In this document: positions 1-64,000 of the stretch, one piece after another | Position numbering within the stretch: the stretch's first letter is position 1 | Layout: the number at the start of each line of letters is the position of its first letter | DNA from: an uncultured Acidobacteriota bacterium | GTDB lineage: Bacteria > Acidobacteriota > Blastocatellia > RBC074 | Reading direction: 5' to 3' | Assembly: GCA_963796275.1 (NCBI GenBank) | Contig: CAWCKY010000006.1 | Coordinates: 1,696,001 to 1,760,000, forward strand | Length of the DNA stretch: 64,000 nt | Program-made: the position numbers and the translations under genes | Notes under the pieces: model-generated | Database searches by the model: none | Seen by the model: the letters and a program-made list of their open reading frames with translations, nothing else | Told to the model about the DNA's origin: nothing

Positions 1-421
1 GCGCAAACCAGAGGCTACCATACCAGCGGCGAATCGTTTCGCGCACATGGGTTTCGCTGATTTTGAAGGGCAGCACGCTCTCCGGGCGAAATACCTCTTT
101 TACATCCTCGTATTTGACCAGTTGCGCGGAGCCGCAAAAATCGCAGCGCTGCGCAATGTGCTGCGGATCGAAGACCGAAATCGCGTTACAGCTCTGGCAG
201 CGGACCGATACCTTCTCCGCCTCCCACCCGCGCCGGCTGTCGGGGATATTCCGCAGCGCCCTCGCCAGGTCGTGTTCGAGGATCTCACCGTCGGCGCGCA
301 TCTCCGCCGGCGAAGTAGTCCCGCAATAGGCGCAGACCAGAGCCTGCTTGGCCGGATTCCAGTGTGCATCCGCGCCGCACGCCGGGCACTCGAACTTCTG
401 TTGTGCTATTGCGCTCTCCAT
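1..421 (-). CDS. Zinc-ribbon domain protein, partial (runs off left edge)
   Basis: Not in the ORF track. Manual minus-strand translation from ATG at 421 gives MESAIAQQKFECPACGADAHWNPAKQALICAYCG...VRCQSCNA...QRCDFCGS...FRPESVLPFKI, with four CxxC pairs. Lies directly downstream of the SPFH gene. Confidence 0.8.
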   Translation of the reverse strand, partial: MESAIAQQKFECPACGADAHWNPAKQALVCAYCGTTSPAEMRADGEILEHDLARALRNIPDSRRGWEAEKVSVRCQSCNAISVFDPQHIAQRCDFCGSAQLVKYEDVKEVFRPESVLPFKISETHVRETIRRWYGSLWFA

Positions 422-442
422 CAAAAATACCTATCAATACCC

Positions 443-1513
443 TCAGCTCTTGAGAAACTCATCCACTGCCGCACGCGTGATGCGCCAGGTATTGCCGATC
501 TTCTTGCCTTTCAACTCGCCGGAGTTCAGCACCGCCGTTACATCATCCTCGCTCACGCCCAGCAACTGCGCCGCCTGTGCTACGCTGAGCAGATCGGGGA
601 TGGCGGCAACCTGGCCCGCATTAACAGGAGCTGGCGCGGCGGCCGGCGTCGCTTGATTCAAGATGCCGCCCGGCTGCTGCATCATCTGCTGCGCCATCGC
701 CCAGCCGACGGCCATCTCCGAAGCGAATCCGCCCGCGCCGCCGCCGCCCTGTTCGAGCCCCTGCGCCATCTGGTACTTCACGAAATCATTCAAGTTGCCC
801 ACTGCCGCCATGCTCGAACGTTTGTCGATCGCCTGCTCGACTTCGGGCGGCAACGAGATGTTCTCGACGATGAAGCTCTCCAACTGAATGCCGTATCTGC
901 CCTGCAGCGCGGGATTGATCAACGGTAAAAGGGCATCGCCGAGCTCTGAATATTGGGTTGCCGCATTGAGCGCGGGGATTTTCGAAGTCGCCAGCGCATC
1001 GCTGAAGACTGAGACGATGCGCGAACGCATAGTGTCGGAGAACTCTTCGATCCTGAATTCAGCATCGGTTCCCGCCACCTCTCTCAGAAATAGCTTGTGA
1101 TCTGTAATCCGAAAATCATATCGGCCGAAAGCGCGCAATCGCACGATGCCGAAATCCTGATCGCGCAGCATGACTGGATTCGACGTGCCCCATGGGTTGC
1201 CGGCGAAGAGGCGGCTGCTGACGTAATAGACATCAACCTTGAACGGCGATTCGAAGCCGTATTTCCAGCCCTTAAGCGTCGTCAGCACCGGAATGTTATC
1301 TGTCGTCAACGTATGTGTCCCCGGTCCGAACGTATCACCGAACTGGCCGAGATAGACGAACTGCGCCACTTGCGATTCGCGGACCACGAGCTGTGCGCCG
1401 TTCTTGATCTCCTTGTCTTCATCCGGGAACCGCCATGAGAGCACATCGCGCGCATCTTCGTTCCACTGGATGATCTCGATAAGCTCCCCTTTGATAAAAT
1501 CCATCAGTCCCAT
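443..1513 (-). CDS. SPFH/Band-7 (YdjI-like) protein with C-terminal excisionase-type HTH
   Basis: Likely start MGLMDFIKGELIEIIQW with a GGAG RBS. SPFH motifs GAQLVVRESQ, WGTSNP, FIVENISLP. The C-terminus LLSVAQAAQLLGVSEDDV...GELKGKKIGNTWRI is HTH_17-like. Confidence 0.85.
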   Translation of the reverse strand: MGLMDFIKGELIEIIQWNEDARDVLSWRFPDEDKEIKNGAQLVVRESQVAQFVYLGQFGDTFGPGTHTLTTDNIPVLTTLKGWKYGFESPFKVDVYYVSSRLFAGNPWGTSNPVMLRDQDFGIVRLRAFGRYDFRITDHKLFLREVAGTDAEFRIEEFSDTMRSRIVSVFSDALATSKIPALNAATQYSELGDALLPLINPALQGRYGIQLESFIVENISLPPEVEQAIDKRSSMAAVGNLNDFVKYQMAQGLEQGGGGAGGFASEMAVGWAMAQQMMQQPGGILNQATPAAAPAPVNAGQVAAIPDLLSVAQAAQLLGVSEDDVTAVLNSGELKGKKIGNTWRITRAAVDEFLKS

Positions 1514-1934
1514 GGTTAGCTCCTCCGTAATTTGGTATTTGCAATCCGAACTGCCCACCATTCGCCTCAACTCCAGTCGGCCGAAGATCATCGCCTGCGG
1601 CTTCTCGATCGGCATCGTCTCTGCCGTTGCAGCAGATTAATCGGTCAGGGCACTACCTTCGCTCGACAATTACCACAACTCACCATTTTTTTGGAATGGT
1701 TTTCAAGCCGGACATTATTTTAGCTAAATGAGCAAATGAAAATTACGTTGATTGTTGTCGATATGTTCTGAGCAGTTCGGAGGAGTACGATGTTAATGAG
1801 GAGTACGATGTTAATAGCGTTGATGATGATGTTCTTCACAAATTCCGATGGGACCATCTGAACCGTTTTGCCGGATGAGTGAGCACTGTAAACGGATGTT
1901 AAAGTTACGCCTTCATGCGTACAGGAATCATGGG

Positions 1935-2386
1935 AAAGAAAAGACCGCGTAAACGCGGAACTCCAAACGATATCTCCAGTTCGGAGTTCCTCCTTCAGGC
2001 GGTCGGGAAATCATGCCAAAAGAAAAGACCGCGTAAAGGCGGAACCCAAACGATTTCTCCAGTTCGGAGTTCCGCCTTCAGGCGGTCGGGAAATCATGCC
2101 GAAAAGAAAAGACCGTAAACGCGGAACTCCAAACGATATCTCCAGTTCGGAGTTCCGCCTTCAGGCGGTCGGGAAATCATGCGAAAAGAAAAGACCGTAA
2201 ACGCGGAACTCCAAACGATATCTCCAGTTCGGAGTTCCGCCTTCAGGTGGTCGGGAAAACTTGCGAAAAGAAAAGACCGCGTAAACGCGGAACTCCAAAC
2301 GATATCTCCAGTTCGGAGTTCCGCCTTCAGGTGGTCGGGAAAACTTGCGAAAGAAAAAGACCGCGTAAACGCGGAACTCCAAACGA
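1935..2386. repeat. Tandem array of ~5.5 x 82-84 bp units, each holding an inverted pair of REP-like palindromes (BIME/REPIN-like)
   Basis: The gaccg motif recurs at 1943, 2027, 2111, 2193, 2275 and 2359. Each unit has gaccgcgtaaacgcggaactccaaac and its near reverse complement gttcggagttccgccttcaggcggtc. Confidence 0.9.
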
Positions 2387-2469
2387 GATGGATAGAGTTG
2401 GGTATCACGAGAGAGGTAGCGAGTGAATACTTTTAAAATTAATAGGGAACCCGTAAGCCTTCAGCTGCG

Positions 2470-4141
2470 TTGATCGATTCTATGCTTACAAACCTATGCT
2501 TTTTTGCCTACCGAACATTCAAACGGGAGGAACGCGAGAATCTATTCAGGCCGGCCAGTCACACCTTCAAAATGTTGTTGTTACCGCTGGCTTTCATTTG
2601 TGCAATAGCGGGCGCGGCAGGAAATCGCGAGAACATTGCCGACGCCAAAAATCTCAACCGCATTCGTCCCACCACAATCAACACATCGAGAGGTAGTCTC
2701 GGGACAGTAGGGAAGGTAATGAAGAGCGGCCTGTCGGCTCCTGAATTCTTGCCGGTACTGGTCAAAGACATCAATCCGGGTGAAGGCTCGTCTTCAGCCG
2801 AGATGTTTGTGACGTTCAATGGCGCCGTGTACTTCCGCGCCGATGATGGTCTGCACGGGGTCGAGTTATGGAAAACAGATGGGACTCCCGAAGGCACCAA
2901 CATCGTTGCGGACTTGCGTCCGGGGGTCGCTAACGCTGAACCCGGCAGTATAACTGTTGCCGGCGGAAGCCTGTACTTTTATGCGTACACGGAGCCGACC
3001 GGTTCAAAGGTCTTCAAGAGCGACGGTACAGAGGCCGGAACTATACTGCTGATTGATACCTACCCCGGCGCGCCCGGAGGCCAATTGGGTCCACCATTGC
3101 CAGCCAACTTCACGACATTTAACAACCTTGTTCTATTCACGGCTACGGATAGAAAATCGGGCTACGAGCTGTGGATTACAGATGGCACAATCGCCGGCAC
3201 ACAACCCCTGATAGACCTTCATCCCGGATTGCAATGGTCGGCGCCCGTAGCTCTCACGCCTTTCGCCGGCAGGGTCTTTTTCGCGGCTGACGACAAAGTC
3301 ACTCAACACAAGGGAAGCAACTTTTTCGATCGCGAGCTGTTTACGACCGATGGAACAGAGATCGGAACCGCCCGCGTGAAGGATATCTTCCCGGGCCCGT
3401 TCCCCTCGATTCCGTTTAACCTTACTGTATTTCGCGAAAGCTTGTTCTTCACCGCAAACGATGGGACGAGCGGAACAGAACTGTGGATAACGGATGGCAC
3501 CGAGACAGGGACCCACACCTTCAAAGACATCAACCCGACCGGCCCATCTGATCCACAGTTCTTTACCATTGTAGGGTCTCGGCTGTTCTTCAGTGCCGAC
3601 GACGGCGTCACCGGCGATGAACTGTGGGTCAGCGATGGCAGCGAAGCCGGCACACGCCTAATTGCTGACATCAACCCTAACGACGGCTCATTTCCTCTCA
3701 ACCTCACCGTTAAAGGCGGCCGAGTCTTTTTCTCCGCCGATGACGGCCAGCACGGCGCGGAACTCTGGGTGACCGACGGAACAGCTGCCGGCACTCAATT
3801 GGTGAAAGACATCAACCCCGGACCCGAGCCATCAGCTCCGCGGGACCTGTTGGTCGTGGGCGACAAACTCTTCTTCACCGCAATCGATCCGGATGACTCC
3901 TCCAGTACTGTCACGAACCGACTATGGATGACCGATGGGACCGAGGCGGGTACGCATACTCGTGTGGACGGCGCCGGGTCGTGCGTTCGGCTACTCTATT
4001 CGGAACCTGACGCTGCTCGGCGACAAAATTCTGTTCACTGCGCCGACGGGTACCAACTCTGAGGGCTTGAGCATCAATCTCGAGCTCTACAGCTTGCGGA
4101 TTCCTTGTCAGATTGGACCGACCGAGCAGCGCGATTGCTGA
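2470..4141 (+). CDS. ELWxxDGT-repeat beta-propeller protein, with a +1 frameshift near 3955
   Basis: Repeated ELWKTDGT/ELWITDGT/ELWVSDGS motifs and a hydrophobic N-terminal segment (start could be 2572). The last blade continues in ORF 3935-4141 (RNLTLLGDKILFTA). Confidence 0.85.
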
Positions 4142-4504
4142 GTGCAAACAGTAGAGGTCGATAAACAGATAAAGGCGTTTAGCTAGAACTGCAGCATTCT
4201 CTACCAAACCACCTCATCGGGATTACCTCCGAAGCGATAAACGCCTGCTTCGCATCTCGTCAAATTCCGGCTTCTAATGTGCTTGTCGATCTTTCCGAGA
4301 TCATACTCTCGGGAAGATCGGCCGCAAGCCGAGCGACTATTACTCCAACTGCTTCGCCACGCTCTTGGCATTCCGCCGAATCACAGGTACATTGTCGGGA
4401 AATTTCCGTTCTATATGGCAAAGGCGGCAAGGGCAGCCTTGTTCATAACCTGCAAGCGTATATCGCAATAGGATTGCTCACAAAATCTCGTAAGGAGGAC
4501 CGGC

Positions 4505-7500
4505 ATGTCTCGATATTGGACAGCGATCTTTCTGTCGATTGTGGTTGTGGGGGTCTGCCGGGCGCAGCAAGTGACCGGCGATCTGTTAGTCAACCTCACC
4601 GACAGCAGCGGTTCGGTAGTTCCAGCCGCGACGCTCACCCTGACACAAATCAACACCAGTCTGAAGTTCGTCACCGCATCAGACGATCTCGGCAACGCTC
4701 TCTATCCCCAGTTGCAGCCCGGGATTTATACACTCTCTGTTTCCAAACCAGGTTTTCAACCGCACTCAGTACAAGATATTTTGATTCAGGTCGGACAACG
4801 CGCGCGCGTCGATGTGCGCATCAACGTGGGCGCTCTTACGGAGACGGTCACTGTCTCCGCGGCACAGGTGACACTTCTGAACGCTGAGAGCGCTTCGGCC
4901 GGCCAGGTGATCTCGCAGAAGCCGATTGTCGAACTGCCGCTGAACGGACGGAATTTCATTCAGCTGGCGCAGCTATCCTCAGGCGCTGTTCCGCTGGGCA
5001 TCGGCGTCTCACCAGCCTCCAGTTGGACCGGACGAGGGGACACAACGCTTTCCGTCGCGGGGCTGCGCGAGTCCAATGTCAGCTTCCTGGTAAACGGGAT
5101 TGAAACGCGAAACGCGCGCTTCGGTAGCTCCGGCATTCGTCCATCGGTGGAGGCTATCCAGGAGTTTCGCGTGCAGCGAAGCACTTTCGGCGCCGAGTTT
5201 GGCCGCAGTGCCGCGATCATCAACACGACCATTCGCTCCGGCAGCAACGAACTGCACGGGTCGGTTTTTGAGTTTCACCGGAATCGCGTGCTCGACGCCA
5301 CAAACTTCTTCCTGAACCGGTCGAGCCGCGAGAAACCGCCGCTAACGCTCAACAACTTCGGTACTGCAGTTGGCGGCCCTCTGGTAATTCCGAAGCTATA
5401 CGACGGCCGGAACCGGACGTTCTGGTTCTTCAATTACGAGGGTTTCCGCGAACGACAGAGTTTGGCTGCAACGGCGAACTACCCGAGTCGCGAGCAACTG
5501 AGGGGCAACCTGGCCGACGATAGCGCGGGCACGGGGCTCTATCCTACCAGCTCGGCGTTGTGCCAGCAGAACGCGATGTCAGACAAATGCGTCGATGTGA
5601 TCAATCCGTTTACCGGCCAGCCGTTCCCCGGCAATATTATTCCGGCGTCGATGCTCGATCCTCAAACGCAACTGGCGCTGGAGTTTATTCCGGCGCCCAA
5701 TGTCGGGTTGCCATCGGTTTCAGCGGATTTCCCAACTTTCAATACCGTTGGAGCTGCGCCGTTGATCAATGACTGGGATCAGTTCAATGCGCGCCTGGAC
5801 CATCAGTTGGGGCAAAGCGACCAGATCTATGGAACGTTCGCGTGGTCGGATGAGACCCGTATCCCCAGGTCATTGCGGCCCTTTGGAGGTGAGAGCTTCC
5901 CGCTTTCGAACCGGTTGGTGACGGCTACTCACGTGCACACGTTCTCGTCATCGATCATCAACGAGTTTCGCTTCGGTTATAACCGGAGCCGCACTTTCCG
6001 TCTGTCAGAAACCTCGTACGGACGAGACTTCGCGCGCGAGTTGTTCGGCCTGAAGAACACTACCGATCAGGCCATCGTGTTCGGGGTTCCCAACTTCTCG
6101 GTGAGCGGGTTTTCGGCGATAGGATCGATTCCGCAGGTCATCGGTGCAGAAGACGAAAATTTCCAGTTCACGGATAACCTGAGCATCACGCGCGGCCAGC
6201 ACAATCTCCGTACCGGATTCCAGATCAGTAAGCAGAACTACTACCAGGATACGAATTTCAGCGGTAATCCTACATTTTCGTTCGACGGCCGTTACACCGG
6301 CACGAGCGGCAACGGGCTGGCGGAGTTCCTGCTTGGCATTCCCTTCCGTGCCGCTGGCGCGATCGGCGATTCCATTCAGGATATGTATACGACCTACTGG
6401 GCCGGGTACGTACAGGACGACTGGCATATCGTCCCGAATTTCACGCTTAATATAGGGATTCGTTACGAGTTTTCCAGGCCTCCATATGAGCGGAACGACA
6501 GGAGCCTCTATTTCAATCCGGAGCTCGGGCGCATTCTCCTGGCGGGCCAGGGGGTTCGCCGCGAGATCGTCGATCCCGACTGGAACAACTGGGCGCCGCG
6601 AATCGGCTTCGCCTACCGCCCTGGTTTTCTTCGCGATACGGTCATCCGCGGAGGCGTTGGTATCTACTATGCGACCGACAACTGGAACGAAGAACAGTTC
6701 AAAGGGATAGGTCCGCCGTTTTTTCGGGCGCAGACACTCGAGGGCCACCCTACTCGTCCGACTCTTTTCATGCGGGACATGCTGCCGCCCTTCACGGATT
6801 CGCAGAGCTTGAATCCGTTCACGTTCGACCGGCTGAATCGGACGCCATATCTGACGCAGTGGACCTTCGGCATCCAGCGCTCGTTCCTCAAGGATTTCCT
6901 GCTGGAGATCGAATACGCGGGCAGCACCGGACAGAAGCTGCCGCAACGCCGCAACCTGAACATCGCAACGCTGGATCCCACCGGAAAGCCCATTCAGGAG
7001 CGTGTCCCGTATCCGCAATACGGCTTTATTCTGCTGACGTACAACGGAGGCTGGTCGAGTTACAACGCGCTCACAGCCAAGCTGGAGAAGCGATTCAGCA
7101 ACGGCCTCTACGGCCTGTTCTCTTACACCTGGCAGAAGTCGCTCGATCTCGGGGCATCAGATGAGTTCTCGGCGTTGTCTGTCGAGCAGAAGAAGTGGGA
7201 TAAGGGGCCGAGCACATTCGATGTTCCGCACCGGTTTGTCGCGAGTTACAGCTACGAGCTTCCGATCGGTCGCGGCAAGCCATTCCTTGCCGGTCTGAAC
7301 CGATTCGCCGATGCCATGCTCAGCGGCTGGCAGGTCACCGGTATCACCACCTTCTCGCAAGGGCAGGCCCAGACTCCCTCACTGGGGATCGACTGGCTTC
7401 TGATCGGATCATTCTCTAACTCGCGCCCGAACATCATCGGTGACGTGAAGGCGGGGAGGGATTTGACTGACAACTACGTGAATCCGAGCGCCTTCGGGCG

Positions 7501-7762
7501 GCCCCCGAAGGGGGTGCAGGGGACCGCGGGACGCGGATCTATTCGCCAGCCGGGCATCAACAATTGGGATATGGGAGTGGTTAAGAACAACCGAATCAGC
7601 GAGCGTCTGGCCATGCAATTTCGTTGGGAGATGTTCAATGCGTTCAACCACACGCAATTCGGCCCGGCGAATCTCAATATGTCAAGCACGAGCTTCGCGC
7701 GGATCGGCGGGACGCTCATCGGCCCTCGGCGCATGCAGGTCGGCTTGAAATTGATTTTCTGA
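4505..7762 (+). CDS. TonB-dependent receptor (Oar-like, N-terminal carboxypeptidase-regulatory-like domain)
   Basis: Signal peptide, LPLNGRNF, YVQDDW, NWAPRIGFAY, and C-terminal RRMQVGLKLIF. Confidence 0.92.
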   Translation: MSRYWTAIFLSIVVVGVCRAQQVTGDLLVNLTDSSGSVVPAATLTLTQINTSLKFVTASDDLGNALYPQLQPGIYTLSVSKPGFQPHSVQDILIQVGQRARVDVRINVGALTETVTVSAAQVTLLNAESASAGQVISQKPIVELPLNGRNFIQLAQLSSGAVPLGIGVSPASSWTGRGDTTLSVAGLRESNVSFLVNGIETRNARFGSSGIRPSVEAIQEFRVQRSTFGAEFGRSAAIINTTIRSGSNELHGSVFEFHRNRVLDATNFFLNRSSREKPPLTLNNFGTAVGGPLVIPKLYDGRNRTFWFFNYEGFRERQSLAATANYPSREQLRGNLADDSAGTGLYPTSSALCQQNAMSDKCVDVINPFTGQPFPGNIIPASMLDPQTQLALEFIPAPNVGLPSVSADFPTFNTVGAAPLINDWDQFNARLDHQLGQSDQIYGTFAWSDETRIPRSLRPFGGESFPLSNRLVTATHVHTFSSSIINEFRFGYNRSRTFRLSETSYGRDFARELFGLKNTTDQAIVFGVPNFSVSGFSAIGSIPQVIGAEDENFQFTDNLSITRGQHNLRTGFQISKQNYYQDTNFSGNPTFSFDGRYTGTSGNGLAEFLLGIPFRAAGAIGDSIQDMYTTYWAGYVQDDWHIVPNFTLNIGIRYEFSRPPYERNDRSLYFNPELGRILLAGQGVRREIVDPDWNNWAPRIGFAYRPGFLRDTVIRGGVGIYYATDNWNEEQFKGIGPPFFRAQTLEGHPTRPTLFMRDMLPPFTDSQSLNPFTFDRLNRTPYLTQWTFGIQRSFLKDFLLEIEYAGSTGQKLPQRRNLNIATLDPTGKPIQERVPYPQYGFILLTYNGGWSSYNALTAKLEKRFSNGLYGLFSYTWQKSLDLGASDEFSALSVEQKKWDKGPSTFDVPHRFVASYSYELPIGRGKPFLAGLNRFADAMLSGWQVTGITTFSQGQAQTPSLGIDWLLIGSFSNSRPNIIGDVKAGRDLTDNYVNPSAFGRPPKGVQGTAGRGSIRQPGINNWDMGVVKNNRISERLAMQFRWEMFNAFNHTQFGPANLNMSSTSFARIGGTLIGPRRMQVGLKLIF

Positions 7763-8056
7763 GATGTGCTGATAGCGCCGGCGGTGATGACCTCGTCGGC
7801 GCTATCTCTGATATCACTGAGCATTCTAGCAAACCTACACCGGCACCGTCAGCGGCTAGAATTACCTGGACTGGCGCACCACCCTAAGCCAACAAATATT
7901 CATGCCCGCAATCCACAAGAACATTTCCCCCAAAACGAGGATTTTTACGCACTGACGCTGTTCGAATGGGGAAAAATACGCAAAATCGCCCCAAATAGGC
8001 CGTTTTCGGATTGGCACGCGATTTGAATATATTCGTTTCGCCCCGACGAGCGAAGA

Positions 8057-8165
8057 GCTGGCCCTGCCGGATTTTGTGGGTGCTTGATGTACGGGCTCGG
8101 TGCTGTTGAGAGCTTCCCAATAAGGCGCTCTGGAAATGCTACCCACAAAATCCGGCAGGGCCAGC
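8057..8165. repeat. Perfect 25-bp inverted repeat (REP doublet or MITE-like)
   Basis: gctggccctgccggattttgtgggt (8057-8081) pairs with acccacaaaatccggcagggccagc (8141-8165). Confidence 0.8.
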
Positions 8166-8196
8166 AATTTGGATTACTAGTCAAACTCAATGGGAA

Positions 8197-8724
8197 ATGC
8201 GTAACGAATCGCCTGGATCTTCTTGTATAAAAAGGACTCTCTATATGAACCGTACGGTGTTGGGCGACTGCATGATGCAAGAACAAATCGCAAGAACCAA
8301 AAAGCGCCTGAATGAATTGGCGGATGAAATCCTCAGCCCGAATTATGGTCGCTCTCAGCCAATCCGTGAATGGGGCGGGGCAGATGTTGTGATTACATCT
8401 CCCCAGCCCTGGCCGCCAGGTGAGTGTTTTTACCCAGAGCCTCGCTATGTGGTAACACTGAATGCGAAACCCCTCAGTAGGCTCTTCTACGACTTACGTG
8501 ACGCATTTCTAGAGCTGCTCGATCGTAGTTCGAAGATTGAGTTCTATGACCGCCTGGCGATGGCTGCCTTGAATTATCAAGAAGGCCTCCGTGGTGAACC
8601 CGAAGATACGGCTGAGTTGCTCAATATTGTTTGCCAGGAAGCGCAGGCAATGTTGGTGCAGATGGAGCAGGGGATCTTTCCTGGCTGGCAGTGGCGCTGG
8701 GAGGAATCATCCGTGCTGTTTTAG
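8197..8724 (+). CDS. Hypothetical protein
   Basis: 175-aa ORF with globular composition. True start may be 8245 or 8272. Confidence 0.55.
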   Translation: MRNESPGSSCIKRTLYMNRTVLGDCMMQEQIARTKKRLNELADEILSPNYGRSQPIREWGGADVVITSPQPWPPGECFYPEPRYVVTLNAKPLSRLFYDLRDAFLELLDRSSKIEFYDRLAMAALNYQEGLRGEPEDTAELLNIVCQEAQAMLVQMEQGIFPGWQWRWEESSVLF

Positions 8725-8790
8725 TCGAAGCAGGTGCGAATTAAGTGGTGACGAGGCCGTCAGTTTGCTTCGTTCGTTCTATATCAAAAG

Positions 8791-8906
8791 CCCACTCACC
8801 GCCGAGCCGCAGATGACCTCAGCAGAGGTAGCGCAGAGGGGTTTAACCAGTGCCTCAGTCATTCTCTGTGTTCCCCTGTGTTCTCTGCGCCTCGGCGATG
8901 AGTGGG
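8791..8906. repeat. Imperfect intergenic inverted repeat (REP-like)
   Basis: cccactcaccgccgagccgcaga ... tctgcgcctcggcgatgagtggg between convergent genes. Confidence 0.65.
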
Positions 8907-9181
8907 TTTTGAAAGTCAGGCGAAACTTTGCAGATCGCATACAAACAAATAAGATGTGTGCATGGGCAATGTAAAAACACGGACAAAACGATTATTCGGC
9001 GGTGACGATGACGAGCCAGACTATTGGTCTTATCTCGAATTTCTAATCCTTCTGATACTTTTCGGAGCCGCAATTCTAAGATTCTCGTGAACGTATCCTG
9101 TATTCACGAGAAGAGTGCGCAGACACGTGTTTGGCCAAGTCAGCCACGCTCTTGAAATGAACCTAGTATGCGGGACAGCCC

Positions 9182-9670
9182 CTAGTTGGAAGTCACGCGT
9201 CGTACTCTATCTTTAATCTCGTTAACCAGCTCTTCGAGCGAATCGACCTGAACTATCCCAAAGCGCTCGCAAACCACGTCAACATTCGTCTTTCTCCAAA
9301 AACCAATCGGGCAGCAAACAACGGCCTGCTTTTGCCGAGCGATCAGTCCAAGCTCGAGAAGCGAGATCGGTGATTTTGTTCCCGGAGCGAAATAGAACGC
9401 CATGAGGTCTGACCGCTCGATGGCGTCGAGTTCCCAATTGATCTGCCAGCGTATTTCTTCCGGTTCTGATTCGAGGGATTTGCCCGGAGTCCACGTGGCT
9501 CTTCTGGGATTGAACACCACGACATCCAGATCTCTCAGGCGATCTACAATCAGGGATTGCCAATCCTCTGCCATTCCGACCTCGATCGAACCAGCCAGAA
9601 ACAGGCGCATGGCTGCTGATGATGCTGACGATGCCACATCTATACTGTTCGGGGATTGCACATACCACAT
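9182..9670 (-). CDS. Nucleoside 2-deoxyribosyltransferase-like domain protein
   Basis: LFLAGSIE...WQ, VFNPRR, QINWEL, SPISLLELG and FWRKTNV motifs. Confidence 0.85.
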   Translation of the reverse strand: MWYVQSPNSIDVASSASSAAMRLFLAGSIEVGMAEDWQSLIVDRLRDLDVVVFNPRRATWTPGKSLESEPEEIRWQINWELDAIERSDLMAFYFAPGTKSPISLLELGLIARQKQAVVCCPIGFWRKTNVDVVCERFGIVQVDSLEELVNEIKDRVRRVTSN

Positions 9671-9893
9671 ATTGATCTCTCAATGGTGAAACGCTTTGTT
9701 ATCAGTTCTCTCTCTCTCTCTCTCTCTCTTACACGAAGCATTTCGCGAATAATCGCGCTAGACTGACAATCTAAAACGAAACATGCGAGATTGGAACCGA
9801 AGCAACCCGGATTTTTCACGGATGCGATGGATAGTCGCTGATTATCCGTGTTGACCTGTCGCAATGCGGTGGTGCTCGGTATAGGAGCTCAAA

Positions 9894-10394
9894 ATGATTG
9901 ATTCCCTGATCGATGTTATGAAAGAGAGCGATTGGGAGCAGGTACGTTCAATCTATCTCGAAGGTATCGCTACCGGTGATGCCACCTTTGAAACAGATGC
10001 CCCGCCGTGGGAGAAGTGGGACGCGGCCCATCTGCCCGAGTGCCGCCTCGTCGCAAGGTCGGTCGATACCCTGAAAGGATGGGCGGCGCTCAGTCAGGTC
10101 TCCAGCCGGTGTGTCTATGCCGGCGTGGCCGAAGTCAGCGTATACATTGGACAGCGTTACAGAGGTGAGGGGCTTGGTCGCGCTCTGATGATGGCTCTCA
10201 TTGCCGCATCGGAGAAGAACGGATTATGGACGCTTCAGGCCAGCATCTTTCCCGAAAACAGAGCCAGCATCGATCTGCACAAACGTTGCGGTTTCCGCGA
10301 ATTGGGCAGGCGTGAACGGATCGGCAAGATGGACGGCCGTTGGCGCGATACGGTGTTGCTCGAACGGCGAAGCAGCATCGTTGGGATTGTTTGA
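9894..10394 (+). CDS. GNAT N-acetyltransferase (phosphinothricin/YncA-like)
   Basis: IYLEGIATGDATFE, AEVSVY, RGEGLG, NRASIDLHKRCGF, WRD. AGGAG RBS. Confidence 0.9.
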   Translation: MIDSLIDVMKESDWEQVRSIYLEGIATGDATFETDAPPWEKWDAAHLPECRLVARSVDTLKGWAALSQVSSRCVYAGVAEVSVYIGQRYRGEGLGRALMMALIAASEKNGLWTLQASIFPENRASIDLHKRCGFRELGRRERIGKMDGRWRDTVLLERRSSIVGIV

Positions 10395-10408
10395 TTGCCA
10401 TAGTGACT

Positions 10409-10510
10409 ATTCATCGTTCATTGTTCATTTTACATTTTACATTTGTCATTGAAGATCGCGGTTCTACCAATAACAAATGTAAATTGTAAAATGTAAAATG
10501 AACGATGAAT
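10409..10510. repeat. Inverted pair of heptamer tandem arrays
   Basis: attcatcgttcattgttcattttacattttacatttgtcattg mirrored by caataacaaatgtaaattgtaaaatgtaaaatgaacgatgaat. Confidence 0.8.
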
Positions 10511-10792
10511 CTCTTTCAGCATATGGACACAGATCTAGAACTGATGACGCGCGAGCAGCTTGTTGCGGAAGTTAAGATGCTGCGGAATGGCATCCGCCAG
10601 CACCGCGACAGCACTAAACACGAATTGTGCTGGCATCACCCGGCGCTCTGGGGGTTGTTGCCGGAAAAGACCGACCCGATCCCTGTCGTGCCGGATTGGC
10701 CGCAATTCCTTCGAGGGTGTATTCAGTACCGGTTGTCTCTCGATGAGCAAGCGCCCGATGCGCCGCGAACTCAGGAACCTTTTAAAAGTTAG
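10505..10792 (+). CDS. Small hypothetical protein
   Basis: Contains HRDSTKHELCWHHPALWGLLPE...FLRGCIQYR. True start may be the second Met (MDTDL). Confidence 0.7.
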   Translation: MNLFQHMDTDLELMTREQLVAEVKMLRNGIRQHRDSTKHELCWHHPALWGLLPEKTDPIPVVPDWPQFLRGCIQYRLSLDEQAPDAPRTQEPFKS

Positions 10793-10855
10793 ATCTGCTC
10801 ATATCAGCTCATAGGCGTACCATCCAATCTGATATGGCAGATCTGCATAAATTCC

Positions 10856-10884
10856 TTGACACCCGTTCGGGTGATCTTCATACT
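10856..10884 (+). promoter_or_regulatory. Sigma-70-type promoter upstream of the MetE-like gene
   Basis: TTGACA-17 bp-CATACT, about 90 bp before the ATG at 10975. Confidence 0.55.
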
Positions 10885-10974
10885 TCGATTTCCGGAAAAC
10901 AGTACTGAAAAAATGGGCATCACGACGCTAAGCCGTAGCCGGGCTTGGATAAGTTTTTTATCTACAATTGAATT

Positions 10975-11979
10975 ATGACTGACCAGATCAAGACAACCGT
11001 AGTCGGGAGCTATCCGGTTCCGTCCTGGCTCATCGGCAATACTTCGCGCCTCGTTTTGCGCGATGCCGTGATGGTGGTTCTCAAGACCCAGGAGTTAGCC
11101 GGTCTCGACCTGATCGCCGATGGCGAGCTATCGCGTTTCGATCCGAGCCATCCCGAAACAAACGGCATGATCGACTACTTTGTGGGGCAGATGGAGGGCA
11201 TCCGGAAGCGCTTTTCGTTGGCTGAGCTCCAGCATTTTTATCACGACCGCGGCCTCGGGTATCGGTCGCTCCCGGCCGGCATGGTGATCAGCAAAGTCGA
11301 AGCGGGCACGTTGAATCTGGCCAAGGACTATGAGACGGTACGAGCGCTCACCTCGCTCCCACTCAAGTTCACCTGCACGGGGCCCCACATGTTGTCGCGC
11401 GTGCTCATCGATTGCTATTACAAGGAGCGAGCGGATCTGGCCATGGATATCGCTCAGGTGCTGCGCTGCCAGATGGAGTCGGTCGAGGCTGACGTGGTCC
11501 AGTTGGATGAGGCGAACATCGCCGGACATCCCGAAGACACAGTCTGGGCCGCCGATGCGATCAATTATGTGCTCGACGCCGTCCCCAACGAGACGGCTGT
11601 CCACATCTGTTTCGGGAACTATGGAGGACAGACGATTCAGCGCGGGTTCTGGCGCGACCTCATCCCATTTCTCAATAAGTTACACGCCGATCACCTGGTG
11701 CTGGAATTCGCGCGACGAGGATACGATGAGCTGGAAGTTTTTCGCGATCTTCACCCCAACATTCGCCTCGGCATCGGGGTCGTGGACATAAAGGACAATG
11801 AAATCGAGAGCCCGCAACTCATCGCCGCACGCATCGAGACGATCGTCAGGACGGTGGGTGAGGGCCGTCTCAAATACATCCATCCGGACTGTGGCTTTTG
11901 GATGCTCCATCGGAGCGTCGTCGACCGAAAGATGCGCGCGCTCGTCGAGGGGCGCGATCTATTCGAGGGCCGTCCCTGA
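10975..11979 (+). CDS. Cobalamin-independent methionine synthase catalytic-domain family protein (short MetE-like)
   Basis: TTVVGSYP, DGE, QLDE. Zn ligands in VHICFG, LEFA and PDCGF. Confidence 0.88.
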   Translation: MTDQIKTTVVGSYPVPSWLIGNTSRLVLRDAVMVVLKTQELAGLDLIADGELSRFDPSHPETNGMIDYFVGQMEGIRKRFSLAELQHFYHDRGLGYRSLPAGMVISKVEAGTLNLAKDYETVRALTSLPLKFTCTGPHMLSRVLIDCYYKERADLAMDIAQVLRCQMESVEADVVQLDEANIAGHPEDTVWAADAINYVLDAVPNETAVHICFGNYGGQTIQRGFWRDLIPFLNKLHADHLVLEFARRGYDELEVFRDLHPNIRLGIGVVDIKDNEIESPQLIAARIETIVRTVGEGRLKYIHPDCGFWMLHRSVVDRKMRALVEGRDLFEGRP

Positions 11980-11980
11980 G

Positions 11981-12070
11981 CATTTGTCATTGTTCAATTG
12001 TCAATTGTCATTGAGGGAACGCGACTTAACAAATGACAAATGACAAATGACAAATGAACAATGACAAATG
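11981..12070. repeat. Inverted pair of heptamer (AAATGAC/GTCATTT-like) tandem arrays
   Basis: catttgtcattgttcaattgtcaattgtcattg ... caaatgacaaatgacaaatgacaaatgaacaatgacaaatg. Confidence 0.85.
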
Positions 12071-13792
12071 GAAAATGAACCGATGTCTACCCAGGTTGAA
12101 AAAGTCGCTCCCCCGGAAGAAGAGCCGACCAGTGTCGAAAAGGTTGTTGTACGCACCGTGGTTTTTCAGCACCTGGCCGGCATCGTCCTGGCCCCCGTCA
12201 TTAAAGCGCTCGCGGATCGCGGCGTCTTTGCGATGCTGGGCGACGCTCCGGATGATGGCATAACTCTGAGCGAGATCGTGCAGCGGACCCGCGGAAATCG
12301 CGGTTATCTGCGTGTCGCTCTCCGTCTGCTCGTCTCCTGCGGTTGGATGCAACAAACGGGGCAAACGGGGCAAACGGGGCGATTTGACGCGAATGTTAGT
12401 AATGACTCTTATGATGCCCGATATGCGCTGACCCAAGAGGGCAAAATTGCGGTTTGGCTCGCTCCTCTCTACGGCGAAGTAGTCTCTTTCATCCCGAAGG
12501 CTCTCTTCCTCGACGATTTTCTATTTGGAAACTCCGACAGAGCCGTCCTTCCGCATCTTCAGGATCTCGTCCGTCGCGCCCGCGAACGCTGGAGCATTTA
12601 CACGGAAGGCGAGACGACGGCCGCCAAAGTCCATCGACAGACGGTTCGTTATCTGGACGGGATGCTCTTCGGGCCGGTGATGGTGGCGCTGGCGCGTGAG
12701 GGTATCTTCCGGCGCCTCGATGGTGCGACCGATGGTTTCGATCTGAGAGATCTTCCGGGAAATCCACGCTGCCTGGCGAGCGCATTCGATCTGCTTGCGC
12801 TGCAGGGGTGGATCGTGCGGGAGCAGAACCGCCTGCGAATGACGCCGGCTGGCCGATATGCCGCGCAGATCGCGACTTCGTATGGGGTTACTGTCTCGTA
12901 TTTACCGCTTTTCAACATGCTCGGCACGCTGTTATTCGGCAATGCGAAAATACCGCGGATCGATGAATCCGGCGGAGAGCTTATGGTCAATCGTGGAATG
13001 AACGTATGGGGCAGCGGAGGCGCGCACAACACATACTTCAAGAAGAGCGACGAGATCATCGTCGAGTTGTTCAATCGCCCCCTTGATCAGCAACCCCAGG
13101 GTATTTGTGATATGGGCTGCGGCGATGGTTCATTGCTCGATCATGTCTACACGATCGTCAAATCAGAAACGATTCGGGGGCGCTCGCTGGGCACCCACCC
13201 GCTTCTGCTCATCGGAGCCGACGTCAGCAAAGTTGCGCGCCGGATCACCAAGCAAAGACTGCGACAGGCGGGCGTCCCCGACTTTTATGTGATCCGCGGC
13301 GACATCAACCGCCCCGCCTATCTGGCGAACGAACTGGAGCAATTGGGGTTGGACATCCACAATCTTCTGCACGTTCGATCTTTTCTCGATCACAATCGCC
13401 CTTATCTTCCGCCCGCTAATTACATGCGCGGATCGCGCGCGGCGCGATCTACCGGTGCTTTCGCGTATCTCGGCGAGGAGATACCGGCGGACGAATTGGA
13501 AGAGAATCTGGCGCGCCACCTCCGTCGCTGGGCGCCGTACGTCGGGAGGTTCGGCTTGCTCGTGATGGAGCTTCACACGCTACCTCCGGCTGTGACAGCG
13601 GCTAATCTAGATCGGACGCTGGCTGTCGCATACGATGCTACTCATGGGTTTTCCGATCAATACCTGATCGAGCTCGATGTGTTTCTCGCATGCGCGCGTG
13701 AAGCGGGATTGGTGGCCGATGCGAGATTCCAGGCTATGTTTCCGCCTTCGGATCTAGCTACTGTAAGCGTCAATTTTTTTACGGCTTCTTAG
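12068..13792 (+). CDS. Class I SAM methyltransferase related to the AprA polyketide loading-module MT1, with winged-helix N-terminal region
   Basis: ICDMGCGDG SAM motif, GDINRP, HVRSFLDHNR, ELH and YDATHGFSDQY. Confidence 0.75.
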   Translation: MENEPMSTQVEKVAPPEEEPTSVEKVVVRTVVFQHLAGIVLAPVIKALADRGVFAMLGDAPDDGITLSEIVQRTRGNRGYLRVALRLLVSCGWMQQTGQTGQTGRFDANVSNDSYDARYALTQEGKIAVWLAPLYGEVVSFIPKALFLDDFLFGNSDRAVLPHLQDLVRRARERWSIYTEGETTAAKVHRQTVRYLDGMLFGPVMVALAREGIFRRLDGATDGFDLRDLPGNPRCLASAFDLLALQGWIVREQNRLRMTPAGRYAAQIATSYGVTVSYLPLFNMLGTLLFGNAKIPRIDESGGELMVNRGMNVWGSGGAHNTYFKKSDEIIVELFNRPLDQQPQGICDMGCGDGSLLDHVYTIVKSETIRGRSLGTHPLLLIGADVSKVARRITKQRLRQAGVPDFYVIRGDINRPAYLANELEQLGLDIHNLLHVRSFLDHNRPYLPPANYMRGSRAARSTGAFAYLGEEIPADELEENLARHLRRWAPYVGRFGLLVMELHTLPPAVTAANLDRTLAVAYDATHGFSDQYLIELDVFLACAREAGLVADARFQAMFPPSDLATVSVNFFTAS

Positions 13793-13857
13793 CCAAATCT
13801 TCACAATATACAGAGAGGAAATCTTCAAATCTCAAATTTGAGTATCTAAATCTAAAA

Positions 13858-14694
13858 ATGCGTGCTATCGATATTCATATACATGTCCCGGAACCGCAGG
13901 GCAATCACGGAAACCAGGAGATGGAAAATATGGCCGGGTATTTCAAGGCGGGTGAAATAGCCCACTCGCCCGCTCAAATGTATGAAAAGTACAGGGCGTT
14001 GGATATTTTCGGAGTCATCTTCTCGATTGATTCGGAGACCCATCAGGGAGGCCGCTTTGTTGGCAATGATTATGTGGCTGACGTTGTCAGAAGCTACCCC
14101 AACCAGTTTCTGGGGTTCGCCTCGGTAGACCCGTGGAAGGGGGCGCTGGCCGTTAAAGAGTTGGAGCGAGCCGTGAAAGAATTGGGACTGCGTGGGCTCA
14201 AGCTCCACCCGATCGCTCAGGCATTCTTTCCGAATGACACGCGCTTCTATCCGCTGTGGGAAAAATGCCAGGAGCTTGGCGTCCCCCTCATATCACATAC
14301 GGGACAAACCGGAGTCGGCGCGGGCAAACCGGGCGGTGGCGGATTTAAGCTCAAGTATGCTCATCCGCTTCATCTCGATGACGTGGCCGCTGATTTTCCC
14401 GACCTGATAATTATCATGGCCCACCCGGCAGTGCCCTGGCAGGAAGAACAACTTGCCGTAGCTATGCACAAGGCCAACGTCTACATCGACCTGTCGGGTT
14501 GGTCGCCCAAGTACTTCAGACCGGTCCTGGTTCAATACGCGAACAGTATTCTTCAGGATAAAGTCATGTTCGGGTCCGATTATCCGGTGCTTCAACCTGA
14601 ACGCTGGCTCAAGGACTTCGAGACCATAGCGATAAAAGAGGAAGTGCGCCATAAAATTTTACTCGAGAACGCTCGCAAGCTTCTTAAGATATGA
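13858..14694 (+). CDS. Amidohydrolase family 2 metal-dependent hydrolase
   Basis: IDIHIH, GLKLHP, HTG, MAHP, DLSGW, FGSDYP. Confidence 0.9.
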   Translation: MRAIDIHIHVPEPQGNHGNQEMENMAGYFKAGEIAHSPAQMYEKYRALDIFGVIFSIDSETHQGGRFVGNDYVADVVRSYPNQFLGFASVDPWKGALAVKELERAVKELGLRGLKLHPIAQAFFPNDTRFYPLWEKCQELGVPLISHTGQTGVGAGKPGGGGFKLKYAHPLHLDDVAADFPDLIIIMAHPAVPWQEEQLAVAMHKANVYIDLSGWSPKYFRPVLVQYANSILQDKVMFGSDYPVLQPERWLKDFETIAIKEEVRHKILLENARKLLKI

Positions 14695-15029
14695 ATGCAA
14701 GGTAGCAGCTTACCAAATTTGCAATTTCAGCCGCATTCGCGGCAATTTGGCTACTGCCCCGGAGCCTGCCGAGGCGCTCTTTCACGGCCGTGAAACCATA
14801 TGAAGTCGTATCCAGCCCCAACTGACATTGCAGACTGGCGCATACGGTGAAAGGTATTGCTTGGCATCCAGCGCGGCGACCTTTATATTTTAGACATCCC
14901 GAGTTCGAGGAAAGTGCTGAAAGAGATATTTGCCGAAATCCTGGCGGCATTGCCCGAGGGAGAGGCCTACCCTCGGCGCCTGGCTTTCGAGGAAGGGCGT
15001 CGTAAAGCGAAGGCTAACCTTGAGGTGTC

Positions 15030-15992
15030 ATGAAACGCTTTCTGCAGATGATCATATCGGTCGCGTTGATTTGGTATCTGGGGGGGAGCCCTGTTCAATG
15101 TCAGGCGCGCGAGCCAGTGCAACAGCCGGAGACGATCAGAGTCGATACATCATTGGTGACGGTACCGGTGACAGTGACGGACAGCGATGGCCGTTTCGTG
15201 ACAGGGCTGACGCGGACGGATTTCCTGATATCCGAGGACGGCAGAGCCCAGGAAATAGCAACATTCATGGCCACCGATGCACCCTTCAGCGTCGCACTAC
15301 TGATTGATACCAGCCGCAGCACGCTCGAGAATCTGGAGTTGATCCGCAATGCAGCGATCGGATTCATCAAACAGTTACAGCCACAGGATCGAGTTCTGAT
15401 TGTAACATTTGATGAAAAGGTCAACTTTCTCGGCGACTTCACCAGCGATCGCGGCCAACTCCAGCGCATGATCAAACGCATCAGGAGCAACTATTTGACT
15501 CGGATTTACGACGCAATCTCGCTCACGATCAACGATAAGCTCATGCCTATCAAGGGTCGCAAAGCCATTGTCGTCTTCAGCGATGGGGTAGACACGTTGA
15601 GTGGGCAGGCTACCTATGAGAGCACGCTCGAACTGGTAGCGCGCTCCGGCATTCCGGTTTATGCGGTGCAATACAGGGCTCCCATCTACCCCGACCAGCG
15701 TGATCGAATGCTGGCGCAGATCGAACGGCAGCGCACTGCCATCAAATTTCTCCGTGCGCTTGCGCAAATATCCGGCGCACGACCTATGCAGGCTGATCTG
15801 ATAGCGAACGCAATACAGACCTTCGCGCTCATCGCGGATGAGCTACGCCATCAATACACGTTGGAATATTACTCGACCAACGATCAGCGCGATGGCAGTT
15901 ATCGCTCGATCGCGGTGAGCCTCAAACGAAATGACCTGACAGTACGCACGCGGCGGGGCTATACAGCCGCCCCCAAGGCCGATACCCGGTGA
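15030..15992 (+). CDS. Exported VWA domain protein (acidobacterial VWFA-related type)
   Basis: Signal peptide, IRVDTSLVTVPVTV, MIDAS DTSRS, FSDG, ELRHQYTLEY, RTRRGY. Confidence 0.88.
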   Translation: MKRFLQMIISVALIWYLGGSPVQCQAREPVQQPETIRVDTSLVTVPVTVTDSDGRFVTGLTRTDFLISEDGRAQEIATFMATDAPFSVALLIDTSRSTLENLELIRNAAIGFIKQLQPQDRVLIVTFDEKVNFLGDFTSDRGQLQRMIKRIRSNYLTRIYDAISLTINDKLMPIKGRKAIVVFSDGVDTLSGQATYESTLELVARSGIPVYAVQYRAPIYPDQRDRMLAQIERQRTAIKFLRALAQISGARPMQADLIANAIQTFALIADELRHQYTLEYYSTNDQRDGSYRSIAVSLKRNDLTVRTRRGYTAAPKADTR

Positions 15993-16179
15993 GCTGAATA
16001 GGCGGCAAAAAGGGTTTAAACAAATGCCTCGCCGCCGAGTATGGTTTGGTATAGAGTGTGATAACTATCACGGTTTTGCCACTCGGAGCGTTTGTTGGTA
16101 GCATACCGCTGAACGACTTGCCAGAAAGGGGTGCCGCGATGTTAATTTACGCGTCTCTTACCTGGCAGAGATCGTCTCC

Positions 16180-16537
16180 TTGCCGGCCTCCGTATCATTC
16201 CCCCTGATGCCGAATCCGCATCAGCTATTGCTGTTTCTGAGCTCGGACTCTTCTGTCTGTCCTGGCTTGTGGGGGCCGATGAATGCCGCGCTTCAGATCA
16301 TCACTCCCAATCAGATGCGTGGTCAGATTACAAACGCTCTACCTGTTCATTTTCAACATCATCGGATTCGGATTAGGTCCGACCGTTGTCGCGTTGTTTA
16401 CCGATTACGATTTCGGTGCCGAGAGCCAGATCGGATACTCCCTGTCCTCCGCTGCCGTTCCTTTGTCCTGCTGGGAGCGCTGGTTATCTGGCTGGCCTAA
16501 AGCTTTCAGCATCGCCCAGGCGAGGTCCTGGATTTGA
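16180..16537 (+). pseudogene. Frameshifted C-terminal remnant of an MFS (spinster-like) transporter
   Basis: GPMNAALQIITPNQMRGQIT in one frame and YLFIFNIIGFGLGPTVVALFTD in the next. No N-terminal half. Confidence 0.6.
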
Positions 16538-16731
16538 GAGGCGGGGTTTGAAGCTCCAAATCAATGGGTATGCGGATTTATAGAGAGCAAGAGAGTTTAT
16601 CCGCATCAATCCGCTTTATCCGCATCAGCTGATCCCCCATTGACTTGCCTTTGGTTAAATGTGTCCCGCCCTGATATCTGTCGCCCCACATCAACTAAGA
16701 ACAACCACCCGTTGTCTAAGGAGAAGAAAAA

Positions 16732-19716
16732 ATGAAACGGAAAGACACAGTGACATGGCTAATATTGCTTTTATTTTTCACGTTAACGCTTTACCACAAT
16801 ATTTATGCGCAACTCGGTACATCCGGGGTTAGCGGCGTGGTATTGGACCCGAACGGCGCCGCTTTGGTTAATGCGAACGTGACGATAAAGAACAAGGCGA
16901 CTGGACAAACGAGGGAAACGACGAGCGGAACCGATGGGATATACAAGCTGCAAAACCTCGCACCGGCAGTCTACGAGGTCAGAGTAACAGCTCAGGGTTT
17001 CGCGCCGGCCCATGTCGATAACATTTCGGTTGGCGTCGGCGAGATTCCGACTATCAACGTATCGCTCAAGATCACCGGTACCTCTGAGATTTTGGAGATC
17101 TCGGCAAGCGATGCGATCGGTGTAGACACGACCACATCGCAGGTCTCCAGCTCTATTTCAGACCGCACGTTGGCGAATCTACCGCTCAACGGCCGCAACT
17201 TTCTTGAGCTCGCGTTCCTGCTTCCGGGCAACCGTCCGGCGCCCAATTTCGATCCGACCAAAACTACGACAATCGAGGTTTCATCAGCTGGCCAGCTCGG
17301 GCGCGGTGGCAATCTCGCGGTGGATGGTGCGGACAATAATGATGACGTGGTCGGCGGGACGCTTCAGAACTTCCCGCAAGACGGCGTTCAAGAGTTCCAG
17401 ATTATCACCAATCGCTTCTCCGCGGATATCGGCCGTTCGGCCTCATCGGCGATCAACATCGTGACCAAGGGCGGTTCGAATGGGTTTCATGGCGCGGCAG
17501 GATTCTATTTCAGACACGACGCGCTCTCGGCGCTTCCCGCGACGCTCGATCGCAATGTCGTCAGCACGCTGGGCCGGCCGGATTTCGATCGTGAGCAGTA
17601 CGCCGGATCTCTCGGCGGTCCCATCAAACGCGACAAGGCATGGTTCTTCACGGCGTTTGAGTATCGCAAACAGGATGCCGTGATTCTGACGGGAGTGCGC
17701 GATTTGGCAACGCAGTCGGTATTGAACAGCTTTTCACCTGCGCCGCTGCGCGACACGCTGCTGACTGGACGCGGCGACTGGCAGGTGGCGACAGCGGACC
17801 GCATGGCATTCCGCTACTCGCTGCAGCGTGAAAACGATATCGATCGCGGCAGTCTCGCCCGGCCGATAGGCACGGCCGATAACCGGCAGCGGTCCTTCAA
17901 CAACTATCAGTCGTTTGTCTACAACTGGACGCACACCTTCTCACCGCGCCTGCTCAACGATTTCGTGTTCCACGAAAACAATTTCATCAACCAGATTCCG
18001 ACGTTCGCCGCGGGGATCAATGAGTTACGCTTCTCCACGGTGCAGGATGGCGGTAACTTCCGCATACCGCAGCGGACACGCCAGAATCGGATTCAGTTGC
18101 GCGACAACGTGAGCTGGACGGCCGGAAACCACGCATTCAAATTCGGCGGAGAGTTCCAGAAGCTCGATGCCGATGCGATCTTCGATCTGTATGGATCGGG
18201 CACGATAAATCTCACGCAAAACTTCGCTACACAAGACCGTAACGGCGACGGGCTGATAAATGATTTTGACATTCCGATTGCTAGTACGACCCGCTCGGCT
18301 GCCCCAAGCCGACCGCCGTTTGTCCCTGACCTGGATAACAAATTCTTCGCCTTCTACGTGCAGGATGATTGGAAGGTGCGGCCCAACTTTACGCTCAATC
18401 TCGGGCTGCGCTACGAACTCGACACGAACACGAAGAACATCGCCACTTACAACACGATCAATCCGATCGTGGCTCCTTTCCTGCAAGGTGAACGCGGTAA
18501 GGACAAGAACAATTTCGGCCCGCGCATCGGCTTCAATTGGGATCCGTGGCGGGAGGGGCGCACCTCGATTCGCGGCGGTTATGGCATCTATTATGACCGG
18601 GTCATACTCGAGGTTGGGCTGCTCGAACGCCTGCTCGATGGGCGCACATTACCTCTCGAAGTGCGCACCGGGTCGCTGACCAATGCGGCTGGCATGTTTC
18701 TGCCCGGAACACCGACGCTGCAAAACCCATTCACCGGCACGCCGATCGCAGGTGCGGGCGCTACCGGCATAAATTTAATCGATAACCAGATGGGCACGCC
18801 TTACGTGCAGCAGTTCAACTTCGGCGTACAGCACGAGATCACGCGCGACCTGGTGATCTCGCTGGATGGCATTCACTCATTCGGTTCGAGCTTCATCATC
18901 GGCCGCTCCATCGGCACTGTGCCCAACCCGGTAGTTTTAGGGGTTGAATCGGTCGTCAATATCGAATCATCAGTCAAGACCTGGTACGACGCGCTGCTGG
19001 TCAATGTGCAAAAACGCTATTCCAATCGTTTCAGTTTGAATGCGTCTTACACGTTCGCGAAGTCGCTCAACTATTCGAACGATGATCAGATACCGTTTCA
19101 GGTTGGACCATTGGATCCGGCTCGGATGTTTTTGGAGAAAGGGCCGGTGCCCAATGATGAGCGCCATCGCTTCACCTTCGCCGGAGTTTATGATGCAAAA
19201 TGGGGCATTCAAATCTCGCCGATCTTCACGCTGGCATCGGACGTCCCGTACGACATCGTCATTAATAGGTTCAATCCTAACGACACTAACCCGAACAGGC
19301 AGTCGACCGGTACATCGCGCATTCCGGACCTCCAGCGCGACGCTGCTGGCCGAACATTCCGTACCGGAGCAGAGCTCAACCAGTTTCTTACGCAACTAAA
19401 TGCTGCGGGCGGCGTGGATGGGAGGTCGCTGCCGTTGGTTCAGGATGATCTGAGCTTCGGTGACAGCTTCCAATCTATCGATCTGCGTCTGAGCAAGGCA
19501 TTCAGGATAAGAGAAGGGATGACTATTCAAGGGATCGCCGAGGTATTCAATCTCTTCAACGTAACGAACATTCGCGGCGTGAACAACGTCAACTACTCCG
19601 GTTTCCAAAACAATCTCGATGCGGCGAATTTCGGCTCGCCAATCCAAACGGCAGGCGGAGTATTTGGAACCGGCGGCCCGCGGGCGTTTCAGTTCGCCGC
19701 GCGCTTCCAGTTTTGA
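16732..19716 (+). CDS. TonB-dependent receptor (Oar-like)
   Basis: AAGGAG RBS, signal peptide, LPLNGRNF, YVQDDW, NNFGPRIG, and C-terminal FQFAARFQF. Confidence 0.92.
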   Translation: MKRKDTVTWLILLLFFTLTLYHNIYAQLGTSGVSGVVLDPNGAALVNANVTIKNKATGQTRETTSGTDGIYKLQNLAPAVYEVRVTAQGFAPAHVDNISVGVGEIPTINVSLKITGTSEILEISASDAIGVDTTTSQVSSSISDRTLANLPLNGRNFLELAFLLPGNRPAPNFDPTKTTTIEVSSAGQLGRGGNLAVDGADNNDDVVGGTLQNFPQDGVQEFQIITNRFSADIGRSASSAINIVTKGGSNGFHGAAGFYFRHDALSALPATLDRNVVSTLGRPDFDREQYAGSLGGPIKRDKAWFFTAFEYRKQDAVILTGVRDLATQSVLNSFSPAPLRDTLLTGRGDWQVATADRMAFRYSLQRENDIDRGSLARPIGTADNRQRSFNNYQSFVYNWTHTFSPRLLNDFVFHENNFINQIPTFAAGINELRFSTVQDGGNFRIPQRTRQNRIQLRDNVSWTAGNHAFKFGGEFQKLDADAIFDLYGSGTINLTQNFATQDRNGDGLINDFDIPIASTTRSAAPSRPPFVPDLDNKFFAFYVQDDWKVRPNFTLNLGLRYELDTNTKNIATYNTINPIVAPFLQGERGKDKNNFGPRIGFNWDPWREGRTSIRGGYGIYYDRVILEVGLLERLLDGRTLPLEVRTGSLTNAAGMFLPGTPTLQNPFTGTPIAGAGATGINLIDNQMGTPYVQQFNFGVQHEITRDLVISLDGIHSFGSSFIIGRSIGTVPNPVVLGVESVVNIESSVKTWYDALLVNVQKRYSNRFSLNASYTFAKSLNYSNDDQIPFQVGPLDPARMFLEKGPVPNDERHRFTFAGVYDAKWGIQISPIFTLASDVPYDIVINRFNPNDTNPNRQSTGTSRIPDLQRDAAGRTFRTGAELNQFLTQLNAAGGVDGRSLPLVQDDLSFGDSFQSIDLRLSKAFRIREGMTIQGIAEVFNLFNVTNIRGVNNVNYSGFQNNLDAANFGSPIQTAGGVFGTGGPRAFQFAARFQF

Positions 19717-19872
19717 TTGAGAAGCTATTGCACAAAAAAACACAAAATAGACAGAAGGCACAACCTTGTGAATTTTGTCTATTTTGTGTTTTGGGTGGTT
19801 AATCTACCATTATCTGAGAGGAGAGCCGAGAGTTTTTAACTGCCCTCCTCATTTTTAAGTTGGAGATAAGTA

Positions 19873-21198
19873 GTGAAACGAACAGTCGGATATCTGTTAG
19901 TAGCGATGTTCATCCTCAAGCCCGTCCTTGCGGAGGACTGGCCCGAATGGCGCGGCAAAGGCCGAAAGGGAATTTGGACCGAGTCCGGCATTCTGGATAA
20001 GTTCCCGGAGGAAGGTTTGACTCCGGTCTGGCGCACTCCGCTGCACGGGGGCTTCGCGGGGCCCGCCGTAGCGGCGGGACGCGTGTTCGTGACTGACTTC
20101 CGACGATCTGCCGGAAAGAAGGGAACTGAGCGCGCCATTTGCCTCGACGAAAAATCGGGCAAGATTATATGGACACGCGAATGGGAAGCAGACTATCAGG
20201 GCATCAGCTACGATAACGGGCCGCGCGCAACGCCGACGGTCGATGGCGACCGCGTCTATATCGTCGGCGGGAGCGGTAAGCTGCTCTGCCTCGACTCGCG
20301 AACGGGAAAGGTGATCTGGCAAAAAGATTACACAAAGGATTACGGGATGCAGATGCCGGCCTGGGGAATAGCTAGTTCGGCTCTGGTCGATGGCGACCGC
20401 TTGATCGCCATCGTCGGCGGCCAGCCGGATGCGAAAGTGATGGCGTTCGACAAAATGACCGGAAAGGAGGTCTGGCGGGCGCTACCCTCAGATTCCGAGC
20501 AGGGCTACTCCCAGCCGATATTGGTCGAGGCCGGAGGTATCCGGCAGTTGATCATCTGGCATCCGGATGCGGTGGTTTCACTAAATCCGGCAACCGGAGC
20601 GATAAACTGGCAGCAGCCGTTCCGCATCAATCTGGGCGTGACGCTGTCGACGCCTGTCGTGAGCGGATCGCGCCTTCTCGTTTCTTCTTTCTATAATGGC
20701 TCGATGCTGATCGATCTCGCTCGAATGAAAGGGAGCGTTATCTGGAAGGGCAAAAGCGCAAGCGAGATCAATACCGACGGCCTCCATACAGTCGTCAACA
20801 CACCGGTCATCGATGGCGACTACATTTACGGAATCTGCAGTTATGGGCAGTTTCGCTGCCTTAACTTGAAGACCGGAGAGCGCGTCTGGGAGACGTTGGA
20901 AGTTACGAAGGAGAAAGCTCGCTGGGCATCCGGATTTATCGTCCGCCACGGGGCAAACGTGGCAAACGTGGCAGGCGACCGTTACTTCATCAACAACGAC
21001 AGGGGCGAACTGATCATCGCGAACTTATCGGCGAAGGGCTATCAGGAGATCAGCCGGACCCAACTGATCAAGCCTACTACAAACCCCGGAAACCGCCGCG
21101 CCCTCGGCGTAGTGAACTGGTCGCATCCGGCATATGCGAACCGCCACATAATCGCGCGTAACGATGAAGAGATCATTTCTGTGTCGCTTAAGAAGTGA
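19873..21198 (+). CDS. PQQ-binding-like beta-propeller repeat protein, exported
   Basis: Signal peptide then AEDWPEWRG, GPRATP, repeated CLD-x-xGK-x-xW, and WSHPA. Confidence 0.88.
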   Translation: MKRTVGYLLVAMFILKPVLAEDWPEWRGKGRKGIWTESGILDKFPEEGLTPVWRTPLHGGFAGPAVAAGRVFVTDFRRSAGKKGTERAICLDEKSGKIIWTREWEADYQGISYDNGPRATPTVDGDRVYIVGGSGKLLCLDSRTGKVIWQKDYTKDYGMQMPAWGIASSALVDGDRLIAIVGGQPDAKVMAFDKMTGKEVWRALPSDSEQGYSQPILVEAGGIRQLIIWHPDAVVSLNPATGAINWQQPFRINLGVTLSTPVVSGSRLLVSSFYNGSMLIDLARMKGSVIWKGKSASEINTDGLHTVVNTPVIDGDYIYGICSYGQFRCLNLKTGERVWETLEVTKEKARWASGFIVRHGANVANVAGDRYFINNDRGELIIANLSAKGYQEISRTQLIKPTTNPGNRRALGVVNWSHPAYANRHIIARNDEEIISVSLKK

Positions 21199-21255
21199 AG
21201 AACCACGTATTCTCTCGGATGCGATGGATTTTCACGGATTTATATTAAGCAGGTG

Positions 21256-21530
21256 GGGTGGAATTAAAGTTTAACAGAATCGACGGTCTGGCAGCTCAGC
21301 GCCGGAGGCGAGCAATGTCTATAGTTCACGGACCTGATCGTAAACCCAAGCTCCGGAAGGAGCGAAATGTGACTGCGGCCCACATTTCGCTCCTTCCGGA
21401 GCTTGCGAGATTTGGGTGATCGAATACTATAAACATCAGGCTCCTCCGGAGCCAATCAGAACTGCAATCAGGACTACCGTTAGAACTGCGATCAGAACTG
21501 ATTGATAACAAACAGCTTTAATTTGCACCC
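21256..21530. repeat. Nested palindromic REP/MITE-like element between convergent genes
   Basis: Central hairpin aagctccggaaggagcgaaatgtg...cacatttcgctccttccggagctt. Outer imperfect inverted repeat gggtggaattaaagtt / agctttaatttgcaccc. Confidence 0.7.
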
Positions 21531-21608
21531 TTCATTTACATCCGCGTCAATCAGTCTCACCCAATCAGCCGCATCCGCGAAATCCTAGGTTCATTTGTCT
21601 CCTAAGAT

Positions 21609-24600
21609 TTAGAAAGTCAATTTAAACGCGATCTGCCAGTTCCGCGCCTCGCCGCTCGTGGAGGTGACTCTACCGAACGCCGTATTGTTCGGGTCGGTGT
21701 TTGGCGTGTTGAAATTTACATTGTTCCAGGCATTGAAGACATCAGTGCGGAGCTGCATCTTCAAGCCCTCACGGATCACCCAGCTCTTGGCCAATGAAAA
21801 ATCCCAGCGAGTTTGGTCGTCGCCGCGGATGCCGCTGAACCGCAGCGGTAGGGTGCGAATATTATTGGACAATTGCTGCGTGCTATCGGTGTTGAACCCT
21901 GCACCCACGTTGAACCAGCGTTCGGCCGTCCGCTCATCCGAGGGCAATGCGATGTTCTTGATATCGCCGTTAAAGATCCGGTTGCCGAATCCGAGCGGCG
22001 CCCCGGTCTGCTGCCCGATCACGCCGCTGATCTGCCAATTGCCCGCGATGAAGTTAGCGATGGCGGGTAGATTGTTGCCGAACTTTTTACCTTTGCCGAT
22101 GGGAAGCTCCCAGATGCCGCTAACCGTGACGCGGTGAGTGCGATCGAAAGCGCCAATCGATTCATACGGCATCGGATCGGTCGGATTGAGAAACTCCACC
22201 CCTTCCATCAACTTCGACCACGACCAGCCCAACAAGAATGTGTATCCTTTTGAGAAACGCTTCTCGATGCGGCTCTGCATCGACTGATACCAGGAATATC
22301 CGATCGATTCTTCGACCAGGATGTCACCGAATTGCGGATAGGGTCTGAGCAGGTTGGCGCGCGTGATATTGGCGCCGAAGATCGGGTCGAGCCCGGCGAA
22401 CGGGCTCCGGAACGACTGCGAAAGGAAACTGACCGTCTCCTGATCGCGCACGGGCTTCGTGCTCAGGTAGCGCGCCGGTGTGGCGTTGTAGTTGCGGGTA
22501 ACGGGGATGCGCGTGCCGCGATTGCCGGTATACGATACCTCAGCCAGGAAGCCGAGCGGCAATTCGCGTTGAACGCCGAGCGACCAGCGTTGCGCATACG
22601 GATGCTTCATATTCGGATCGAAGAAATTGATGGACTGACCGATATTGTTGAGAAATCCCCCAGCCGGGCCCAGCGGCGAAAGCAGGCCGTTCGGCAGGGG
22701 GTTGGCGAGCGTAGCAATGTACGTCAATCCGTTATCGAGCGAAGCCTGGATCGGCGTGTTCTGCGAAAAACCCGTCTGAATGGGCGCAGTCGTGTTCACG
22801 CCGAGGGTGTCGAAGAAGATGCCGTATCCCGTGCGCAGCACCGTCTTTTCGTTGATCTGCCATGCGAGACCGATGCGCGGCAGAACGTTGTTTTTCTCGC
22901 CTCTGAACGGACTGCGGCCATTCCCGCCCTGGTTCAAGAATGTCAGTCCGCCGCGCACGCGGAATTGATCCACCGGCAATCCAGGCATCGGGTTATTGGC
23001 GTAGTTGGCTCTCGCCGCCGCTTCGAGCGGGCTTGATTCGTCGAAATCGAATCCGGCGACTAGACGATCGTAGCGTTCGGTGAAGGGCGTTTCGAGTTCG
23101 TAGCGCAAGCCCAGGTTGAGGGTGACTTTCGACGAGAGCTTGAAATCGTCATGGAGGTAGAGCGCGAAGTATCTGTCCTGTGTCGCATAGTTGGCGCTCT
23201 GCGCCATTGTGCCGGCGGGAACGCCCAACAGCATCGCCGCCAGTTCCTGCCCGATCGGGGCGGCGGGCGAATTGTCCAGAGGCCCGCGCGTAAAGGAGTT
23301 GTTAAAACTAAGATCGGGAGCGGTAGATAGCTGGAAGCGGTTGCCGAACGCGCGGTAGACGCGGAATTCATTTCCGAACTTCAGATTGTGCCGGCCCTCC
23401 AGCCTGGTCATTCCAGCCGATAAGCTGTGAACCATACTGGTATTCGTCCCGTCACCGCTCTCCCAGCGCGCGATGGTTGAATACTCGGGAATCGTCACGC
23501 GAGGCAGCGTGGCAAGATCCGTTTCAAAGACCTGGGCTGCCAGTAGAGGTGAAAACCCGAGAGACGTGAGGTCGAACCCGCGACTGGCGCGCCGTTCCGG
23601 GAATTCCTGATAGGTCAGGCCGTAACGAACATTCAAAACCATCTTCGAATTGATGACGTATACGTCGTCCAGCGCGATCCCTTGATTGATGCGGTTGAGA
23701 AAGAGCGCATTATTGCGATTGAGGAAATCATCGTTCTTGTCTTCCTCCCACCAATCGTAATGGAAGCGCGCGAACATGCGATGCTTTTCGTTGAACGCGT
23801 GATCGACCCGGGCGAAATGCACATAGTAGTCTTCGAGCGCTTTCGGCGTGGAGAAGAAGTTGTTTCGCCCGTCAGGCGTTCCCTGGCGATTGGGCAATGG
23901 GAAGAGATTGATGATATTCAGCGCGACAGGATCGAGTTCACCCGGGAGAATCTTGTTGCCGGGGATAGGAGCACGCATGAATCGCCCGGTGCCGGTCGCC
24001 ATAGTTGTCTTCGGGTAATAGATTTGATACCGCGAGCCGAGCGCGAGCAGTTCCGAGAAATCGCCTTGCCGCTGTTTTATGGTCGGCACGGTGCCGGTAA
24101 ATGGAGTCGGAACGCCCCACTTGTTGCCTTCATAGGCATAGTAGAAGAATGTTTTGTTCCTGCCGTGGTAGAGCTTCGGTATGATGATTGGGCCGCCGAT
24201 CGAGGCTCCATAGCGGTGATCCTGATAGGCGGGCACCCGCTCGTCGTTCAGATTGTTGAAGAAGTTCGGCGCATCAAAACCCGCATTACGCTCCCACAGG
24301 TGGACTTCACCGTGAAAAGCATTCTCGCCGCTGGCCGTGCTCAGATTGGTCAGCGCTCCGATGGTGTGGCCGACGCTCGCGTCGTATGGCGAGGTCTGAA
24401 TCTTGAACTCGCGCACGGCGTAAACCGGCGGGCTGAAGGCGACCCGCGCATGATTGCCGGCCGAGAAAGTATTGGGCACTCCGTCGATCGTGAATTCATT
24501 GTTGTATTGCCCGTTCCCGGCGGTACCGATTTGCGAAGAGGCATTGGTAGAGGCGGCTTTGCGCAATCGCATATCGGTGGCATTGACCACCCCGGGCGCG

Positions 24601-25106
24601 AGCAGAGCCATCTCTGTCGGATTACCTGCAAAGAGTGGCAGTTCCTGCACGCGCCGCTGGTCGATCACCTGGCCGAGCGACGATGTGGCCGTATCGAGCA
24701 GCGGTGTTTCGGATTTGATCTCAACCGTCTCCGAGACGTTACCGATCTCCAACTGCATGTTCAATTCGACCGTTTCACTGACGCGCACCTCCACGCTATT
24801 GCGGATGAACTTCTTGAATCCGGCGAGTTCAGCCTCAACCCGGTACGTGCCGGGAATCAGGAAAGGGATATTGAAGTTTCCCGCTTCATTGGTCGTAGCC
24901 GTGGCCGTCACGTTTGTGGCGGTGTTGACCGCCCTGACCTCGACCGGCGTTATCACCTCGCCGGAGGCATCGGTGATGCGGCCGATAATTGTGCCGCGAG
25001 ATTCTTGAGCGAAAGCCCCGGTTATGCTGGCGAACGATATGAACGCGGCAACCAGATAGGGCAGGGAATAAGTGAAGGAATAAACTCCTGTGCCTCTGTT
25101 CTTCAT
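21609..25106 (-). CDS. TonB-dependent receptor (Oar-like)
   Basis: Signal peptide, carboxypeptidase-regulatory-like domain, YLHDDF, PRIGLAW, and C-terminal WQIAFKLTF. Confidence 0.92.
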   Translation of the reverse strand: MKNRGTGVYSFTYSLPYLVAAFISFASITGAFAQESRGTIIGRITDASGEVITPVEVRAVNTATNVTATATTNEAGNFNIPFLIPGTYRVEAELAGFKKFIRNSVEVRVSETVELNMQLEIGNVSETVEIKSETPLLDTATSSLGQVIDQRRVQELPLFAGNPTEMALLAPGVVNATDMRLRKAASTNASSQIGTAGNGQYNNEFTIDGVPNTFSAGNHARVAFSPPVYAVREFKIQTSPYDASVGHTIGALTNLSTASGENAFHGEVHLWERNAGFDAPNFFNNLNDERVPAYQDHRYGASIGGPIIIPKLYHGRNKTFFYYAYEGNKWGVPTPFTGTVPTIKQRQGDFSELLALGSRYQIYYPKTTMATGTGRFMRAPIPGNKILPGELDPVALNIINLFPLPNRQGTPDGRNNFFSTPKALEDYYVHFARVDHAFNEKHRMFARFHYDWWEEDKNDDFLNRNNALFLNRINQGIALDDVYVINSKMVLNVRYGLTYQEFPERRASRGFDLTSLGFSPLLAAQVFETDLATLPRVTIPEYSTIARWESGDGTNTSMVHSLSAGMTRLEGRHNLKFGNEFRVYRAFGNRFQLSTAPDLSFNNSFTRGPLDNSPAAPIGQELAAMLLGVPAGTMAQSANYATQDRYFALYLHDDFKLSSKVTLNLGLRYELETPFTERYDRLVAGFDFDESSPLEAAARANYANNPMPGLPVDQFRVRGGLTFLNQGGNGRSPFRGEKNNVLPRIGLAWQINEKTVLRTGYGIFFDTLGVNTTAPIQTGFSQNTPIQASLDNGLTYIATLANPLPNGLLSPLGPAGGFLNNIGQSINFFDPNMKHPYAQRWSLGVQRELPLGFLAEVSYTGNRGTRIPVTRNYNATPARYLSTKPVRDQETVSFLSQSFRSPFAGLDPIFGANITRANLLRPYPQFGDILVEESIGYSWYQSMQSRIEKRFSKGYTFLLGWSWSKLMEGVEFLNPTDPMPYESIGAFDRTHRVTVSGIWELPIGKGKKFGNNLPAIANFIAGNWQISGVIGQQTGAPLGFGNRIFNGDIKNIALPSDERTAERWFNVGAGFNTDSTQQLSNNIRTLPLRFSGIRGDDQTRWDFSLAKSWVIREGLKMQLRTDVFNAWNNVNFNTPNTDPNNTAFGRVTSTSGEARNWQIAFKLTF

Positions 25107-25117
25107 GAAATCCCCGC

Positions 25118-25196
25118 GGAAAATAGTTTTTAGTTTTCAGTTTTCAGCTGCCGATCGACCATCCAACTGAAAACTAAAAACTGAAAACTATTTTCC
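25118..25196. repeat. Inverted pair of heptamer arrays (GTTTTCA/TGAAAAC); possible terminator or mRNA hairpin
   Basis: ggaaaatagtttttagttttcagttttcagctg pairs with caactgaaaactaaaaactgaaaactattttcc. Confidence 0.75.
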
Positions 25197-25201
25197 TTGT
25201 T

Positions 25202-27176
25202 TCAGTACGTTTTCGATTTCACCACAGTGAGCTTGATCTCTGACGGATACTGCCTGGAGTGATGGACGGCGTTGTGCGCGACGACGCCTTTTGATTCGTC
25301 GTAATTCTTCCCGCCCGTGTTCAGGTTCCGATCGAAGCGCGGGAAGTTGCTGCTCGACACTTCAATCCGAATGCGATGGCCCGCCTCGAAATAATTGCTC
25401 GTCGTCATCGGCTGCAGCGTCACCTTATACACCTTGCCCGACTCCATCCACGGCTTGCGGCTTATCGTACCCGTTCCGATACCTCATCCGCTGGATCGTT
25501 TCGTCCAGGTTGTAAGCCCGTCCGTCCGGATAAACGTCGATCAGCTTCACGGTGAAGTCGGTGTCCTTTGCATCCGACGATACATAGAGCGTCACTTCGA
25601 TCGGGCCGCTCACTTCGATCCCTTCTTTCAAAGGCTCGGTGCTGTAAACCAGAATGTCGGGCCGCGCCTCCATCTTGCGCTGGTCGAAAGCGCCGCCCGC
25701 CACCGCGTTTCCGGTGCAGCAGACATTTCCGCCGTAGTGACGGCACCGGATTCATCGGGTCGTAGTCGAACCTATCCGGGTTATCGTTGGCGGGCGCCGC
25801 TTCGATGAGCACACCGTCGCCGTTAAGCGTGTTTGCCTTGCCGCCGCTCGACAAGGAAAAAGCTCATCGGCTGCGCGCCTCGCGGCGGCCACGTCTCCGA
25901 CGTCTGCCACTTGTTGATCCCCATCGTGTAGTAGCGCACCTTCGGCATCTTCTCGAGAATGCCGTTCTGCTCTCGCCTTTGAGGAAGTGATCGAACCAGC
26001 GCATAAGTCAGCTCGTCATAGTTCAGACGCGCGTCTCCCACGCTGCGCTCGCCGACGATCGTATTTTCAGTGGCGCGTTTGTAGGCGCAGTGGAGCGTCG
26101 GCGCGATCACCGCGTACTGCTGGTTGGCGATCTCCGGCTTGGCGGTCTTTCGCACGTGATTGTAAGCGGCCAGGTTTGGCCCAACCGACACGTCGTACCA
26201 GGACATGAACCAGAATCCCGGAATGTTGATCTTCATGTTGTCGTGCCACAATCCGCCCTTGTACCACGCCGGATCGTTCGGCGCGCGCTTGATCATCGCG
26301 CCGCCCGTGTCTACCGGCATGTGATCGGCGAAGATGCCGTGTGGCCCATCGACAGCTTTCATGATGTCCATGACCGGAAGATGGCGCAGCGCCTTCGACC
26401 AATCTACCGGCGGCAACTGCTGCGCCAGATCGAACGACTTTCGACGCGCGAATCAAATCCTCCTGCGACGTGTTCGGCGGAAACATCGGACGCACCTGAT
26501 TCTGCTGTCCGTAGAGCCAGGCGATGAACAGCATCTGGACCGCGCCGCCGCGATACCAGTTTCCCTGTTCGTAATAAGGACCGACGCGTCCCACGCCGGC
26601 GCCGAATCCCTGCGGGATCATCGCGGTAAACGCCGGATTACCCTGCGCCGCGACCGCCAACTGCCATTCGGCGGTCGAGGAGCATCCGATCGTGCCGACC
26701 TTGCCGTTCGACCAGGGTTGTTTGGAGATCCACGTGAACGCGTCATCGCCGTCAGTGAGCGGCGGGCCCAAGAATGTCGTAGTTCCCTTCGGAGAAGAAG
26801 CGACCGCGTTCGTTCATCTCGACGAAGGCGTAGCCGCGCTTGACCGCCTCGAGCTCATTGCGTCATGTCGCGCGGCGCGCCATTGCGGACGTCCCAGAAA
26901 TTGAAGTTGTATGGCGTGCGAACGAAGATCGTGGGGTATTTCTTCGACGGTGTCTTTCGGGCGATAGACGTCCGTCGCCATGCGCTTGCCGTCGCGCATC
27001 GGAATCATGAGCTTGCGTTCGACGATCGCGATCGACTGCAGCTCTTTCTCGATCGAGTTTCTCCGTGCGATCAACTCCGGGTTCGCGTCGCCCCGCCTCT
27101 GTCCGGAGGCGATTTGCAGGGCAACGATAAATCCAGCCCCGGCAAGTAGTAGAGTGAAGAAAAACTTTTTTCGCAT
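25202..27176 (-). pseudogene. CocE/NonD family hydrolase broken by many frameshifts (pseudogene or assembly error)
   Basis: Successive fragments in different frames: [13 protein letters not shown] signal, [65 protein letters not shown]. Confidence 0.85.
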
Positions 27177-27529
27177 TTTAAGGTTGCTCCTCAGGAAAGC
27201 GTCGGCTTTGCATCGCTTCCGGCGTGCAGGTTTTTCGCAACCGGTACTTCGTCGAGGCAAGCAAGCGGGAAGCGCTGCGTACCCCGGCAGTCCTTGTTTC
27301 AGTGCGTCGCAGTGCGACTTGTCTGACTCCCCTGGAAAAACGCAAGAATCACGTCGGGTTCGAAAATTGTGAGTTTGCCATCGGGTTTTTATCCCAAGGT
27401 CGGTGAGTATGCAAGCGAATTCGCTAAAAGAGATGGTTACGGGCGACCACTGAAATCAAAAAACACGAAAGGCGACAAAAGAACGCAATCGTTTTGCCGC
27501 CTTTATCTTTCTGCCTTTTACTGAAAGGG

Positions 27530-29299
27530 CTATCTCTTCAATACATCTATTCCAAAGATGACCGGCTGATAGTCGGAATACTTCTCGGGCAGTTGCACGG
27601 CAAGAGCCGGCTGTTTGTCATCCTGAGTCGCGATGATATTGGGAGGCAGTGTCGATACATCCCGCCTGAAAACATCAAGATTCTTCAGCTCGAGTTCGGT
27701 AAGGGAACGTCCCGACACGGCCGCGAGAAAATCAAGCGTTTTAACCTGTATTGGTGAGAAGATGATGGTGAAGGGAGTTTTATCCGAGTCGCGAGCAATC
27801 TGAAACCATTGATCGCCATACGGAACCTGTAAGTATTCACCCGCTTCGACTCTATTGGTAACGACTCCCGCAACCGGCAAAAGCTGATCAGTTTCCTTGC
27901 TCTGCAAATCCTCCTTACCGGTGCCAACAACATAGAGGTAGCCGTTTTGTTTGGGTCTGAAATGAAATCTGAACCTGCTCCCATCCGCGAGCGGCTCGCG
28001 CCCCGTATCGCGTTTCATTTCACCTGCATTCGAACTGATCTCCAGGTAGTAACGCAGCGACTCGACGCCTGGTATCGGAGCTGACGAAAGATTTGTTCCG
28101 CCAACTACATTGACTTGAGCGCCTTGAGCGTCACGGGGGAAATACTTGCGCGCGAATGCCCAGCTGGAGCTACCGCCCTGAAAGAATAATAACCAGCCTC
28201 CTATGATGATCAGGCAGACCGCGATAGCGACCCCGGAGAAGCTAACCTGCGAGCGCAAACGATGCCGCGACACGGGTTTGCCGCGCCGTACATCAAATTT
28301 CTTAATCGCTCTGAAATCCTTTCCACCAGATGATTTCGCATTGGCCGCCTTACGCTTGTTCTCTGCCAGCCTGATGACGACGTGGTCTGCATTACTGTTC
28401 CTCACCGGAGTATCGGTGATTGCCGGAGCGCGATGAATACTGGCAGGTGCAACAATGCTGCGGCCGGCCCGGCGCAGCGCCTTCCTCATCGAAGCGGCAG
28501 AAACATAACGCTGTTCCGGTTGTAACGCCATAGCCATCTCGATCACTGAAGCGACTGCGGGGGGAACCTCCGGATTCAAAACGCTGATCGACAGCAAGGG
28601 ATCAGGGTCCCCCATCACGATTGCCGAAATGCGTGTGGCGGCATCCTGAGCCATCTCACCGGTCAATAGGTGATAGAGCGTGGTTCCGACACTGTAGAGG
28701 TCGCTGCGCACATCCGTCCCGGTGCCGCGAATCTGCTCCAGCGGCGAATAGTTCGGAGTATATCCCCGGATGCTGTAGCTGCGCTCGGTTTGCCGGCTCG
28801 AAGTACCCTTTGCCAACCCGAAGTCGAGCAGGATTACCTCTCCCCGAGGGGTCAACTTGAGGTTTTGCGGCTTGATGTCGCGATGAATAATCGGTGGGTT
28901 TTGTGTATGCAAATAATCGAGCGCATCGAGCAATTGATCGGCCCAACGCAATACCGCCAAGACCGGAAACCCGCTCTGATTGTGCGTTCGGCGATCCGCG
29001 AGCAGTTGCTCCATATTATTGCCCGGGATGTACTGCATGACCAGATATTGGCTCTCGCCTTCGGAGAAGTAGTCCATCACAACCGGTAAAGCCGAATGCC
29101 GCAGGCGATTGAGCAACCGGGCCTCGAGCGCGAATGCTTCGCGCAGCCGATGATCACTGTAAAATGTCTCTTTTATGGCAACGGTATTGCCGAACTTACG
29201 GTCGGTGGCTCTATAAACCGCACCCATACCACCATGACCGAGTAAATGCATAACGAAATAACGATCTAGTAAAAGCGTATTCGTTGTGATCATCACCAC
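27530..29299 (-). CDS. Membrane-anchored Hanks-type Ser/Thr kinase with extracytoplasmic DUF4384-like domain
   Basis: LGHGGMGAVY, VAIK, HRDIKPQN, DFG and DLYSVG. TM segment VAIAVCLIIIGGWLLFF. C-terminal GSRFRFHFRP...GYLYVV. Confidence 0.9.
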   Translation of the reverse strand: MVMITTNTLLLDRYFVMHLLGHGGMGAVYRATDRKFGNTVAIKETFYSDHRLREAFALEARLLNRLRHSALPVVMDYFSEGESQYLVMQYIPGNNMEQLLADRRTHNQSGFPVLAVLRWADQLLDALDYLHTQNPPIIHRDIKPQNLKLTPRGEVILLDFGLAKGTSSRQTERSYSIRGYTPNYSPLEQIRGTGTDVRSDLYSVGTTLYHLLTGEMAQDAATRISAIVMGDPDPLLSISVLNPEVPPAVASVIEMAMALQPEQRYVSAASMRKALRRAGRSIVAPASIHRAPAITDTPVRNSNADHVVIRLAENKRKAANAKSSGGKDFRAIKKFDVRRGKPVSRHRLRSQVSFSGVAIAVCLIIIGGWLLFFQGGSSSWAFARKYFPRDAQGAQVNVVGGTNLSSAPIPGVESLRYYLEISSNAGEMKRDTGREPLADGSRFRFHFRPKQNGYLYVVGTGKEDLQSKETDQLLPVAGVVTNRVEAGEYLQVPYGDQWFQIARDSDKTPFTIIFSPIQVKTLDFLAAVSGRSLTELELKNLDVFRRDVSTLPPNIIATQDDKQPALAVQLPEKYSDYQPVIFGIDVLKR

Positions 29300-29356
29300 T
29301 CCGTTTCACCTGTTATCTGGTTCTTGCAAATTCACAGGTATTGAATATCCAAGTTT

Positions 29357-30665
29357 TCACCACATCTGTGCCCGTATTTGTTTCAACAATCGATCGGCAA
29401 TTGCTGAATCCGGATTGGCCTTTTGCAACGCGCGGAATTCTTGTTCGGCTTCATCGAGCAACCCGCCTTTTGCATATAAAAGTCCCAGCGTCAGGTGCGA
29501 TGAAGCATAGGCGCGGCGTGCTCGCGCCAGCTCTTTGGCATTTACCTCATCCAATACGCGGAATTTAGCTTGTGGCGCGGGCGGTTGCGGTGAGATCGAT
29601 TCCTGGCCATCTTTGATCGCTTTCACCTGCCAGGCATAGATTCCGCCGCGTTTCAGGGATTGCGGTATCCGCCATTGGTGTTCAGTGACTTGCGGGCTGG
29701 TTATTACCAGGTCGAATTCTTCATTGTATATCTCGACTACATATGCCGTCGCTCCCGCGAGCTGCGACCAACGGAAAGTCGGGCGATCGGAGAAGGTCGC
29801 CAATTTGATCGGCTCGATCACTGAAAAGTTATCGGTCGACTCATAACTACCACCCCTCGGTATGCTCCCCTGCTCGATCAATCCCTCCAGCAGCGGCGAC
29901 CTTCCGAGCTCTTGATCTGTGAGCGCGCTTTTAATCATTTGCCGATAAGCAACAGGCAGATGATCAACGCCCGACAACTTGCCTGCTTCATCTAACGTTA
30001 CATCACCATAACCGTCATTGAGCCGGGCAATAATTGTCACTGCTGTTCCTTTCTGGTCCGATCCGTGTGAGTCAGGCACAAGGACCTTTGGCAAGGAAGA
30101 AGACGTCACAGTGGAATTCTTCTCATTCATCTCTTTCATCGTGAAGGCTTGCCACGCCAGCCAGCCGATGGCGGCCATCAAGAGCGCCGCCATCGATGTG
30201 CCGAGGACGAGAGGTTTCGGCCAGATTGATGTCAGGGTCGCGATCAGGCGATGCCAACCTTTTTCAGTCTTCGCGTGTCTTGGGGAGAGCCGATCTGGGA
30301 CTTCGTATTGGACCGAATCTTTGAATGCGCCCAGATCCCTCGATTACCAGCTCACAATGCCGGCAATAGCTCAAATGATCTTTGACCGCCTGCAACTCAT
30401 CGCCGATCATAGTCGCGTCGACCCACCCGGCTATCTGCTCAAATGTCAGATGCGTTTGTCCTGAGAGTGAGGAGGAGAGAGTTGTTTCGCCGAATATCTC
30501 CGCCCTGAGCGCGAGATACGTAGCATCGCCATCGAGCGCTCGTTTGACTTGCCGGCGACACGCCGCGCAGAAGCCGAGATGGTCGGAGACGAGGAGAAGC
30601 TCTACTGGTGAGAGGGCCCGGCATCCGTAGCCTTCAATTTGGTTTTTCGTGAGATGAGCAGACAA
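29357..30665 (-). CDS. Anti-sigma-like transmembrane protein with two ZAS (zf-HC2) motifs; +1 frameshift at ~30338; paralog of 46319-47608
   Basis: HLGFCAAC and HLSYCRHC. Removing one G from the run at 30337-30339 joins DLGAFKD...WPKPLVLGTSMAALL to ORF 29357-30193, which aligns with the 46319 paralog. Confidence 0.8.
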
Positions 30666-30803
30666 TTGAGCTTAAAACCTCGATTCAAGTGAGAAGTGAT
30701 GCCACTTTAATGATCATTTATTTGTATAAGTTGATGGACGGGACATAGCTTACAAATATTGAATTCCGTGAGACGAAGTTGCGGAATTTGCGCTCTATTA
30801 CTG

Positions 30804-31058
30804 TTACTGTTCGCTCGAAAATCTTAAGGCTTTCGAAGCGATTAACCTCCAAACCACAGACCCAATAACATTGCAAACTACCACTCCTCCTAATAACAAG
30901 GTTATCCAAACCAAAAATATCATCCCGAGGTCCGGTGAACCGAAATAATTATTCAAGAATGGACTGGCGAGAATTATGAAAATGATACCGATAAGAATTT
31001 CACCTGGCATTAGTATAAGCATTTTTCTTACCTTTCTTTGATCTTCTTCATCATTCAA
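30804..31058 (-). CDS. Small low-GC two-TM hypothetical membrane protein, possibly a fragment
   Basis: 84 aa, two hydrophobic helices, AT-rich relative to flanks. Confidence 0.4.
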   Translation of the reverse strand: MNDEEDQRKVRKMLILMPGEILIGIIFIILASPFLNNYFGSPDLGMIFLVWITLLLGGVVVCNVIGSVVWRLIASKALRFSSEQ

Positions 31059-31409
31059 TACTATTTACGTCTTAGCGGCTTTGCGTGAGCTAATAATCCA
31101 GGCATTTTTCGCTAAGACGCTCGTTCAACCATCAACTCTCATATAAAGAAGTTGCCGAACTTTCCGCCATATTACTGATCGCTCGAAAATTTTATGATGG
31201 GCTCCAGATCAATATCGCTTTTGGGCATAAACAAAAGGCGCAAAAGAGGAAAGAACCCCTCTGCGCCTTTGAACCAACAATAATGTGGCAGATATCTAAC
31301 CGCGAAGAATCTCTAGAGCAGGGAAGAGGTAGCAATAGGGGGCTCCCCGTTGCTCGTGCTCCTGGTGGCTTATATCGATCTTTATTGTTTTTGATTAAGT
31401 TTGCGTGTT

Positions 31410-34400
31410 CTAGCGCTGGCCATTCAGGCTAGCCCAATCTCCCGACTGAATGAAGGCCGCCCAGTAGAACGGATGCAGCCGGTTTTTGCTCTTAAGCATC
31501 TGCAACTGCACCTGCCTCAGCCCTTCACTGCGCCCCTCGCCTCGCTGCAGCGCCCGGTAATATTCGATCATCAATTCCTTCGCGCCCTGGTCGCTCACCG
31601 GCCAGAGGCTTATCACCTGGCTCTCCGAACCGGCCAGAACCAGAGCGCGGCGCAGCCCCTGGACGCCTTCACCATTCTTGGGATCTCCCAGACCGGTATC
31701 GCAGGCCGAGAGCACCACCAGTTTGGTCCCATATAGATCCAAGCCGGCCACCTCGAGCGCGGTCAATACACCGTCATCGTCACCGTTCTTGCCCCGATTG
31801 GCTCCCGACAGTGCCAGGCCTGAACGCAGCAATGGTTCCTCGACGTGCGCCGCCAACTTGCTCGACCGCGACTCGGAGATGGGTAGGATGTCATCGGTAG
31901 ATGTCCGACCCGTCTCAGCGGAAAGGGCTTGATCTGCTAGGAAGAATCCGTGAGTCGCGATGTGAAGGATGCTCGGCGCACTGGCTCGTTTGAGCGCTGC
32001 TTCGGTGGCTTCCCGTTGGAGAAGCAGCGATGCCTCCGGGAGGACGGTTTTGATGGCCAGGGCTTCACCTCTCGTTCCAGGCAGCGGCTGGAAAACAATC
32101 TGCGCCAGACCTCTTCTCCTCGATTGGCTCGCCCGTGGGCCTCCCGAGTTCCGAGCTCCTCTGGCGGGTGCAGCCGCTACGGTGCCGAATACGGGATCGG
32201 CTATGACCAACGGAACGTTCTGGTTCGAAGGCGGTGTTCCCTGCAATCGCATGAGATCGCGGCCGCTGGTCAGATAGCTGATGGAATAGCGTTCGATCAG
32301 ATACTGGTTATTTTCGTTCACCAGCGCGGCGAAGGGGATGAGATTGAGCAAACCGTCAGGCGCAATCAGCAGGCGGTCGATCTCGTCTCGCCCCCGTGGC
32401 AACAGCGAACGCACCGGCTGCATGATTTTTTCGTCCACATCGCGTGCCAGTCGTTTGGCGTCCACGCGGTTACCGCGCAGTGCCTGGCGCCAGGCGCCTA
32501 CTACCCGATCGATCGGAGCGGCTTCGCCGAGGTCAACCCAGCGCGGTTGGCCTTGCGGCGCGAGCAGATAGGCGAGGTAGCGCGGCGGCTGTCTATTCCC
32601 GGTCTGCGGCTCTCGTGGAGTGTAGACGACAAACTCGATGAGGGCGCTTGCGGCGGGAAGCGCGGACTGAACGTCGTCGAGCGTGATCGGTTGCGTTTGC
32701 GCGCAAAAATTGGCGCTGCGGGCGCTGAGTTTAACCTCCAAATTCTCCACCTCTACTTCGAGAGGTTCGCGCAGAGCCCGATATCTCTCGGGATTAGCTT
32801 CATCCGGCTCTTTGAATTTGAGCGCTGCCAGCTGCGAGCGGGCCGCGATGAGCTTATCGAAGAGCTCACGATCCTGTTGTGTTGCGTGACGGCGGAAGGT
32901 GGCGATCGTATCGGTCATCGCGTCGAGCCCTCGCCCTTTACGCCGCAACAAGGTGGTGAAGGCGAGCTTGAGCGCCTGCGGATCATTGGGTGCAGCGAGG
33001 CTGTGAAGCCAGAGCGTGAAGTCCGTTCGTTTCGCGAAGAGAGAGATATAAGCGAGTTTCTGGCGTTCTGATCCGAGGGATAGGTTGAGCGCGAGGTTGC
33101 GTTCGTCAACGGCGTTGGCCCGCGATAGATACATAACAGCCTGGGGGATATCATTTTTCAATGCGTAAAGCGCGGCAAGGCCGTTGAGTGCAACCGCGAC
33201 ATCGGGATGATCCGGCCCCTGCGATTTCTCCCAGATGGCCAGCGCGCGCAGGTACAGCGGTTCCGATTTTTCGTATTCGCCCCTTCTGCGGTAGAGGTCG
33301 GCGAGATTGTTGAGAGAATCAGCGACAGCAGGGTGTCCCGGCCCCAGAGATTTCTCTCTCATGGTCAGCGCGCGTCTTTGGAGAGGCTCAGCCTGTGCGT
33401 AATCGCCTGTATCGCTATAAATGCTGGCAAGATTGGCAAGATACCGGGCGGTTTCAGGATGTTCCATCCCCAGCGCTTTCTCCTGGATTGCCAGTGCGCG
33501 TCGAAGATGGCGCTCTGCCTTTGTGAATTCGCCTATTTCGATGTAAAGGACACCAATGTTGTTGAGAGAACGGCCGACATCAGTGTGTTCCGGCCCCAGT
33601 GCTTTTTCCTGAATTGTCAGCGCCCGTTGATATAACGATTCAGCCTGTACGTAGTCGCCTCTTCGTTTGTAAAGGATCGCGAGATTGTTATAAATGCCGG
33701 CTGTCGTAGAGTGGTCCGGCCCGAGTATTTTCTCCCAGATGTTCAGAGAGCGACGGAAGAACATCTCAGCCTTTGCATAGTCGCCCGTACTGCTATAGAG
33801 ATTGGCCAGATTGTTGAGAGATATGGAGACATCGGAGTGTTCCGGTCCAAGCGTCTTCTCGCGGGTGCGCAGCGCGCGCTGATAGATCGGTTCGGCTCGT
33901 GCGTAATCGCCCGTCTCGTAGTAAAGGTCGGCTATGTTGGTAAGGGAAGTCCCAAGCGAATGGTGTTCCGGTCCCAGCGCTTTCTCCTGTATGGCGACCG
34001 CGCGTAAAAGGAGAGGCTCAGCTTTACCGTATTCACCCCTTATTTTATAGATGACCGCGATGTTAGTGAGAGACCTGGCTACAACTGGATGTTCGGGCCC
34101 GAACGCCTTCTCACGGATGATCAGCGCGCGTTGATATAATTGTTCTGCCCTCGTTTGCTCGTCTCGATTAATATAGATATTGGCGAGATTGCCGAGGGAG
34201 GTTGCGACATCCGGATGCTCCGGCCCCAGCACTTTCTCCCGAATGGCAAGCGAGCGCACATAGAGCGGCTCGGCCTTCGTATCGTCGCCTCGGTCTCGAT
34301 AGAGGTTGGCAAGATTGTTGAGAGAAGTGGCGATATCGGTGTGTTCCGGTCCCAGCGCTTTCTCCTGTATGTTCAGCGCACGTTGAAACAAAGGCTCGGC

Positions 34401-35315
34401 CTTCGCGTAGTCGCCCATTTCGAGGTAGAAGTTGGCAAGATTGATGAAGAAATTGGCAACATCGGTGTGCTCCGGCCCCAGCGCTTTCTCCCTGATCGCC
34501 AGCGCTCTTAGATAAATGGGCTCAGCCTTCGCGTATTCGCCTCTCTCCTTATAGATGATTGCGAGGTTGTTGAGAGTGTTTGCGACATCAGGATGTTCCG
34601 GCCCAAGCTCCTTCTCCCTGATGATCAGTGCGCGCTGACCGAGCTGCTCGCCCTTGGTGTAATCGCCGCTTATCGAATAGAGGATGGCGAGATTGTTGAG
34701 ATCGGCAGCGACGTCGGGGTGATTCGCCCCAAGCACCTGTTCGTGAATCTTCAGCATGCGTTCAACCAAATTTCGCGCTTCACCATACTTTCCTGCACGT
34801 CCCAGTTTTTGGGACTCTGAATACATCTTTCGCGCCTCATACAAAGCATTGTCTCTCTCTGTTGCGGCGCGCAACTCCACGATTCGTATTTCGTACTGTC
34901 CAGCCGTCGCATTCTTATACTTCACCAGAATATCGATGCCATAGGTTCCCGCCGCTCCCGCCACCCAGGACACGCTCTCTTCCCCTCCCGCCCTGAGATC
35001 GGAGTCGAACTCTATGTACTGCCTGCCATCAGGCTCGAGCAGCCTCACCGCAACATCGATCCCTACTTGCTTGACGACTGCCTTAACAAATTGACCGGCG
35101 CTCAGTTCTATTTGATAACTATGTTGTTGCCCACCCGCCAGCACGCTCTTGATCGGCCGATCAGGTTCGATAACATCTCTTCCGGTTCGCGCAGCACCCG
35201 ATTCCTGAGGTGATTGCCGGATCGGTTCGAGCGAAAAAGCCGCAGTCACGGGCCTTTCTACTATCAGACCGAAGAATATGAGACTAACAATGATTCGAAA
35301 TACGATTAATTCCAC
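31410..35315 (-). CDS. Exported PPC-TPR-CHAT protease (copy A, ~13 TPR units)
   Basis: Hydrophobic N-terminus, PPC-like beta domain, 42-aa GPEH repeats, catalytic ILHIATHG and VLSACDTG, C-terminal HPFYWAAF. Confidence 0.92.
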   Translation of the reverse strand: MELIVFRIIVSLIFFGLIVERPVTAAFSLEPIRQSPQESGAARTGRDVIEPDRPIKSVLAGGQQHSYQIELSAGQFVKAVVKQVGIDVAVRLLEPDGRQYIEFDSDLRAGGEESVSWVAGAAGTYGIDILVKYKNATAGQYEIRIVELRAATERDNALYEARKMYSESQKLGRAGKYGEARNLVERMLKIHEQVLGANHPDVAADLNNLAILYSISGDYTKGEQLGQRALIIREKELGPEHPDVANTLNNLAIIYKERGEYAKAEPIYLRALAIREKALGPEHTDVANFFINLANFYLEMGDYAKAEPLFQRALNIQEKALGPEHTDIATSLNNLANLYRDRGDDTKAEPLYVRSLAIREKVLGPEHPDVATSLGNLANIYINRDEQTRAEQLYQRALIIREKAFGPEHPVVARSLTNIAVIYKIRGEYGKAEPLLLRAVAIQEKALGPEHHSLGTSLTNIADLYYETGDYARAEPIYQRALRTREKTLGPEHSDVSISLNNLANLYSSTGDYAKAEMFFRRSLNIWEKILGPDHSTTAGIYNNLAILYKRRGDYVQAESLYQRALTIQEKALGPEHTDVGRSLNNIGVLYIEIGEFTKAERHLRRALAIQEKALGMEHPETARYLANLASIYSDTGDYAQAEPLQRRALTMREKSLGPGHPAVADSLNNLADLYRRRGEYEKSEPLYLRALAIWEKSQGPDHPDVAVALNGLAALYALKNDIPQAVMYLSRANAVDERNLALNLSLGSERQKLAYISLFAKRTDFTLWLHSLAAPNDPQALKLAFTTLLRRKGRGLDAMTDTIATFRRHATQQDRELFDKLIAARSQLAALKFKEPDEANPERYRALREPLEVEVENLEVKLSARSANFCAQTQPITLDDVQSALPAASALIEFVVYTPREPQTGNRQPPRYLAYLLAPQGQPRWVDLGEAAPIDRVVGAWRQALRGNRVDAKRLARDVDEKIMQPVRSLLPRGRDEIDRLLIAPDGLLNLIPFAALVNENNQYLIERYSISYLTSGRDLMRLQGTPPSNQNVPLVIADPVFGTVAAAPARGARNSGGPRASQSRRRGLAQIVFQPLPGTRGEALAIKTVLPEASLLLQREATEAALKRASAPSILHIATHGFFLADQALSAETGRTSTDDILPISESRSSKLAAHVEEPLLRSGLALSGANRGKNGDDDGVLTALEVAGLDLYGTKLVVLSACDTGLGDPKNGEGVQGLRRALVLAGSESQVISLWPVSDQGAKELMIEYYRALQRGEGRSEGLRQVQLQMLKSKNRLHPFYWAAFIQSGDWASLNGQR

Positions 35316-35342
35316 ACTATTGCCTTTTCATTTTTCCAAATA

Positions 35343-38300
35343 TTATCGCCGGCCGCCCAGGTTGGCCCATTCTCCCGACTGAATGAAAGCCGCCCAGTAG
35401 AACGGATGCAGCCGGTCTTTGTTCTTAAGCATTCGCAACTGCACCTGCCTCAGCCCTTCACTGCGCCCCTCGCCTCGCTGCAGCGCCCGGTAATAATCGA
35501 TCATCAATTCCTTCGCGCCCTGGTCGCTCACCGGCCAGAGGCTAATCACCTGACTCTCCGAACCGGCCAGAACCAGCGCGCGGCGCAGCCCCTGGACGCC
35601 CTCTCCGTTCTTGACCTCTCCCAGACCGGTATCGCAGGCCGAGAGCACCACCAGCTTGGTTCCATAAAGATCCAAGCCCGCCACCTCGAGCGCGGTCAAT
35701 ACACCGTCATCGTCACCATTCTTGCCACGATTGGCTCCCGATAGCGCCAGGCCCGAACGCAGCAATGGTTCCCCGAAATTCTCTGCCCACTTGCTCAACC
35801 GCAGGTTGGAGATCAGCAACGGGTCCAGATCGCCGGACGTCTCGGCCCTTGGGGTGGCCGTTGGGGTGGCCGTTGGGGTGGCCGTTGGGGTCTGCTGATC
35901 GCCGAGGAAAAATCCGTGGGTCGCGATGTGTAGAATGCGCGGCGCCCTCGTTCGCTTGATTGCCGCTTCGGTGGCTTGTTGCTGGAGAAGAAGCGAAGCA
36001 TCAGGCAGAATGTTTTTGATCGCCAGCGCTTCAGCCTTCGTACCCGGAAGCGGCCGGAAAAAAATCTGCCTTGTATGATCCTTCTGCTCTGTTTGATCGT
36101 CTTGACTCGGCTTCACAGCCCGCAAATCGATGCGAGAGTTTACCGTCCGCTTAGCTATTGTTTGGGTGGTAACTGTCTCCTTGCCGAAGATCGGATCGGC
36201 CACTACAAGCGGAGGGTCCTGACTCTCCGGTAAGTTTTGCAGCCGCAGCAGGTCGCGCCCGCTCGTCAGGTAGCTGATAGAGAAGCGCTCGATCAAATAC
36301 CTGTTCCGTTCATCCACCATCGCGGCAAACGGGATGAGGTTGAGCGGACCGTCCGGCGCAATCAGTAGATGGCGTATATTGCCGATTTTCGCCTGTCCCG
36401 ATTGTTTGCCCGGTTGCCCCGGTTGCCCCGGGTGCAGTGAAGATCGGACGGGCCGCATGATCTTTTCATCGACAACCCGTGCAAGTCGTTTCACATCGAC
36501 GCGGTTTCCGCGCAGAGAATGGCGCCAGGCATCTACAGCCTGATCAATCGGTGCAGCTTCGCCTAGTTCGACCCATCGAGGCTGGCCTTGCTGCGTGAGC
36601 AGATAGGCGAGGTAGCGCGCGGGCTGGCGCTCGCCGGTTCGCGGGTCTTGCGGATGGTAGACCACGAACTCGACGAGCGCGCCTCCCGCGGGAATCGCGG
36701 CCTGGACCGCAGCAAGTGTGACCGGTTGGGCTTGCGCTCGAAATCCGGCGCTCCGGACGCTGAGTTTACCTTCGAGCAGTTCGATCTGTTCCTCGAGCGG
36801 TTTGAGTTGCGTCAGTATCGTTTCATGGTTAGCTCCATCCGGCTTCTTGATTTTGAGCGCGGCCAACTGTGAGCGGGCATCGGTGAGTTTATCGAAGAGC
36901 TCCGTATCATCCGGCGTTGCATGCCGGCGAAAGGTGGCGATCGTATCTGTCATCGTTTCCAGCCCACGCGCTTTCCGGCGAAGCAGGGTAGTGAATGCCA
37001 GATTGAGCGCATGCGGATCGTTCGGTGCAGCCTGGCTCTGGACCCAGAGTGTGAAATCGGTCCGTTCAGAGAAGAGAGATAGATAAATCAGTTTCTGGCG
37101 TTCGGAACCGGCGTCGAGATTGAGCACGAAGTTGCGCTCGTCGACTGAGTTGCCGCGCGATAATATCTTAATGCCCTCGGCGGTATCCCCATTTTCAACC
37201 GAAAGTCGGGCCAGATCATAAAGAGCGGTACCGATATATGGGTGTTCCGGCCCGAGCGTTTTCTCCCAGATAGTCAGCGCGCGGCGATAGCCTGTCTCCG
37301 CTTTTGCAAATTTGCCGGTCGTTTTATAGAGACTAGCAAGGTTGAACAGAGAGTTAGCGACATCCGGATGTTCCGCGCCCAGCATCTTCTCCCTGATGGT
37401 CAGCGCGCGCCCATGTAGCTGCTCTGCCCGCGCATAGTCGCCGCGCGCCTTGTAGAGGGTTGCGAGGTTTGTGAGAGAATCGGCAACATCCGGATGTTCC
37501 AGGCCCAGCTTCTTCTCCCTGATGCTCAGCGCGCGCTCATATAACGGTTCTGCCTTCGCGTAGTCGTCTCGCGCCTTGTGCAGGATCGCGAGATTGGTGA
37601 GTGCATCAGCGACATCGGGATGCTCCAGGCCATACACTTTTTCCGTGATGGCAAGTGCGCGTTGATATAACGGTTCCGCATTCGCGTAGTCCCCTTTAAT
37701 GTAGTTGAGAGCCGCTAGATTACTGAGAGCTGTAGCAACATAGTGATGTTCCAGCCCGAGCGCTTTCTCCCATATTTTTAGTGCGCGCTGAGAGAGCGGC
37801 TCTGCCTTTGTATAGTCCCCTTTCTCTCGGTAGAAGCTGGCAAGGTTGTTAAGAGAAACTGCGACATCGGAGTGTTCCGGCCCGAGTAATTTCTCTCTGA
37901 TTGCAAGCGCACGTTGAAGGAGCGGCTCGGCTTTGGCGTAGTTGCCCTTATCACAATAGTTGTTGGCGAGATTGTTGAGACAGAGTGCGACGTAAGGGTG
38001 CACCGGCCCCAAGGCCTTCTCGGTGATAATTAGCGAGCGCTGATAGAATGGCTCAGCCAGTGCATACTCGCCCCCCTTCGAGTAGAGGGTGGCGAGATTG
38101 TAAAGTATGGCAGCAACTGTTAGGTGTTCAGGCCCGAGCGCTTTCTCCCTGATAGTCAGAGCGCGCTTGAATATCGGTTCGGCTTTGGCATAGTCCCCGT
38201 TAACCCAATGGATGGTTCCAATGTTATTGAGAGAAGTGGCGACATTTGGGTGTTCTGGCCCGAGCGCCTTCTCCCAGATGGATATTGAGCGTTGCTGGAG

Positions 38301-39140
38301 CGTTTCTGCTTTTGTGTAGTCGCCTTTTCGAAAGTAAAGTATCGCGAAACTATTGAGGGAATCGGCAACATTCGGATGTTCCGGCCCGAAAGCCTTCTCC
38401 CTGATAGCCAAAGCCCGCAAAAATGTCGATTCAGCCTTACTATATTCGCCCCTATCGCTGTAGTGGATGCCGAGATTGTTGAGAATTTCGCCGACCTCGG
38501 GATGTTCAGGACCCAGGACCTTTTCACGCAGCGCCAGTACGCGTTCACCCAATGGATGCGCTTCGTCATATTTTCCTGCGCGATTCAGCTTGTAGAACTC
38601 TAAATTCAGCTTTCGAGCTTCATGCAAAGTGCGGTCATTCTCATTAGCGACGCGCAGTTCAACTACTCGAATCTCGTATAATCCCGCAGCTCCATTCTTA
38701 TATTTCGCACTTACCTTAATCCGATAGGTGCCCGCCTCCGTCGCCACAAAAGTCATGGTCTCTGGACCATGCGTCCTGAATTCCGAGTCGATCTCGATGA
38801 TTTGCTTCTCATCGGGTCCAAATAATTGCACCATCGCATCGATCCCATCCTGCTCGACGAACACTTTCACGAACTGATCGGCGTTCAGCCTGATCCGGTA
38901 GGAATGCTCCTGCCCACCTGCCAGATCGCGCTTAATAGGCCGCCCCGGTTCGATCACCTCCTCGTCCGTGCCAACCGCTTCAGCTGATTGCGGTATCGTA
39001 CCGTGCGGGAAAACCTGCGGCGAGGTGGTAACAAGCAATAAACCGGAGAATAGAAAGCTGAACATCGCATTGGCTCCGGGGCCAACGACGACCCGCCGTT
39101 TCCGACCTAGGGCTGAGCGATCTGTACTCTGATGCGTCAT
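35343..39140 (-). CDS. Exported PPC-TPR-CHAT protease (copy B, ~11 TPR units)
   Basis: Same architecture as copy A, with the His and Cys catalytic motifs intact. Confidence 0.92.
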   Translation of the reverse strand: MTHQSTDRSALGRKRRVVVGPGANAMFSFLFSGLLLVTTSPQVFPHGTIPQSAEAVGTDEEVIEPGRPIKRDLAGGQEHSYRIRLNADQFVKVFVEQDGIDAMVQLFGPDEKQIIEIDSEFRTHGPETMTFVATEAGTYRIKVSAKYKNGAAGLYEIRVVELRVANENDRTLHEARKLNLEFYKLNRAGKYDEAHPLGERVLALREKVLGPEHPEVGEILNNLGIHYSDRGEYSKAESTFLRALAIREKAFGPEHPNVADSLNSFAILYFRKGDYTKAETLQQRSISIWEKALGPEHPNVATSLNNIGTIHWVNGDYAKAEPIFKRALTIREKALGPEHLTVAAILYNLATLYSKGGEYALAEPFYQRSLIITEKALGPVHPYVALCLNNLANNYCDKGNYAKAEPLLQRALAIREKLLGPEHSDVAVSLNNLASFYREKGDYTKAEPLSQRALKIWEKALGLEHHYVATALSNLAALNYIKGDYANAEPLYQRALAITEKVYGLEHPDVADALTNLAILHKARDDYAKAEPLYERALSIREKKLGLEHPDVADSLTNLATLYKARGDYARAEQLHGRALTIREKMLGAEHPDVANSLFNLASLYKTTGKFAKAETGYRRALTIWEKTLGPEHPYIGTALYDLARLSVENGDTAEGIKILSRGNSVDERNFVLNLDAGSERQKLIYLSLFSERTDFTLWVQSQAAPNDPHALNLAFTTLLRRKARGLETMTDTIATFRRHATPDDTELFDKLTDARSQLAALKIKKPDGANHETILTQLKPLEEQIELLEGKLSVRSAGFRAQAQPVTLAAVQAAIPAGGALVEFVVYHPQDPRTGERQPARYLAYLLTQQGQPRWVELGEAAPIDQAVDAWRHSLRGNRVDVKRLARVVDEKIMRPVRSSLHPGQPGQPGKQSGQAKIGNIRHLLIAPDGPLNLIPFAAMVDERNRYLIERFSISYLTSGRDLLRLQNLPESQDPPLVVADPIFGKETVTTQTIAKRTVNSRIDLRAVKPSQDDQTEQKDHTRQIFFRPLPGTKAEALAIKNILPDASLLLQQQATEAAIKRTRAPRILHIATHGFFLGDQQTPTATPTATPTATPRAETSGDLDPLLISNLRLSKWAENFGEPLLRSGLALSGANRGKNGDDDGVLTALEVAGLDLYGTKLVVLSACDTGLGEVKNGEGVQGLRRALVLAGSESQVISLWPVSDQGAKELMIDYYRALQRGEGRSEGLRQVQLRMLKNKDRLHPFYWAAFIQSGEWANLGGRR

Positions 39141-39164
39141 GAGTTAACCTCAACTATTTTTAAG

Positions 39165-39360
39165 CTGAAAGGGCACGAGGAAATAGCCAGGATTGAAGCG
39201 AAGCGCAGCCGCCGGCAGGTATCAGTAAATCGCCGAGCCCTGAAATAGGTTTTAGAGCGGAATATAATCCCGCCTTTCAAGGCTCGTTGAATATTGGCGA
39301 TTTCGACCAGAGGCCGCGCTTCACTCCACCCCTGGCTGTTAACTTGCGCCCCCGTTGCGG
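39165..39360. repeat. Degenerate REP-like palindromic element between CHAT genes
   Basis: gctgaaagggc, agccctgaaa and cgcctttcaaggct motifs; agccagg...cctggct pairing. Confidence 0.45.
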
Positions 39361-39416
39361 CATCAAGTTGATCTGACCAGCTTTTAAATCGCTTTATGCA
39401 TTAACGATTTCCAGAA

Positions 39417-41267
39417 CTAACGCCGGCCATCCAGATTCGCCCACTCCCCCGACTGGATGAACGCTGCCCAGTAGAACGGATGTCGCCGCTGCTTGCTCCG
39501 CAGCATTCGCAACTGCACCTGCCTGAGCCCCTCGCTGCGTCCCTCTCCTCGCTGCAGCGCCCGGTAATAATCGATCATCAATTCTTTCGCACCTTCGTCG
39601 GTCACCGGCCAGAGGCTCATCACCTGGCTCTCGGATCCGGCCAGGACCAGCGCGCGCCTCAACCCCTGCACACCCTCGCCATTCTTGATGTCTCCCACTC
39701 CCGTATCGCAGGCCGAAAGAACCACCAGCCTGGTGCCCAACAAATCCAAACCGGCCACCTCCAGCGCGGTCAACATGCCATCATCGTTTCCCTTCATGTT
39801 GCGATTGGCTCCCGACAACGCCAGGCCAGATCGCAGCAGGGGTTCTTCGATGTGCGCGGCCCGTCTGCTCAGCCGCAAATCGGACCCGAGCGTGAAATTA
39901 TCATCAGAAATGTCGTTCGTCTCTGCCGGTTGGGCTGGTTGATCGTTGAAGAAGAACCCGTGAGTGGCGATGTGTAAGATGCGCGGCGCCCGTGCTCGTT
40001 TGAGCACAGCTTCGGTAGCCTCCTGTTGCAGGAAAACCGCAGCTTCCGGGATGACTGCCTTAATCGCCAGGGCTTCGGCCTTCGTCCCCGGCAGCGGCAG
40101 GAAAACGGGCTGCTCCAATTGCCCGGGCTGCCCCATTTGCCCCGGTTGTCCTGTCCGATGGATTGCGGGCGATATTCCAGACCTCTGAGCAGCTCGCTCA
40201 GAATCGGATGTCGCCGGACCGAAGAGAGGATCGGCCACAACCAGCGGAGCGTTCTGGCTCGGCGATGAGTCTTGCAGCCGCATCAGATCGCGCCCGCTCG
40301 TCAGGTAGCTGATAGTGTAGCGCTCGATCAGGTATTGATTCTGTTCGTCTACCAGCGCGGCAAGATGTTCCGGCCCGATAGCTTTCTCTTTAATGGCTAG
40401 CGCCCGGATAGACAGCGGTTCGGCGCTGGCGTAATCGCCTTTATTGAAGGAGATGTTCGCCAATAAGTTGAGAGAGGCAGCGACATCGGTATGTTCCGGC
40501 CCCAGCGTTTTCTCCTGGATGGCCAGGGCGCGACTCGACAGCGGCTCTATCTTAGGGTAGTCGCCCTTGTAATAATAGAAGACGGCCAGATCATGCAAAG
40601 CTGAGGCGAGATCTCGATCGAGCGGACCTGAGATTCTGTTTCGCGTCTCGATCACGCGCTCAAATAACGGGAGCGCTTCAGCATACTTGCCTGCGTCACG
40701 CAATCGGCGAGCCGCTTCGTTCAGCCTATGGGCATCCTGCAGGGCTCGATCGGTTTCTGTTGCGCTGCGCAGCTCATCGATCCGAATCTCATAATTCCCC
40801 GCGGGCGCCCAATTCTGTTCGGGTCGTATGATTAATCGGTATGTGCCCGTCGCTTCTGCCACCAGCGAGACCGGCTCATGCCCGCTGAGACTGCGTTCTG
40901 AGTCGAACTCCAATATCAGTTTCCCGTTCGGCCCGAACACCTGCACCGCCACATCGACACCATCGTTGTCGATGACTGTCTTCAGAAATTGATCAGCGGC
41001 TAAATTGATCTGGTAGCTATGCTGCTGCCCCCCCGCCAGTTGGCGATTAATCGGCCGTCCCGGTTCGATGACATCATTATCTGTCTGGACGCTGCTCGCC
41101 TCTCGTGTCGATTGGCGGATCGAACTGAGTGTATATGCCTCGGGCAGGGATGTAACCAATAACAGACTGGAGGGCAGAAGTATGATCATTGCCCTTGTTA
41201 TACTGCGATAAACGACCCGCCCTCTCCGGCCGTTTAAAGCCGAGTGACGTACACTCTGATAAAACAT
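39417..41267 (-). CDS. PPC-TPR-CHAT protease with a large in-frame internal deletion (copy C, ~3 TPR units)
   Basis: The junction ...IGPEH|LAALVDEQ... fuses a TPR directly to mid-CHAT. Catalytic His and Cys are retained. Confidence 0.85.
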   Translation of the reverse strand: MFYQSVRHSALNGRRGRVVYRSITRAMIILLPSSLLLVTSLPEAYTLSSIRQSTREASSVQTDNDVIEPGRPINRQLAGGQQHSYQINLAADQFLKTVIDNDGVDVAVQVFGPNGKLILEFDSERSLSGHEPVSLVAEATGTYRLIIRPEQNWAPAGNYEIRIDELRSATETDRALQDAHRLNEAARRLRDAGKYAEALPLFERVIETRNRISGPLDRDLASALHDLAVFYYYKGDYPKIEPLSSRALAIQEKTLGPEHTDVAASLNLLANISFNKGDYASAEPLSIRALAIKEKAIGPEHLAALVDEQNQYLIERYTISYLTSGRDLMRLQDSSPSQNAPLVVADPLFGPATSDSERAAQRSGISPAIHRTGQPGQMGQPGQLEQPVFLPLPGTKAEALAIKAVIPEAAVFLQQEATEAVLKRARAPRILHIATHGFFFNDQPAQPAETNDISDDNFTLGSDLRLSRRAAHIEEPLLRSGLALSGANRNMKGNDDGMLTALEVAGLDLLGTRLVVLSACDTGVGDIKNGEGVQGLRRALVLAGSESQVMSLWPVTDEGAKELMIDYYRALQRGEGRSEGLRQVQLRMLRSKQRRHPFYWAAFIQSGEWANLDGRR

Positions 41268-41380
41268 CCGATTTCACCTCAAGTAATAACGCGAAATCAA
41301 AAGGCAAAAAGGACTATCAGTGATTGTTCATCGCCGCGTTAACGGCGTGAATTCATGATGTTGCCTTTTGATTTTTCCAC

Positions 41381-44300
41381 CTAGCGCCGGCCGTCCAGAT
41401 TCGCCCACTCCCCCGACTGGATGAACGCTGCCCAGTAGAAGGGATGCCGCCACTGCTTGCTTCGCAGCATTCGCAACTGCACCTGCCTGAGCCCCTCGCT
41501 GCGTCCCTCTCCTCGCTGCAGCGCCCGGTAATAATCGATCATCAATTCTTTCGCACCTTCGTCGGTCACCGGCCAGAGGCTCATCACCTGGCTCTCGGAT
41601 CCGGCCAGGACCAGCGCGCGCCTCAACCCCTGCACACCCTCGCCATTCTTGATGTCTCCCACTCCCGTGTCGCAGGCCGAAAGAACCACCAGCCTGGTGC
41701 CCAACAAATCCAAACCGGCCACCTCCAGCGCGGTCAACACGCCATCGTTGTCCCCCTTCATGTTGCGATTGGCTCCCGACAATGCCAGGCCAGATCGCAG
41801 CAGGGGTTCTTCGATGTGCGCGGTCCACTTACTAAGCCGTAGAGCGGGGATTATGGGCGGGTTTTCGTCAGAAATGTCGTTCGTCTCTGTTGGTTGGGCT
41901 GGTTGATCGCTGAAGAAGAACCCGTGTGTAGCTATGTGTAAGATGCGCGGCGCCCGTGCTCGTTTGAGCACAGCTTCGGTAGCCTCCTGTTGCAGGAAAA
42001 CCGCAGCTTCCGGGATGACTGCCTTGATCGCCAGGGCTTCGGCCTTCGTCCCCGGCAGCGGCCGGAAAACGATCCCTCCCTTGCCCCGATTGCCCCGTTT
42101 GCCCCGATTGTCCCAATTGCCCAGTCTGCCCCGGGTCGATTTGCCTTCCCGCTCGGCGGACGGATGGCGAGGTGCCAGACCTCTGAGCTCCTCGTTCTGC
42201 TGCGAATGTCGCACCGAAGAGAGGATCGGCCACAACCAGCGGAACGCCCTGTTCGGGCGGTGAGTCTTGCAGCCGCAGCAGATCGCGCCCGCTCGTCAGG
42301 TAGCTGATGGTGTAGCGTTCGATCAGGTATTGATTCTGTTCGTCTACCAGCGCGGCGAAAGGAACGAGGTTGAGCGAGCCGTCCGGCGCAATCAACAGGC
42401 GGCCGATCTCGCCCAACTCGGATTGTAACGATGACCTGATCGGCCGCATGATCATTTCGTCGACTTCGCGGGCCAGACGCTTGACGTCGATCCGATTCCC
42501 GCGCAAAGCCTGGCGCCAGCCGTCCACCGCTTTATCGATCGGAGCCGCTTCGCCGAGGTCTACCCAGCGGGGCTGACCACTCGGTGCGAGCAGGTAAGCG
42601 ATGTAGCGTGCCGGTTCGCCCTTCAGGGTCGGCAGCTTTTGCGGAGTATAGACGACAAACTCGATGAGGGCGCTGTTGGCGGGCAGCGCTGCCCTGACGG
42701 CGGCGATAGTGACCGGTTGGGTTTGTGCCCGGAACCCGGCGCTTCTCGCGCTGAGCTCACCTTCGAGCTTATCGACCACTTCTTCGAGCGGCTTCAGCCG
42801 TTCCGGGTTTATTTCGGGCTTCGCATCGTCCGTCTCCTTGAGTTTGAGCGCGGCCAACTGCGAGCGGGAATTGGTGAGCCGATCGAAAAGCTCTTTGTCT
42901 TCCGATGTAGCGTGGCGCCGGAAAGTTGCGATGGTGTCTGTCATCGCATCGAGCCCGCGCGCTTTCCGGCGGAGCATAGTAGTGAAAGCGAGATCGAGCG
43001 CCTGCGGATCGTTGGGTGCCGCCTTATTGTGGAGCGTTAGCGTGAAATCGGTCCGTTTAGAGAAGCCGGCCAGATAAGCGAGTTTCTGGCGTTCGGAACC
43101 GGTGGCGAGATTGAGCGCGAAGTTTCGTTCGTCGATGCTGGTGGCGCGCGCTTGAAATGCGACGGCTCGCCCGATATCACCTTTTGCCGCGTATAGCACG
43201 GCAAGGTTACTGAGATAATCGGCAATGTCCGGATGGTCCGGGCCTAACGATTTCTCGCCGATGGATAGTGCGCTGTGAGCGAGGGGTTCGGCAATTGCAA
43301 AGTCACCTTTCTTGGTGAAGAGTGCCGCGAGACTGCTGAGAGTATTAGCGACCTCGGGATGTTCCGGTCCGTGAGCCCTCACCCAGATGTTCAGCGTCCG
43401 CTCGTATAAGAGCTCGGCCTTCGGGTAATCGTCCTTGGTCACGTTGAGCTCGGCCAGATTGAAGAGAACGCGAGCGACATCCGGATGTTCCGGGCCCAGC
43501 GCGCGCTCACGAATGGAGAGGGCGCGCCCATAGTAAAGTTCCGCCTTCGCGTAGTCTCCCTTTCTCGTGCTGTAAATTGAAGCCAGATTATTGAGGATGC
43601 GGGCAACATCCGGGTGTTCCTGTCCCATCGCTTTCTCCATGATAGACAAGGAGCGCTCGTAAAGTGGTTCCGCCTTGGCGGAGTCGCCCTTAGCCCGGTA
43701 GAGGTTTGCGATGTTGGTGAGAAATTTTGCGACTACCGGATGATCTGACCCCAGCGCTTTCTCGTAGATGGCCAGTGCGCGGCTGTACAGCGGTTCAGCC
43801 TTTGCATACTCGCCTTTGGCCCGGTGGAGATTGGCGAGATTGTTGAGCGCGGAAGCGACATCAGTGTGTTCCTGGCCCAGCGCTTTCTCCCCAATGGTCA
43901 ACGCGCGCCTATAGTAGGACTCGGCTTTCGCATAATCACCTGTATCACTATATAGGTTGGCGAGATTATTGAAAGAAGCGGCGACATCAGGATGTTCAGC
44001 TCCCTGTGCCTTCTCCCTGATGGCCAGCGCCCGCTCATAGTATGACTCCGCCTTCGCGTAATCGCCCGTGGTCTTGTAAAGGCCCGCGAGGTTATTGAGT
44101 GTAGCAGCGATAATCGGATTTTCCGGCTTCAGCGATTTCTCCATGCTTGTCAGCGCACGCTGAAACAAGGGCTCCGCTTTCGCATATTCGCCAATTTCAC
44201 TGTAGAGGGAAGCGAGATTAAAGAGCGCACTCGCGAAACCGAGATGCTCCGGTCCCAGTACCTTTTCACAAATTGCCACCACTCGTTCGACCAATGGAAC

Positions 44301-44897
44301 CGCTTCATAATAGTGGCCGGCGCGAAACAGTTTGGCGTATTCGGTGTTTATCTTGCGCGCCTCATGCAACGCGCGGTCATTTTCCGTCGCGAGTCGCTGC
44401 TCCACTACCTGAATCTCGTATTGCCCGACCGCCGCATTCTTATATTTCGCCGCTACCTCAAGCCGGTAGATGCCCGGCTCTTCCGCCGCCCAGGAAACAT
44501 TCTCCTGCCCCTTAGTGCTTCTATCACCATCGAACTCTATGATCTGCTTGCCATCCGGCTTAATCAGTTTCACCACCGTATCTATCCCATCCTGCTTGAC
44601 GACAACCTTGAGAAACTGATCGCCGTTCAGTCTGATCTGATAGCTATGCTGTTGCCCGCCCGCCAACTCGCTTTTGATCGGCTCTCCCTGCTTGAGCGAG
44701 GGAAAATCCATCTCGGTCTTGCTGCTCCTCGCCTCTTTAGGCGTTTGCAGCATCCGAACGTGCGGCGCAGACTGAGTTGATGGTGTTATTAATAAAGCGG
44801 AAAGCAGTAATGAGATCGGGATTCTGGACAGGGCTCGATTCTCTGCCTGCCGTTTCCGGATTTCTGAACCCGAGTAATTTGCACTCTGACGAGCCAT
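41381..44897 (-). CDS. Exported PPC-TPR-CHAT protease (copy D, ~9 TPR units); +1 frameshift at ~42079
   Basis: ORF 41868-44897 runs to GQSGQ, then ORF 41381-42235 carries IVFRPLPGT...HIATHG...LSACDTG. GGAG RBS upstream. Confidence 0.88.
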
Positions 44898-45233
44898 GGA
44901 GGTCCCTCACATAGTTATAGGTCCGCGTCTCTAAATATGACGGCCGTATGTTGTCATGCTGACAGAGCGCGAATATACGGGGGTGCGTGAGTAGGCAAGA
45001 CTTTCCGCATAGTACAACGGAATTTAGCGCAAATCGAATCGGTTCGGTCCTTCCTATGCCGACTTTCTTCAAAACTTCCCAATTATTTTTGTCTTAGACT
45101 CAGAAAAAATATGCTTGGCGAGGGGATATTCCGATACAACAATTTAACAATCAATATGCCCGGCTTCTATTGAATGATTACAACTCGCTGATTTATCATC
45201 GCAACGCCCTTTCACTAAAATGAAAACTGGAAC

Positions 45234-46289
45234 ATGGTGAGAAAGCAGTCAGCAACGATTGATCCCTTGCTCGAACCACTACTGTCGCCTATTGGCGACG
45301 AGGAGATCGATCAATTTCTCTCACAACTGATTGTCAGGCACGCCGATCCGGTGATCAAAGGGATCATCAGCTATAAACTCCACTTGAATTCGCAGAATGG
45401 AATCGGGCAGCCCGATGCCTTTGACATTCATCAGGAAGTCATTGTGCAGCTGTTGGCGGCGTTCCGGCAGCTACGACTACAGCCGGCGGCCCACCCGATC
45501 AGCGATTTGCGCGGGCTGGCGGCAGTGATTACTCATCGCACTTGCTCGCGATGGATGCGGCAGCAGTTTCCCGAGCGGCACGCGTTTAAAAATCGCATAC
45601 ATTACCTGCTCGTACGCCACCGAAATTTCGCGGTCTGGCAGAGCGAGAATAAACGACTGACATCCGGCCTCGCGGTTTGGCAGGGGCGCAGGGACGTCGT
45701 AAACGAGAAGCAGCTCAAGGAACTTTCGGATGATGAAGCGCTGCTCGTCCGCATCCGGCTACTCAAATTCAGCAGGCAGGCGGATTGGAGCGGCACTTTT
45801 GATGCGATTTTCAACCGGCTCGGCGGCCCGATTGAGCTAGACAGGTTGGTCGGTTATCTGGCCGCGCTGCTCCATATCGAGGATAGACAGATCGAATCTA
45901 TCGATCAGCTCGATGATTCCTTCGAACCGGAGGATGCGAACAGGGAGCACGATGCGGGATGGCAGCTCGAAAAACGCAGCTTTTTGCAAAGACTTTGGGA
46001 AGAAGTGCAGCTACTTCCGCTCAATCAGCGTGCTGCGTTGTTACTCAACCTGAGAGACCAGGAAGGAGAAGGGTGTCTGCCGCTTTTTCCGGCTCTTGGG
46101 ATCGCGACGGTTCGTCAGATAGCGGAGGCGCTCGAGATGCGCGCGGAAACACTGGCTGAGATGTGGAACGGATTGCCGTTTGAAGACGCAAAGATTGCTG
46201 AATTGCTGCAATTGACGCGTCAACAGATCATTAACGCGCGAAAATCCGCGCGGGAGCGGTTGACCCGGAGGCTGAAAGGATTTATATAA
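45234..46289 (+). CDS. Sigma-70/ECF-like sigma factor with long linker between regions 2 and 4
   Basis: Region 2-like DAFDIHQEVIVQL...LAAVITHR. Region 4-like LPLNQRAALLL...IAELLQLTRQQIINARKSARERL. Confidence 0.75.
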   Translation: MVRKQSATIDPLLEPLLSPIGDEEIDQFLSQLIVRHADPVIKGIISYKLHLNSQNGIGQPDAFDIHQEVIVQLLAAFRQLRLQPAAHPISDLRGLAAVITHRTCSRWMRQQFPERHAFKNRIHYLLVRHRNFAVWQSENKRLTSGLAVWQGRRDVVNEKQLKELSDDEALLVRIRLLKFSRQADWSGTFDAIFNRLGGPIELDRLVGYLAALLHIEDRQIESIDQLDDSFEPEDANREHDAGWQLEKRSFLQRLWEEVQLLPLNQRAALLLNLRDQEGEGCLPLFPALGIATVRQIAEALEMRAETLAEMWNGLPFEDAKIAELLQLTRQQIINARKSARERLTRRLKGFI

Positions 46290-46318
46290 ACGCGGTGAAT
46301 TAAGCGAGGAAACGCTGC

Positions 46319-47608
46319 TTGTCAGATCATCTTACGCAAAATCAGATTGAAAACTATAGCCGCCATTCGCTACCGGCTGCGGATTTGCTCTCCGTCTCCG
46401 ACCACCTCGCCTTCTGCGAGACCTGCCGCCAGCAGGTCCAATGGGCGCTCAATAGTGATGCTATCTATCTCGCGCTCAGATCCGAACTATTCGATCGTAC
46501 GCAACTCTTCTCACCTTCCACAGCTTACGGGCACCTGACATTTGAGCAGATCGTCGGAACAGTTGACGCAACCCTCGCCCACGATGAACTGCAGTCCGTC
46601 ACGGATCACTTGGTCTGCTGCCAACAATGTGTCATGGCAGTCGACGATCTGCGCGTATTTAAAGAGCAGATCGAACCCGAACTCGTCCTCCCGGATCAAC
46701 CTCCCGCTTTGGATTTAAAGAGCCTAACAGCCTGGCCTCGCTGGTTTACGTTGTGGCCCAAATCGCTGGTCTTCGGTTCGGCGCTGGCCGCGCTCTTGCT
46801 GGCTGTCTCCGGCTTGATGTTATGGCAGGCGTTCAAGGTAACAAAAAAGGATGCGCCGAGTACGGCCGTGATGACGCCCTCACCCGCTCCTTCAGCGCCT
46901 GTCCCATCCGGACCGAATCCTGGGGGCGCTACGGCAGTTGCGCTGCTCAACGACGGTGCGGGGCAGGTGAGGTTGGATCAGGCGGGCAAACTATCGGGCG
47001 TCGATCACTTGCCACCCGCTTATCAACAGATTGTAAAAAACGCGCTAACCAAACAGGAATTCGAAAGATCGCCGTTGCTGGCGGGATTGACTCCGAGGGG
47101 TATCACGCCGCGTGGCGGAGGGGATGAGCCGCGCGACAAGTTTTCATTGATCGAGCCGGTCAGGACTTTGGCCCTCTCAGAGCATCCGGATTTTCGCTGG
47201 TCGCGTTTGGTTGGTGCCTCGGTTTATGTGCTCGAGATATACGACGAAGAGTTCGACCTTGTGTCGACCAGTCCACGCATCGCCGGTCAGAGGTGGAGGG
47301 TGCGGCAACCGCTCAAACGTGGTGGCGTCTATTACTGGCAGGTAAAGGCGATCAAAGACGGCAGGGAAGTTGTCTCACCGCAACCGCCATCGCCCCAGGC
47401 GAAATTCCGGATTCTGGATGAGGCGAAGGCGAATGAGTTGGCGCGAGCGCGGCGAGCCTACGGATCCTCACGCCTGTTGCTCGGACTGCTGTATGCAGAG
47501 GCGGGATTGCTGGAAGAAGCCGAAGGACATTTTCGCGCCCTGCAGAAGGCGAATCCCGATTCCGCGATAGCCGCGCAATTGCTGCAGCAAGTACGGTCAC
47601 ATAAGTAA
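46319..47608 (+). CDS. Anti-sigma-like protein: two ZAS motifs, TM helix, Pro-rich linker, extracytoplasmic beta domain and TPR-like helix
   Basis: DHLAFCETC and DHLVCCQQC; TM LVFGSALAALLLAVSGLMLW; FRWS, YYWQVKA and LGLLYAEAGLLEEA. Starts 29 bp after the sigma gene. Confidence 0.82.
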   Translation: MSDHLTQNQIENYSRHSLPAADLLSVSDHLAFCETCRQQVQWALNSDAIYLALRSELFDRTQLFSPSTAYGHLTFEQIVGTVDATLAHDELQSVTDHLVCCQQCVMAVDDLRVFKEQIEPELVLPDQPPALDLKSLTAWPRWFTLWPKSLVFGSALAALLLAVSGLMLWQAFKVTKKDAPSTAVMTPSPAPSAPVPSGPNPGGATAVALLNDGAGQVRLDQAGKLSGVDHLPPAYQQIVKNALTKQEFERSPLLAGLTPRGITPRGGGDEPRDKFSLIEPVRTLALSEHPDFRWSRLVGASVYVLEIYDEEFDLVSTSPRIAGQRWRVRQPLKRGGVYYWQVKAIKDGREVVSPQPPSPQAKFRILDEAKANELARARRAYGSSRLLLGLLYAEAGLLEEAEGHFRALQKANPDSAIAAQLLQQVRSHK

Positions 47609-47851
47609 TTATCAGCAATTTGATGGCCGCTGATTTAAATGATCAGCCGAGCCTCGACAGCCATTCAGGACCCCGCCATCATTACTACCCTAGCACATAT
47701 TGTTTCCAGCTAAGTCGCGCCGGTGTTACAATCTTCCCAATAACATTATCAATTCAAGTGTTGCGGCGAGTTATTAATTGAAGGAATCGACAAAAGGGGC
47801 GGGGTGTAATCTGGAATTGTGAACAGATTTCCAGATAGGAGGATGTGTATC

Positions 47852-48262
47852 GTGATTAAAGAAATTGGGCAGCCGCAACTGACCAATGCCACCACAACGG
47901 CCAATAAATCCGCTTGGGGAGGATTTCCCAGCCCGGCCGATGATTACCTGCATCGCGCCCTCAATCTGAACGATCATCTCGTTCCGCATCCCATCTCCAC
48001 CTTCTTCATCGAGGTCAAAGGCGATGCGATGGCCGGCGAGAAAATCTTCGATGGAGATACGCTGGTGGTCGATCGAGCGGCCGATATTCGCGCCGGGCAC
48101 ATCGTAATCGCCGTCTCTGGCGGGGAGTTTATACTGCGCAAAATCGTCAGTCAGGAAGGCCGGTTCCTGCTTGTCTCCGATGATTCAGACAAGATGCCGA
48201 TCGAGCTGAATGACGCCTGTGAAATCTGGGGTAGGGTAATGTGGTCGCTCACCAGACACTAG
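47852..48262 (+). CDS. umuD: UmuD-like S24 family protein with altered catalytic residues
   Basis: GFPSPADDY...LNDHLV, GDAM, GDTLVVD, GEFILRK, WGRV. GTG start after AGGAGG. Confidence 0.75.
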   Translation: MIKEIGQPQLTNATTTANKSAWGGFPSPADDYLHRALNLNDHLVPHPISTFFIEVKGDAMAGEKIFDGDTLVVDRAADIRAGHIVIAVSGGEFILRKIVSQEGRFLLVSDDSDKMPIELNDACEIWGRVMWSLTRH

Positions 48263-48321
48263 GGAAGAATGGCAGCTGGGAATACGTGCGTAACGAGGCA
48301 AGGAATCAAAAGCTTCAGGAA

Positions 48322-49129
48322 ATGTTCGATCGCTATCTCACCCGTTGGGGCCTTATACCCGACGGCGAACCAATTACGACCAAAAGCAGTAGGCTGTTGC
48401 CGGTGAGGCGGGGCGATATGCCAGGCCATGCTTAAAATCGCGGTGGAGGCCGAGGAGCGGCGCGGGGCGGCTTTAATGGTTTGGTGGAACGCGGAAGGTG
48501 CGGCTCGCGTCCTGGCACACGAGGATAACGCCATACTGATGGAGCGTGCTATCGGCGAAGCATCACTCGTTGAAATGGCCAGGAATGGTCGCGATGACCA
48601 GGCAAGCCGAACGATCTGTGCAGTCGCGGCGAGGCTCCATGTGCCGAGGGATTATCCGCCACCATCGACGTTAGTGCCCTTGGCACAATGGTTCGATACA
48701 CTTGAGCCGGCAGCATCGAAGCAGGCAGGCGTCTTGAGCAGGGCCGCGAAGACGGCGCGCAAACTTCTGGCCGAGCCGCAAGAGGTCGTCGTTTTGCACG
48801 GAGATATTCACCATAGCAACATACTGGATGCAGGGCCGCGCGGATGGCTCGCCATAGACCCGAAGGGGCTGGTGGGTGAACGCGGCTTCGACTTCGCCAA
48901 TATATTCTGCAATCCCGATCTGGAGACGGCTACAACGCCTGATCGACTCGCGCGCCAGGCCTGTGTAGTGGCTGAAGCCGCGGGTTTGGACCGCGGGCGG
49001 TTATTGAAATGGATATTAGCCTATGCCGGCCTCTCGGCTGCCTGGACGCTCGATGACGGTGAGCAGCCTGAACTGGCACTGGCGGTAGCTGAAATCGCGG
49101 CCACGGAACTAGCGACTATCAGTCCTTAG
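48322..49129 (+). CDS. aph(6): APH(6)-family aminoglycoside (streptomycin) phosphotransferase, APH(6)-Ic-like; +1 frameshift at ~48424
   Basis: MFDRYLTRWGLIPDGE...LPVRRGDMP joins to MLKIA...LHGDIHHSNILD...WLAIDPKG...FDFANIF. Confidence 0.82.
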
Positions 49130-49525
49130 TAGAGTTTCCGTAGGGAGTTCGCCATAAATGGATGATAGAGAAAGCACGACCTGGGGAATCGGGGGGAAGT
49201 AAATTTATAGAGAATCGGCGCATCGTCTGCTGTAGTGTGTCCAACGGCTGCTTACCAGTTAGGTTCGAGGGGAAAGTAAGCTTGCCGAACTTGTCGCGGC
49301 ACCCACCTCCCCAAGCGCATGGGCCGCAGCGGTGAATATGAGTGGTTTGACATCGGCAATAATCCGACCAACCAAATCATCCGAAAGACAAACCCACGAG
49401 AAGCTCAGCGCCTTGTGGCGTGTGACCCCCCTTGTAACATTCGCCAGTCGGTGCCGACCGCGGGCCGAGACTAACCAGAGTACCAACAATATACCGCACT
49501 AGGTATCGAGACCTTTCGTTTTCTT

Positions 49526-49553
49526 TTGACTTTCTAATTCGTTAGGATATTAT
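49526..49553 (+). promoter_or_regulatory. Candidate sigma-70 promoter for the sigma-subtilase-RHS cassette
   Basis: TTGACT-16 bp-TATTAT in an AT-rich stretch at the start of the duplicated unit. Confidence 0.35.
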
Positions 49554-49559
49554 AGGATT

Positions 49560-52500
49560 CATCTAGCTACCCCATCTTGAGCAGTTGATCTTCACCCATG
49601 CCTGTGGAATCAGCTGTGAGGAGGGGCTTTATTCTTCATAGCCAGAGATAAATCCATTACCATCTCTTGGATATCCTCACAGGCAAAGACGACCAACTTC
49701 CTCATTCCGTACATCAAAGAAAAAGAAAGCCTTCTGATGCGTTAGCTGACAGCCGGCCTCACATCAGATTTGAGCCAAGGAGCACTCCCCCCATGAACAA
49801 TTATTGTCATTCCTGCGGCCAGATCGATGGTTTCGAATATTCAATAACAAAGAATTTAAAGGACACAGCAGAATCACACCCTAACCAATCTCTTTTCTCC
49901 TGTTCAAAATGTGGTTGCAGTATATTGATCGAACGTCAAATAGAACCGAAGGAATCAGTCCCTTTGCCAACCCTCAATCCAGCTGTGCCCGCTGACCTGG
50001 AGCAGCTTGTAGAAATCCTTCTGCCCGATGTTAACGATGCTGTACGTTGGGCCTCTCTCCGGTATCAAGGTCGCATTTGCCAGGATGAGCTCGATGATCT
50101 CTCACAACAAATTATCCTCAGGCTGATAGAGGATAACTGCCGCCGGTTCCTTTCATTCAGCGGGCAAGCTTCATTCAAGACATGGCTCCAAACAGTAGTA
50201 GATCACCACGTATACAAATATCTCTGCCGACAGAAACGAACCGAGGCCCTGGATGAAATAGACTGGGAATCATTGACCTATTCACCACTGCAAGATCAAG
50301 GTATCGATACTGCAGAAAGGCGAAAACTGCTCTTCAGCGCACTCAGCAAGTTGAGCCGGCAAGAGCGGCTGTTATACCAACTTTGGTTTTTATCTGAGCT
50401 AGATGCTAAGGAGATAGCCGCTATCTTCAGGACCGAAGTCAAGATTATCTACAGGCGCAAGCAAACACTTGTTTGCAAACTCACGAGGCTCATGCAGAAC
50501 TTCCGAGGTCGCTAAAGAAAAATTTCGCTGGCGAAGGTGAATTTACCCGCGAAATGTCTCTATATACATGAAAGGTCAACAAGCTGTCGGCGAGAGGTAG
50601 GCTGCTCTTTGCTCGATCAGACAGAATGGAATTGCGCCTGAGCGATGTTTCGCTGAGTAAGGTGTGGTGTGTGCGGTAACCGGTTGACCGCCGAGTTAAC
50701 GGGATTAGCGGCAGCGCGGAGGCTGCTGGTAATATCCTAAACCACGGATCATCATTCGCTCACCCATCGTATCGGGGAAAATCAGTGATCAATTCCCGAG
50801 CAGTTAGTATTTACTCCCATAACACATTCATTTGGGAAACCCGGCATGTCGCTGGCGATAACAGCCGCCGCAAGACATGCCATTGAAGAGGTAGTGAATG
50901 CGAAGACAACATCTCCCCATCCTGACGGTATCGGCCTTTGGCTTAATCGCTATCTCTATCATCCTGGCTGGAGCCTGGGAGATTCTTCCCGGAGCGCTCT
51001 CGCAAACCCCGGCTAACTCCGCGCAAGAGCAAGTCTCGCCCGCCGAACTCGCGGGGGCCGTCGCAGAGCAGAGACTGGCCGCCGCACTGCTGACCCGCAG
51101 CGCCTCATTCGACGAAAGATTCAACAAATTGAGCGAGAGAGCGCTGAGGAAGGGAACCGTGCCGTTGATTGTCAGGGTGCGGGCCGCGTTTCAGCCCGAA
51201 GGCCAACTTTTGAATGCGGCACAACGATTGGCGCAGCGCAGCGTAATCCAAGAAGCGCAGGAGCGATTGCTGGCCGAGCTAAGGTACGTGCCGTCATCGC
51301 TCAAGAGATATAAATATATTCCTTACCTTGCGGCGGTGGTCGATACCGCAGGCCTGGCACAGCTCCAATCATCGGGCAATGCGTTGGAAGTGATCGAGGA
51401 CAGGTCGCTGAAATTGACCACGGGGGATAGCCTTCCGCTGGTAGGAGCGACAACGTCCTGGGCCGGCGGATATACGGGGAACAATAAGACTATCGCCATC
51501 CTCGACAGCGGTGTGGACAAGACACATCCGGATTTAACAGGCAAGGTCGTCTCCGAAGCATGTTACTCCACCGGCAATCTGACAGATTACGAATCTCTTT
51601 GCCCGGGCGGAGGTCCATCTTCCACAGCGGTAGGCTCCGGAATTCCGTGTACCGATGTGCCCGGCCTGGTGGGCGGCTGCTACCACGGAACCCATATCGC
51701 GGGAACGGCGGCAGGGCGAACGGGTGTCGCCATTAACGCGAACATCATCTCCATTCAGGTAATGTCACATGTTACCGATCAGTTTGAATGCGGCAACGAG
51801 AGTTGTCTGCGAGCGAAAACCTCCGACACTTTGCTTGCCCTGGAGCGCGTTTATGAACTGAGCAGTAACCCCACATACAATATCGCTGCGGTTAATATCA
51901 GTCTGGTGACCGACGCCCCCATGGAAAAATATAGTGACCACTGCGACGAGGTAGACAGCTCGCTTACGGCCATTATCAATCAGCTGAAGTCGGTGGGGAT
52001 CGCCACGGTAGTCGCAGCCGGCAATTATGGCTTTACAGACGGTCTAAGTTTTCCCGCCTGTATCTCATCCGTCATCAACGTCGCCGCCACGGGGGACGGC
52101 AGCAGTTCAGGGACGACTACAGATAGGGTGATTCCCGATTCAAACAGTGCTGATTTTCTCAAGCTGCTTGCCCCCGGCGGCGCCATCACCGCGCCCATAC
52201 CGGGCGGCGGATACGCTACCGGAGTGGGCACTTCGCAGGCGGCGGCTCACGTGTCGGGAGCCATGGCCTTACTAAGGCAAGAACTTCCCATCGGTGCTAA
52301 TAATACTGTTTGGTTTGATGATGGCTTGCCTGCGGGCGCCACGCCGTGGCCTGCCGACACTGCGACTGGAGGCGTGGTTGAATCATGGAACTGGGTGACG
52401 GCAAATCCGGCGCCAAACTCCGGAACTCAGTCACATCAATCGTCCGTGGCGCCAGGGATACGACAACATTACTTTATGGGCGCTACATCTAGGTTACAGG

Positions 52501-53060
52501 TAGGGACAGGAGAAATGCTCTATGCCTGGGTCTATCTTGATCCGGCAAGTATGCCTTCTGAAATAATGCTCCAATGGAATGACGGTGCGAGCTGGGAGCA
52601 TCGAGCATATTGGGGGGCGAATATCATAGGTTGGGGTCAAGATGGAACACCAGCGCGGATAAATATGGGGAGGCTGCCGGAAGCTGGGAGATGGATCAAG
52701 TTGGTAGTTCCCGCTCATGCGGTTGGGTTGGAAGGTGTAGCAGTAAATGGAATGGCATTTTCACAATATGGAGGGCGAGTGGCATGGGATCAGACGGGAA
52801 AAGCCTCCGCGTCAGTTGACGATTTACTGACTCTATTAAGAAGCACTGGCGTGCCAGTGACAGATACACGCCCTGACGCAAATAATCGCTCTGTGCCGCG
52901 GATCAGAATCGGCGCGGCCATGGGTGTAAATCCGCCGGATGAAAGTTGGCTGGTGGCATATTTCAATAATCCCGATTTGACGGGAGAGCCGACAGCGCGG
53001 GGAACCGACGGCATGGGATTCATCGACCGTGATTTTCAGGGCATCAGCCCTGCACCTGGA
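49560..53060 (+). repeat. Copy 1 of a long direct duplication (copy 2 = ~60857-64000+)
   Basis: Matching ORFs recur at a constant offset of 10938 bp (e.g. 50828/61766, 52025/62963). Confidence 0.95.
49793..50515 (+). CDS. ECF-like sigma factor with N-terminal zinc ribbon
   Basis: AAGGAG RBS; CHSC...CSKC; region 2 DDLSQQIILRL...SFKTWL; region 4 ALSKLSRQER...EIAAIF. Confidence 0.78.
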   Translation: MNNYCHSCGQIDGFEYSITKNLKDTAESHPNQSLFSCSKCGCSILIERQIEPKESVPLPTLNPAVPADLEQLVEILLPDVNDAVRWASLRYQGRICQDELDDLSQQIILRLIEDNCRRFLSFSGQASFKTWLQTVVDHHVYKYLCRQKRTEALDEIDWESLTYSPLQDQGIDTAERRKLLFSALSKLSRQERLLYQLWFLSELDAKEIAAIFRTEVKIIYRRKQTLVCKLTRLMQNFRGR

Positions 53061-54269
53061 ATCGATACTACGGACTACTCGATCCGCTGGACTCGCAACC
53101 TCACACTCACTCAAGGACTCTATCGCTTCTCGCTTACTGCCGACGATGGGGCGAAGCTCTACATCGACGATGTATCGCAGATTAATGAATGGTCTAATAA
53201 GACGATGGCGACCAGCTATCACGTAGATGTGAGTTTGTCTGCAGGCACGCACCGGATTAGATTGGAATATTACCAGGCTGAGAGTGATGCGAAGGTGCGC
53301 TTGAGATGGGCGTTATTTAACCCTACCTGCTCGCAGACAGTAGCGGCTGATCGATGGAAGGGTGAGTATTACAACAATATAAATCTGGCTGGCAACCCAG
53401 CGATGGTGCGCGATGACCTCAGCGGCAATCCGTTCGGCTTTGATTGGGAGGGCGGGCCTAATACCACCTGCAATATGATATTTGGCGATTGGTTCTCTGT
53501 TCGCTGGACTCGGGCGGTTGACTTTGCGGCAGGCCGGTATCGCTTCACGTTCACTAATATAGATGACGGATTCAGGCTTAAAATTGGCGGTCAACTGCTG
53601 ATCGATCGGTGGTTTGATGCGGCAGGGACGCATGTGGTTGATGTAGATCTTCCCGCGGGCAATCGCACAATCGAATTTGAGTATTACGAGAAGGGAGGCG
53701 TTGCGAGAGCCAACGTTTCCTGGTGTCTCTTCCAGACCGGCATTGTCGTCGTAAGTCCCGGCGTATACCTGACGCCACCCGGCCCGGACCATTCGGCAGT
53801 TACTTCGCCGTCGAACACAGGACACGGGGCAACAATGGTTACCTCCGCTTCGTCAAGTCAGGGGAAGAGTTGCCAGTGGTATGCGTTTCAGGCTGTCAGC
53901 GGGCTGATCAAAAAGATCACTCTTAAATTCGATTGGTCTATCAACGGAAGTGTCAGCACGGACGCCCCGCTCGGCAGCGGCGCGCATGCCTTCGCTTCAT
54001 TCAATGTCCAATACAAGACCGGTAGCGAGGTTTTTTTTGCAGTCAGTAAAATTGAAAGCAGTTTCATTTATCTTGGCCCCGGTGGGGAGTTTAAGCCATT
54101 CAACGATTCCGGCTCAGTCAGTGTCGATCTGTCGGCCAGCACGCCGATAAATCAGATTATTGTTTTTGACATATCATACGCGACGGCATCAAGTGGCACC
54201 GGCTCCGCGAACATGACCGCGACGGTCTCAAACATCCGCCTCGAAGTCGAGAGGGAGCTTTGCCATTGA
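50898..54269 (+). CDS. Secreted S8 subtilase with propeptide, inserted beta domain, two PA14 domains and a C-terminal beta domain
   Basis: Triad ILDSG / HGTHIAG / GTSQAAAHVSG, plus AAGN. PA14 motifs YSIRWT..ADDG..LEYYQ and FSVRWT..DDG..FEYYE. Confidence 0.9.
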   Translation: MRRQHLPILTVSAFGLIAISIILAGAWEILPGALSQTPANSAQEQVSPAELAGAVAEQRLAAALLTRSASFDERFNKLSERALRKGTVPLIVRVRAAFQPEGQLLNAAQRLAQRSVIQEAQERLLAELRYVPSSLKRYKYIPYLAAVVDTAGLAQLQSSGNALEVIEDRSLKLTTGDSLPLVGATTSWAGGYTGNNKTIAILDSGVDKTHPDLTGKVVSEACYSTGNLTDYESLCPGGGPSSTAVGSGIPCTDVPGLVGGCYHGTHIAGTAAGRTGVAINANIISIQVMSHVTDQFECGNESCLRAKTSDTLLALERVYELSSNPTYNIAAVNISLVTDAPMEKYSDHCDEVDSSLTAIINQLKSVGIATVVAAGNYGFTDGLSFPACISSVINVAATGDGSSSGTTTDRVIPDSNSADFLKLLAPGGAITAPIPGGGYATGVGTSQAAAHVSGAMALLRQELPIGANNTVWFDDGLPAGATPWPADTATGGVVESWNWVTANPAPNSGTQSHQSSVAPGIRQHYFMGATSRLQVGTGEMLYAWVYLDPASMPSEIMLQWNDGASWEHRAYWGANIIGWGQDGTPARINMGRLPEAGRWIKLVVPAHAVGLEGVAVNGMAFSQYGGRVAWDQTGKASASVDDLLTLLRSTGVPVTDTRPDANNRSVPRIRIGAAMGVNPPDESWLVAYFNNPDLTGEPTARGTDGMGFIDRDFQGISPAPGIDTTDYSIRWTRNLTLTQGLYRFSLTADDGAKLYIDDVSQINEWSNKTMATSYHVDVSLSAGTHRIRLEYYQAESDAKVRLRWALFNPTCSQTVAADRWKGEYYNNINLAGNPAMVRDDLSGNPFGFDWEGGPNTTCNMIFGDWFSVRWTRAVDFAAGRYRFTFTNIDDGFRLKIGGQLLIDRWFDAAGTHVVDVDLPAGNRTIEFEYYEKGGVARANVSWCLFQTGIVVVSPGVYLTPPGPDHSAVTSPSNTGHGATMVTSASSSQGKSCQWYAFQAVSGLIKKITLKFDWSINGSVSTDAPLGSGAHAFASFNVQYKTGSEVFFAVSKIESSFIYLGPGGEFKPFNDSGSVSVDLSASTPINQIIVFDISYATASSGTGSANMTATVSNIRLEVERELCH

Positions 54270-54754
54270 TAACGTTGCCGGAGACCGGCAGAAGGAAGGG
54301 TGTTACTTTCAACAATACTCTCGCGGTCAAGTCAGCAATGCAGATCATCCCGCAGCGGTATCTCTACCAGAAACCGTACCGGAGAAATTCGCGCCGGCTG
54401 ATACCAACAAACTATCGGGTCAACAATCGAGAATGCTGCTGCCGCCTGGATCTGACGCCGGCGCGAAGGCCACCTTGCCAAAGCCGAAAAGAGAGAAGCG
54501 CACCACCGGCCTTGCAGATATTCTCTTAACCTAAGGGGTCAGCTTCTAGATTCGCTAGCTGATAGGCGACGTCAGATGAAGCTCTGCCCTCTGTGCTGTA
54601 GAGAGGCGATTGGTGTAACAAATGCACGCAGACTGTTATTGATTCTGTAGCAAAGCGCACAGAGATCGATTGGAGTTAGATGGTAATTCGCTCGACAATT
54701 TCGCGAGCAATCATATTTTTACCGTGAATCAGCACATCATTCCAGCTCAGGGGT

Positions 54755-57700
54755 ATGATTGATGCAAAATTCACTAGGGGTAACCTCATGTTCAACTCAT
54801 TTACCGCCGTCGCGATTCGTCATTTAGTTCCATGCAATCTGTTGCTCATAACACTGGCAGCACTGCAAACCATATGTTTGGCGCAAGCCCCGAACGGTAA
54901 GCAGTACACATCGACGATGAACGATCTGAATGAGCGAGCCAATGTCGAAGTAGATCCATCATCGCTGGGGTTAAATATCAGCATCTCGTTGGCCGACTTC
55001 CCCGGACGTGGGGTGAGCCTGCCAGTCACGCTGCGCTACTCGTCGAAGATATGGCAGATCAAGCACAACGGGACAAACATCAACCCCGGCGACGGCAATA
55101 TTTCCGAGTACACCCTCTCTGGTGTGTGGTATACCGGCACTCGAGCGGGCTGGACCTCGAGCCTTACTGTTCCTTATATCGAATTCACCGGGCAGACGGA
55201 GCCCTTTATTGCCAGGTTCAATCTCGCCAACCGCGACCTGGCTGCTCCCGACGACGGGAATGCCTGGGATTACGCATTCCCACCTCGAGTTGAAGGTAAC
55301 TCAACTCCTCTTATGTATTCCGCCAACCGCGCGATACTACGAATGCCCGATGGTTCATCACACGAAATGCGACAAGATGATTTGGTCCATTTCGGCACCG
55401 TCGGTGGCCCAGTAAACAGGATCTATTATGCAGCGGACGGCTCCCGCATAAAGTACGATCCAACCAGTCAAGTAGTTTTTTTGCCCGACGGCTCTCGCTA
55501 TCTACTGAACACGGCCAATGGGGCGCAATACATTGATCGCAACGGCAACACGCTGAACTACAACTCCAATACCAGCGAGTGGACAGATACGCTCGGACGA
55601 GTAATTCCAGACCCTCTGGGCGGCAGCAGCGGTAGCGACTATCACTGGACAGTGCCCACGGCACAAGGCGGGACTGCAACCTACATCTTCCGCTGGAGAT
55701 TACTCAGCGAATCGTTAACGGACACTACTCAGCCTCTGCACTATATTGGCCCAGTCATGATGAAATTTTCTGGTGGATATCCATTTATCGAGTCAGTTCC
55801 CGGGCCATCCTTGTTTGGCGAATCTTCCCTTGGGTTAGGGGCGGACCGCCCTGCCTATGTCCTCGCGCTGCGCTTCTCTCCCGGTCCGCCCGAATTGTTC
55901 AATCCCGGTGTGCTCTCTGAGATCGAACTGCCGAACGGTCAGAAGTATAGATTCACCTACAACGTATACGCTGAGTTGGACAAAATATATTTACCGACGG
56001 GAGGTTACAAGAGATATCGCTATAACCGTGTGCCGGCCTCGGACCTCGACAATCAGTCGCTCGCCTATTCGCAGGCCAATCGCGGTGTGGTCGAGGGGAT
56101 AGAGAGTGTTACGGGCAAACCGCAAGATGAGACACCCCCGTGGACCTTTCAACCCGCGAGCCTAGGTACTGCCAACGTTACGGCGACCAACCCCGACGGG
56201 TCGTTTGTGCGGAGGTACATTCATGAGCGGGATGCACTCAACAATATGTTTAACGCCAGCCCACGCGAAGCGATTGCCGGGAGGATTTATGACGAGGAGT
56301 TCCACTCAGCATCAGGGCAAATGCTCAGGCGCATCCTGACGAACTGGGTTTATACTGGTCCCCAGCATCTCCCACCCATCCCTCACGCCCAAGAGCCTAT
56401 CGGTATGGATTGGACCTCACGAGACGCTCGCGTGACGCGAAAAGTGGAAATCTTGCTCGATACTTCTGGCAATGCCTTGGCAAAGGCAACTGAGTATCTC
56501 TATGACAACGATCTGAATGTCGCCAGCACAAAATATTATGATTATGTCTCTATCAGCAAGTCTACTGGGCAGTCCGCTCCGATTGGTTCGATTCCGAATG
56601 GTGCCCTGTTGAAAACGGAAGAGACCACATATCTGGTCAACGACGCTTCTATCGCGCAAACTACTCGGGATGCTTACCGGGCACGTCACTTGACTGCTCT
56701 TCCGTCGAAGACCCTTGTCAGAGATAGCTCAAATGCTGTCGTCGCCGCGACAGAGTACAAATATGACGAGAGCGCCTTTCCGCTCACCACCTACTCTGCT
56801 GTTTCCGGCTGGAGCGATCCGCAAACTCCTTTCCGAGGCAACGTCACGACCATTCGCCGGTGGCTAGACAATAATCATCCCTGGGGAGGTTGGACAAGCG
56901 GGACATGGATAGAGACTCACACTTGGTACGATCAGTGCGGCAATGCCATCAAAGTCAGAGATGCAAATAACAATGATACCATAATAAGTTATGAGGATAA
57001 TTTCTACGACTTTCCGCCGCAGAACTCCCATGCCTACCCTACTAGCGTGACAACAGCAGGGCCAGCGCACACGACTTTTACTAAGCATGATTTCAACTCC
57101 GGTTTAGTAAGAGAAGTGACTGATCCCAATAATATCAAGACCAGATACGATTACAATGATTCTTTTAATCGATTGACCAGGATGGTTCGTGCAGAAGGCA
57201 CGATCGTGGAGAATCAAACGACGATTCAATATGAGGATTACAGTCGCATTGCTACAACCACCAGCGATCGTAACAGTTTTGATGATAATATACTCAAAAG
57301 TCAATTAGTCTATGATGGGTTTGGGCGCACTATCGAATCGCGGCAGTACGAAACTGGATCGTCCTACATCGCAATCAACACTATTTATGACGTGCTCGGC
57401 AGCGTGTCGCAGGTATCGAACCCTCGCCGGTCGGGCGATCCTTTATGGACAACAACTGAGTATGACGCGCTCGGCCGTGTGATCAGAGTAACCACTCCCG
57501 ATGGCGCGCAGGTCATTACTCAATATAGCGGCAACCAGGTGACGGTCACCGATCAGGCCGGCAAGAGTCGCCGCAGCAAAACCGACGCGCTCGGCAGAAT
57601 GACTGAAGTGACTGAAAACCCGGGCGGACTGAGTTACCTGACAACATATGAATATGACACACTGAATAATCTACTCAAGGTGAAGCAAGGGCTGCAGGTT

Positions 57701-60127
57701 AGAAATTTTGCCTACGATTCTGTATCCCGCTTGATTTCCGCGACCAATCCGGAGAGCGGCACGATTACCTACGCCTATGATCCTAACGGCAATCTCTTAG
57801 AGAAGACGGACGCTCGCGAAGTTAAAACGACGATGACCTACGATGAGCTCAATCGGATGAGGACAACGACTTATTCCGCAACCACCCCTGAAGGAGAGCT
57901 GGTGGCTAATGCGACACCTCCGGTCTCTTATTTCTATGACGATTACTCTACATTGCCGGGCGGGGGACCGACCTGGCCAACCTGGTCGTGCGGAGGGCAG
58001 ACTCTCCCAAACAATCCGGTGAAGGGCAGGGTGATCGGCGTCACTTACGGAACTGGGTCTGATGGAACCTATTATCGGTACGATGCCGCCGGCAGAATAA
58101 TTGGCAACCTCCAACGTATGGGGACACCCAACTTTGTTACAAGGTATGCCTACAATCTTGCAGACGCCGTCCTTGAGGAGTGCAGGGGGTATTCAAGTGC
58201 AACAAGGGCTGCTGTTAGAAATATGTCCACATATGACGATGCCGGTCGCCTGACAGATATGCGGACATCGTTCAACCCTCACACAACCTCTAAATACTTA
58301 GTAGAAGGTATAAGTTATACTCCGTTCGGCGCGCTGCAAACGGAGAACTACGGCAACGGTCTGATTCATTCGATTGGCTATAATAATCGACTACAACCGA
58401 CAGAGATTAGGCTGGGCACGCCGGGCAATCCGGAGTCCGTTTTCACCATCTACAATCTATACGGAACCGCAGCCAATCCGAACGTCCAGGACTCGGGGAT
58501 TACGCTCGCTCAGAACAACGGCAACCTGGCCAGGACCAAGTACGTTATCAGCGGGGCACTGAAATATTCGCAGACGTTTCAATACGATCCGGTGAACCGG
58601 CTCAAATACGCGGTCGAACACAACAACGGCACTTACACCGATGCGGCGCGCGCCTGGTACCAGACCTTCGAATACGATTTTGCGGGTAATCGCGGGATAA
58701 ACAGGGCAAGCACGTCGGACAATGTAGATGGCGCAAACAGCGCCTTGCAGAAGGCCGAGTTCAGTGAGGTGAACAATCGCATCACTCACGCCGACTACCA
58801 CTACGACGTTGCCGGAAATCTTACCGGAGAACCCGGAAAGCGTTATACTTACGATGCATTTAACAGACTTGTCACTGCCGAGGTGGTCGGTGGAGCAACG
58901 AGCCAATACGTATACGACGGCAATGGCCGGCGAGTGAAAAAGACAGTCAGTGGAGTGGGCACGAGATTCGAATATGGCGCGGGGGGCGAACTGATTGCGG
59001 AGCGGAATGATGCTGGTGTTGTGACAACCTGGTATTATTACCGGAACGGCGAGTTATTAGCTACCTCAGAGAACGGAACAATGCATAAGTACGCGGCATC
59101 CGATCACCTGGGATCGCCGCGAGCGTGGACGGATGAAGTTGGGAGCCTGACCGAGGGCGGGCGTCACGATTACTTACCCTTCGGTGAAGAGCTCGGAATT
59201 GGGGTTGGGATCAGAAGCGCGAGCATTGGTTATGGCGGCGATTCAGTACGCCAGAAGTTTACTGGATATGAGCATGACGATGAAACTGGACTGGAATTCG
59301 CACAGGCAAGGTATTACGCGAGTGTGCAAGGGAGATTCACAAGCACAGACGAATTCAAAGGCGGACCGGATGAGTTATGGGTGTTAGGAAGCGGAGACCC
59401 GGAAAAGCAAGCGCTCGTGTATGCCAACATCAATATCCCACAATCGCTGAACAAGTATCAGTACTGCTTTAATAACCCCTTGAGATATGTGGACCCAGAT
59501 GGCCAGAATCCCCAAGATGGAGGGCGCGGGCGTGCTGAAGAGCGAGATGTCATGGCTCTTGCAGCGGGTAAGATTTCTCCAGAGGAGTTTAAAAAACGCC
59601 AGCAAGAAAGAGTTTATTATGAGGGAGTTGGTGCGGTAATAGGCATAGGCATCGTTGTGGCTCCAAATGCTACTATGGCATCTCTGGCGTGGATGCTGAG
59701 GAACCCCGCCACAGTACTTAGGTCGGCTGACACGGCAGCTCAATTACTGGAGGGAAATCCTGCATCGCTTCGGATGGGAACGCTTACGATTGCTGCGAGG
59801 ACTGGTCTTAATGCGGCTGAAGTCAGCACTGGTGCTCGGTTGGCAAAACAGATCGGCGGGCGGCTTGTCGAGAGTGCACATGTCGGTGCAGATTTCGTTG
59901 ATGCCGTTACCAAGAAGACATTTGATGCTATGGGGACTCCAGACGCATACAAGTATTTTGGCTCTGGCAAAAAATTCTTTGAGTCGATTGTGCATCACGT
60001 GAATAAGTCAGTTGATCACGTCGCCATTGACTTGATGGGAGCGTCGAAGGTCCAGATTAAGGCCATCAAGGGATTCGTAAGCGGCCTGACCAAGGAGCAG
60101 CAAGGTAAGATCATATACATCGAATAG
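54755..60127 (+). CDS. RHS/YD-repeat polymorphic toxin with N-terminal signal-like segment and putative nuclease tip
   Basis: YD repeats; core DHLGSPR, FTGYEHD, ARYY and NNPLRYVDPDG; C-terminal extension of about 200 aa. Confidence 0.92.
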   Translation: MIDAKFTRGNLMFNSFTAVAIRHLVPCNLLLITLAALQTICLAQAPNGKQYTSTMNDLNERANVEVDPSSLGLNISISLADFPGRGVSLPVTLRYSSKIWQIKHNGTNINPGDGNISEYTLSGVWYTGTRAGWTSSLTVPYIEFTGQTEPFIARFNLANRDLAAPDDGNAWDYAFPPRVEGNSTPLMYSANRAILRMPDGSSHEMRQDDLVHFGTVGGPVNRIYYAADGSRIKYDPTSQVVFLPDGSRYLLNTANGAQYIDRNGNTLNYNSNTSEWTDTLGRVIPDPLGGSSGSDYHWTVPTAQGGTATYIFRWRLLSESLTDTTQPLHYIGPVMMKFSGGYPFIESVPGPSLFGESSLGLGADRPAYVLALRFSPGPPELFNPGVLSEIELPNGQKYRFTYNVYAELDKIYLPTGGYKRYRYNRVPASDLDNQSLAYSQANRGVVEGIESVTGKPQDETPPWTFQPASLGTANVTATNPDGSFVRRYIHERDALNNMFNASPREAIAGRIYDEEFHSASGQMLRRILTNWVYTGPQHLPPIPHAQEPIGMDWTSRDARVTRKVEILLDTSGNALAKATEYLYDNDLNVASTKYYDYVSISKSTGQSAPIGSIPNGALLKTEETTYLVNDASIAQTTRDAYRARHLTALPSKTLVRDSSNAVVAATEYKYDESAFPLTTYSAVSGWSDPQTPFRGNVTTIRRWLDNNHPWGGWTSGTWIETHTWYDQCGNAIKVRDANNNDTIISYEDNFYDFPPQNSHAYPTSVTTAGPAHTTFTKHDFNSGLVREVTDPNNIKTRYDYNDSFNRLTRMVRAEGTIVENQTTIQYEDYSRIATTTSDRNSFDDNILKSQLVYDGFGRTIESRQYETGSSYIAINTIYDVLGSVSQVSNPRRSGDPLWTTTEYDALGRVIRVTTPDGAQVITQYSGNQVTVTDQAGKSRRSKTDALGRMTEVTENPGGLSYLTTYEYDTLNNLLKVKQGLQVRNFAYDSVSRLISATNPESGTITYAYDPNGNLLEKTDAREVKTTMTYDELNRMRTTTYSATTPEGELVANATPPVSYFYDDYSTLPGGGPTWPTWSCGGQTLPNNPVKGRVIGVTYGTGSDGTYYRYDAAGRIIGNLQRMGTPNFVTRYAYNLADAVLEECRGYSSATRAAVRNMSTYDDAGRLTDMRTSFNPHTTSKYLVEGISYTPFGALQTENYGNGLIHSIGYNNRLQPTEIRLGTPGNPESVFTIYNLYGTAANPNVQDSGITLAQNNGNLARTKYVISGALKYSQTFQYDPVNRLKYAVEHNNGTYTDAARAWYQTFEYDFAGNRGINRASTSDNVDGANSALQKAEFSEVNNRITHADYHYDVAGNLTGEPGKRYTYDAFNRLVTAEVVGGATSQYVYDGNGRRVKKTVSGVGTRFEYGAGGELIAERNDAGVVTTWYYYRNGELLATSENGTMHKYAASDHLGSPRAWTDEVGSLTEGGRHDYLPFGEELGIGVGIRSASIGYGGDSVRQKFTGYEHDDETGLEFAQARYYASVQGRFTSTDEFKGGPDELWVLGSGDPEKQALVYANINIPQSLNKYQYCFNNPLRYVDPDGQNPQDGGRGRAEERDVMALAAGKISPEEFKKRQQERVYYEGVGAVIGIGIVVAPNATMASLAWMLRNPATVLRSADTAAQLLEGNPASLRMGTLTIAARTGLNAAEVSTGARLAKQIGGRLVESAHVGADFVDAVTKKTFDAMGTPDAYKYFGSGKKFFESIVHHVNKSVDHVAIDLMGASKVQIKAIKGFVSGLTKEQQGKIIYIE

Positions 60128-60138
60128 AAGGAAACATT

Positions 60139-60522
60139 ATGGGCGGGGTAATAAGTTTTTCAAGTAAGACCGAAGAAGTTTGGGGTGTTGTTGCAGGGTG
60201 GGCCTACCGGCAAGTGATGGACGACGTAATTTCTCAGTATCCGGGAGATTCGGAAATGGCCGGCATATTCGCCGAGGCAAAGGCCATTGGCGGCCTTCAT
60301 CTCTATTTGCTGGAGCCAGAGATTGCAGTCAGGATCAAGAGAGGCATCTGGCAAGTGGCGACAGGCATCCTGTCCGGAACGATCCGATCGGGTATTCACG
60401 ACCAACCTTATGGTGACACGAGAACCATCGAACAGTACCGAGAGGTATTACAAGAATTACTGGAAACCTTTCCCCCGGCTTGGAGAGAGGAACGTGATTC
60501 TGAGCAAAGTCCGCCGCACTGA
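60139..60522 (+). CDS. Putative cognate immunity protein
   Basis: 127-aa acidic ORF starting 11 bp after the RHS stop, with AAGGA RBS. Confidence 0.7.
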   Translation: MGGVISFSSKTEEVWGVVAGWAYRQVMDDVISQYPGDSEMAGIFAEAKAIGGLHLYLLEPEIAVRIKRGIWQVATGILSGTIRSGIHDQPYGDTRTIEQYREVLQELLETFPPAWREERDSEQSPPH

Positions 60523-61086
60523 ATAGTTACCTTTGCAGGCCCACATTAACGACATCAAAGAACAACCACTTTCACGTGAAGAGAAGGCTAGAAATGATGC
60601 TGAAGAGGCACACTTTTCTCAAGCACCCACTACATAAACAGGGGGAAAAGGAAAGGTCATCTGATAATGGTTTTATGTTCGCGGGCCAATGTGCTAGTGA
60701 AAGCGGTTGCTCAGCGCGAACATAACATAAAACGGCATTATCGGACCCGAACAAGGTGCTTGATATGGTAAAGCACCTGACAAACATGAAAGAATGAAAT
60801 GCTCATAAGAGCATGTGGAGACTTTTCGGTTGACTGTTTAATTAGATATAGTATTTATCTAGCTACCCATCTTGAGCAGTTGATCTTCACTTGCGTCCGT
60901 GGGATCAGCTGTGAAGAGGGGCTTTCTTCTTCATAGGCAGAGCTAGAGCCATTACCATCTCTTGGATATCCTCACGGGCAAGACGACCAACTTCCTCATT
61001 TCTTACATCAATAGAAATAGAAAAGCCTTCTGATACGTTAGCTGACTGCCGGCCTCACGTCAGATTTGAGCCAAGGAGCACTCCCC

Positions 61087-61453
61087 ATGAATAATTATTG
61101 TCATTCCTGCGGCCCGATTGATGGATTCGTGTATCCAGACCTAAAGAAGTTAAAAGACACAGCGGCAAAATCACATCTCAATCAATCTCCTCTCTCCTGT
61201 TCGATATGTGTCTGCGATTTATTGATCGAATGTCAAATAGAACGGGAAGGATCAGTATCTCTGCCAAATCTCACTCGCACTCAGCAAGTTGAGCCGGCAA
61301 GAGCGGCTGTTATACCAACTTTGGTTTATATCTGAGCTAGATGCTAAGGAGATAGCTGCTCTCTTCAGGACCGAAGTCAAGATAATCTACAGACGCAAGC
61401 AAACACTTGTTTGCAAACTCATGAGGCTCGTGCAGAACTTCCGAGGTCGCTAA
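61087..61453 (+). pseudogene. Deleted copy of the Zn-ribbon ECF sigma gene
   Basis: MNNYCHSC start is retained. About 360 bp covering region 2 are missing at ~61276, which puts region 4 out of frame. Confidence 0.85.
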
Positions 61454-61835
61454 AGAAAAATTTCGCTGGCGAAGGTGAATTTACCCGCGAAATGTCTCTA
61501 TATACATGAAAGGTCAACAAACTGTCGGCGAGAGGTAGGTTACTCTTTGCTCGATCAGACAGTATGGAATTGCGACTGAGCGATGTTTCGCTCAGTAAGA
61601 TGTGGTGTGCGCGGTTACCGGTTGACCGCCGAGTTAACGGGATTAGCGGCAGCGCGGAGGCTGCTGGTAATATCCCAAACCACGGATCATCATTCGCCTA
61701 CCCATCGTATCGGGGAAAATCAGTGATCAATTCCCGAGCAGTTAGTATTTACTCCCATAACACATTCATTTGGGAAACCCGGCATGTCGCTGGCGATAAC
61801 AGCCGCCGCAAGACATGCCATTGAAGAGGTAGTGA

Positions 61836-64000
61836 ATGCGAAGACAACATCTCCCCATCCTGACGGTATCGGCCTTTGGCTTAATCGCTATCTCTATCAT
61901 CCTGGCTGGAGCCTGGGAGATTCTTCCCGGAGCGCTCTCGCAAACCCCGGCTAACGCCACGCAAGAGCAAGTCTCGCCCGCCGAACTCGCGGGGGCCGTC
62001 GCAGAGCAGAGACTGGCCGCCGCACTGCTGACCCGCAGCGCCTCATTCGACGAAAGATTCAACAAATTGAGCGAGAGAGCGCTGAGGAAGGGAACCGTGC
62101 CGTTGATCCTCAGGGTGCGGGCCGCGTTTCAGCCCGAAGGCCAACTTTTGAATGCGGCACAACGATTGGCGCAGCGCAGCGTAATCCAAGAAGCGCAGGA
62201 GCGATTACTGGCCGAGCTAAGGTACGTGCCGTCATCGCTCAAGAGATATAAATATATTCCTTACCTTGCGGCGGTGGTCGATACCGCAGGCCTGGCACAG
62301 CTCCAATCATCGGGCAATGTGTTGGAAGTGATCGAGGACAGGTCGCTGAAATTGACCACGGGGGATAGCCTTCCGCTGGTGGGAGCGACAACGTCCTGGG
62401 CCGGCGGATATACGGGGAACAATAAGACTATCGCCATCCTCGACAGCGGTGTGGACAAGACACATCCGGATTTAACAGGCAAGGTCGTCTCCGAAGCATG
62501 TTACTCCACCGGCAATCTGACAGATTACGAATCCCTTTGCCCGGGCGGAGGTCCATCTTCCACAGCGGTAGGCTCCGGAATTCCGTGTACCGATGTGCCC
62601 GGCCTGGTGGGCGGCTGCTACCACGGAACCCATATCGCGGGAACGGCGGCAGGGCGAACGGGTGTCGCCATTAACGCGAACATCATCTCCATTCAGGTAA
62701 TGTCACATGTTACCGATCAGTTTGAATGCGGCAACGAGAGTTGTCTGCGAGCGAAAACCTCCGACACTTTGCTTGCCCTGGAGCGCGTTTATGAACTGAG
62801 CAGCAACCCCACATACAATATCGCTGCGGTTAATATCAGTCTGGTGACCGACGCCCCCATGGAAAAATATAGTGACCACTGCGACGAGGTAGACAGCTCG
62901 CTTACGGCCATTATCAATCAGTTGAAGTCGGTGGGGATCGCCACGGTAGTCGCAGCCGGCAATTATGGCTTTACAGACGGTCTAAGTTTTCCCGCCTGTA
63001 TCTCATCCGTCATCAACGTCGCCGCCACGGGGGACGGCAGCAGTTCAGGGACGACTACAGATAGGGTGATTCCCGATTCAAACAGTGCTGATTTTCTCAA
63101 GCTGCTTGCCCCCGGCGGCGCCATCACCGCGCCCATACCGGGCGGCGGATACGCTACCGGAGTGGGCACTTCGCAGGCGGCGGCTCACGTGTCGGGAGCC
63201 ATGGCCTTACTAAGGCAAGAACTTCCCATCGGTGCTAATAATACTGTTTGGTTTGATGATGGCTTGCCTGCGGGCGCCACGCCGTGGCCTGCCGACACTG
63301 CGACTGGAGGCGTGGTTGAATCATGGAACTGGGTGACGGCAAATCCGGCGCCAAACTCCGGAACTCAGTCACATCAATCGTCCGTGGCGCCAGGGATACG
63401 ACAGCATTACTTTATGGGCGCTACATCTAGGTTACAGGTAGGGACAGGAGAAATGCTCTATGCCTGGGTCTATCTTGATCCGGCAAGTATGCCTTCTGAA
63501 ATAATGCTCCAATGGAATGACGGTGCGAGCTGGGAGCATCGAGCATATTGGGGGGCGAATATCATAGGTTGGGGTCAAGATGGAACACCAGCGCGGATAA
63601 ATATGGGGAGGCTGCCGGAAGCTGGGAGATGGATCAAGTTGGTAGTTCCCGCTCATGCGGTTGGGTTGGAAGGTGTAGCAGTAAATGGAATGGCATTTTC
63701 ACAATATGGAGGGCGAGTGACATGGGATCAGACGGGAAAAGCCTCCGCGTCAGTTGACGATTTACTGACTCTATTAAGAAGCACTGGCGTGCCAGTGACA
63801 GATACACGCCCTGACGCAAATAATCGCTCTGTGCCGCGGATCAGAATCGGCGCGGCCATGGGTATAAATCCGCCGGATGAAAGTTGGCTCGGAGCATATT
63901 TCAATAATCCCGATTTGACGGGAGAGCCGGTATTGGTAAGAAACGACGGCATGGGATTCATCGACCGTAATTTTGGTGAGGCGAGCCCCGCTCCCGGAAT
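61836..64000 (+). CDS. Second S8 subtilase-PA14 protein, partial (runs off right edge)
   Basis: Near-identical to the 50898 gene from ATG 61836, with the catalytic triad intact. Absent from the ORF track because no stop lies in the window. Confidence 0.9.
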   Translation, partial: MRRQHLPILTVSAFGLIAISIILAGAWEILPGALSQTPANATQEQVSPAELAGAVAEQRLAAALLTRSASFDERFNKLSERALRKGTVPLILRVRAAFQPEGQLLNAAQRLAQRSVIQEAQERLLAELRYVPSSLKRYKYIPYLAAVVDTAGLAQLQSSGNVLEVIEDRSLKLTTGDSLPLVGATTSWAGGYTGNNKTIAILDSGVDKTHPDLTGKVVSEACYSTGNLTDYESLCPGGGPSSTAVGSGIPCTDVPGLVGGCYHGTHIAGTAAGRTGVAINANIISIQVMSHVTDQFECGNESCLRAKTSDTLLALERVYELSSNPTYNIAAVNISLVTDAPMEKYSDHCDEVDSSLTAIINQLKSVGIATVVAAGNYGFTDGLSFPACISSVINVAATGDGSSSGTTTDRVIPDSNSADFLKLLAPGGAITAPIPGGGYATGVGTSQAAAHVSGAMALLRQELPIGANNTVWFDDGLPAGATPWPADTATGGVVESWNWVTANPAPNSGTQSHQSSVAPGIRQHYFMGATSRLQVGTGEMLYAWVYLDPASMPSEIMLQWNDGASWEHRAYWGANIIGWGQDGTPARINMGRLPEAGRWIKLVVPAHAVGLEGVAVNGMAFSQYGGRVTWDQTGKASASVDDLLTLLRSTGVPVTDTRPDANNRSVPRIRIGAAMGINPPDESWLGAYFNNPDLTGEPVLVRNDGMGFIDRNFGEASPAPG

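Follow-up and report, generated by a model that had tools for sequence, protein, structure and literature searches.

The window analysed here is a stretch of 64,000 nucleotides on a contig of an uncultured member of the Blastocatellia, a soil acidobacterium. All genes named in the initial annotation are present where it placed them (Table 1). On the minus strand, a hairpin follows CHAT_D and sets the array of CHAT genes apart from the unit formed by the second anti-sigma gene (anti-sigma') and the kinase gene. Located upstream of the sigma gene, the CHAT genes are transcribed away from it, a layout that is also compatible with CHAT as a target of the sigma factor. The divergent intergenic region contains a sigma-70-like promoter match (TTGAAT, 18 nt, TATCAT) at 45170-45199 on the plus strand; the block around it shows partial conservation in two of the aligned relatives. 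No ECF-type motif was found that is common to this region and the regions upstream of the CHAT genes.

Table 1. Features of the CHAT/sigma/anti-sigma locus (positions in the window)
Feature	Position	Strand	Basis and remarks
Kinase, Hanks-type Ser/Thr, transmembrane, 589 aa	27530..29299	-	Pkinase match
anti-sigma' (second anti-sigma paralog)	29357..30665	-	zf-HC2 match; frameshifted; no sigma gene adjoining
Terminator-like hairpin, 15 pairs, T-rich tail	31234..31270	-	consensus scan only
CHAT_D, 1301 aa, intact	31410..35315	-	CHAT and TPR_12 profile matches
CHAT_C, 1265 aa, intact, architecture as CHAT_D	35343..39140	-	CHAT profile match
CHAT_B, 616 aa, internally deleted derivative	39417..41267	-	profile and DNA comparison
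CHAT_A, two frames (41868-44897, 41381-42235)	41381..44897	-	ORF comparison
Divergent intergenic region CHAT_A / sigma, 336 bp	44898..45233	.	promoter scan and alignment
Divergent ECF-type sigma factor, 351 aa	45234..46289	+	structure comparison and relatives
Transmembrane anti-sigma, 429 aa, intact	46319..47608	+	ZAS motifs, model, synteny

CHAT_D consists, in order, of an N-terminal hydrophobic signal, a PPC-like domain, about 13 TPR units, a helical middle domain and a CHAT domain with His1122 and Cys1205 as putative catalytic residues; in profile searches it scored 278.3 bits for CHAT and 624 bits for TPR_12, and CHAT_C scored 274.7 bits for CHAT. CHAT_B has a signal, a PPC-like domain and three TPR units, the third of which is fused directly to position 40 of the CHAT profile, i.e. 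an internal deletion. In CHAT_A the reading frame breaks just past a 9-bp tandem repeat near position 42075 that encodes Gly-Gln-x units. The four genes had been described as intact, which holds for CHAT_C and CHAT_D but not for the frameshifted CHAT_A and the internally deleted CHAT_B. The expected His/Cys motifs do occur in all four, in CHAT_A only in the second frame, and both residues are invariant in 51 of 51 CHAT sequences. The PPC domain is less clear-cut, as its scores of 19.7–25.2 bits stay under the Pfam cut-off of 25.9 (for CHAT_C, 20.9 bits with the whole protein and 25.2 bits with the first 200 residues) and CHAT_A has no match. In all four window proteins the most hydrophobic 15-mer falls within the first 40 residues, and among the complete CHAT ORFs that neighbour related sigma genes 48 of 50 have an N-terminal hydrophobic 15-mer scoring at least 1.5, many ending in Ala-x-Ala. 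Such 15-mer scoring bears out the N-terminal export signals proposed earlier, both in the window copies and in the neighbours of relatives, and suggests a periplasmic location of the TPR-CHAT proteins.

The plus-strand anti-sigma factor is modelled (pLDDT 83.8) as two ZAS three-helix modules, a membrane helix (153-176), an adjoining disordered linker rich in Pro, Ser and Ala (177-205), and an outer part with an FN3-like sandwich (273-368) and TPR-like helices (368-428). The FN3 assignment is supported by structure matches with Z-scores of 8.1–9.3 and by Foldseek. The double ZAS arrangement was confirmed, as none of the 54 sequences compared departs from either HxxxCxxC set (H4/H29/C33/C36 and H72/H97/C101/C104). 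The second paralog is indeed located on the minus strand beside the kinase gene and shares about 55% identity with the plus-strand copy, but an extra base near 30339 breaks its reading frame. Downstream of the break the frame runs open from 30343 and still encodes the membrane helix and the FN3-like motifs; all ZAS ligands are retained (zf-HC2 26.4 bits, cut-off 22.2).

The designation as a long sigma factor is only partly reflected in the protein's own sequence, for which a Pfam search gave no family match and which scores 31.9 bits against TIGR02937, below the cut-off of 42.9. Its identity follows from structure comparison and from its relatives, of which 11 out of 21 match Sigma70_r2. The model (pLDDT 80) shows an ECF-type sigma2 domain at about 9-112 (Z 8.5, rmsd 2.6 Å over 85 residues) and a sigma4 domain at about 245-351 (Z 8.9, rmsd 1.7 Å over 68 residues), separated by a conserved insert of approximately 130 residues (about 113-244).

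The synteny survey covered 80 related loci from Blastocatellia, which are kin rather than independent samples. An anti-sigma gene lies directly downstream of the sigma gene in 79 of these, and a CHAT domain starts at most 4 kb downstream in 48 of the 57 loci with that much DNA. Among 40 well-flanked loci, 33 have a CHAT domain within 7 kb on either side and seven do not; from the approximately 31 CHAT loci in the 9.46-Mb genome of the host, we estimate that chance would place one in such a stretch in roughly 2% of cases. The six sigma paralogs of this genome are accompanied by an anti-sigma gene in five cases, a full CHAT gene in three and a CHAT fragment in one. Deeper in the phylum (20 loci of 15 genomes) the anti-sigma gene is found in 16 loci and a CHAT gene with the catalytic region beside the pair in 10, and across the phylum the CHAT gene may be convergent, co-directional or divergent. 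The sigma factor, ZAS anti-sigma factor and TPR-CHAT protein are thus conserved together far above chance, as had been anticipated. The protease family, however, is not dedicated to the sigma switch, since 24 of the 31 CHAT loci of the genome have no sigma or anti-sigma gene within 6 kb.

Complex prediction was performed with residues 740-1301 of CHAT_D and 177-429 of the anti-sigma factor, using our own alignments. Docking of the CHAT domain on the anti-sigma ectodomain, whose cleavage the initial annotation postulated, was predicted with scores of 0.75, 0.74 and 0.75, compared to 0.00 for the best of three controls; such a score expresses the confidence of the model itself. Of 80 solved complexes 58 came up to this mark, as did 2 of 110 mismatched pairs; with our own alignments in use, these counts apply only approximately. 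At least 86% of the contacts were common to the runs, with partner pLDDT values of at least 79, and the predicted interface includes conserved FN3 residues such as Y308, F312, W340 and Q341.

The closest published system is DdvA/DdvS of Myxococcus xanthus, in which DdvA is described as a ZAS anti-sigma factor fused to a periplasmic TPR-CHAT part, with CHAT proposed as site-1 protease acting ahead of RseP (PMC11506125). The initial annotation knew of no characterised exported multi-receptor form, but an exported TPR-CHAT part tied to a ZAS anti-sigma factor has already been studied structurally in the fused protein DdvA (PMC11506125); related PDB entries are 8rlz, for the N-terminal domain, and 8rot and 8rw5, both under the name 'CHAT domain-containing protein'. 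Among PDB sequences the anti-sigma profile matches this N-terminal domain (8rlz) best, albeit weakly (E 0.0036); in the PDB sequence search the CHAT profile did not reach DdvA at an E-value of 0.01 or better. As far as the DdvA description goes, both systems share a flexible linker next to the membrane besides the ZAS anti-sigma and TPR-CHAT parts. By the same description, the TPR-CHAT protein of the window differs in being encoded apart from the inhibitor, with an export signal of its own and a PPC-like or SnoaL-like N-terminal domain, the anti-sigma factor in having its own FN3-like and TPR-like ectodomain and two ZAS modules where DdvA has one, and the sigma factor in carrying the insert; no CBASS or CRISPR context and no cas genes were found among the ORFs scanned from 21.6 to 54.3 kb.

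Three other systems are more remote. Csx29, the TPR-CHAT protease of type III-E Craspase, is reported to cleave Csx30, which holds an ECF sigma factor (PMC10028731), and Csx29 chains are the best, though weak, PDB sequence matches of the CHAT domain (E 6e-4 to 1e-3). The analogy drawn previously is apt in that both link a TPR-CHAT protein to ECF-type sigma control, but it is more distant than DdvA: Craspase is described as cytoplasmic and RNA-guided, with a soluble substrate, whereas the window encodes proteases with export signals and a membrane-bound ZAS inhibitor, and its scanned neighbourhood has no cas gene. RseA resembles the window anti-sigma factor in its single pass and cytoplasmic sigma-binding domain, both predicted here; it is described as cut first by periplasmic DegS, a PDZ serine protease, and then by the M50 site-2 protease RseP (PMC11506125), whereas the site-1 candidate in the window is a caspase-like CHAT protein with a TPR sensor. 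CHAT, carboxypeptidase and subtilase neighbours have been noted bioinformatically for the ECF54 group, with proteolytic control proposed (PMC8999054, PMC7826278). The conserved CHAT neighbour is a shared trait, but ECF54 is set apart by its description as actinobacterial and devoid of an anti-sigma factor; the present acidobacterial family nearly always has one of the ZAS type.

On balance, we lean towards the view that the locus encodes a split relative of the DdvA/DdvS switch, with protease and inhibitor as separate proteins. Judging from gene order and motifs, the tandem-ZAS anti-sigma factor would hold the ECF-type sigma factor at the membrane, while the TPR-CHAT proteins, carrying N-terminal signals, would be exported to the periplasm. 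There the CHAT domain may dock on the conserved face of the FN3-like ectodomain, as in the controlled complex prediction. A putative ligand would trigger the TPR or PPC-like sensor part, upon which the His/Cys protease might cut the anti-sigma factor outside the membrane as a site-1 protease, probably in the disordered linker. Following the DdvA/RseP and RseA models, an M50-family site-2 protease and cytoplasmic proteases would then free the sigma factor; a search found M50 proteases in the genome, which is weak evidence as they also occur in 14 of 14 control genomes.

In this assembly CHAT_A, CHAT_B and the minus-strand anti-sigma gene are damaged. The minus-strand half made up of these genes might therefore be a decaying product of duplication and recombination, its layout an accident of paralog turnover, an explanation that we consider rather unlikely, though worth serious attention. 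Besides the frameshifts and the deletion, it would account for the 3' ends of CHAT_A and CHAT_B, whose DNA identity of 95–96% points to recent conversion, for the fact that few of the 80 related loci hold more than one CHAT gene (two separate genes in L050 and L075), and for the adjacency of anti-sigma' and kinase, which among 23 kinase loci is seen in this window only. On the other hand, the frameshifts all sit at short homopolymer runs and at 39248 the assembly differs by one base in such a run from an independent contig, so that they may be assembly errors; public contigs did not span these sites. In addition, anti-sigma' has kept its ZAS ligands and FN3 motifs. As relatives rarely carry a tandem array and the one here shows recombination and decay, the maintained 'receptor repertoire' envisaged earlier is not supported at this locus. 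The units of the window that most likely work are the plus-strand sigma/anti-sigma pair and CHAT_C and CHAT_D.

Membrane anti-sigma factors are usually inactivated by regulated proteolysis. This speaks for cleavage of the ectodomain and against mere binding, in which the FN3 ectodomain would serve as a membrane dock, co-receptor or inhibitor for the exported protein, and signalling would occur by conformational change or by freeing the protease toward other periplasmic substrates. The catalytic residues (His383 and Cys466 in fragment numbering) are absent from the named CHAT_D interface residues, suggesting that docking may be at an exosite, which fits regulation by binding as well as cleavage; the many CHAT paralogs lacking a sigma partner also suggest other substrates. 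In the DdvA report, as far as it is drawn on here, direct proof of autoproteolysis is likewise not given (PMC11506125). We nevertheless judge binding without cleavage unlikely, in view of the invariant His/Cys dyad and of the membrane-adjoining linker, which resembles the cut region proposed for DdvA, and CHAT-dependent cleavage of the anti-sigma factor remains the step we infer.

The kinase (Pkinase E 6e-37, 127.9 bits) has a cytoplasmic kinase domain, a membrane helix (354-372) and an outer domain of about 215 aa that scores 20 bits against DUF4384, below the cut-off of 27. Its gene follows anti-sigma' on the same strand after 57 bp, and a PPC-TPR-CHAT gene is found directly upstream of a related kinase in five of the 23 kinase loci (this window, C4 of the same genome and three loci in two relatives). 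Hanks kinases are, moreover, described as activators of ECF sigma factors (PMC8999054). The kinase could hence act in the same circuit, phosphorylating the sigma insert or serving as a second substrate of the exported CHAT proteins, but we regard this as improbable. Of 40 related loci, six have a kinase domain no more than 7 kb from the sigma pair, which is near chance given 33 merged catalytic-domain loci, so the cross-talk suggested in the initial annotation finds little backing in synteny; the closest relatives of the kinase stand alone, and comparison of its ectodomain with those of the anti-sigma factors revealed no similarity. Membership of the kinase in the system is doubtful, and it probably adjoins the CHAT genes without belonging to the sigma circuit.

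As the ECF classification study cautions, synteny does not distinguish regulators from targets (PMC7826278). It is nonetheless very unlikely that the sigma factor has the CHAT genes as its output and switches on exported proteases in an envelope or defence response: the divergent layout around a shared intergenic region and the frequent control of neighbouring genes by ECF sigma factors would suit such a role, but of the 59 related loci with a CHAT gene nearby 53 have it in convergent orientation and hence under its own promoter, a bipartite motif conserved ahead of the sigma gene in 21 of the 80 relatives (nearly always as a single copy per locus) never precedes a CHAT gene in these 21, and the predicted contact with the anti-sigma ectodomain would be unexpected for a mere target. 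If the locus is a split relative of DdvA/DdvS, the separate genes for protease and inhibitor would make protease-triggered release of the sigma factor directly testable.

A sigma factor gene, an anti-sigma factor gene and one or more genes for CHAT-domain proteases with putative export signals form a real, conserved module. The species-level genome collection was searched with a 14-row sigma alignment, and the best 80 loci were kept of 472 confirmed relatives; these are the closest relatives and not independent of one another. An anti-sigma gene follows the sigma gene in 79 of these 80 loci, and a CHAT domain starts within 4 kb downstream in 48 of the 57 loci having that much DNA. Counting both flanks up to 7 kb, CHAT genes were found at 33 of the 40 well-flanked loci, a count unaffected by L048 and L098, two loci with the nearest CHAT roughly 17–23 kb off and an uncertain contig-to-locus mapping. 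Where CHAT is present, the orientation is mostly convergent (53 loci), with five co-directional cases and one upstream. Of five relatives examined whose sigma locus has no CHAT, four have 16–36 CHAT matches per genome and the fifth 2; on such counts, a chance CHAT neighbour within a few kb is estimated for only a few percent of loci. The association also extends to other families of the phylum (20 loci in 15 genomes), where 16 loci have an anti-sigma gene. Adjoining the pair, 10 loci have a CHAT gene that includes the catalytic region, and one has a CHAT fragment. Contig ends cut two of the CHAT-less loci in this deeper set, and all arrangements occur, including the divergent one of the window. 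The genome of the window itself has six sigma paralogs, five with an anti-sigma gene, three with a full CHAT neighbour and one with a CHAT fragment. One unpublished sequence (L018, from genome G004) is present in the alignments, its genome also enters the tallies of close relatives with the sigma family and of kinase relatives, and no claim depends on it alone.

The source assembly comprises 9.46 Mb in 7 contigs, and a relative search placed the closest relatives of the locus among Blastocatellia or Pyrinomonadaceae MAGs of the phylum Acidobacteriota. The four CHAT paralogs share one layout: a hydrophobic N-terminus and PPC-like domain, then 42-residue TPR units, a helical middle domain and the CHAT domain. 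Only CHAT_C and CHAT_D are intact, and the array of four proteases in the initial annotation includes damaged copies; what is special to the window, as opposed to the module, holds only in part.

Features of the locus and its surroundings (positions within the window)
Feature	Position	Strand	Remark
X-Pro dipeptidyl-peptidase (S15)	25395-27372		overlapping ORFs in different frames
Transmembrane Hanks kinase, 589 aa	27530-29299	minus	
Anti-sigma paralog	29357-30665	minus	near 30339, one base more than in its paralog
84-aa ORF	30804-31058	minus	in the gap between the anti-sigma paralog and CHAT_D
Terminator-like hairpin	31234-31270		inside the same gap (745 bp)
CHAT_D	31410-35315	minus	intact
CHAT_C	35343-39140	minus	intact
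CHAT_B	39417-41267	minus	TPR unit 3 fused straight to CHAT profile position 40
CHAT_A	41381-44897	minus	frame change right after a 9-bp tandem repeat coding Gly-Gln-x units
Tandem repeats before the CHAT catalytic half	42081-42133, 40106-40142, 36406-36435, 35844-35891		
Sigma-like gene, 351 aa	45234-46289	plus	divergent from CHAT_A
Anti-sigma, 429 aa	46319-47608	plus	
S24 peptidase ORF and APH(6)-type phosphotransferase ORF	47819-49129		directly after the plus-strand anti-sigma
282-aa ORF and 1123-aa subtilase (S8)	49667-54269		

CHAT_B covers positions 40–288 only of the CHAT profile, and CHAT_A matches positions 2–91 in one frame and the remainder in another. The 3' ends of these two genes are 95–96% identical in DNA, which points to recent recombination between them. 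The second anti-sigma of the initial annotation is indeed present, albeit frameshifted in this assembly; its correct frame is open from near 30339 to the stop, and the membrane helix and ectodomain motifs are kept. A third frameshift of the gene family was found in another anti-sigma paralog of the same genome (contig C1, about 78900). Short homopolymer runs occur at all three frameshifts (30339, about 42075 and C1 about 78900), and the word GAGGGATC is common to the two sites in the window. This shared word and the homopolymer location suggest a systematic assembly error. Two sets of public contigs cover scattered parts of 29300-45300, with one single-base length difference between the window and an independent contig in these parts, at a short run at 39248. 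Since both window frameshift sites lie outside this coverage, assembly error and real decay are both possible.

Tandem repeats of 9, 12 or 18 bp are found in all four CHAT genes in the loop before the catalytic half. They code Gly-Gln-x units in CHAT_A and CHAT_B, the CHAT_A frameshift lying at the end of such a repeat, and one sigma paralog of the same genome (L005, on contig C2) carries an insertion of a similar repeat. The small ORF downstream of CHAT_D encodes two strongly hydrophobic segments and has no family match. The S15 gene, with Peptidase_S15 and PepX_C pieces, is broken or mis-assembled. At the other end, the S24 (LexA/UmuD-like) peptidase and phosphotransferase ORFs occupy the position 3' of the anti-sigma gene that the convergent CHAT gene takes in most relatives. 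Beyond them, the 282-aa ORF matches Sigma70_r2 weakly (20.4 bits, cut-off 24) and the subtilase that follows it contains PA14 domains; these ORFs may be a second pair of a sigma factor and an exported protease.

The sigma-like protein itself matched no Pfam family, even at an E-value of 10, and its TIGR02937 match (31.9 bits), with an alignment spanning the whole protein, is below the cut-off of 42.9. Among 21 family members, 11 matched Sigma70_r2 (best E-value 1.6e-5), the window protein not being one of them, and only three reached Sigma70_r4_2 (best E-value 0.038). In a structural model built on 21 relatives (pLDDT 80), residues 9–111 superimpose on the sigma2 domains of SigW, SigR and SigC (Z 8.1–8.5, rmsd 2.5–2.6 Å, 78–85 residues), and residues 245–351 on region 4 of E. 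coli sigmaE (Z 8.9, rmsd 1.7 Å, 68 residues). Sigma factors make up most rows of an exhaustive structure search with this model, including the whole top; Foldseek returned nothing at an E-value of 0.001 or better, yet nearly all the rows it listed are sigma factors. Instead of the short-linker ECF layout, a conserved insert of about 130 residues (113–244) separates sigma2 from sigma4. This insert and the tandem-ZAS partner are the two unusual features of the family, and literature searches gave no description of either.

The family is large, with 2949 cluster representatives at E-values up to 0.001 and 1685 at up to 1e-30 among 1.84 billion, and the nearest clusters in the ESM Atlas are named 'hypothetical protein' and are mostly from Acidobacteriota. 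Members were found in 30 of 41 close relatives and, when the phylum was sampled evenly, in 21 of 301 genomes. No ECF-type promoter motif shared by the sigma and CHAT upstream regions was found in the window. In 21 of 80 related loci (L042–L086 and others), a conserved bipartite motif consisting of GGATTGC, about 16 nt and GTTTAGAT is located 40–230 bp upstream of the sigma gene. Nearly every one of these loci has a single copy, none has a copy in front of a CHAT gene, and the window lacks the motif. We propose this motif as a candidate autoregulated promoter.

The anti-sigma factor is characterized by two sets of putative zinc-site residues, H4/H29/C33/C36 and H72/H97/C101/C104, each including an HxxxCxxC motif and invariant in all 54 aligned anti-sigma sequences. 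The zf-HC2 family (cut-off 22.2) is matched with 26.4 bits by the minus-strand copy, versus only 10.8 bits by the plus-strand copy. The best PDB sequence matches of the anti-sigma profile are ZAS domains, with the N-terminal domain of DdvA, from the DdvA/DdvS switch of Myxococcus xanthus, ranking first, albeit weakly (E-value 0.0036). The model (pLDDT 83.8) consists of two three-helix modules and a membrane helix (153–176), followed outside the membrane by a disordered Pro/Ser/Ala-rich linker (177–205), a small beta/alpha unit, an FN3-like sandwich (273–368) and four TPR-like helices. FN3 domains fill the structure-search lists. A search for fused, longer relatives gave none at an E-value of 1e-5, a negative result that the tool itself flags as weak evidence. 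From the adjacency of the two genes in nearly all loci, the anti-sigma factor is presumed to bind its neighbouring sigma factor.

The CHAT domains of CHAT_D and CHAT_C are clear (278.3 and 274.7 bits, cut-off 24), and every one of the 51 CHAT sequences has the catalytic His and Cys. The putative PPC domain (PF04151, cut-off 25.9 bits) stays below the cut-off in every copy, with 19.7 bits in CHAT_B, 25.2 in CHAT_C, 20.3 in CHAT_D and no match in CHAT_A; one ortholog (L073) reaches 26.5 bits. CHAT_A to CHAT_D each have their most hydrophobic 15-mer among residues 1–40, and 5–6 basic residues come before it in A, B and C. Similarly, a hydrophobic 15-mer with a score of at least 1.5 is present at the N-terminus in 48 of the 50 neighbouring CHAT ORFs that are complete; many resemble classical signal peptides, and 18 of the 50 match a simple pattern of Ala-x-Ala before Gln. 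These N-terminal hydrophobic signals after basic residues suggest that the TPR-CHAT proteins may be periplasmic, and they led us to reject a cytoplasmic role like that of Csx29, the TPR-CHAT protease of the type III-E CRISPR system Craspase. No Cas7-11 or other cas-related family was found among the ORFs scanned at 21.6–54.3 kb, and no CRISPR-like array at 27–48 kb.

The N-terminal sensor end varies among partners: it is PPC-like in the subclade of the window, whereas partners of the convergent type have a SnoaL-like end or TPR units alone. Identity between the copies in the window is 50–59% for the PPC-like and TPR parts and 71–76% for the middle and CHAT parts. Genome-wide, about 31 CHAT-domain loci and 18 matches to the PPC-like N-domain were counted; only seven of the 31 loci have a sigma or anti-sigma gene within 6 kb, and 24 are without. 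This set is a large family of putatively exported caspase-like proteins. With PADLOC, the CHAT proteins matched only a generic TPR model and the kinase only generic kinase models; the sigma and anti-sigma factors matched nothing.

A direct contact between the protease domain and the anti-sigma ectodomain is predicted by modelling of CHAT_D residues 740–1301 (51-row alignment) with anti-sigma residues 177–429 (54-row alignment). The complex scored 0.75, 0.74 and 0.75, against 0.00 for the highest of three controls. In calibration, 58 of 80 solved complexes attain this mark, as do 2 of 110 mismatched pairs; the calibration holds only roughly since our own alignments were used. Runs shared at least 86% of contacts, with a partner pLDDT of at least 79. 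The predicted interface includes conserved FN3 strands on the anti-sigma side (Y308, F312, W340, Q341 and neighbours), and residues 945–955, 1003, 1078, 1239–1242 and 1277–1281 of CHAT_D; the catalytic His and Cys are outside these named contacts. Interface conservation is slightly above average on both sides (0.78 versus 0.64 for CHAT, 0.73 versus 0.68 for the anti-sigma factor). We know of no solved complex of the CHAT/FN3-ectodomain kind. DdvA is without an FN3 domain by its domain description (PMC11506125). On these two grounds, it seems unlikely that the prediction merely reproduces a solved complex. The modelling supports a putative binding of the CHAT domain to the anti-sigma ectodomain.

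The kinase of the window is a clear Pkinase homologue (127.9 bits, cut-off 31.7), for which cross-talk with the sigma circuit had initially been envisaged. This link is weak. Of 40 loci, 6 have a kinase catalytic domain no more than 7 kb from the sigma pair, which is near chance given 33 kinase loci per genome. Among 23 loci with relatives of the outer domain of the kinase, an anti-sigma gene adjoins the kinase only in the window. A PPC-TPR-CHAT gene is directly upstream on the same strand in five (the window, contig C4 of the same genome, and three loci in two relatives), two have a CHAT gene about 3 kb away, and 16 have none. Comparison of the kinase and anti-sigma ectodomains with hhalign aligned the membrane helix alone (probability 8%), and they are unrelated. 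The five CHAT-kinase pairs, set against the near-chance association with the sigma pair, make it more likely that the kinase is tied, loosely, to the CHAT genes rather than to the sigma factor. A PPC-TPR-CHAT gene directly followed by a transmembrane Ser/Thr kinase with a related outer domain, without a sigma or anti-sigma gene, recurs outside the window at four loci in three genomes (G000:C4:56752-62000, in the genome of the window, and L158, L161 and L165).

The literature found on CHAT with anti-sigma and ECF terms consists of the DdvA/DdvS papers and type III-E papers. DdvA is a ZAS anti-sigma factor with a periplasmic TPR-CHAT part, to which an unproven autoproteolytic site-1 role is ascribed (PMC11506125). 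The authors call it the only characterised anti-sigma factor of its kind and name relatives from Myxococcota and from one Comamonas. A term search of the main text of that paper found no mention of separately encoded forms. DdvA combines ZAS, membrane helix and TPR-CHAT in one polypeptide, whereas in the window the anti-sigma factor and the TPR-CHAT proteins are separate genes. We regard the module as a split form of the DdvA/DdvS switch, in which a contact between CHAT and ectodomain is supported computationally. CHAT neighbours have been noted in a review for group ECF54 (PMC8999054); this group is described as actinobacterial and without anti-sigma factor (PMC7826278), and membership of the window sigma factor was rejected on this description. 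The term 'CHAT' is absent from the main text of that ECF reclassification, and no paper on tandem ZAS domains was found by title or abstract in the literature searched.

More speculatively, and on balance improbably when all its elements are taken together, the locus could be one node of a genome-wide periplasmic receptor network, in which some 31 exported TPR-CHAT proteins would act on few anti-sigma factors. Sensor ends of several kinds (PPC-like, SnoaL-like or TPR alone) would be combined with a common CHAT surface for the FN3 'handle', docking on five or six tandem-ZAS anti-sigma factors and perhaps also on transmembrane kinases. A further lock, as yet undescribed, would come from the 130-residue insert of the sigma factor together with the second ZAS module. 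If true, many outside signals would be channelled by proteolysis into few transcription programmes, as a CRISPR-independent equivalent, outside the cytoplasm, of innate sensing of the NLR or caspase type.

Apart from this speculation, the locus offers a natural split form, with separate protease and candidate substrate and a predicted docking surface that can be mutated, so that the firing of an ECF sigma switch by a periplasmic caspase-like protease becomes testable by simple co-expression. Even if the module proves ordinary, a common unknown of soil Acidobacteriota gains an annotation.

Follow-up and report, generated by a model that had tools for sequence, protein, structure and literature searches.

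The distal part of the 64,000-nucleotide stretch of DNA analysed here (the window), which belongs to an uncultured soil Blastocatellia-like acidobacterium, raises the question of whether a sigma factor gene, a subtilase gene, an RHS gene and a small downstream ORF form a single toxin system, and whether that system has been copied as one unit. An earlier note on this DNA had described an ECF sigma factor, a subtilase with PA14 domains, an RHS protein and a small gene, and family profile matches and ORFs confirm the presence of all four types at the locus. The region probably holds two adjacent paralogous polymorphic-toxin cassettes in an island between umuD and umuC, of which the first is intact and the second has decayed, with gene conversion between them.

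Gene content of the intact cassette

Cassette 1 (49526-60522) is intact, and encodes a Zn-ribbon ECF sigma factor, an S8 subtilase, an RHS protein with a Sec-type signal and a candidate immunity protein. The left margin of the repeated block carries a sigma-70-like promoter match (TTGACT N16 TATTAT, 49526..49553, + strand, 10/12), which is among the best promoter-like matches in the region and is kept in four paralogous copies; the number of sigma-70-like matches across the region shows no excess over shuffles. It is followed by a conserved leader of about 235 nt (49558..49792, + strand), with long invariant blocks common to four paralogs (C6 copy 1, C6 copy 2, C1 and C7). The leader has no match in Rfam and a folding z-score of -1.04.

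The sigma ORF spans 49667-50515, with a likely ATG start at 49793 (gene 49793..50515, + strand). Residues 110-273 of the 282-aa ORF match TIGR02937 (63.7 bits, cut-off 42.9); Pfam Sigma70_r2 alone stays under its cut-off (20.4 versus 24). Only sigma-2 and sigma-4 regions are present, as in ECF (group IV) factors. The N-terminal extension with four cysteines (Cys4, zinc-ribbon-like) is found only in paralogs within this genome and might act in cis; no ORF between the sigma and subtilase genes matches an anti-sigma family. Directly after the sigma stop codon lies a block (50516..50620, + strand) with a run of 12-mers and flanking similarity common to C6 and to the paralogous C1 locus, where it is followed by an RHS gene, not a subtilase gene. 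This block is a candidate promoter for the payload genes. The sigma factor may control the subtilase and RHS genes, although no ECF-type promoter motif was found at the locus and no anti-sigma gene is adjacent, both of which count against such control.

The subtilase S8_1 (1123 aa, 50898..54269, + strand) matches Peptidase_S8 (75.9 bits) and, in two stretches, PA14 (PF07691, 81.1 bits, cut-off 24). It comprises a signal/pro/catalytic part (50898-52295), a CBM-like "mid" domain (52296-52820), two PA14 domains (52941-53324 and 53349-53732) and a C-terminal domain not assigned to a family, all on the + strand. The Asp/His/Ser triad and oxyanion Asn (D203, H263, S446 and N376) are invariant across 14 homologs, and the PA14 domains may bind glycans, as their family suggests. 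The mid domain was modelled at a pLDDT of 88.5, and Foldseek places it with CBM and adhesin beta-sandwiches, namely the "cleaved adhesin" domains of gingipain Kgp and CBM8, CBM27 and CBM61 (E 3.5e-5 to 1e-3, TM 0.45-0.68). Like these jelly-rolls it accompanies extracellular enzymes; unlike them it has no Pfam match or other sequence-level family, and RHS shells carry it as an insertion too. The domain counts 2429 representatives; in a selection of 32 proteins it is combined with S8 in seven, with RHS in four and with glycoside hydrolases in three, and it is also found in an astacin and in other subtilases. Because the domain is so promiscuous, its presence in both subtilase and RHS proteins does not tie the two together.

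RHS1 (1790 aa, 54755..60127, + strand; P0006, a 1779-aa form, in the sequence collection) has a YD shell, with RHS_repeat (PF05593, E 2.6e-30) in five stretches and the YD repeat TIGR01643 at 66.9 bits. The Rhs-associated core (TIGR03696, 47.3 bits, cut-off 32.5) covers residues 1496-1584 and contains NPLRYVDPDG (59477-59506), a putative self-cleavage motif of the PxxxxDPxG type in which P1575, L1576, R1577, Y1578, V1579, D1580, D1582 and G1583 are invariant in six proteins. An N-terminal Sec-type signal, read by eye, points to Sec export. PAAR and VgrG families are absent from RHS1 and its neighbours, as the earlier note had stated; a T6SS sheath gene (TssC) and three PAAR matches lie on other contigs of this genome. 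Other Sec-type RHS loci of this genome also have a large secreted-protein gene directly upstream (PD40 propeller twice, DUF6055 once).

Many of these features recur in the Rhs/YD-repeat polymorphic toxin-immunity systems surveyed by Zhang et al. 2012 (PMC3482391), which share the YD shell, a core that terminates in ...YVDPDG, an exchangeable toxin at the C-terminus, a small downstream immunity gene and the shuffling of tips among shell subtypes. The present locus differs in having a Sec-type signal instead of PAAR/VgrG, in a diderm acidobacterium, in having no orphan tip array after RHS1, and in having its own ECF sigma gene and a separate subtilase gene upstream.

The toxin tip and the small downstream protein

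The roughly 100-residue tip (RHS1 residues 1688-1790, 59816..60124, + strand) is predicted to have the CdiA-CT(E479) tRNase fold. A Foldseek search with the tip model gave 5j4a_A, the CdiA-CT E479 toxin, as the sole match with E <= 0.001 (E 4.7e-5, probability 1.00, target-normalised TM 0.77, rmsd 2.4 A over 117 columns, 24% identity), and the matching part of the model has a pLDDT of 80-94. A match to PF18664 agrees with this fold, aligning profile positions 2-116 of 116 at a score below threshold (E 0.0025, 18.5 bits, cut-off 26.5 bits); sequence searches of the PDB with the tip found nothing. The tip may act on tRNA, and the conserved S1707, H1709, D1724, H1748 and K1751 are candidate catalytic residues. 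It is shared with only five other long RHS proteins, which carry it on different shell types; these proteins are 36-48% identical overall and their tips 44-79%.

The 127-aa ORF (60139..60522, + strand) starts 12 nt past the RHS1 stop codon and its product belongs to no Pfam or NCBIfam family. It has 54 homologous clusters, and two members are on contigs equal in size (27538 and 29712) to those of the tip-sharing RHS proteins P0007 and P0008. A predicted complex of the tip with this protein scored 0.89, against 0.00 for the best of three controls, although the score may partly reflect likeness to a solved entry, because a like complex (5J4A) has been solved. Of 157 solved complexes, 116 attain that score, as do 2 of 215 mismatched pairs. 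The contacts coincide to at least 99% across the three runs, the partner has a pLDDT of at least 89, and the predicted interface takes in all five of the invariant tip residues named above. The 127-aa ORF is thus, in silico, a candidate cognate immunity gene directly downstream of RHS1, and the proposal of an RHS toxin/immunity pair, with a Sec-type signal on the toxin, is supported.

The closest structural counterpart of the tip is CdiA-CT/CdiI of Burkholderia pseudomallei E479 (PDB 5J4A; PF18664). The E479 toxin relies on a two-partner (type V) CDI system for its delivery, whereas the RHS1 tip is carried on an RHS shell, falls under the Pfam cut-off of the family and is paired with an immunity candidate that has no detectable family. 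In Bacillus subtilis, WapA/WapI comprises a Sec-dependent YD-repeat tRNase toxin and its cognate immunity protein. RHS1 resembles WapA in its signal peptide, YD repeats, C-terminal tRNase-type tip and cognate immunity protein; WapA has cell-wall-binding repeats and a monoderm host, whereas RHS1 would have to cross an outer membrane and has a predicted CdiA-CT(E479)-type tip fold.

The second cassette and the linkage of subtilase to RHS

Judged by its sequence, cassette 2 is a decayed older paralog of cassette 1. Its leader and broken sigma gene (60847..61450, + strand) lack 362 bp relative to copy 1 positions 49972-50337, and tblastn pieces cover only sigma residues 6-117 and 225-282. The subtilase S8_2 (1098 aa, + strand) runs from 61836 past the window's end at 64000 to window-equivalent position 65132 (L001:1836-5132). 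The gene is intact and its product is 89% identical to S8_1 over 947 aa, departing from it after about residue 690, with two PA14 domains and a different C-terminus containing fn3. The product of the following gene is 26% identical to RHS1 (residues 380-871, over 540 aa) and 35-38% identical to the C1 paralog, belongs to a different shell subtype and matches no Pfam model. It stops at about residue 910, without core or tip; past this stop no RHS homology was found in any frame and no homolog of the immunity ORF follows, the cassette 1 immunity gene having a single match in the whole genome. The earlier note had proposed to look beyond 64 kb for a second RHS gene with a different tip and immunity gene, and only this truncated gene, with neither, is there. 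The same note had counted the absence of any RHS gene after copy 2 against its own proposal, and the observed arrangement comes near to such an absence.

The order subtilase-RHS was found only in this genome (G000) and in one genome of another genus (G030), the two having subtilases that are 63% and RHS shells that are 65% identical. In G030 there are three dispersed units (CHAT, sigma, anti-sigma, S8-PA14, RHS), 88-97% identical up to the tip boundary, where their homology ends. Among species-representative genomes, an RHS gene is nearby in 2 of 79 related-subtilase loci, both of them G030 places already counted; none was found at the other 77 or at 79 metagenome loci (156 in total). The same-genus genome G001 has three subtilase-PA14 loci, one with 9.5 kb of downstream sequence, and none with an RHS gene. 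The suggested conservation of the S8-PA14/RHS linkage thus holds for the three G030 loci, but not for these 156 loci or for G001. Because the order is absent from the 156 other subtilase loci, any contribution of the protease to what the RHS protein does is something that we only infer.

It is plausible, if on balance doubtful, that the subtilase serves feeding as an ordinary secreted protease anchored to glycans, without a toxin role, and lies beside the RHS gene through an ancestral juxtaposition that was inherited and copied. Degradative exoenzymes typically have such a set of S8, CBM-like, PA14 and fn3 domains, the mid domain is shared with glycoside hydrolases, with other subtilases and with an astacin, and homologs at 40-54% identity are widespread with no RHS gene nearby. 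Furthermore, S8_2 has been kept by purifying selection (dN/dS 0.29 in the diverged part) although its RHS gene is dead. This reading accords less well with an order that has been kept since the split of two genera and through at least four duplications. Also counting against it, the subtilase gene comes after the conserved post-sigma block and ahead of the RHS gene, a position that suggests a single transcription unit.

A model that follows the earlier note is unlikely; in it the subtilase is an obligate partner, with PA14 and CBM-like domains for glycan binding, that matures the Sec-exported RHS protein or opens the target envelope for it, and the whole unit amplifies as one. Order, strand and short gaps are indeed the same in five cassettes of two genera, the G030 units were duplicated whole with different tips, and other Sec-type RHS loci here also follow a large secreted-protein gene. 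However, each partner persists alone: in the C1 paralog the RHS gene comes straight after sigma and a subtilase gene is lacking, S8_2 has outlived its RHS gene, and unit L039 of G030 retains the RHS gene with a subtilase that is cut short. The linkage is absent from the 156 other subtilase loci and the same-genus genome, and copy 2 here is not a whole unit. Self-cleavage is established in Rhs/Tc toxins, which are not known to need an outside protease. In Table 1 of PMC3482391, subtilisin does appear as a processing protease for polymorphic toxins of the Sec/T2SS type and is associated with signal-peptide RHS-repeat toxins, as here; in that table it is a domain of the toxin polypeptide, whereas S8_1 is the product of a separate upstream gene and has lectin-like domains. 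Some real cooperation between protease and RHS, in targeting, envelope clearing or maturation, is quite conceivable, although we lean slightly away from it; the alternative is simple co-inheritance and co-expression.

Mosaic identity between the copies and the umuD/umuC island

The sequence does restart, to a degree far beyond chance, with a spacing of 10,938 bp (50338-50637 versus 61276-61575); the 5' part of the sigma gene is spaced by 11,294-11,296 bp. The homologous DNA (49551-49970 and 50338-53416 versus 60847-61267 and 61276-64354; 3084 nt at 95.9% by blastn) makes up no more than some 3.5 kb of a unit that measures 11.3 kb; it stops near 53,700 and includes no part of the RHS core, tip or immunity gene. 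Identity along it is mosaic, at 78-87% in 49577-49971 and 93-100% in 50338-52970 (2.6 kb, about 99%), then 66-83%, then none. Synonymous divergence is 0.0175 within the near-identical tract (16 differences in 2070 nt) and 0.62 beside it (99 in 450 nt), and dN/dS is 0.26-0.29. The high identity is that of a 2.6-kb conversion-like tract. The RHS genes are 26% identical, and no homology extends over the full unit as in a whole-unit tandem duplication. Because copy 2 is an older, half-decayed relative, the cassettes form a pair that has been homogenised in part, as opposed to a unit amplified recently, and amplification as whole units is contradicted by the broken sigma gene and by a truncated RHS gene of another subtype with no tip or immunity gene. 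A contrasting true tandem is present in the same genome at C6:1582950-1601999. Between the cassettes is an 80-nt hairpin-containing element (60643..60725), with copies at C4:85641-85724 (92%) and C7:88345-88416 (88-89%).

A misassembled tandem, from collapse or duplication of a repeat, is very improbable. In its favour, the tract is nearly identical between copies and no read or public contig was found bridging the junction. Against it, one copy lacks 362 bp, the sequences flanking the tract on either side have diverged by 13-34%, the subtilases end in dissimilar C-termini, and the genes that come next are wholly different; the contig, at 2.9 Mb, contains no N.

In this genome umuD and umuC, each present once, are split by an inserted 23-kb island that contains both cassettes. 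The left flank is umuD (47819..48262, + strand; Peptidase_S24 80.2 bits; NF007621 109.6 bits, just below the 110-bit cut-off), and the only umuC of the genome (L001:11375-12649) is 23.1 kb downstream, with gene order and strand unchanged. Among full-length umuC loci of other genomes, umuD is immediately adjacent in 10 of 13. The first gene inside the island is an APH(6)-family kinase ORF (48428..49129, + strand; APH_6_hur 254.9 bits, the match beginning at profile position 30). The idea that the cassettes are the output of the nearby CHAT-sigma locus is weakened in this genome, since umuD lies in between and the cassettes are within the island; in G030, CHAT, sigma and anti-sigma genes belong to the repeated unit.

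On the favoured reading of an intact and a decayed paralogous cassette, a sigma-70-type promoter and the conserved leader stand upstream of the ECF sigma gene with its Cys4 extension, and the post-sigma block would lead into the secreted subtilase (S8, CBM-like jelly-roll and two PA14 domains) and the Sec-signal RHS protein. In cassette 2 the sigma gene has an internal deletion and an RHS gene of another shell subtype is cut to its N-terminal 910 residues or so; the first 2.6 kb of the intact subtilase gene would recently have been overwritten by, or copied to, cassette 1. By analogy with other Rhs/YD toxins, the YD shell of RHS1 would enclose the C-terminal tip, and cleavage at the conserved ...YVDPDG core motif would release it. 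Through its action on tRNA as a nuclease, the tip would be lethal to a recipient cell, unless its conserved residues are capped by the 127-aa protein.

Genes of the first cassette

Profile searches confirm that the four gene types ascribed to the first cassette (49526-60522) in the earlier note are real: an ECF sigma factor, a subtilase with PA14 domains, an RHS protein and a small ORF. The sigma ORF (49667-50515) matches TIGR02937 at 63.7 bits against a cut-off of 42.9; Pfam Sigma70_r2 alone is below threshold. When the upstream regions of four paralogs are aligned, the ATG at 49793 (MNNYCHSCG...) comes out as the likely start, which leaves an approximately 70-residue N-terminal extension that holds four cysteines and is seen only in paralogs from the source genome (the homologue tallies for this extension and for the umuC loci are among those that include one unpublished genome, G004, on which no specific claim depends). 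The subtilase, S8_1 (50898-54269, 1123 aa), has two PA14 domains by Pfam, and its residues D203, H263, N376 and S446 are invariant across 14 homologues. RHS1 (54755-60127, 1790 aa) contains RHS_repeat (E 2.6e-30), YD repeats and an Rhs-associated core (47.3 bits vs a cut-off of 32.5), and its N-terminus was judged by eye to be a Sec-type signal (...LLLITLAALQTICLAQA/PNG). A 127-aa ORF, the immunity candidate, starts 12 nt past the RHS1 stop codon. A T6SS sheath gene and three PAAR matches are also present in the source genome, and two of the PAAR matches adjoin RHS repeats on other contigs; given these PAAR-linked RHS genes elsewhere, RHS1 belongs to a separate, Sec-type class.

The last ~100 residues of RHS1 (the tip, 1688-1790) match Pfam CdiA_C_tRNase across the whole profile, below the cut-off (E 0.0025). 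An AlphaFold model built from six tip sequences has a pLDDT of 80-94 in the tip part, and its sole Foldseek match with E <= 0.001 is 5j4a_A (E 4.7e-5, TM 0.77, rmsd 2.4 A), the CdiA-CT toxin of Burkholderia pseudomallei E479. Searching PDB sequences with the tip, whether as one sequence or as a profile, gave no hit below E 0.5. Five other long RHS proteins combine the tip (44-79% identity) with shells of other types. The 127-aa protein is one of a family of 54 clusters for which no curated model exists; two members come from contigs whose stated lengths equal those of two tip-sharing RHS proteins and are probably their neighbors. Complex prediction for RHS1 residues 1660-1790 with the 127-aa protein scored 0.89, with the best of three controls at 0.00; among reference pairs, 116 of 157 solved complexes attain this level, as do 2 of 215 mismatched ones; because a similar complex has already been solved, the score may partly reflect that likeness. 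The prediction runs share at least 99% of contacts, with a partner pLDDT of at least 89, and the predicted interface takes in the invariant S1707, H1709, D1724, H1748 and K1751. From these fold and interface predictions, toxin action would follow by analogy what is established for the Rhs and CdiA-CT families: a shell, self-cleavage, a tRNase tip and an immunity protein that caps it.

Between the catalytic part of S8_1 and its PA14 domains lies a mid domain of about 165-175 residues (52296-52820) with no Pfam match. At E <= 0.001 it has 2429 representative proteins, frequently with 2-9 copies in tandem, and its model (pLDDT 88.5) is a beta-sandwich like those of carbohydrate-binding modules and gingipain 'cleaved adhesin' domains. 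When 32 proteins, picked across the ranking from 150 listed mid-domain proteins, were scanned with Pfam, the partner families included Peptidase_S8 (7/32), RHS repeats (4/32), glycoside hydrolases (3/32), PA14 (2/32) and astacin (1/32), and five of the 32 had no family at all. The domain is also inserted in the shell of several RHS proteins, and an RHS protein on contig C7 has three copies at its N-terminus; in the RHS protein P0011, two discoidin-type domains occupy the insertion site instead. As a specific tie between subtilase and RHS the mid domain was rejected, being promiscuous; its presence in so many enzymes and RHS shells, taken with the modelled fold, suggests a general surface-binding module and not a specific protease-toxin link. 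In RHS shells of this group (P0007 and P0011; also loci L151-L153), the insertion site lies a short way ahead of the core and holds either the mid domain or the discoidin-type pair. Locus L152 carries five RHS C-terminal fragments, a classic orphan array.

The sigma gene is preceded by a leader of ~235 nt (49558-49792), with further copies at 60850-61096 and, on the minus strand, at L003:10975-11200 and L006:4690-4895; its conservation among these four paralogs exceeds that of the coding sequence, and it contains a hairpin immediately 5' of the ribosome-binding site. A structured leader RNA was considered and rejected, since 49558-49792 has no Rfam match and a folding z-score (-1.04) no better than shuffles. 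Compensatory change is found in just 2 of 48 predicted leader pairs among the four sequences. The ECF-type promoter motif GGAAC...CGT is absent from the five intergenic regions checked. Beside the sigma paralog on contig C1, an RHS of 1788 aa comes directly next, without a subtilase, and C1 and C6, the contig of the window, share a conserved block of ~100 nt past the sigma stop codon. This block is consistent with a promoter that would serve whichever payload comes next. Around ECF-core homologues of other genomes, neither RHS nor subtilase was found near any of the 10 loci examined.

Extent and age of the repeat

The restart of the unit is genuine, with a spacing of 10,938 bp that becomes ~11,295 bp within the 5' part of the sigma gene because copy 2 is without ~360 bp. 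When the repeat was measured on the whole genome, including sequence past the window, copy-to-copy DNA homology proved to be limited to 49551-49970 and 50338-53416. Identity is 78-87% in the leader and at the 5' end of the sigma gene, after which copy 2 has a 362-bp gap; it is 93-100%, mostly 99-100%, over 50338-52970, falls to 66-83% over the next 500 bp, and then nothing recognizable is left. At about subtilase residue 690 synonymous divergence jumps: it is 0.0175 before that point (16 differences in 2070 nt) and 0.62 after it (99 in 450 nt), with a dN/dS of ~0.26-0.29 on either side. Judged from these comparisons of sequence, the mosaic identity has the marks of a recent gene-conversion patch over two old paralogs. 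Amplification of the whole ~10.9-kb unit, which the earlier note had proposed, is not borne out, as the mosaic profile and the divergence jump speak against a recent unit duplication. An assembly duplicate was rejected, since the copies differ by a deletion, divergent flanks and different downstream genes.

The assembly comprises 9.46 Mb in 7 contigs with no N. Five public runs share small fractions (0.05-0.19) of the window's sampled words; the contigs of four of them gave short matches alone, none of which bridges 60.5-61.3 kb; soil metagenome is the label on three of four public runs matching small parts of the window, and no RNA run matching it is listed among them.

The second cassette continues on L001, a sequence of the same genome that starts inside the 3' end of the window and runs past it (L001:1836 is window position 61836). 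Its sigma gene is broken into two pieces and its subtilase, S8_2 (L001:1836-5132, 1098 aa), is intact. Past the PA14 domains of S8_2, an fn3 domain and a cysteine-rich tail replace the C-terminal domain of S8_1. A stop-containing remnant of an S8_1-type C-terminal domain (40-51% identity) lies at L001:5344-5679, between S8_2 and a truncated RHS gene, and suggests that the S8_2 C-terminus was replaced. Protein atlas matches for the subtilase C-terminal domain, with a best score of 0.87, are leads only (CBM_4_9, Cleaved_Adhesin). The second RHS anticipated beyond 64 kb exists insofar as an RHS-family gene follows copy 2, but this is an N-terminal stump of a different shell subtype with no tip or immunity gene. 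The 986-aa ORF (L001:5660-8620) has no hit among Pfam or NCBIfam models; its aligned identity is 26% to RHS1 residues 380-871 and 35-38% to the contig C1 RHS. Its RHS homology stops at about residue 910, and no RHS core, tip or immunity homologue follows in any frame. After the stump come two small orphan ORFs without paralogs, a BamB-like propeller gene and umuC.

A genuine whole-unit tandem is present ~150 kb upstream of the window (C6:1582950-1591346 and C6:1593603-1601999). Its units repeat with a period of ~10.65 kb; in each, a gene for a PD40 propeller protein (838/858 aa) is followed by one for an RHS (2092/2040 aa), and small ORFs are present as well. Over 7.7 kb, as far as the RHS tips, the units are 88-89% identical; the tips themselves differ. 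An AraC-type regulator lies upstream of this tandem (L007:2950-20000 and L008:1-2000).

Mosaic ORFs on contig C4 (L004:2369-5249, C4:82369-85249) fuse RHS1-like residues 47-272, a mid-domain fragment and RHS1-like residues 1339-1586. A sigma fragment and a pair of IS21-type transposase genes are close by, upstream of an RHS of 2042 aa. At 60643-60725 an element of 80 nt contains an inverted repeat; copies of it stand at C4:85641-85724 (92%), just past a mosaic RHS fragment, and at C7:88345-88416 (88-89%).

Genomic setting and the subtilase-RHS linkage

In the source genome umuD (47819-48262) and umuC (L001:11375-12649) are single-copy and 23.1 kb apart; both cassettes lie in the island between them, together with an APH(6)-family ORF and the BamB-like gene. 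Elsewhere umuD is directly upstream of umuC in 10 of 13 full-length umuC loci (one of the three without an adjoining umuD is at a contig end); the contents of the island are therefore an insertion into the umuDC operon. The G+C content of the island is 51.9%, compared with ~55% on either side, and no target-site duplication longer than 8 nt was found at its ends. The APH(6)-family ORF (48428-49129) matches profiles only from position 30-45 on, the usual N-terminal part being absent from the called ORF. In the same-genus genome G001 (L173:9094-18670, contig C549), umuC is split in two and lacks an adjoining umuD, and an RHS gene lies ~6 kb off on the opposite strand.

The CHAT-sigma-anti-sigma cluster (31410-47608) is outside the island, beyond umuD. 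Four tandem TPR-CHAT genes (31410-44897, minus strand), the last apparently in two frames, are divergent from an atypical sigma gene (45234-46289) and a putative anti-sigma gene (46319-47608). CHAT genes are common in this genome (41 matches). Four of its seven RHS loci lie within 25 kb of one, vs 13% of the genome (binomial P ~0.008, with a post hoc threshold), and no enrichment is seen at 10-15 kb, so that CHAT-RHS proximity is a weak hint.

A second genus of the family, represented by G030, also keeps the linkage of S8-PA14 and RHS genes, which was not found elsewhere. G030 has three dispersed units of 12-15 kb on three contigs (L021, L022, L039), in the order TPR-CHAT, ECF sigma, zf-HC2 anti-sigma, small zf-HC2 ORF, S8-PA14(-fn3), RHS and small ORF. 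Their homology, at 88-97% mutual identity, stops at the RHS tip boundary; the sigma gene is lost in one unit, and in another the subtilase is shortened beside two reverse-strand ORFs. At L021 there is also an orphan RHS C-terminal fragment, and several unit genes are split by frame changes whose positions differ among copies. Among species-representative genomes, RHS genes flank 2 of 79 subtilase loci, both of them G030 places; among metagenome subtilase loci the count is 0 of 79, and a first metagenome scan with a single protein query gave no relatives. In G001, RHS genes are missing from all three subtilase-PA14 loci; a tandem pair among these is followed by 9.5 kb of available sequence. In the source genome, a large secreted-protein gene is directly upstream in three of five Sec-type RHS loci; on contig C7 a DUF6055 protein gene precedes the RHS. 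Full-text literature searches, supplements aside, gave no paper in which an independent subtilase gene is linked to RHS in Acidobacteria, and in the portions of Zhang et al. 2012 (PMC3482391) covered, subtilisin is listed solely as an in-protein processing domain of Sec/T2SS-type toxins.

Interpretation and significance

The locus is best read as a Sec-type polymorphic RHS toxin-immunity locus with its own ECF sigma factor and, alongside, a subtilase that bears lectin-like domains; its partner is an older paralog in decay, partly homogenised by gene conversion. The subtilase and the RHS may cooperate, as in the earlier proposal of a protease that targets or matures the toxin, or may simply be co-inherited. 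The order kept in two genera and the pattern of an accessory gene upstream argue for cooperation. That the linkage is narrowly distributed, and that either partner persists without the other, argues for co-inheritance.

Most work on Rhs proteins concerns those borne by the T6SS or WapA of monoderms, and Rhs toxins with a plain signal peptide have no known route out of a two-membrane cell and on to their target. One rather improbable answer is that each Sec-type RHS toxin of these diderm acidobacteria is served by a dedicated, large secreted accessory encoded just upstream. In this cassette the accessory would be the subtilase, which has PA14 and CBM-like domains; at other loci it would be a PD40 propeller or DUF6055 protein. 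Such an accessory would dock on glycans of the target or producer surface and would be needed for outer-membrane export, targeting or toxin release; accessory, RHS and immunity genes, with their regulator, would form the piece that duplicates and swaps tips.

Should the protease be irrelevant, the locus would be an ordinary polymorphic-toxin island; as a candidate accessory, the protease is directly testable for binding or cleavage. The locus also supplies an intact Sec-type RHS with a recognizable tRNase-like tip for study of the export question, and a new immunity family, without a curated model, whose interface is confidently predicted. Finally, it illustrates how such cassettes may age, one decaying while gene conversion keeps part of it young-looking, and a tract refreshed in this way can trick the reader into inferring a fresh amplification.
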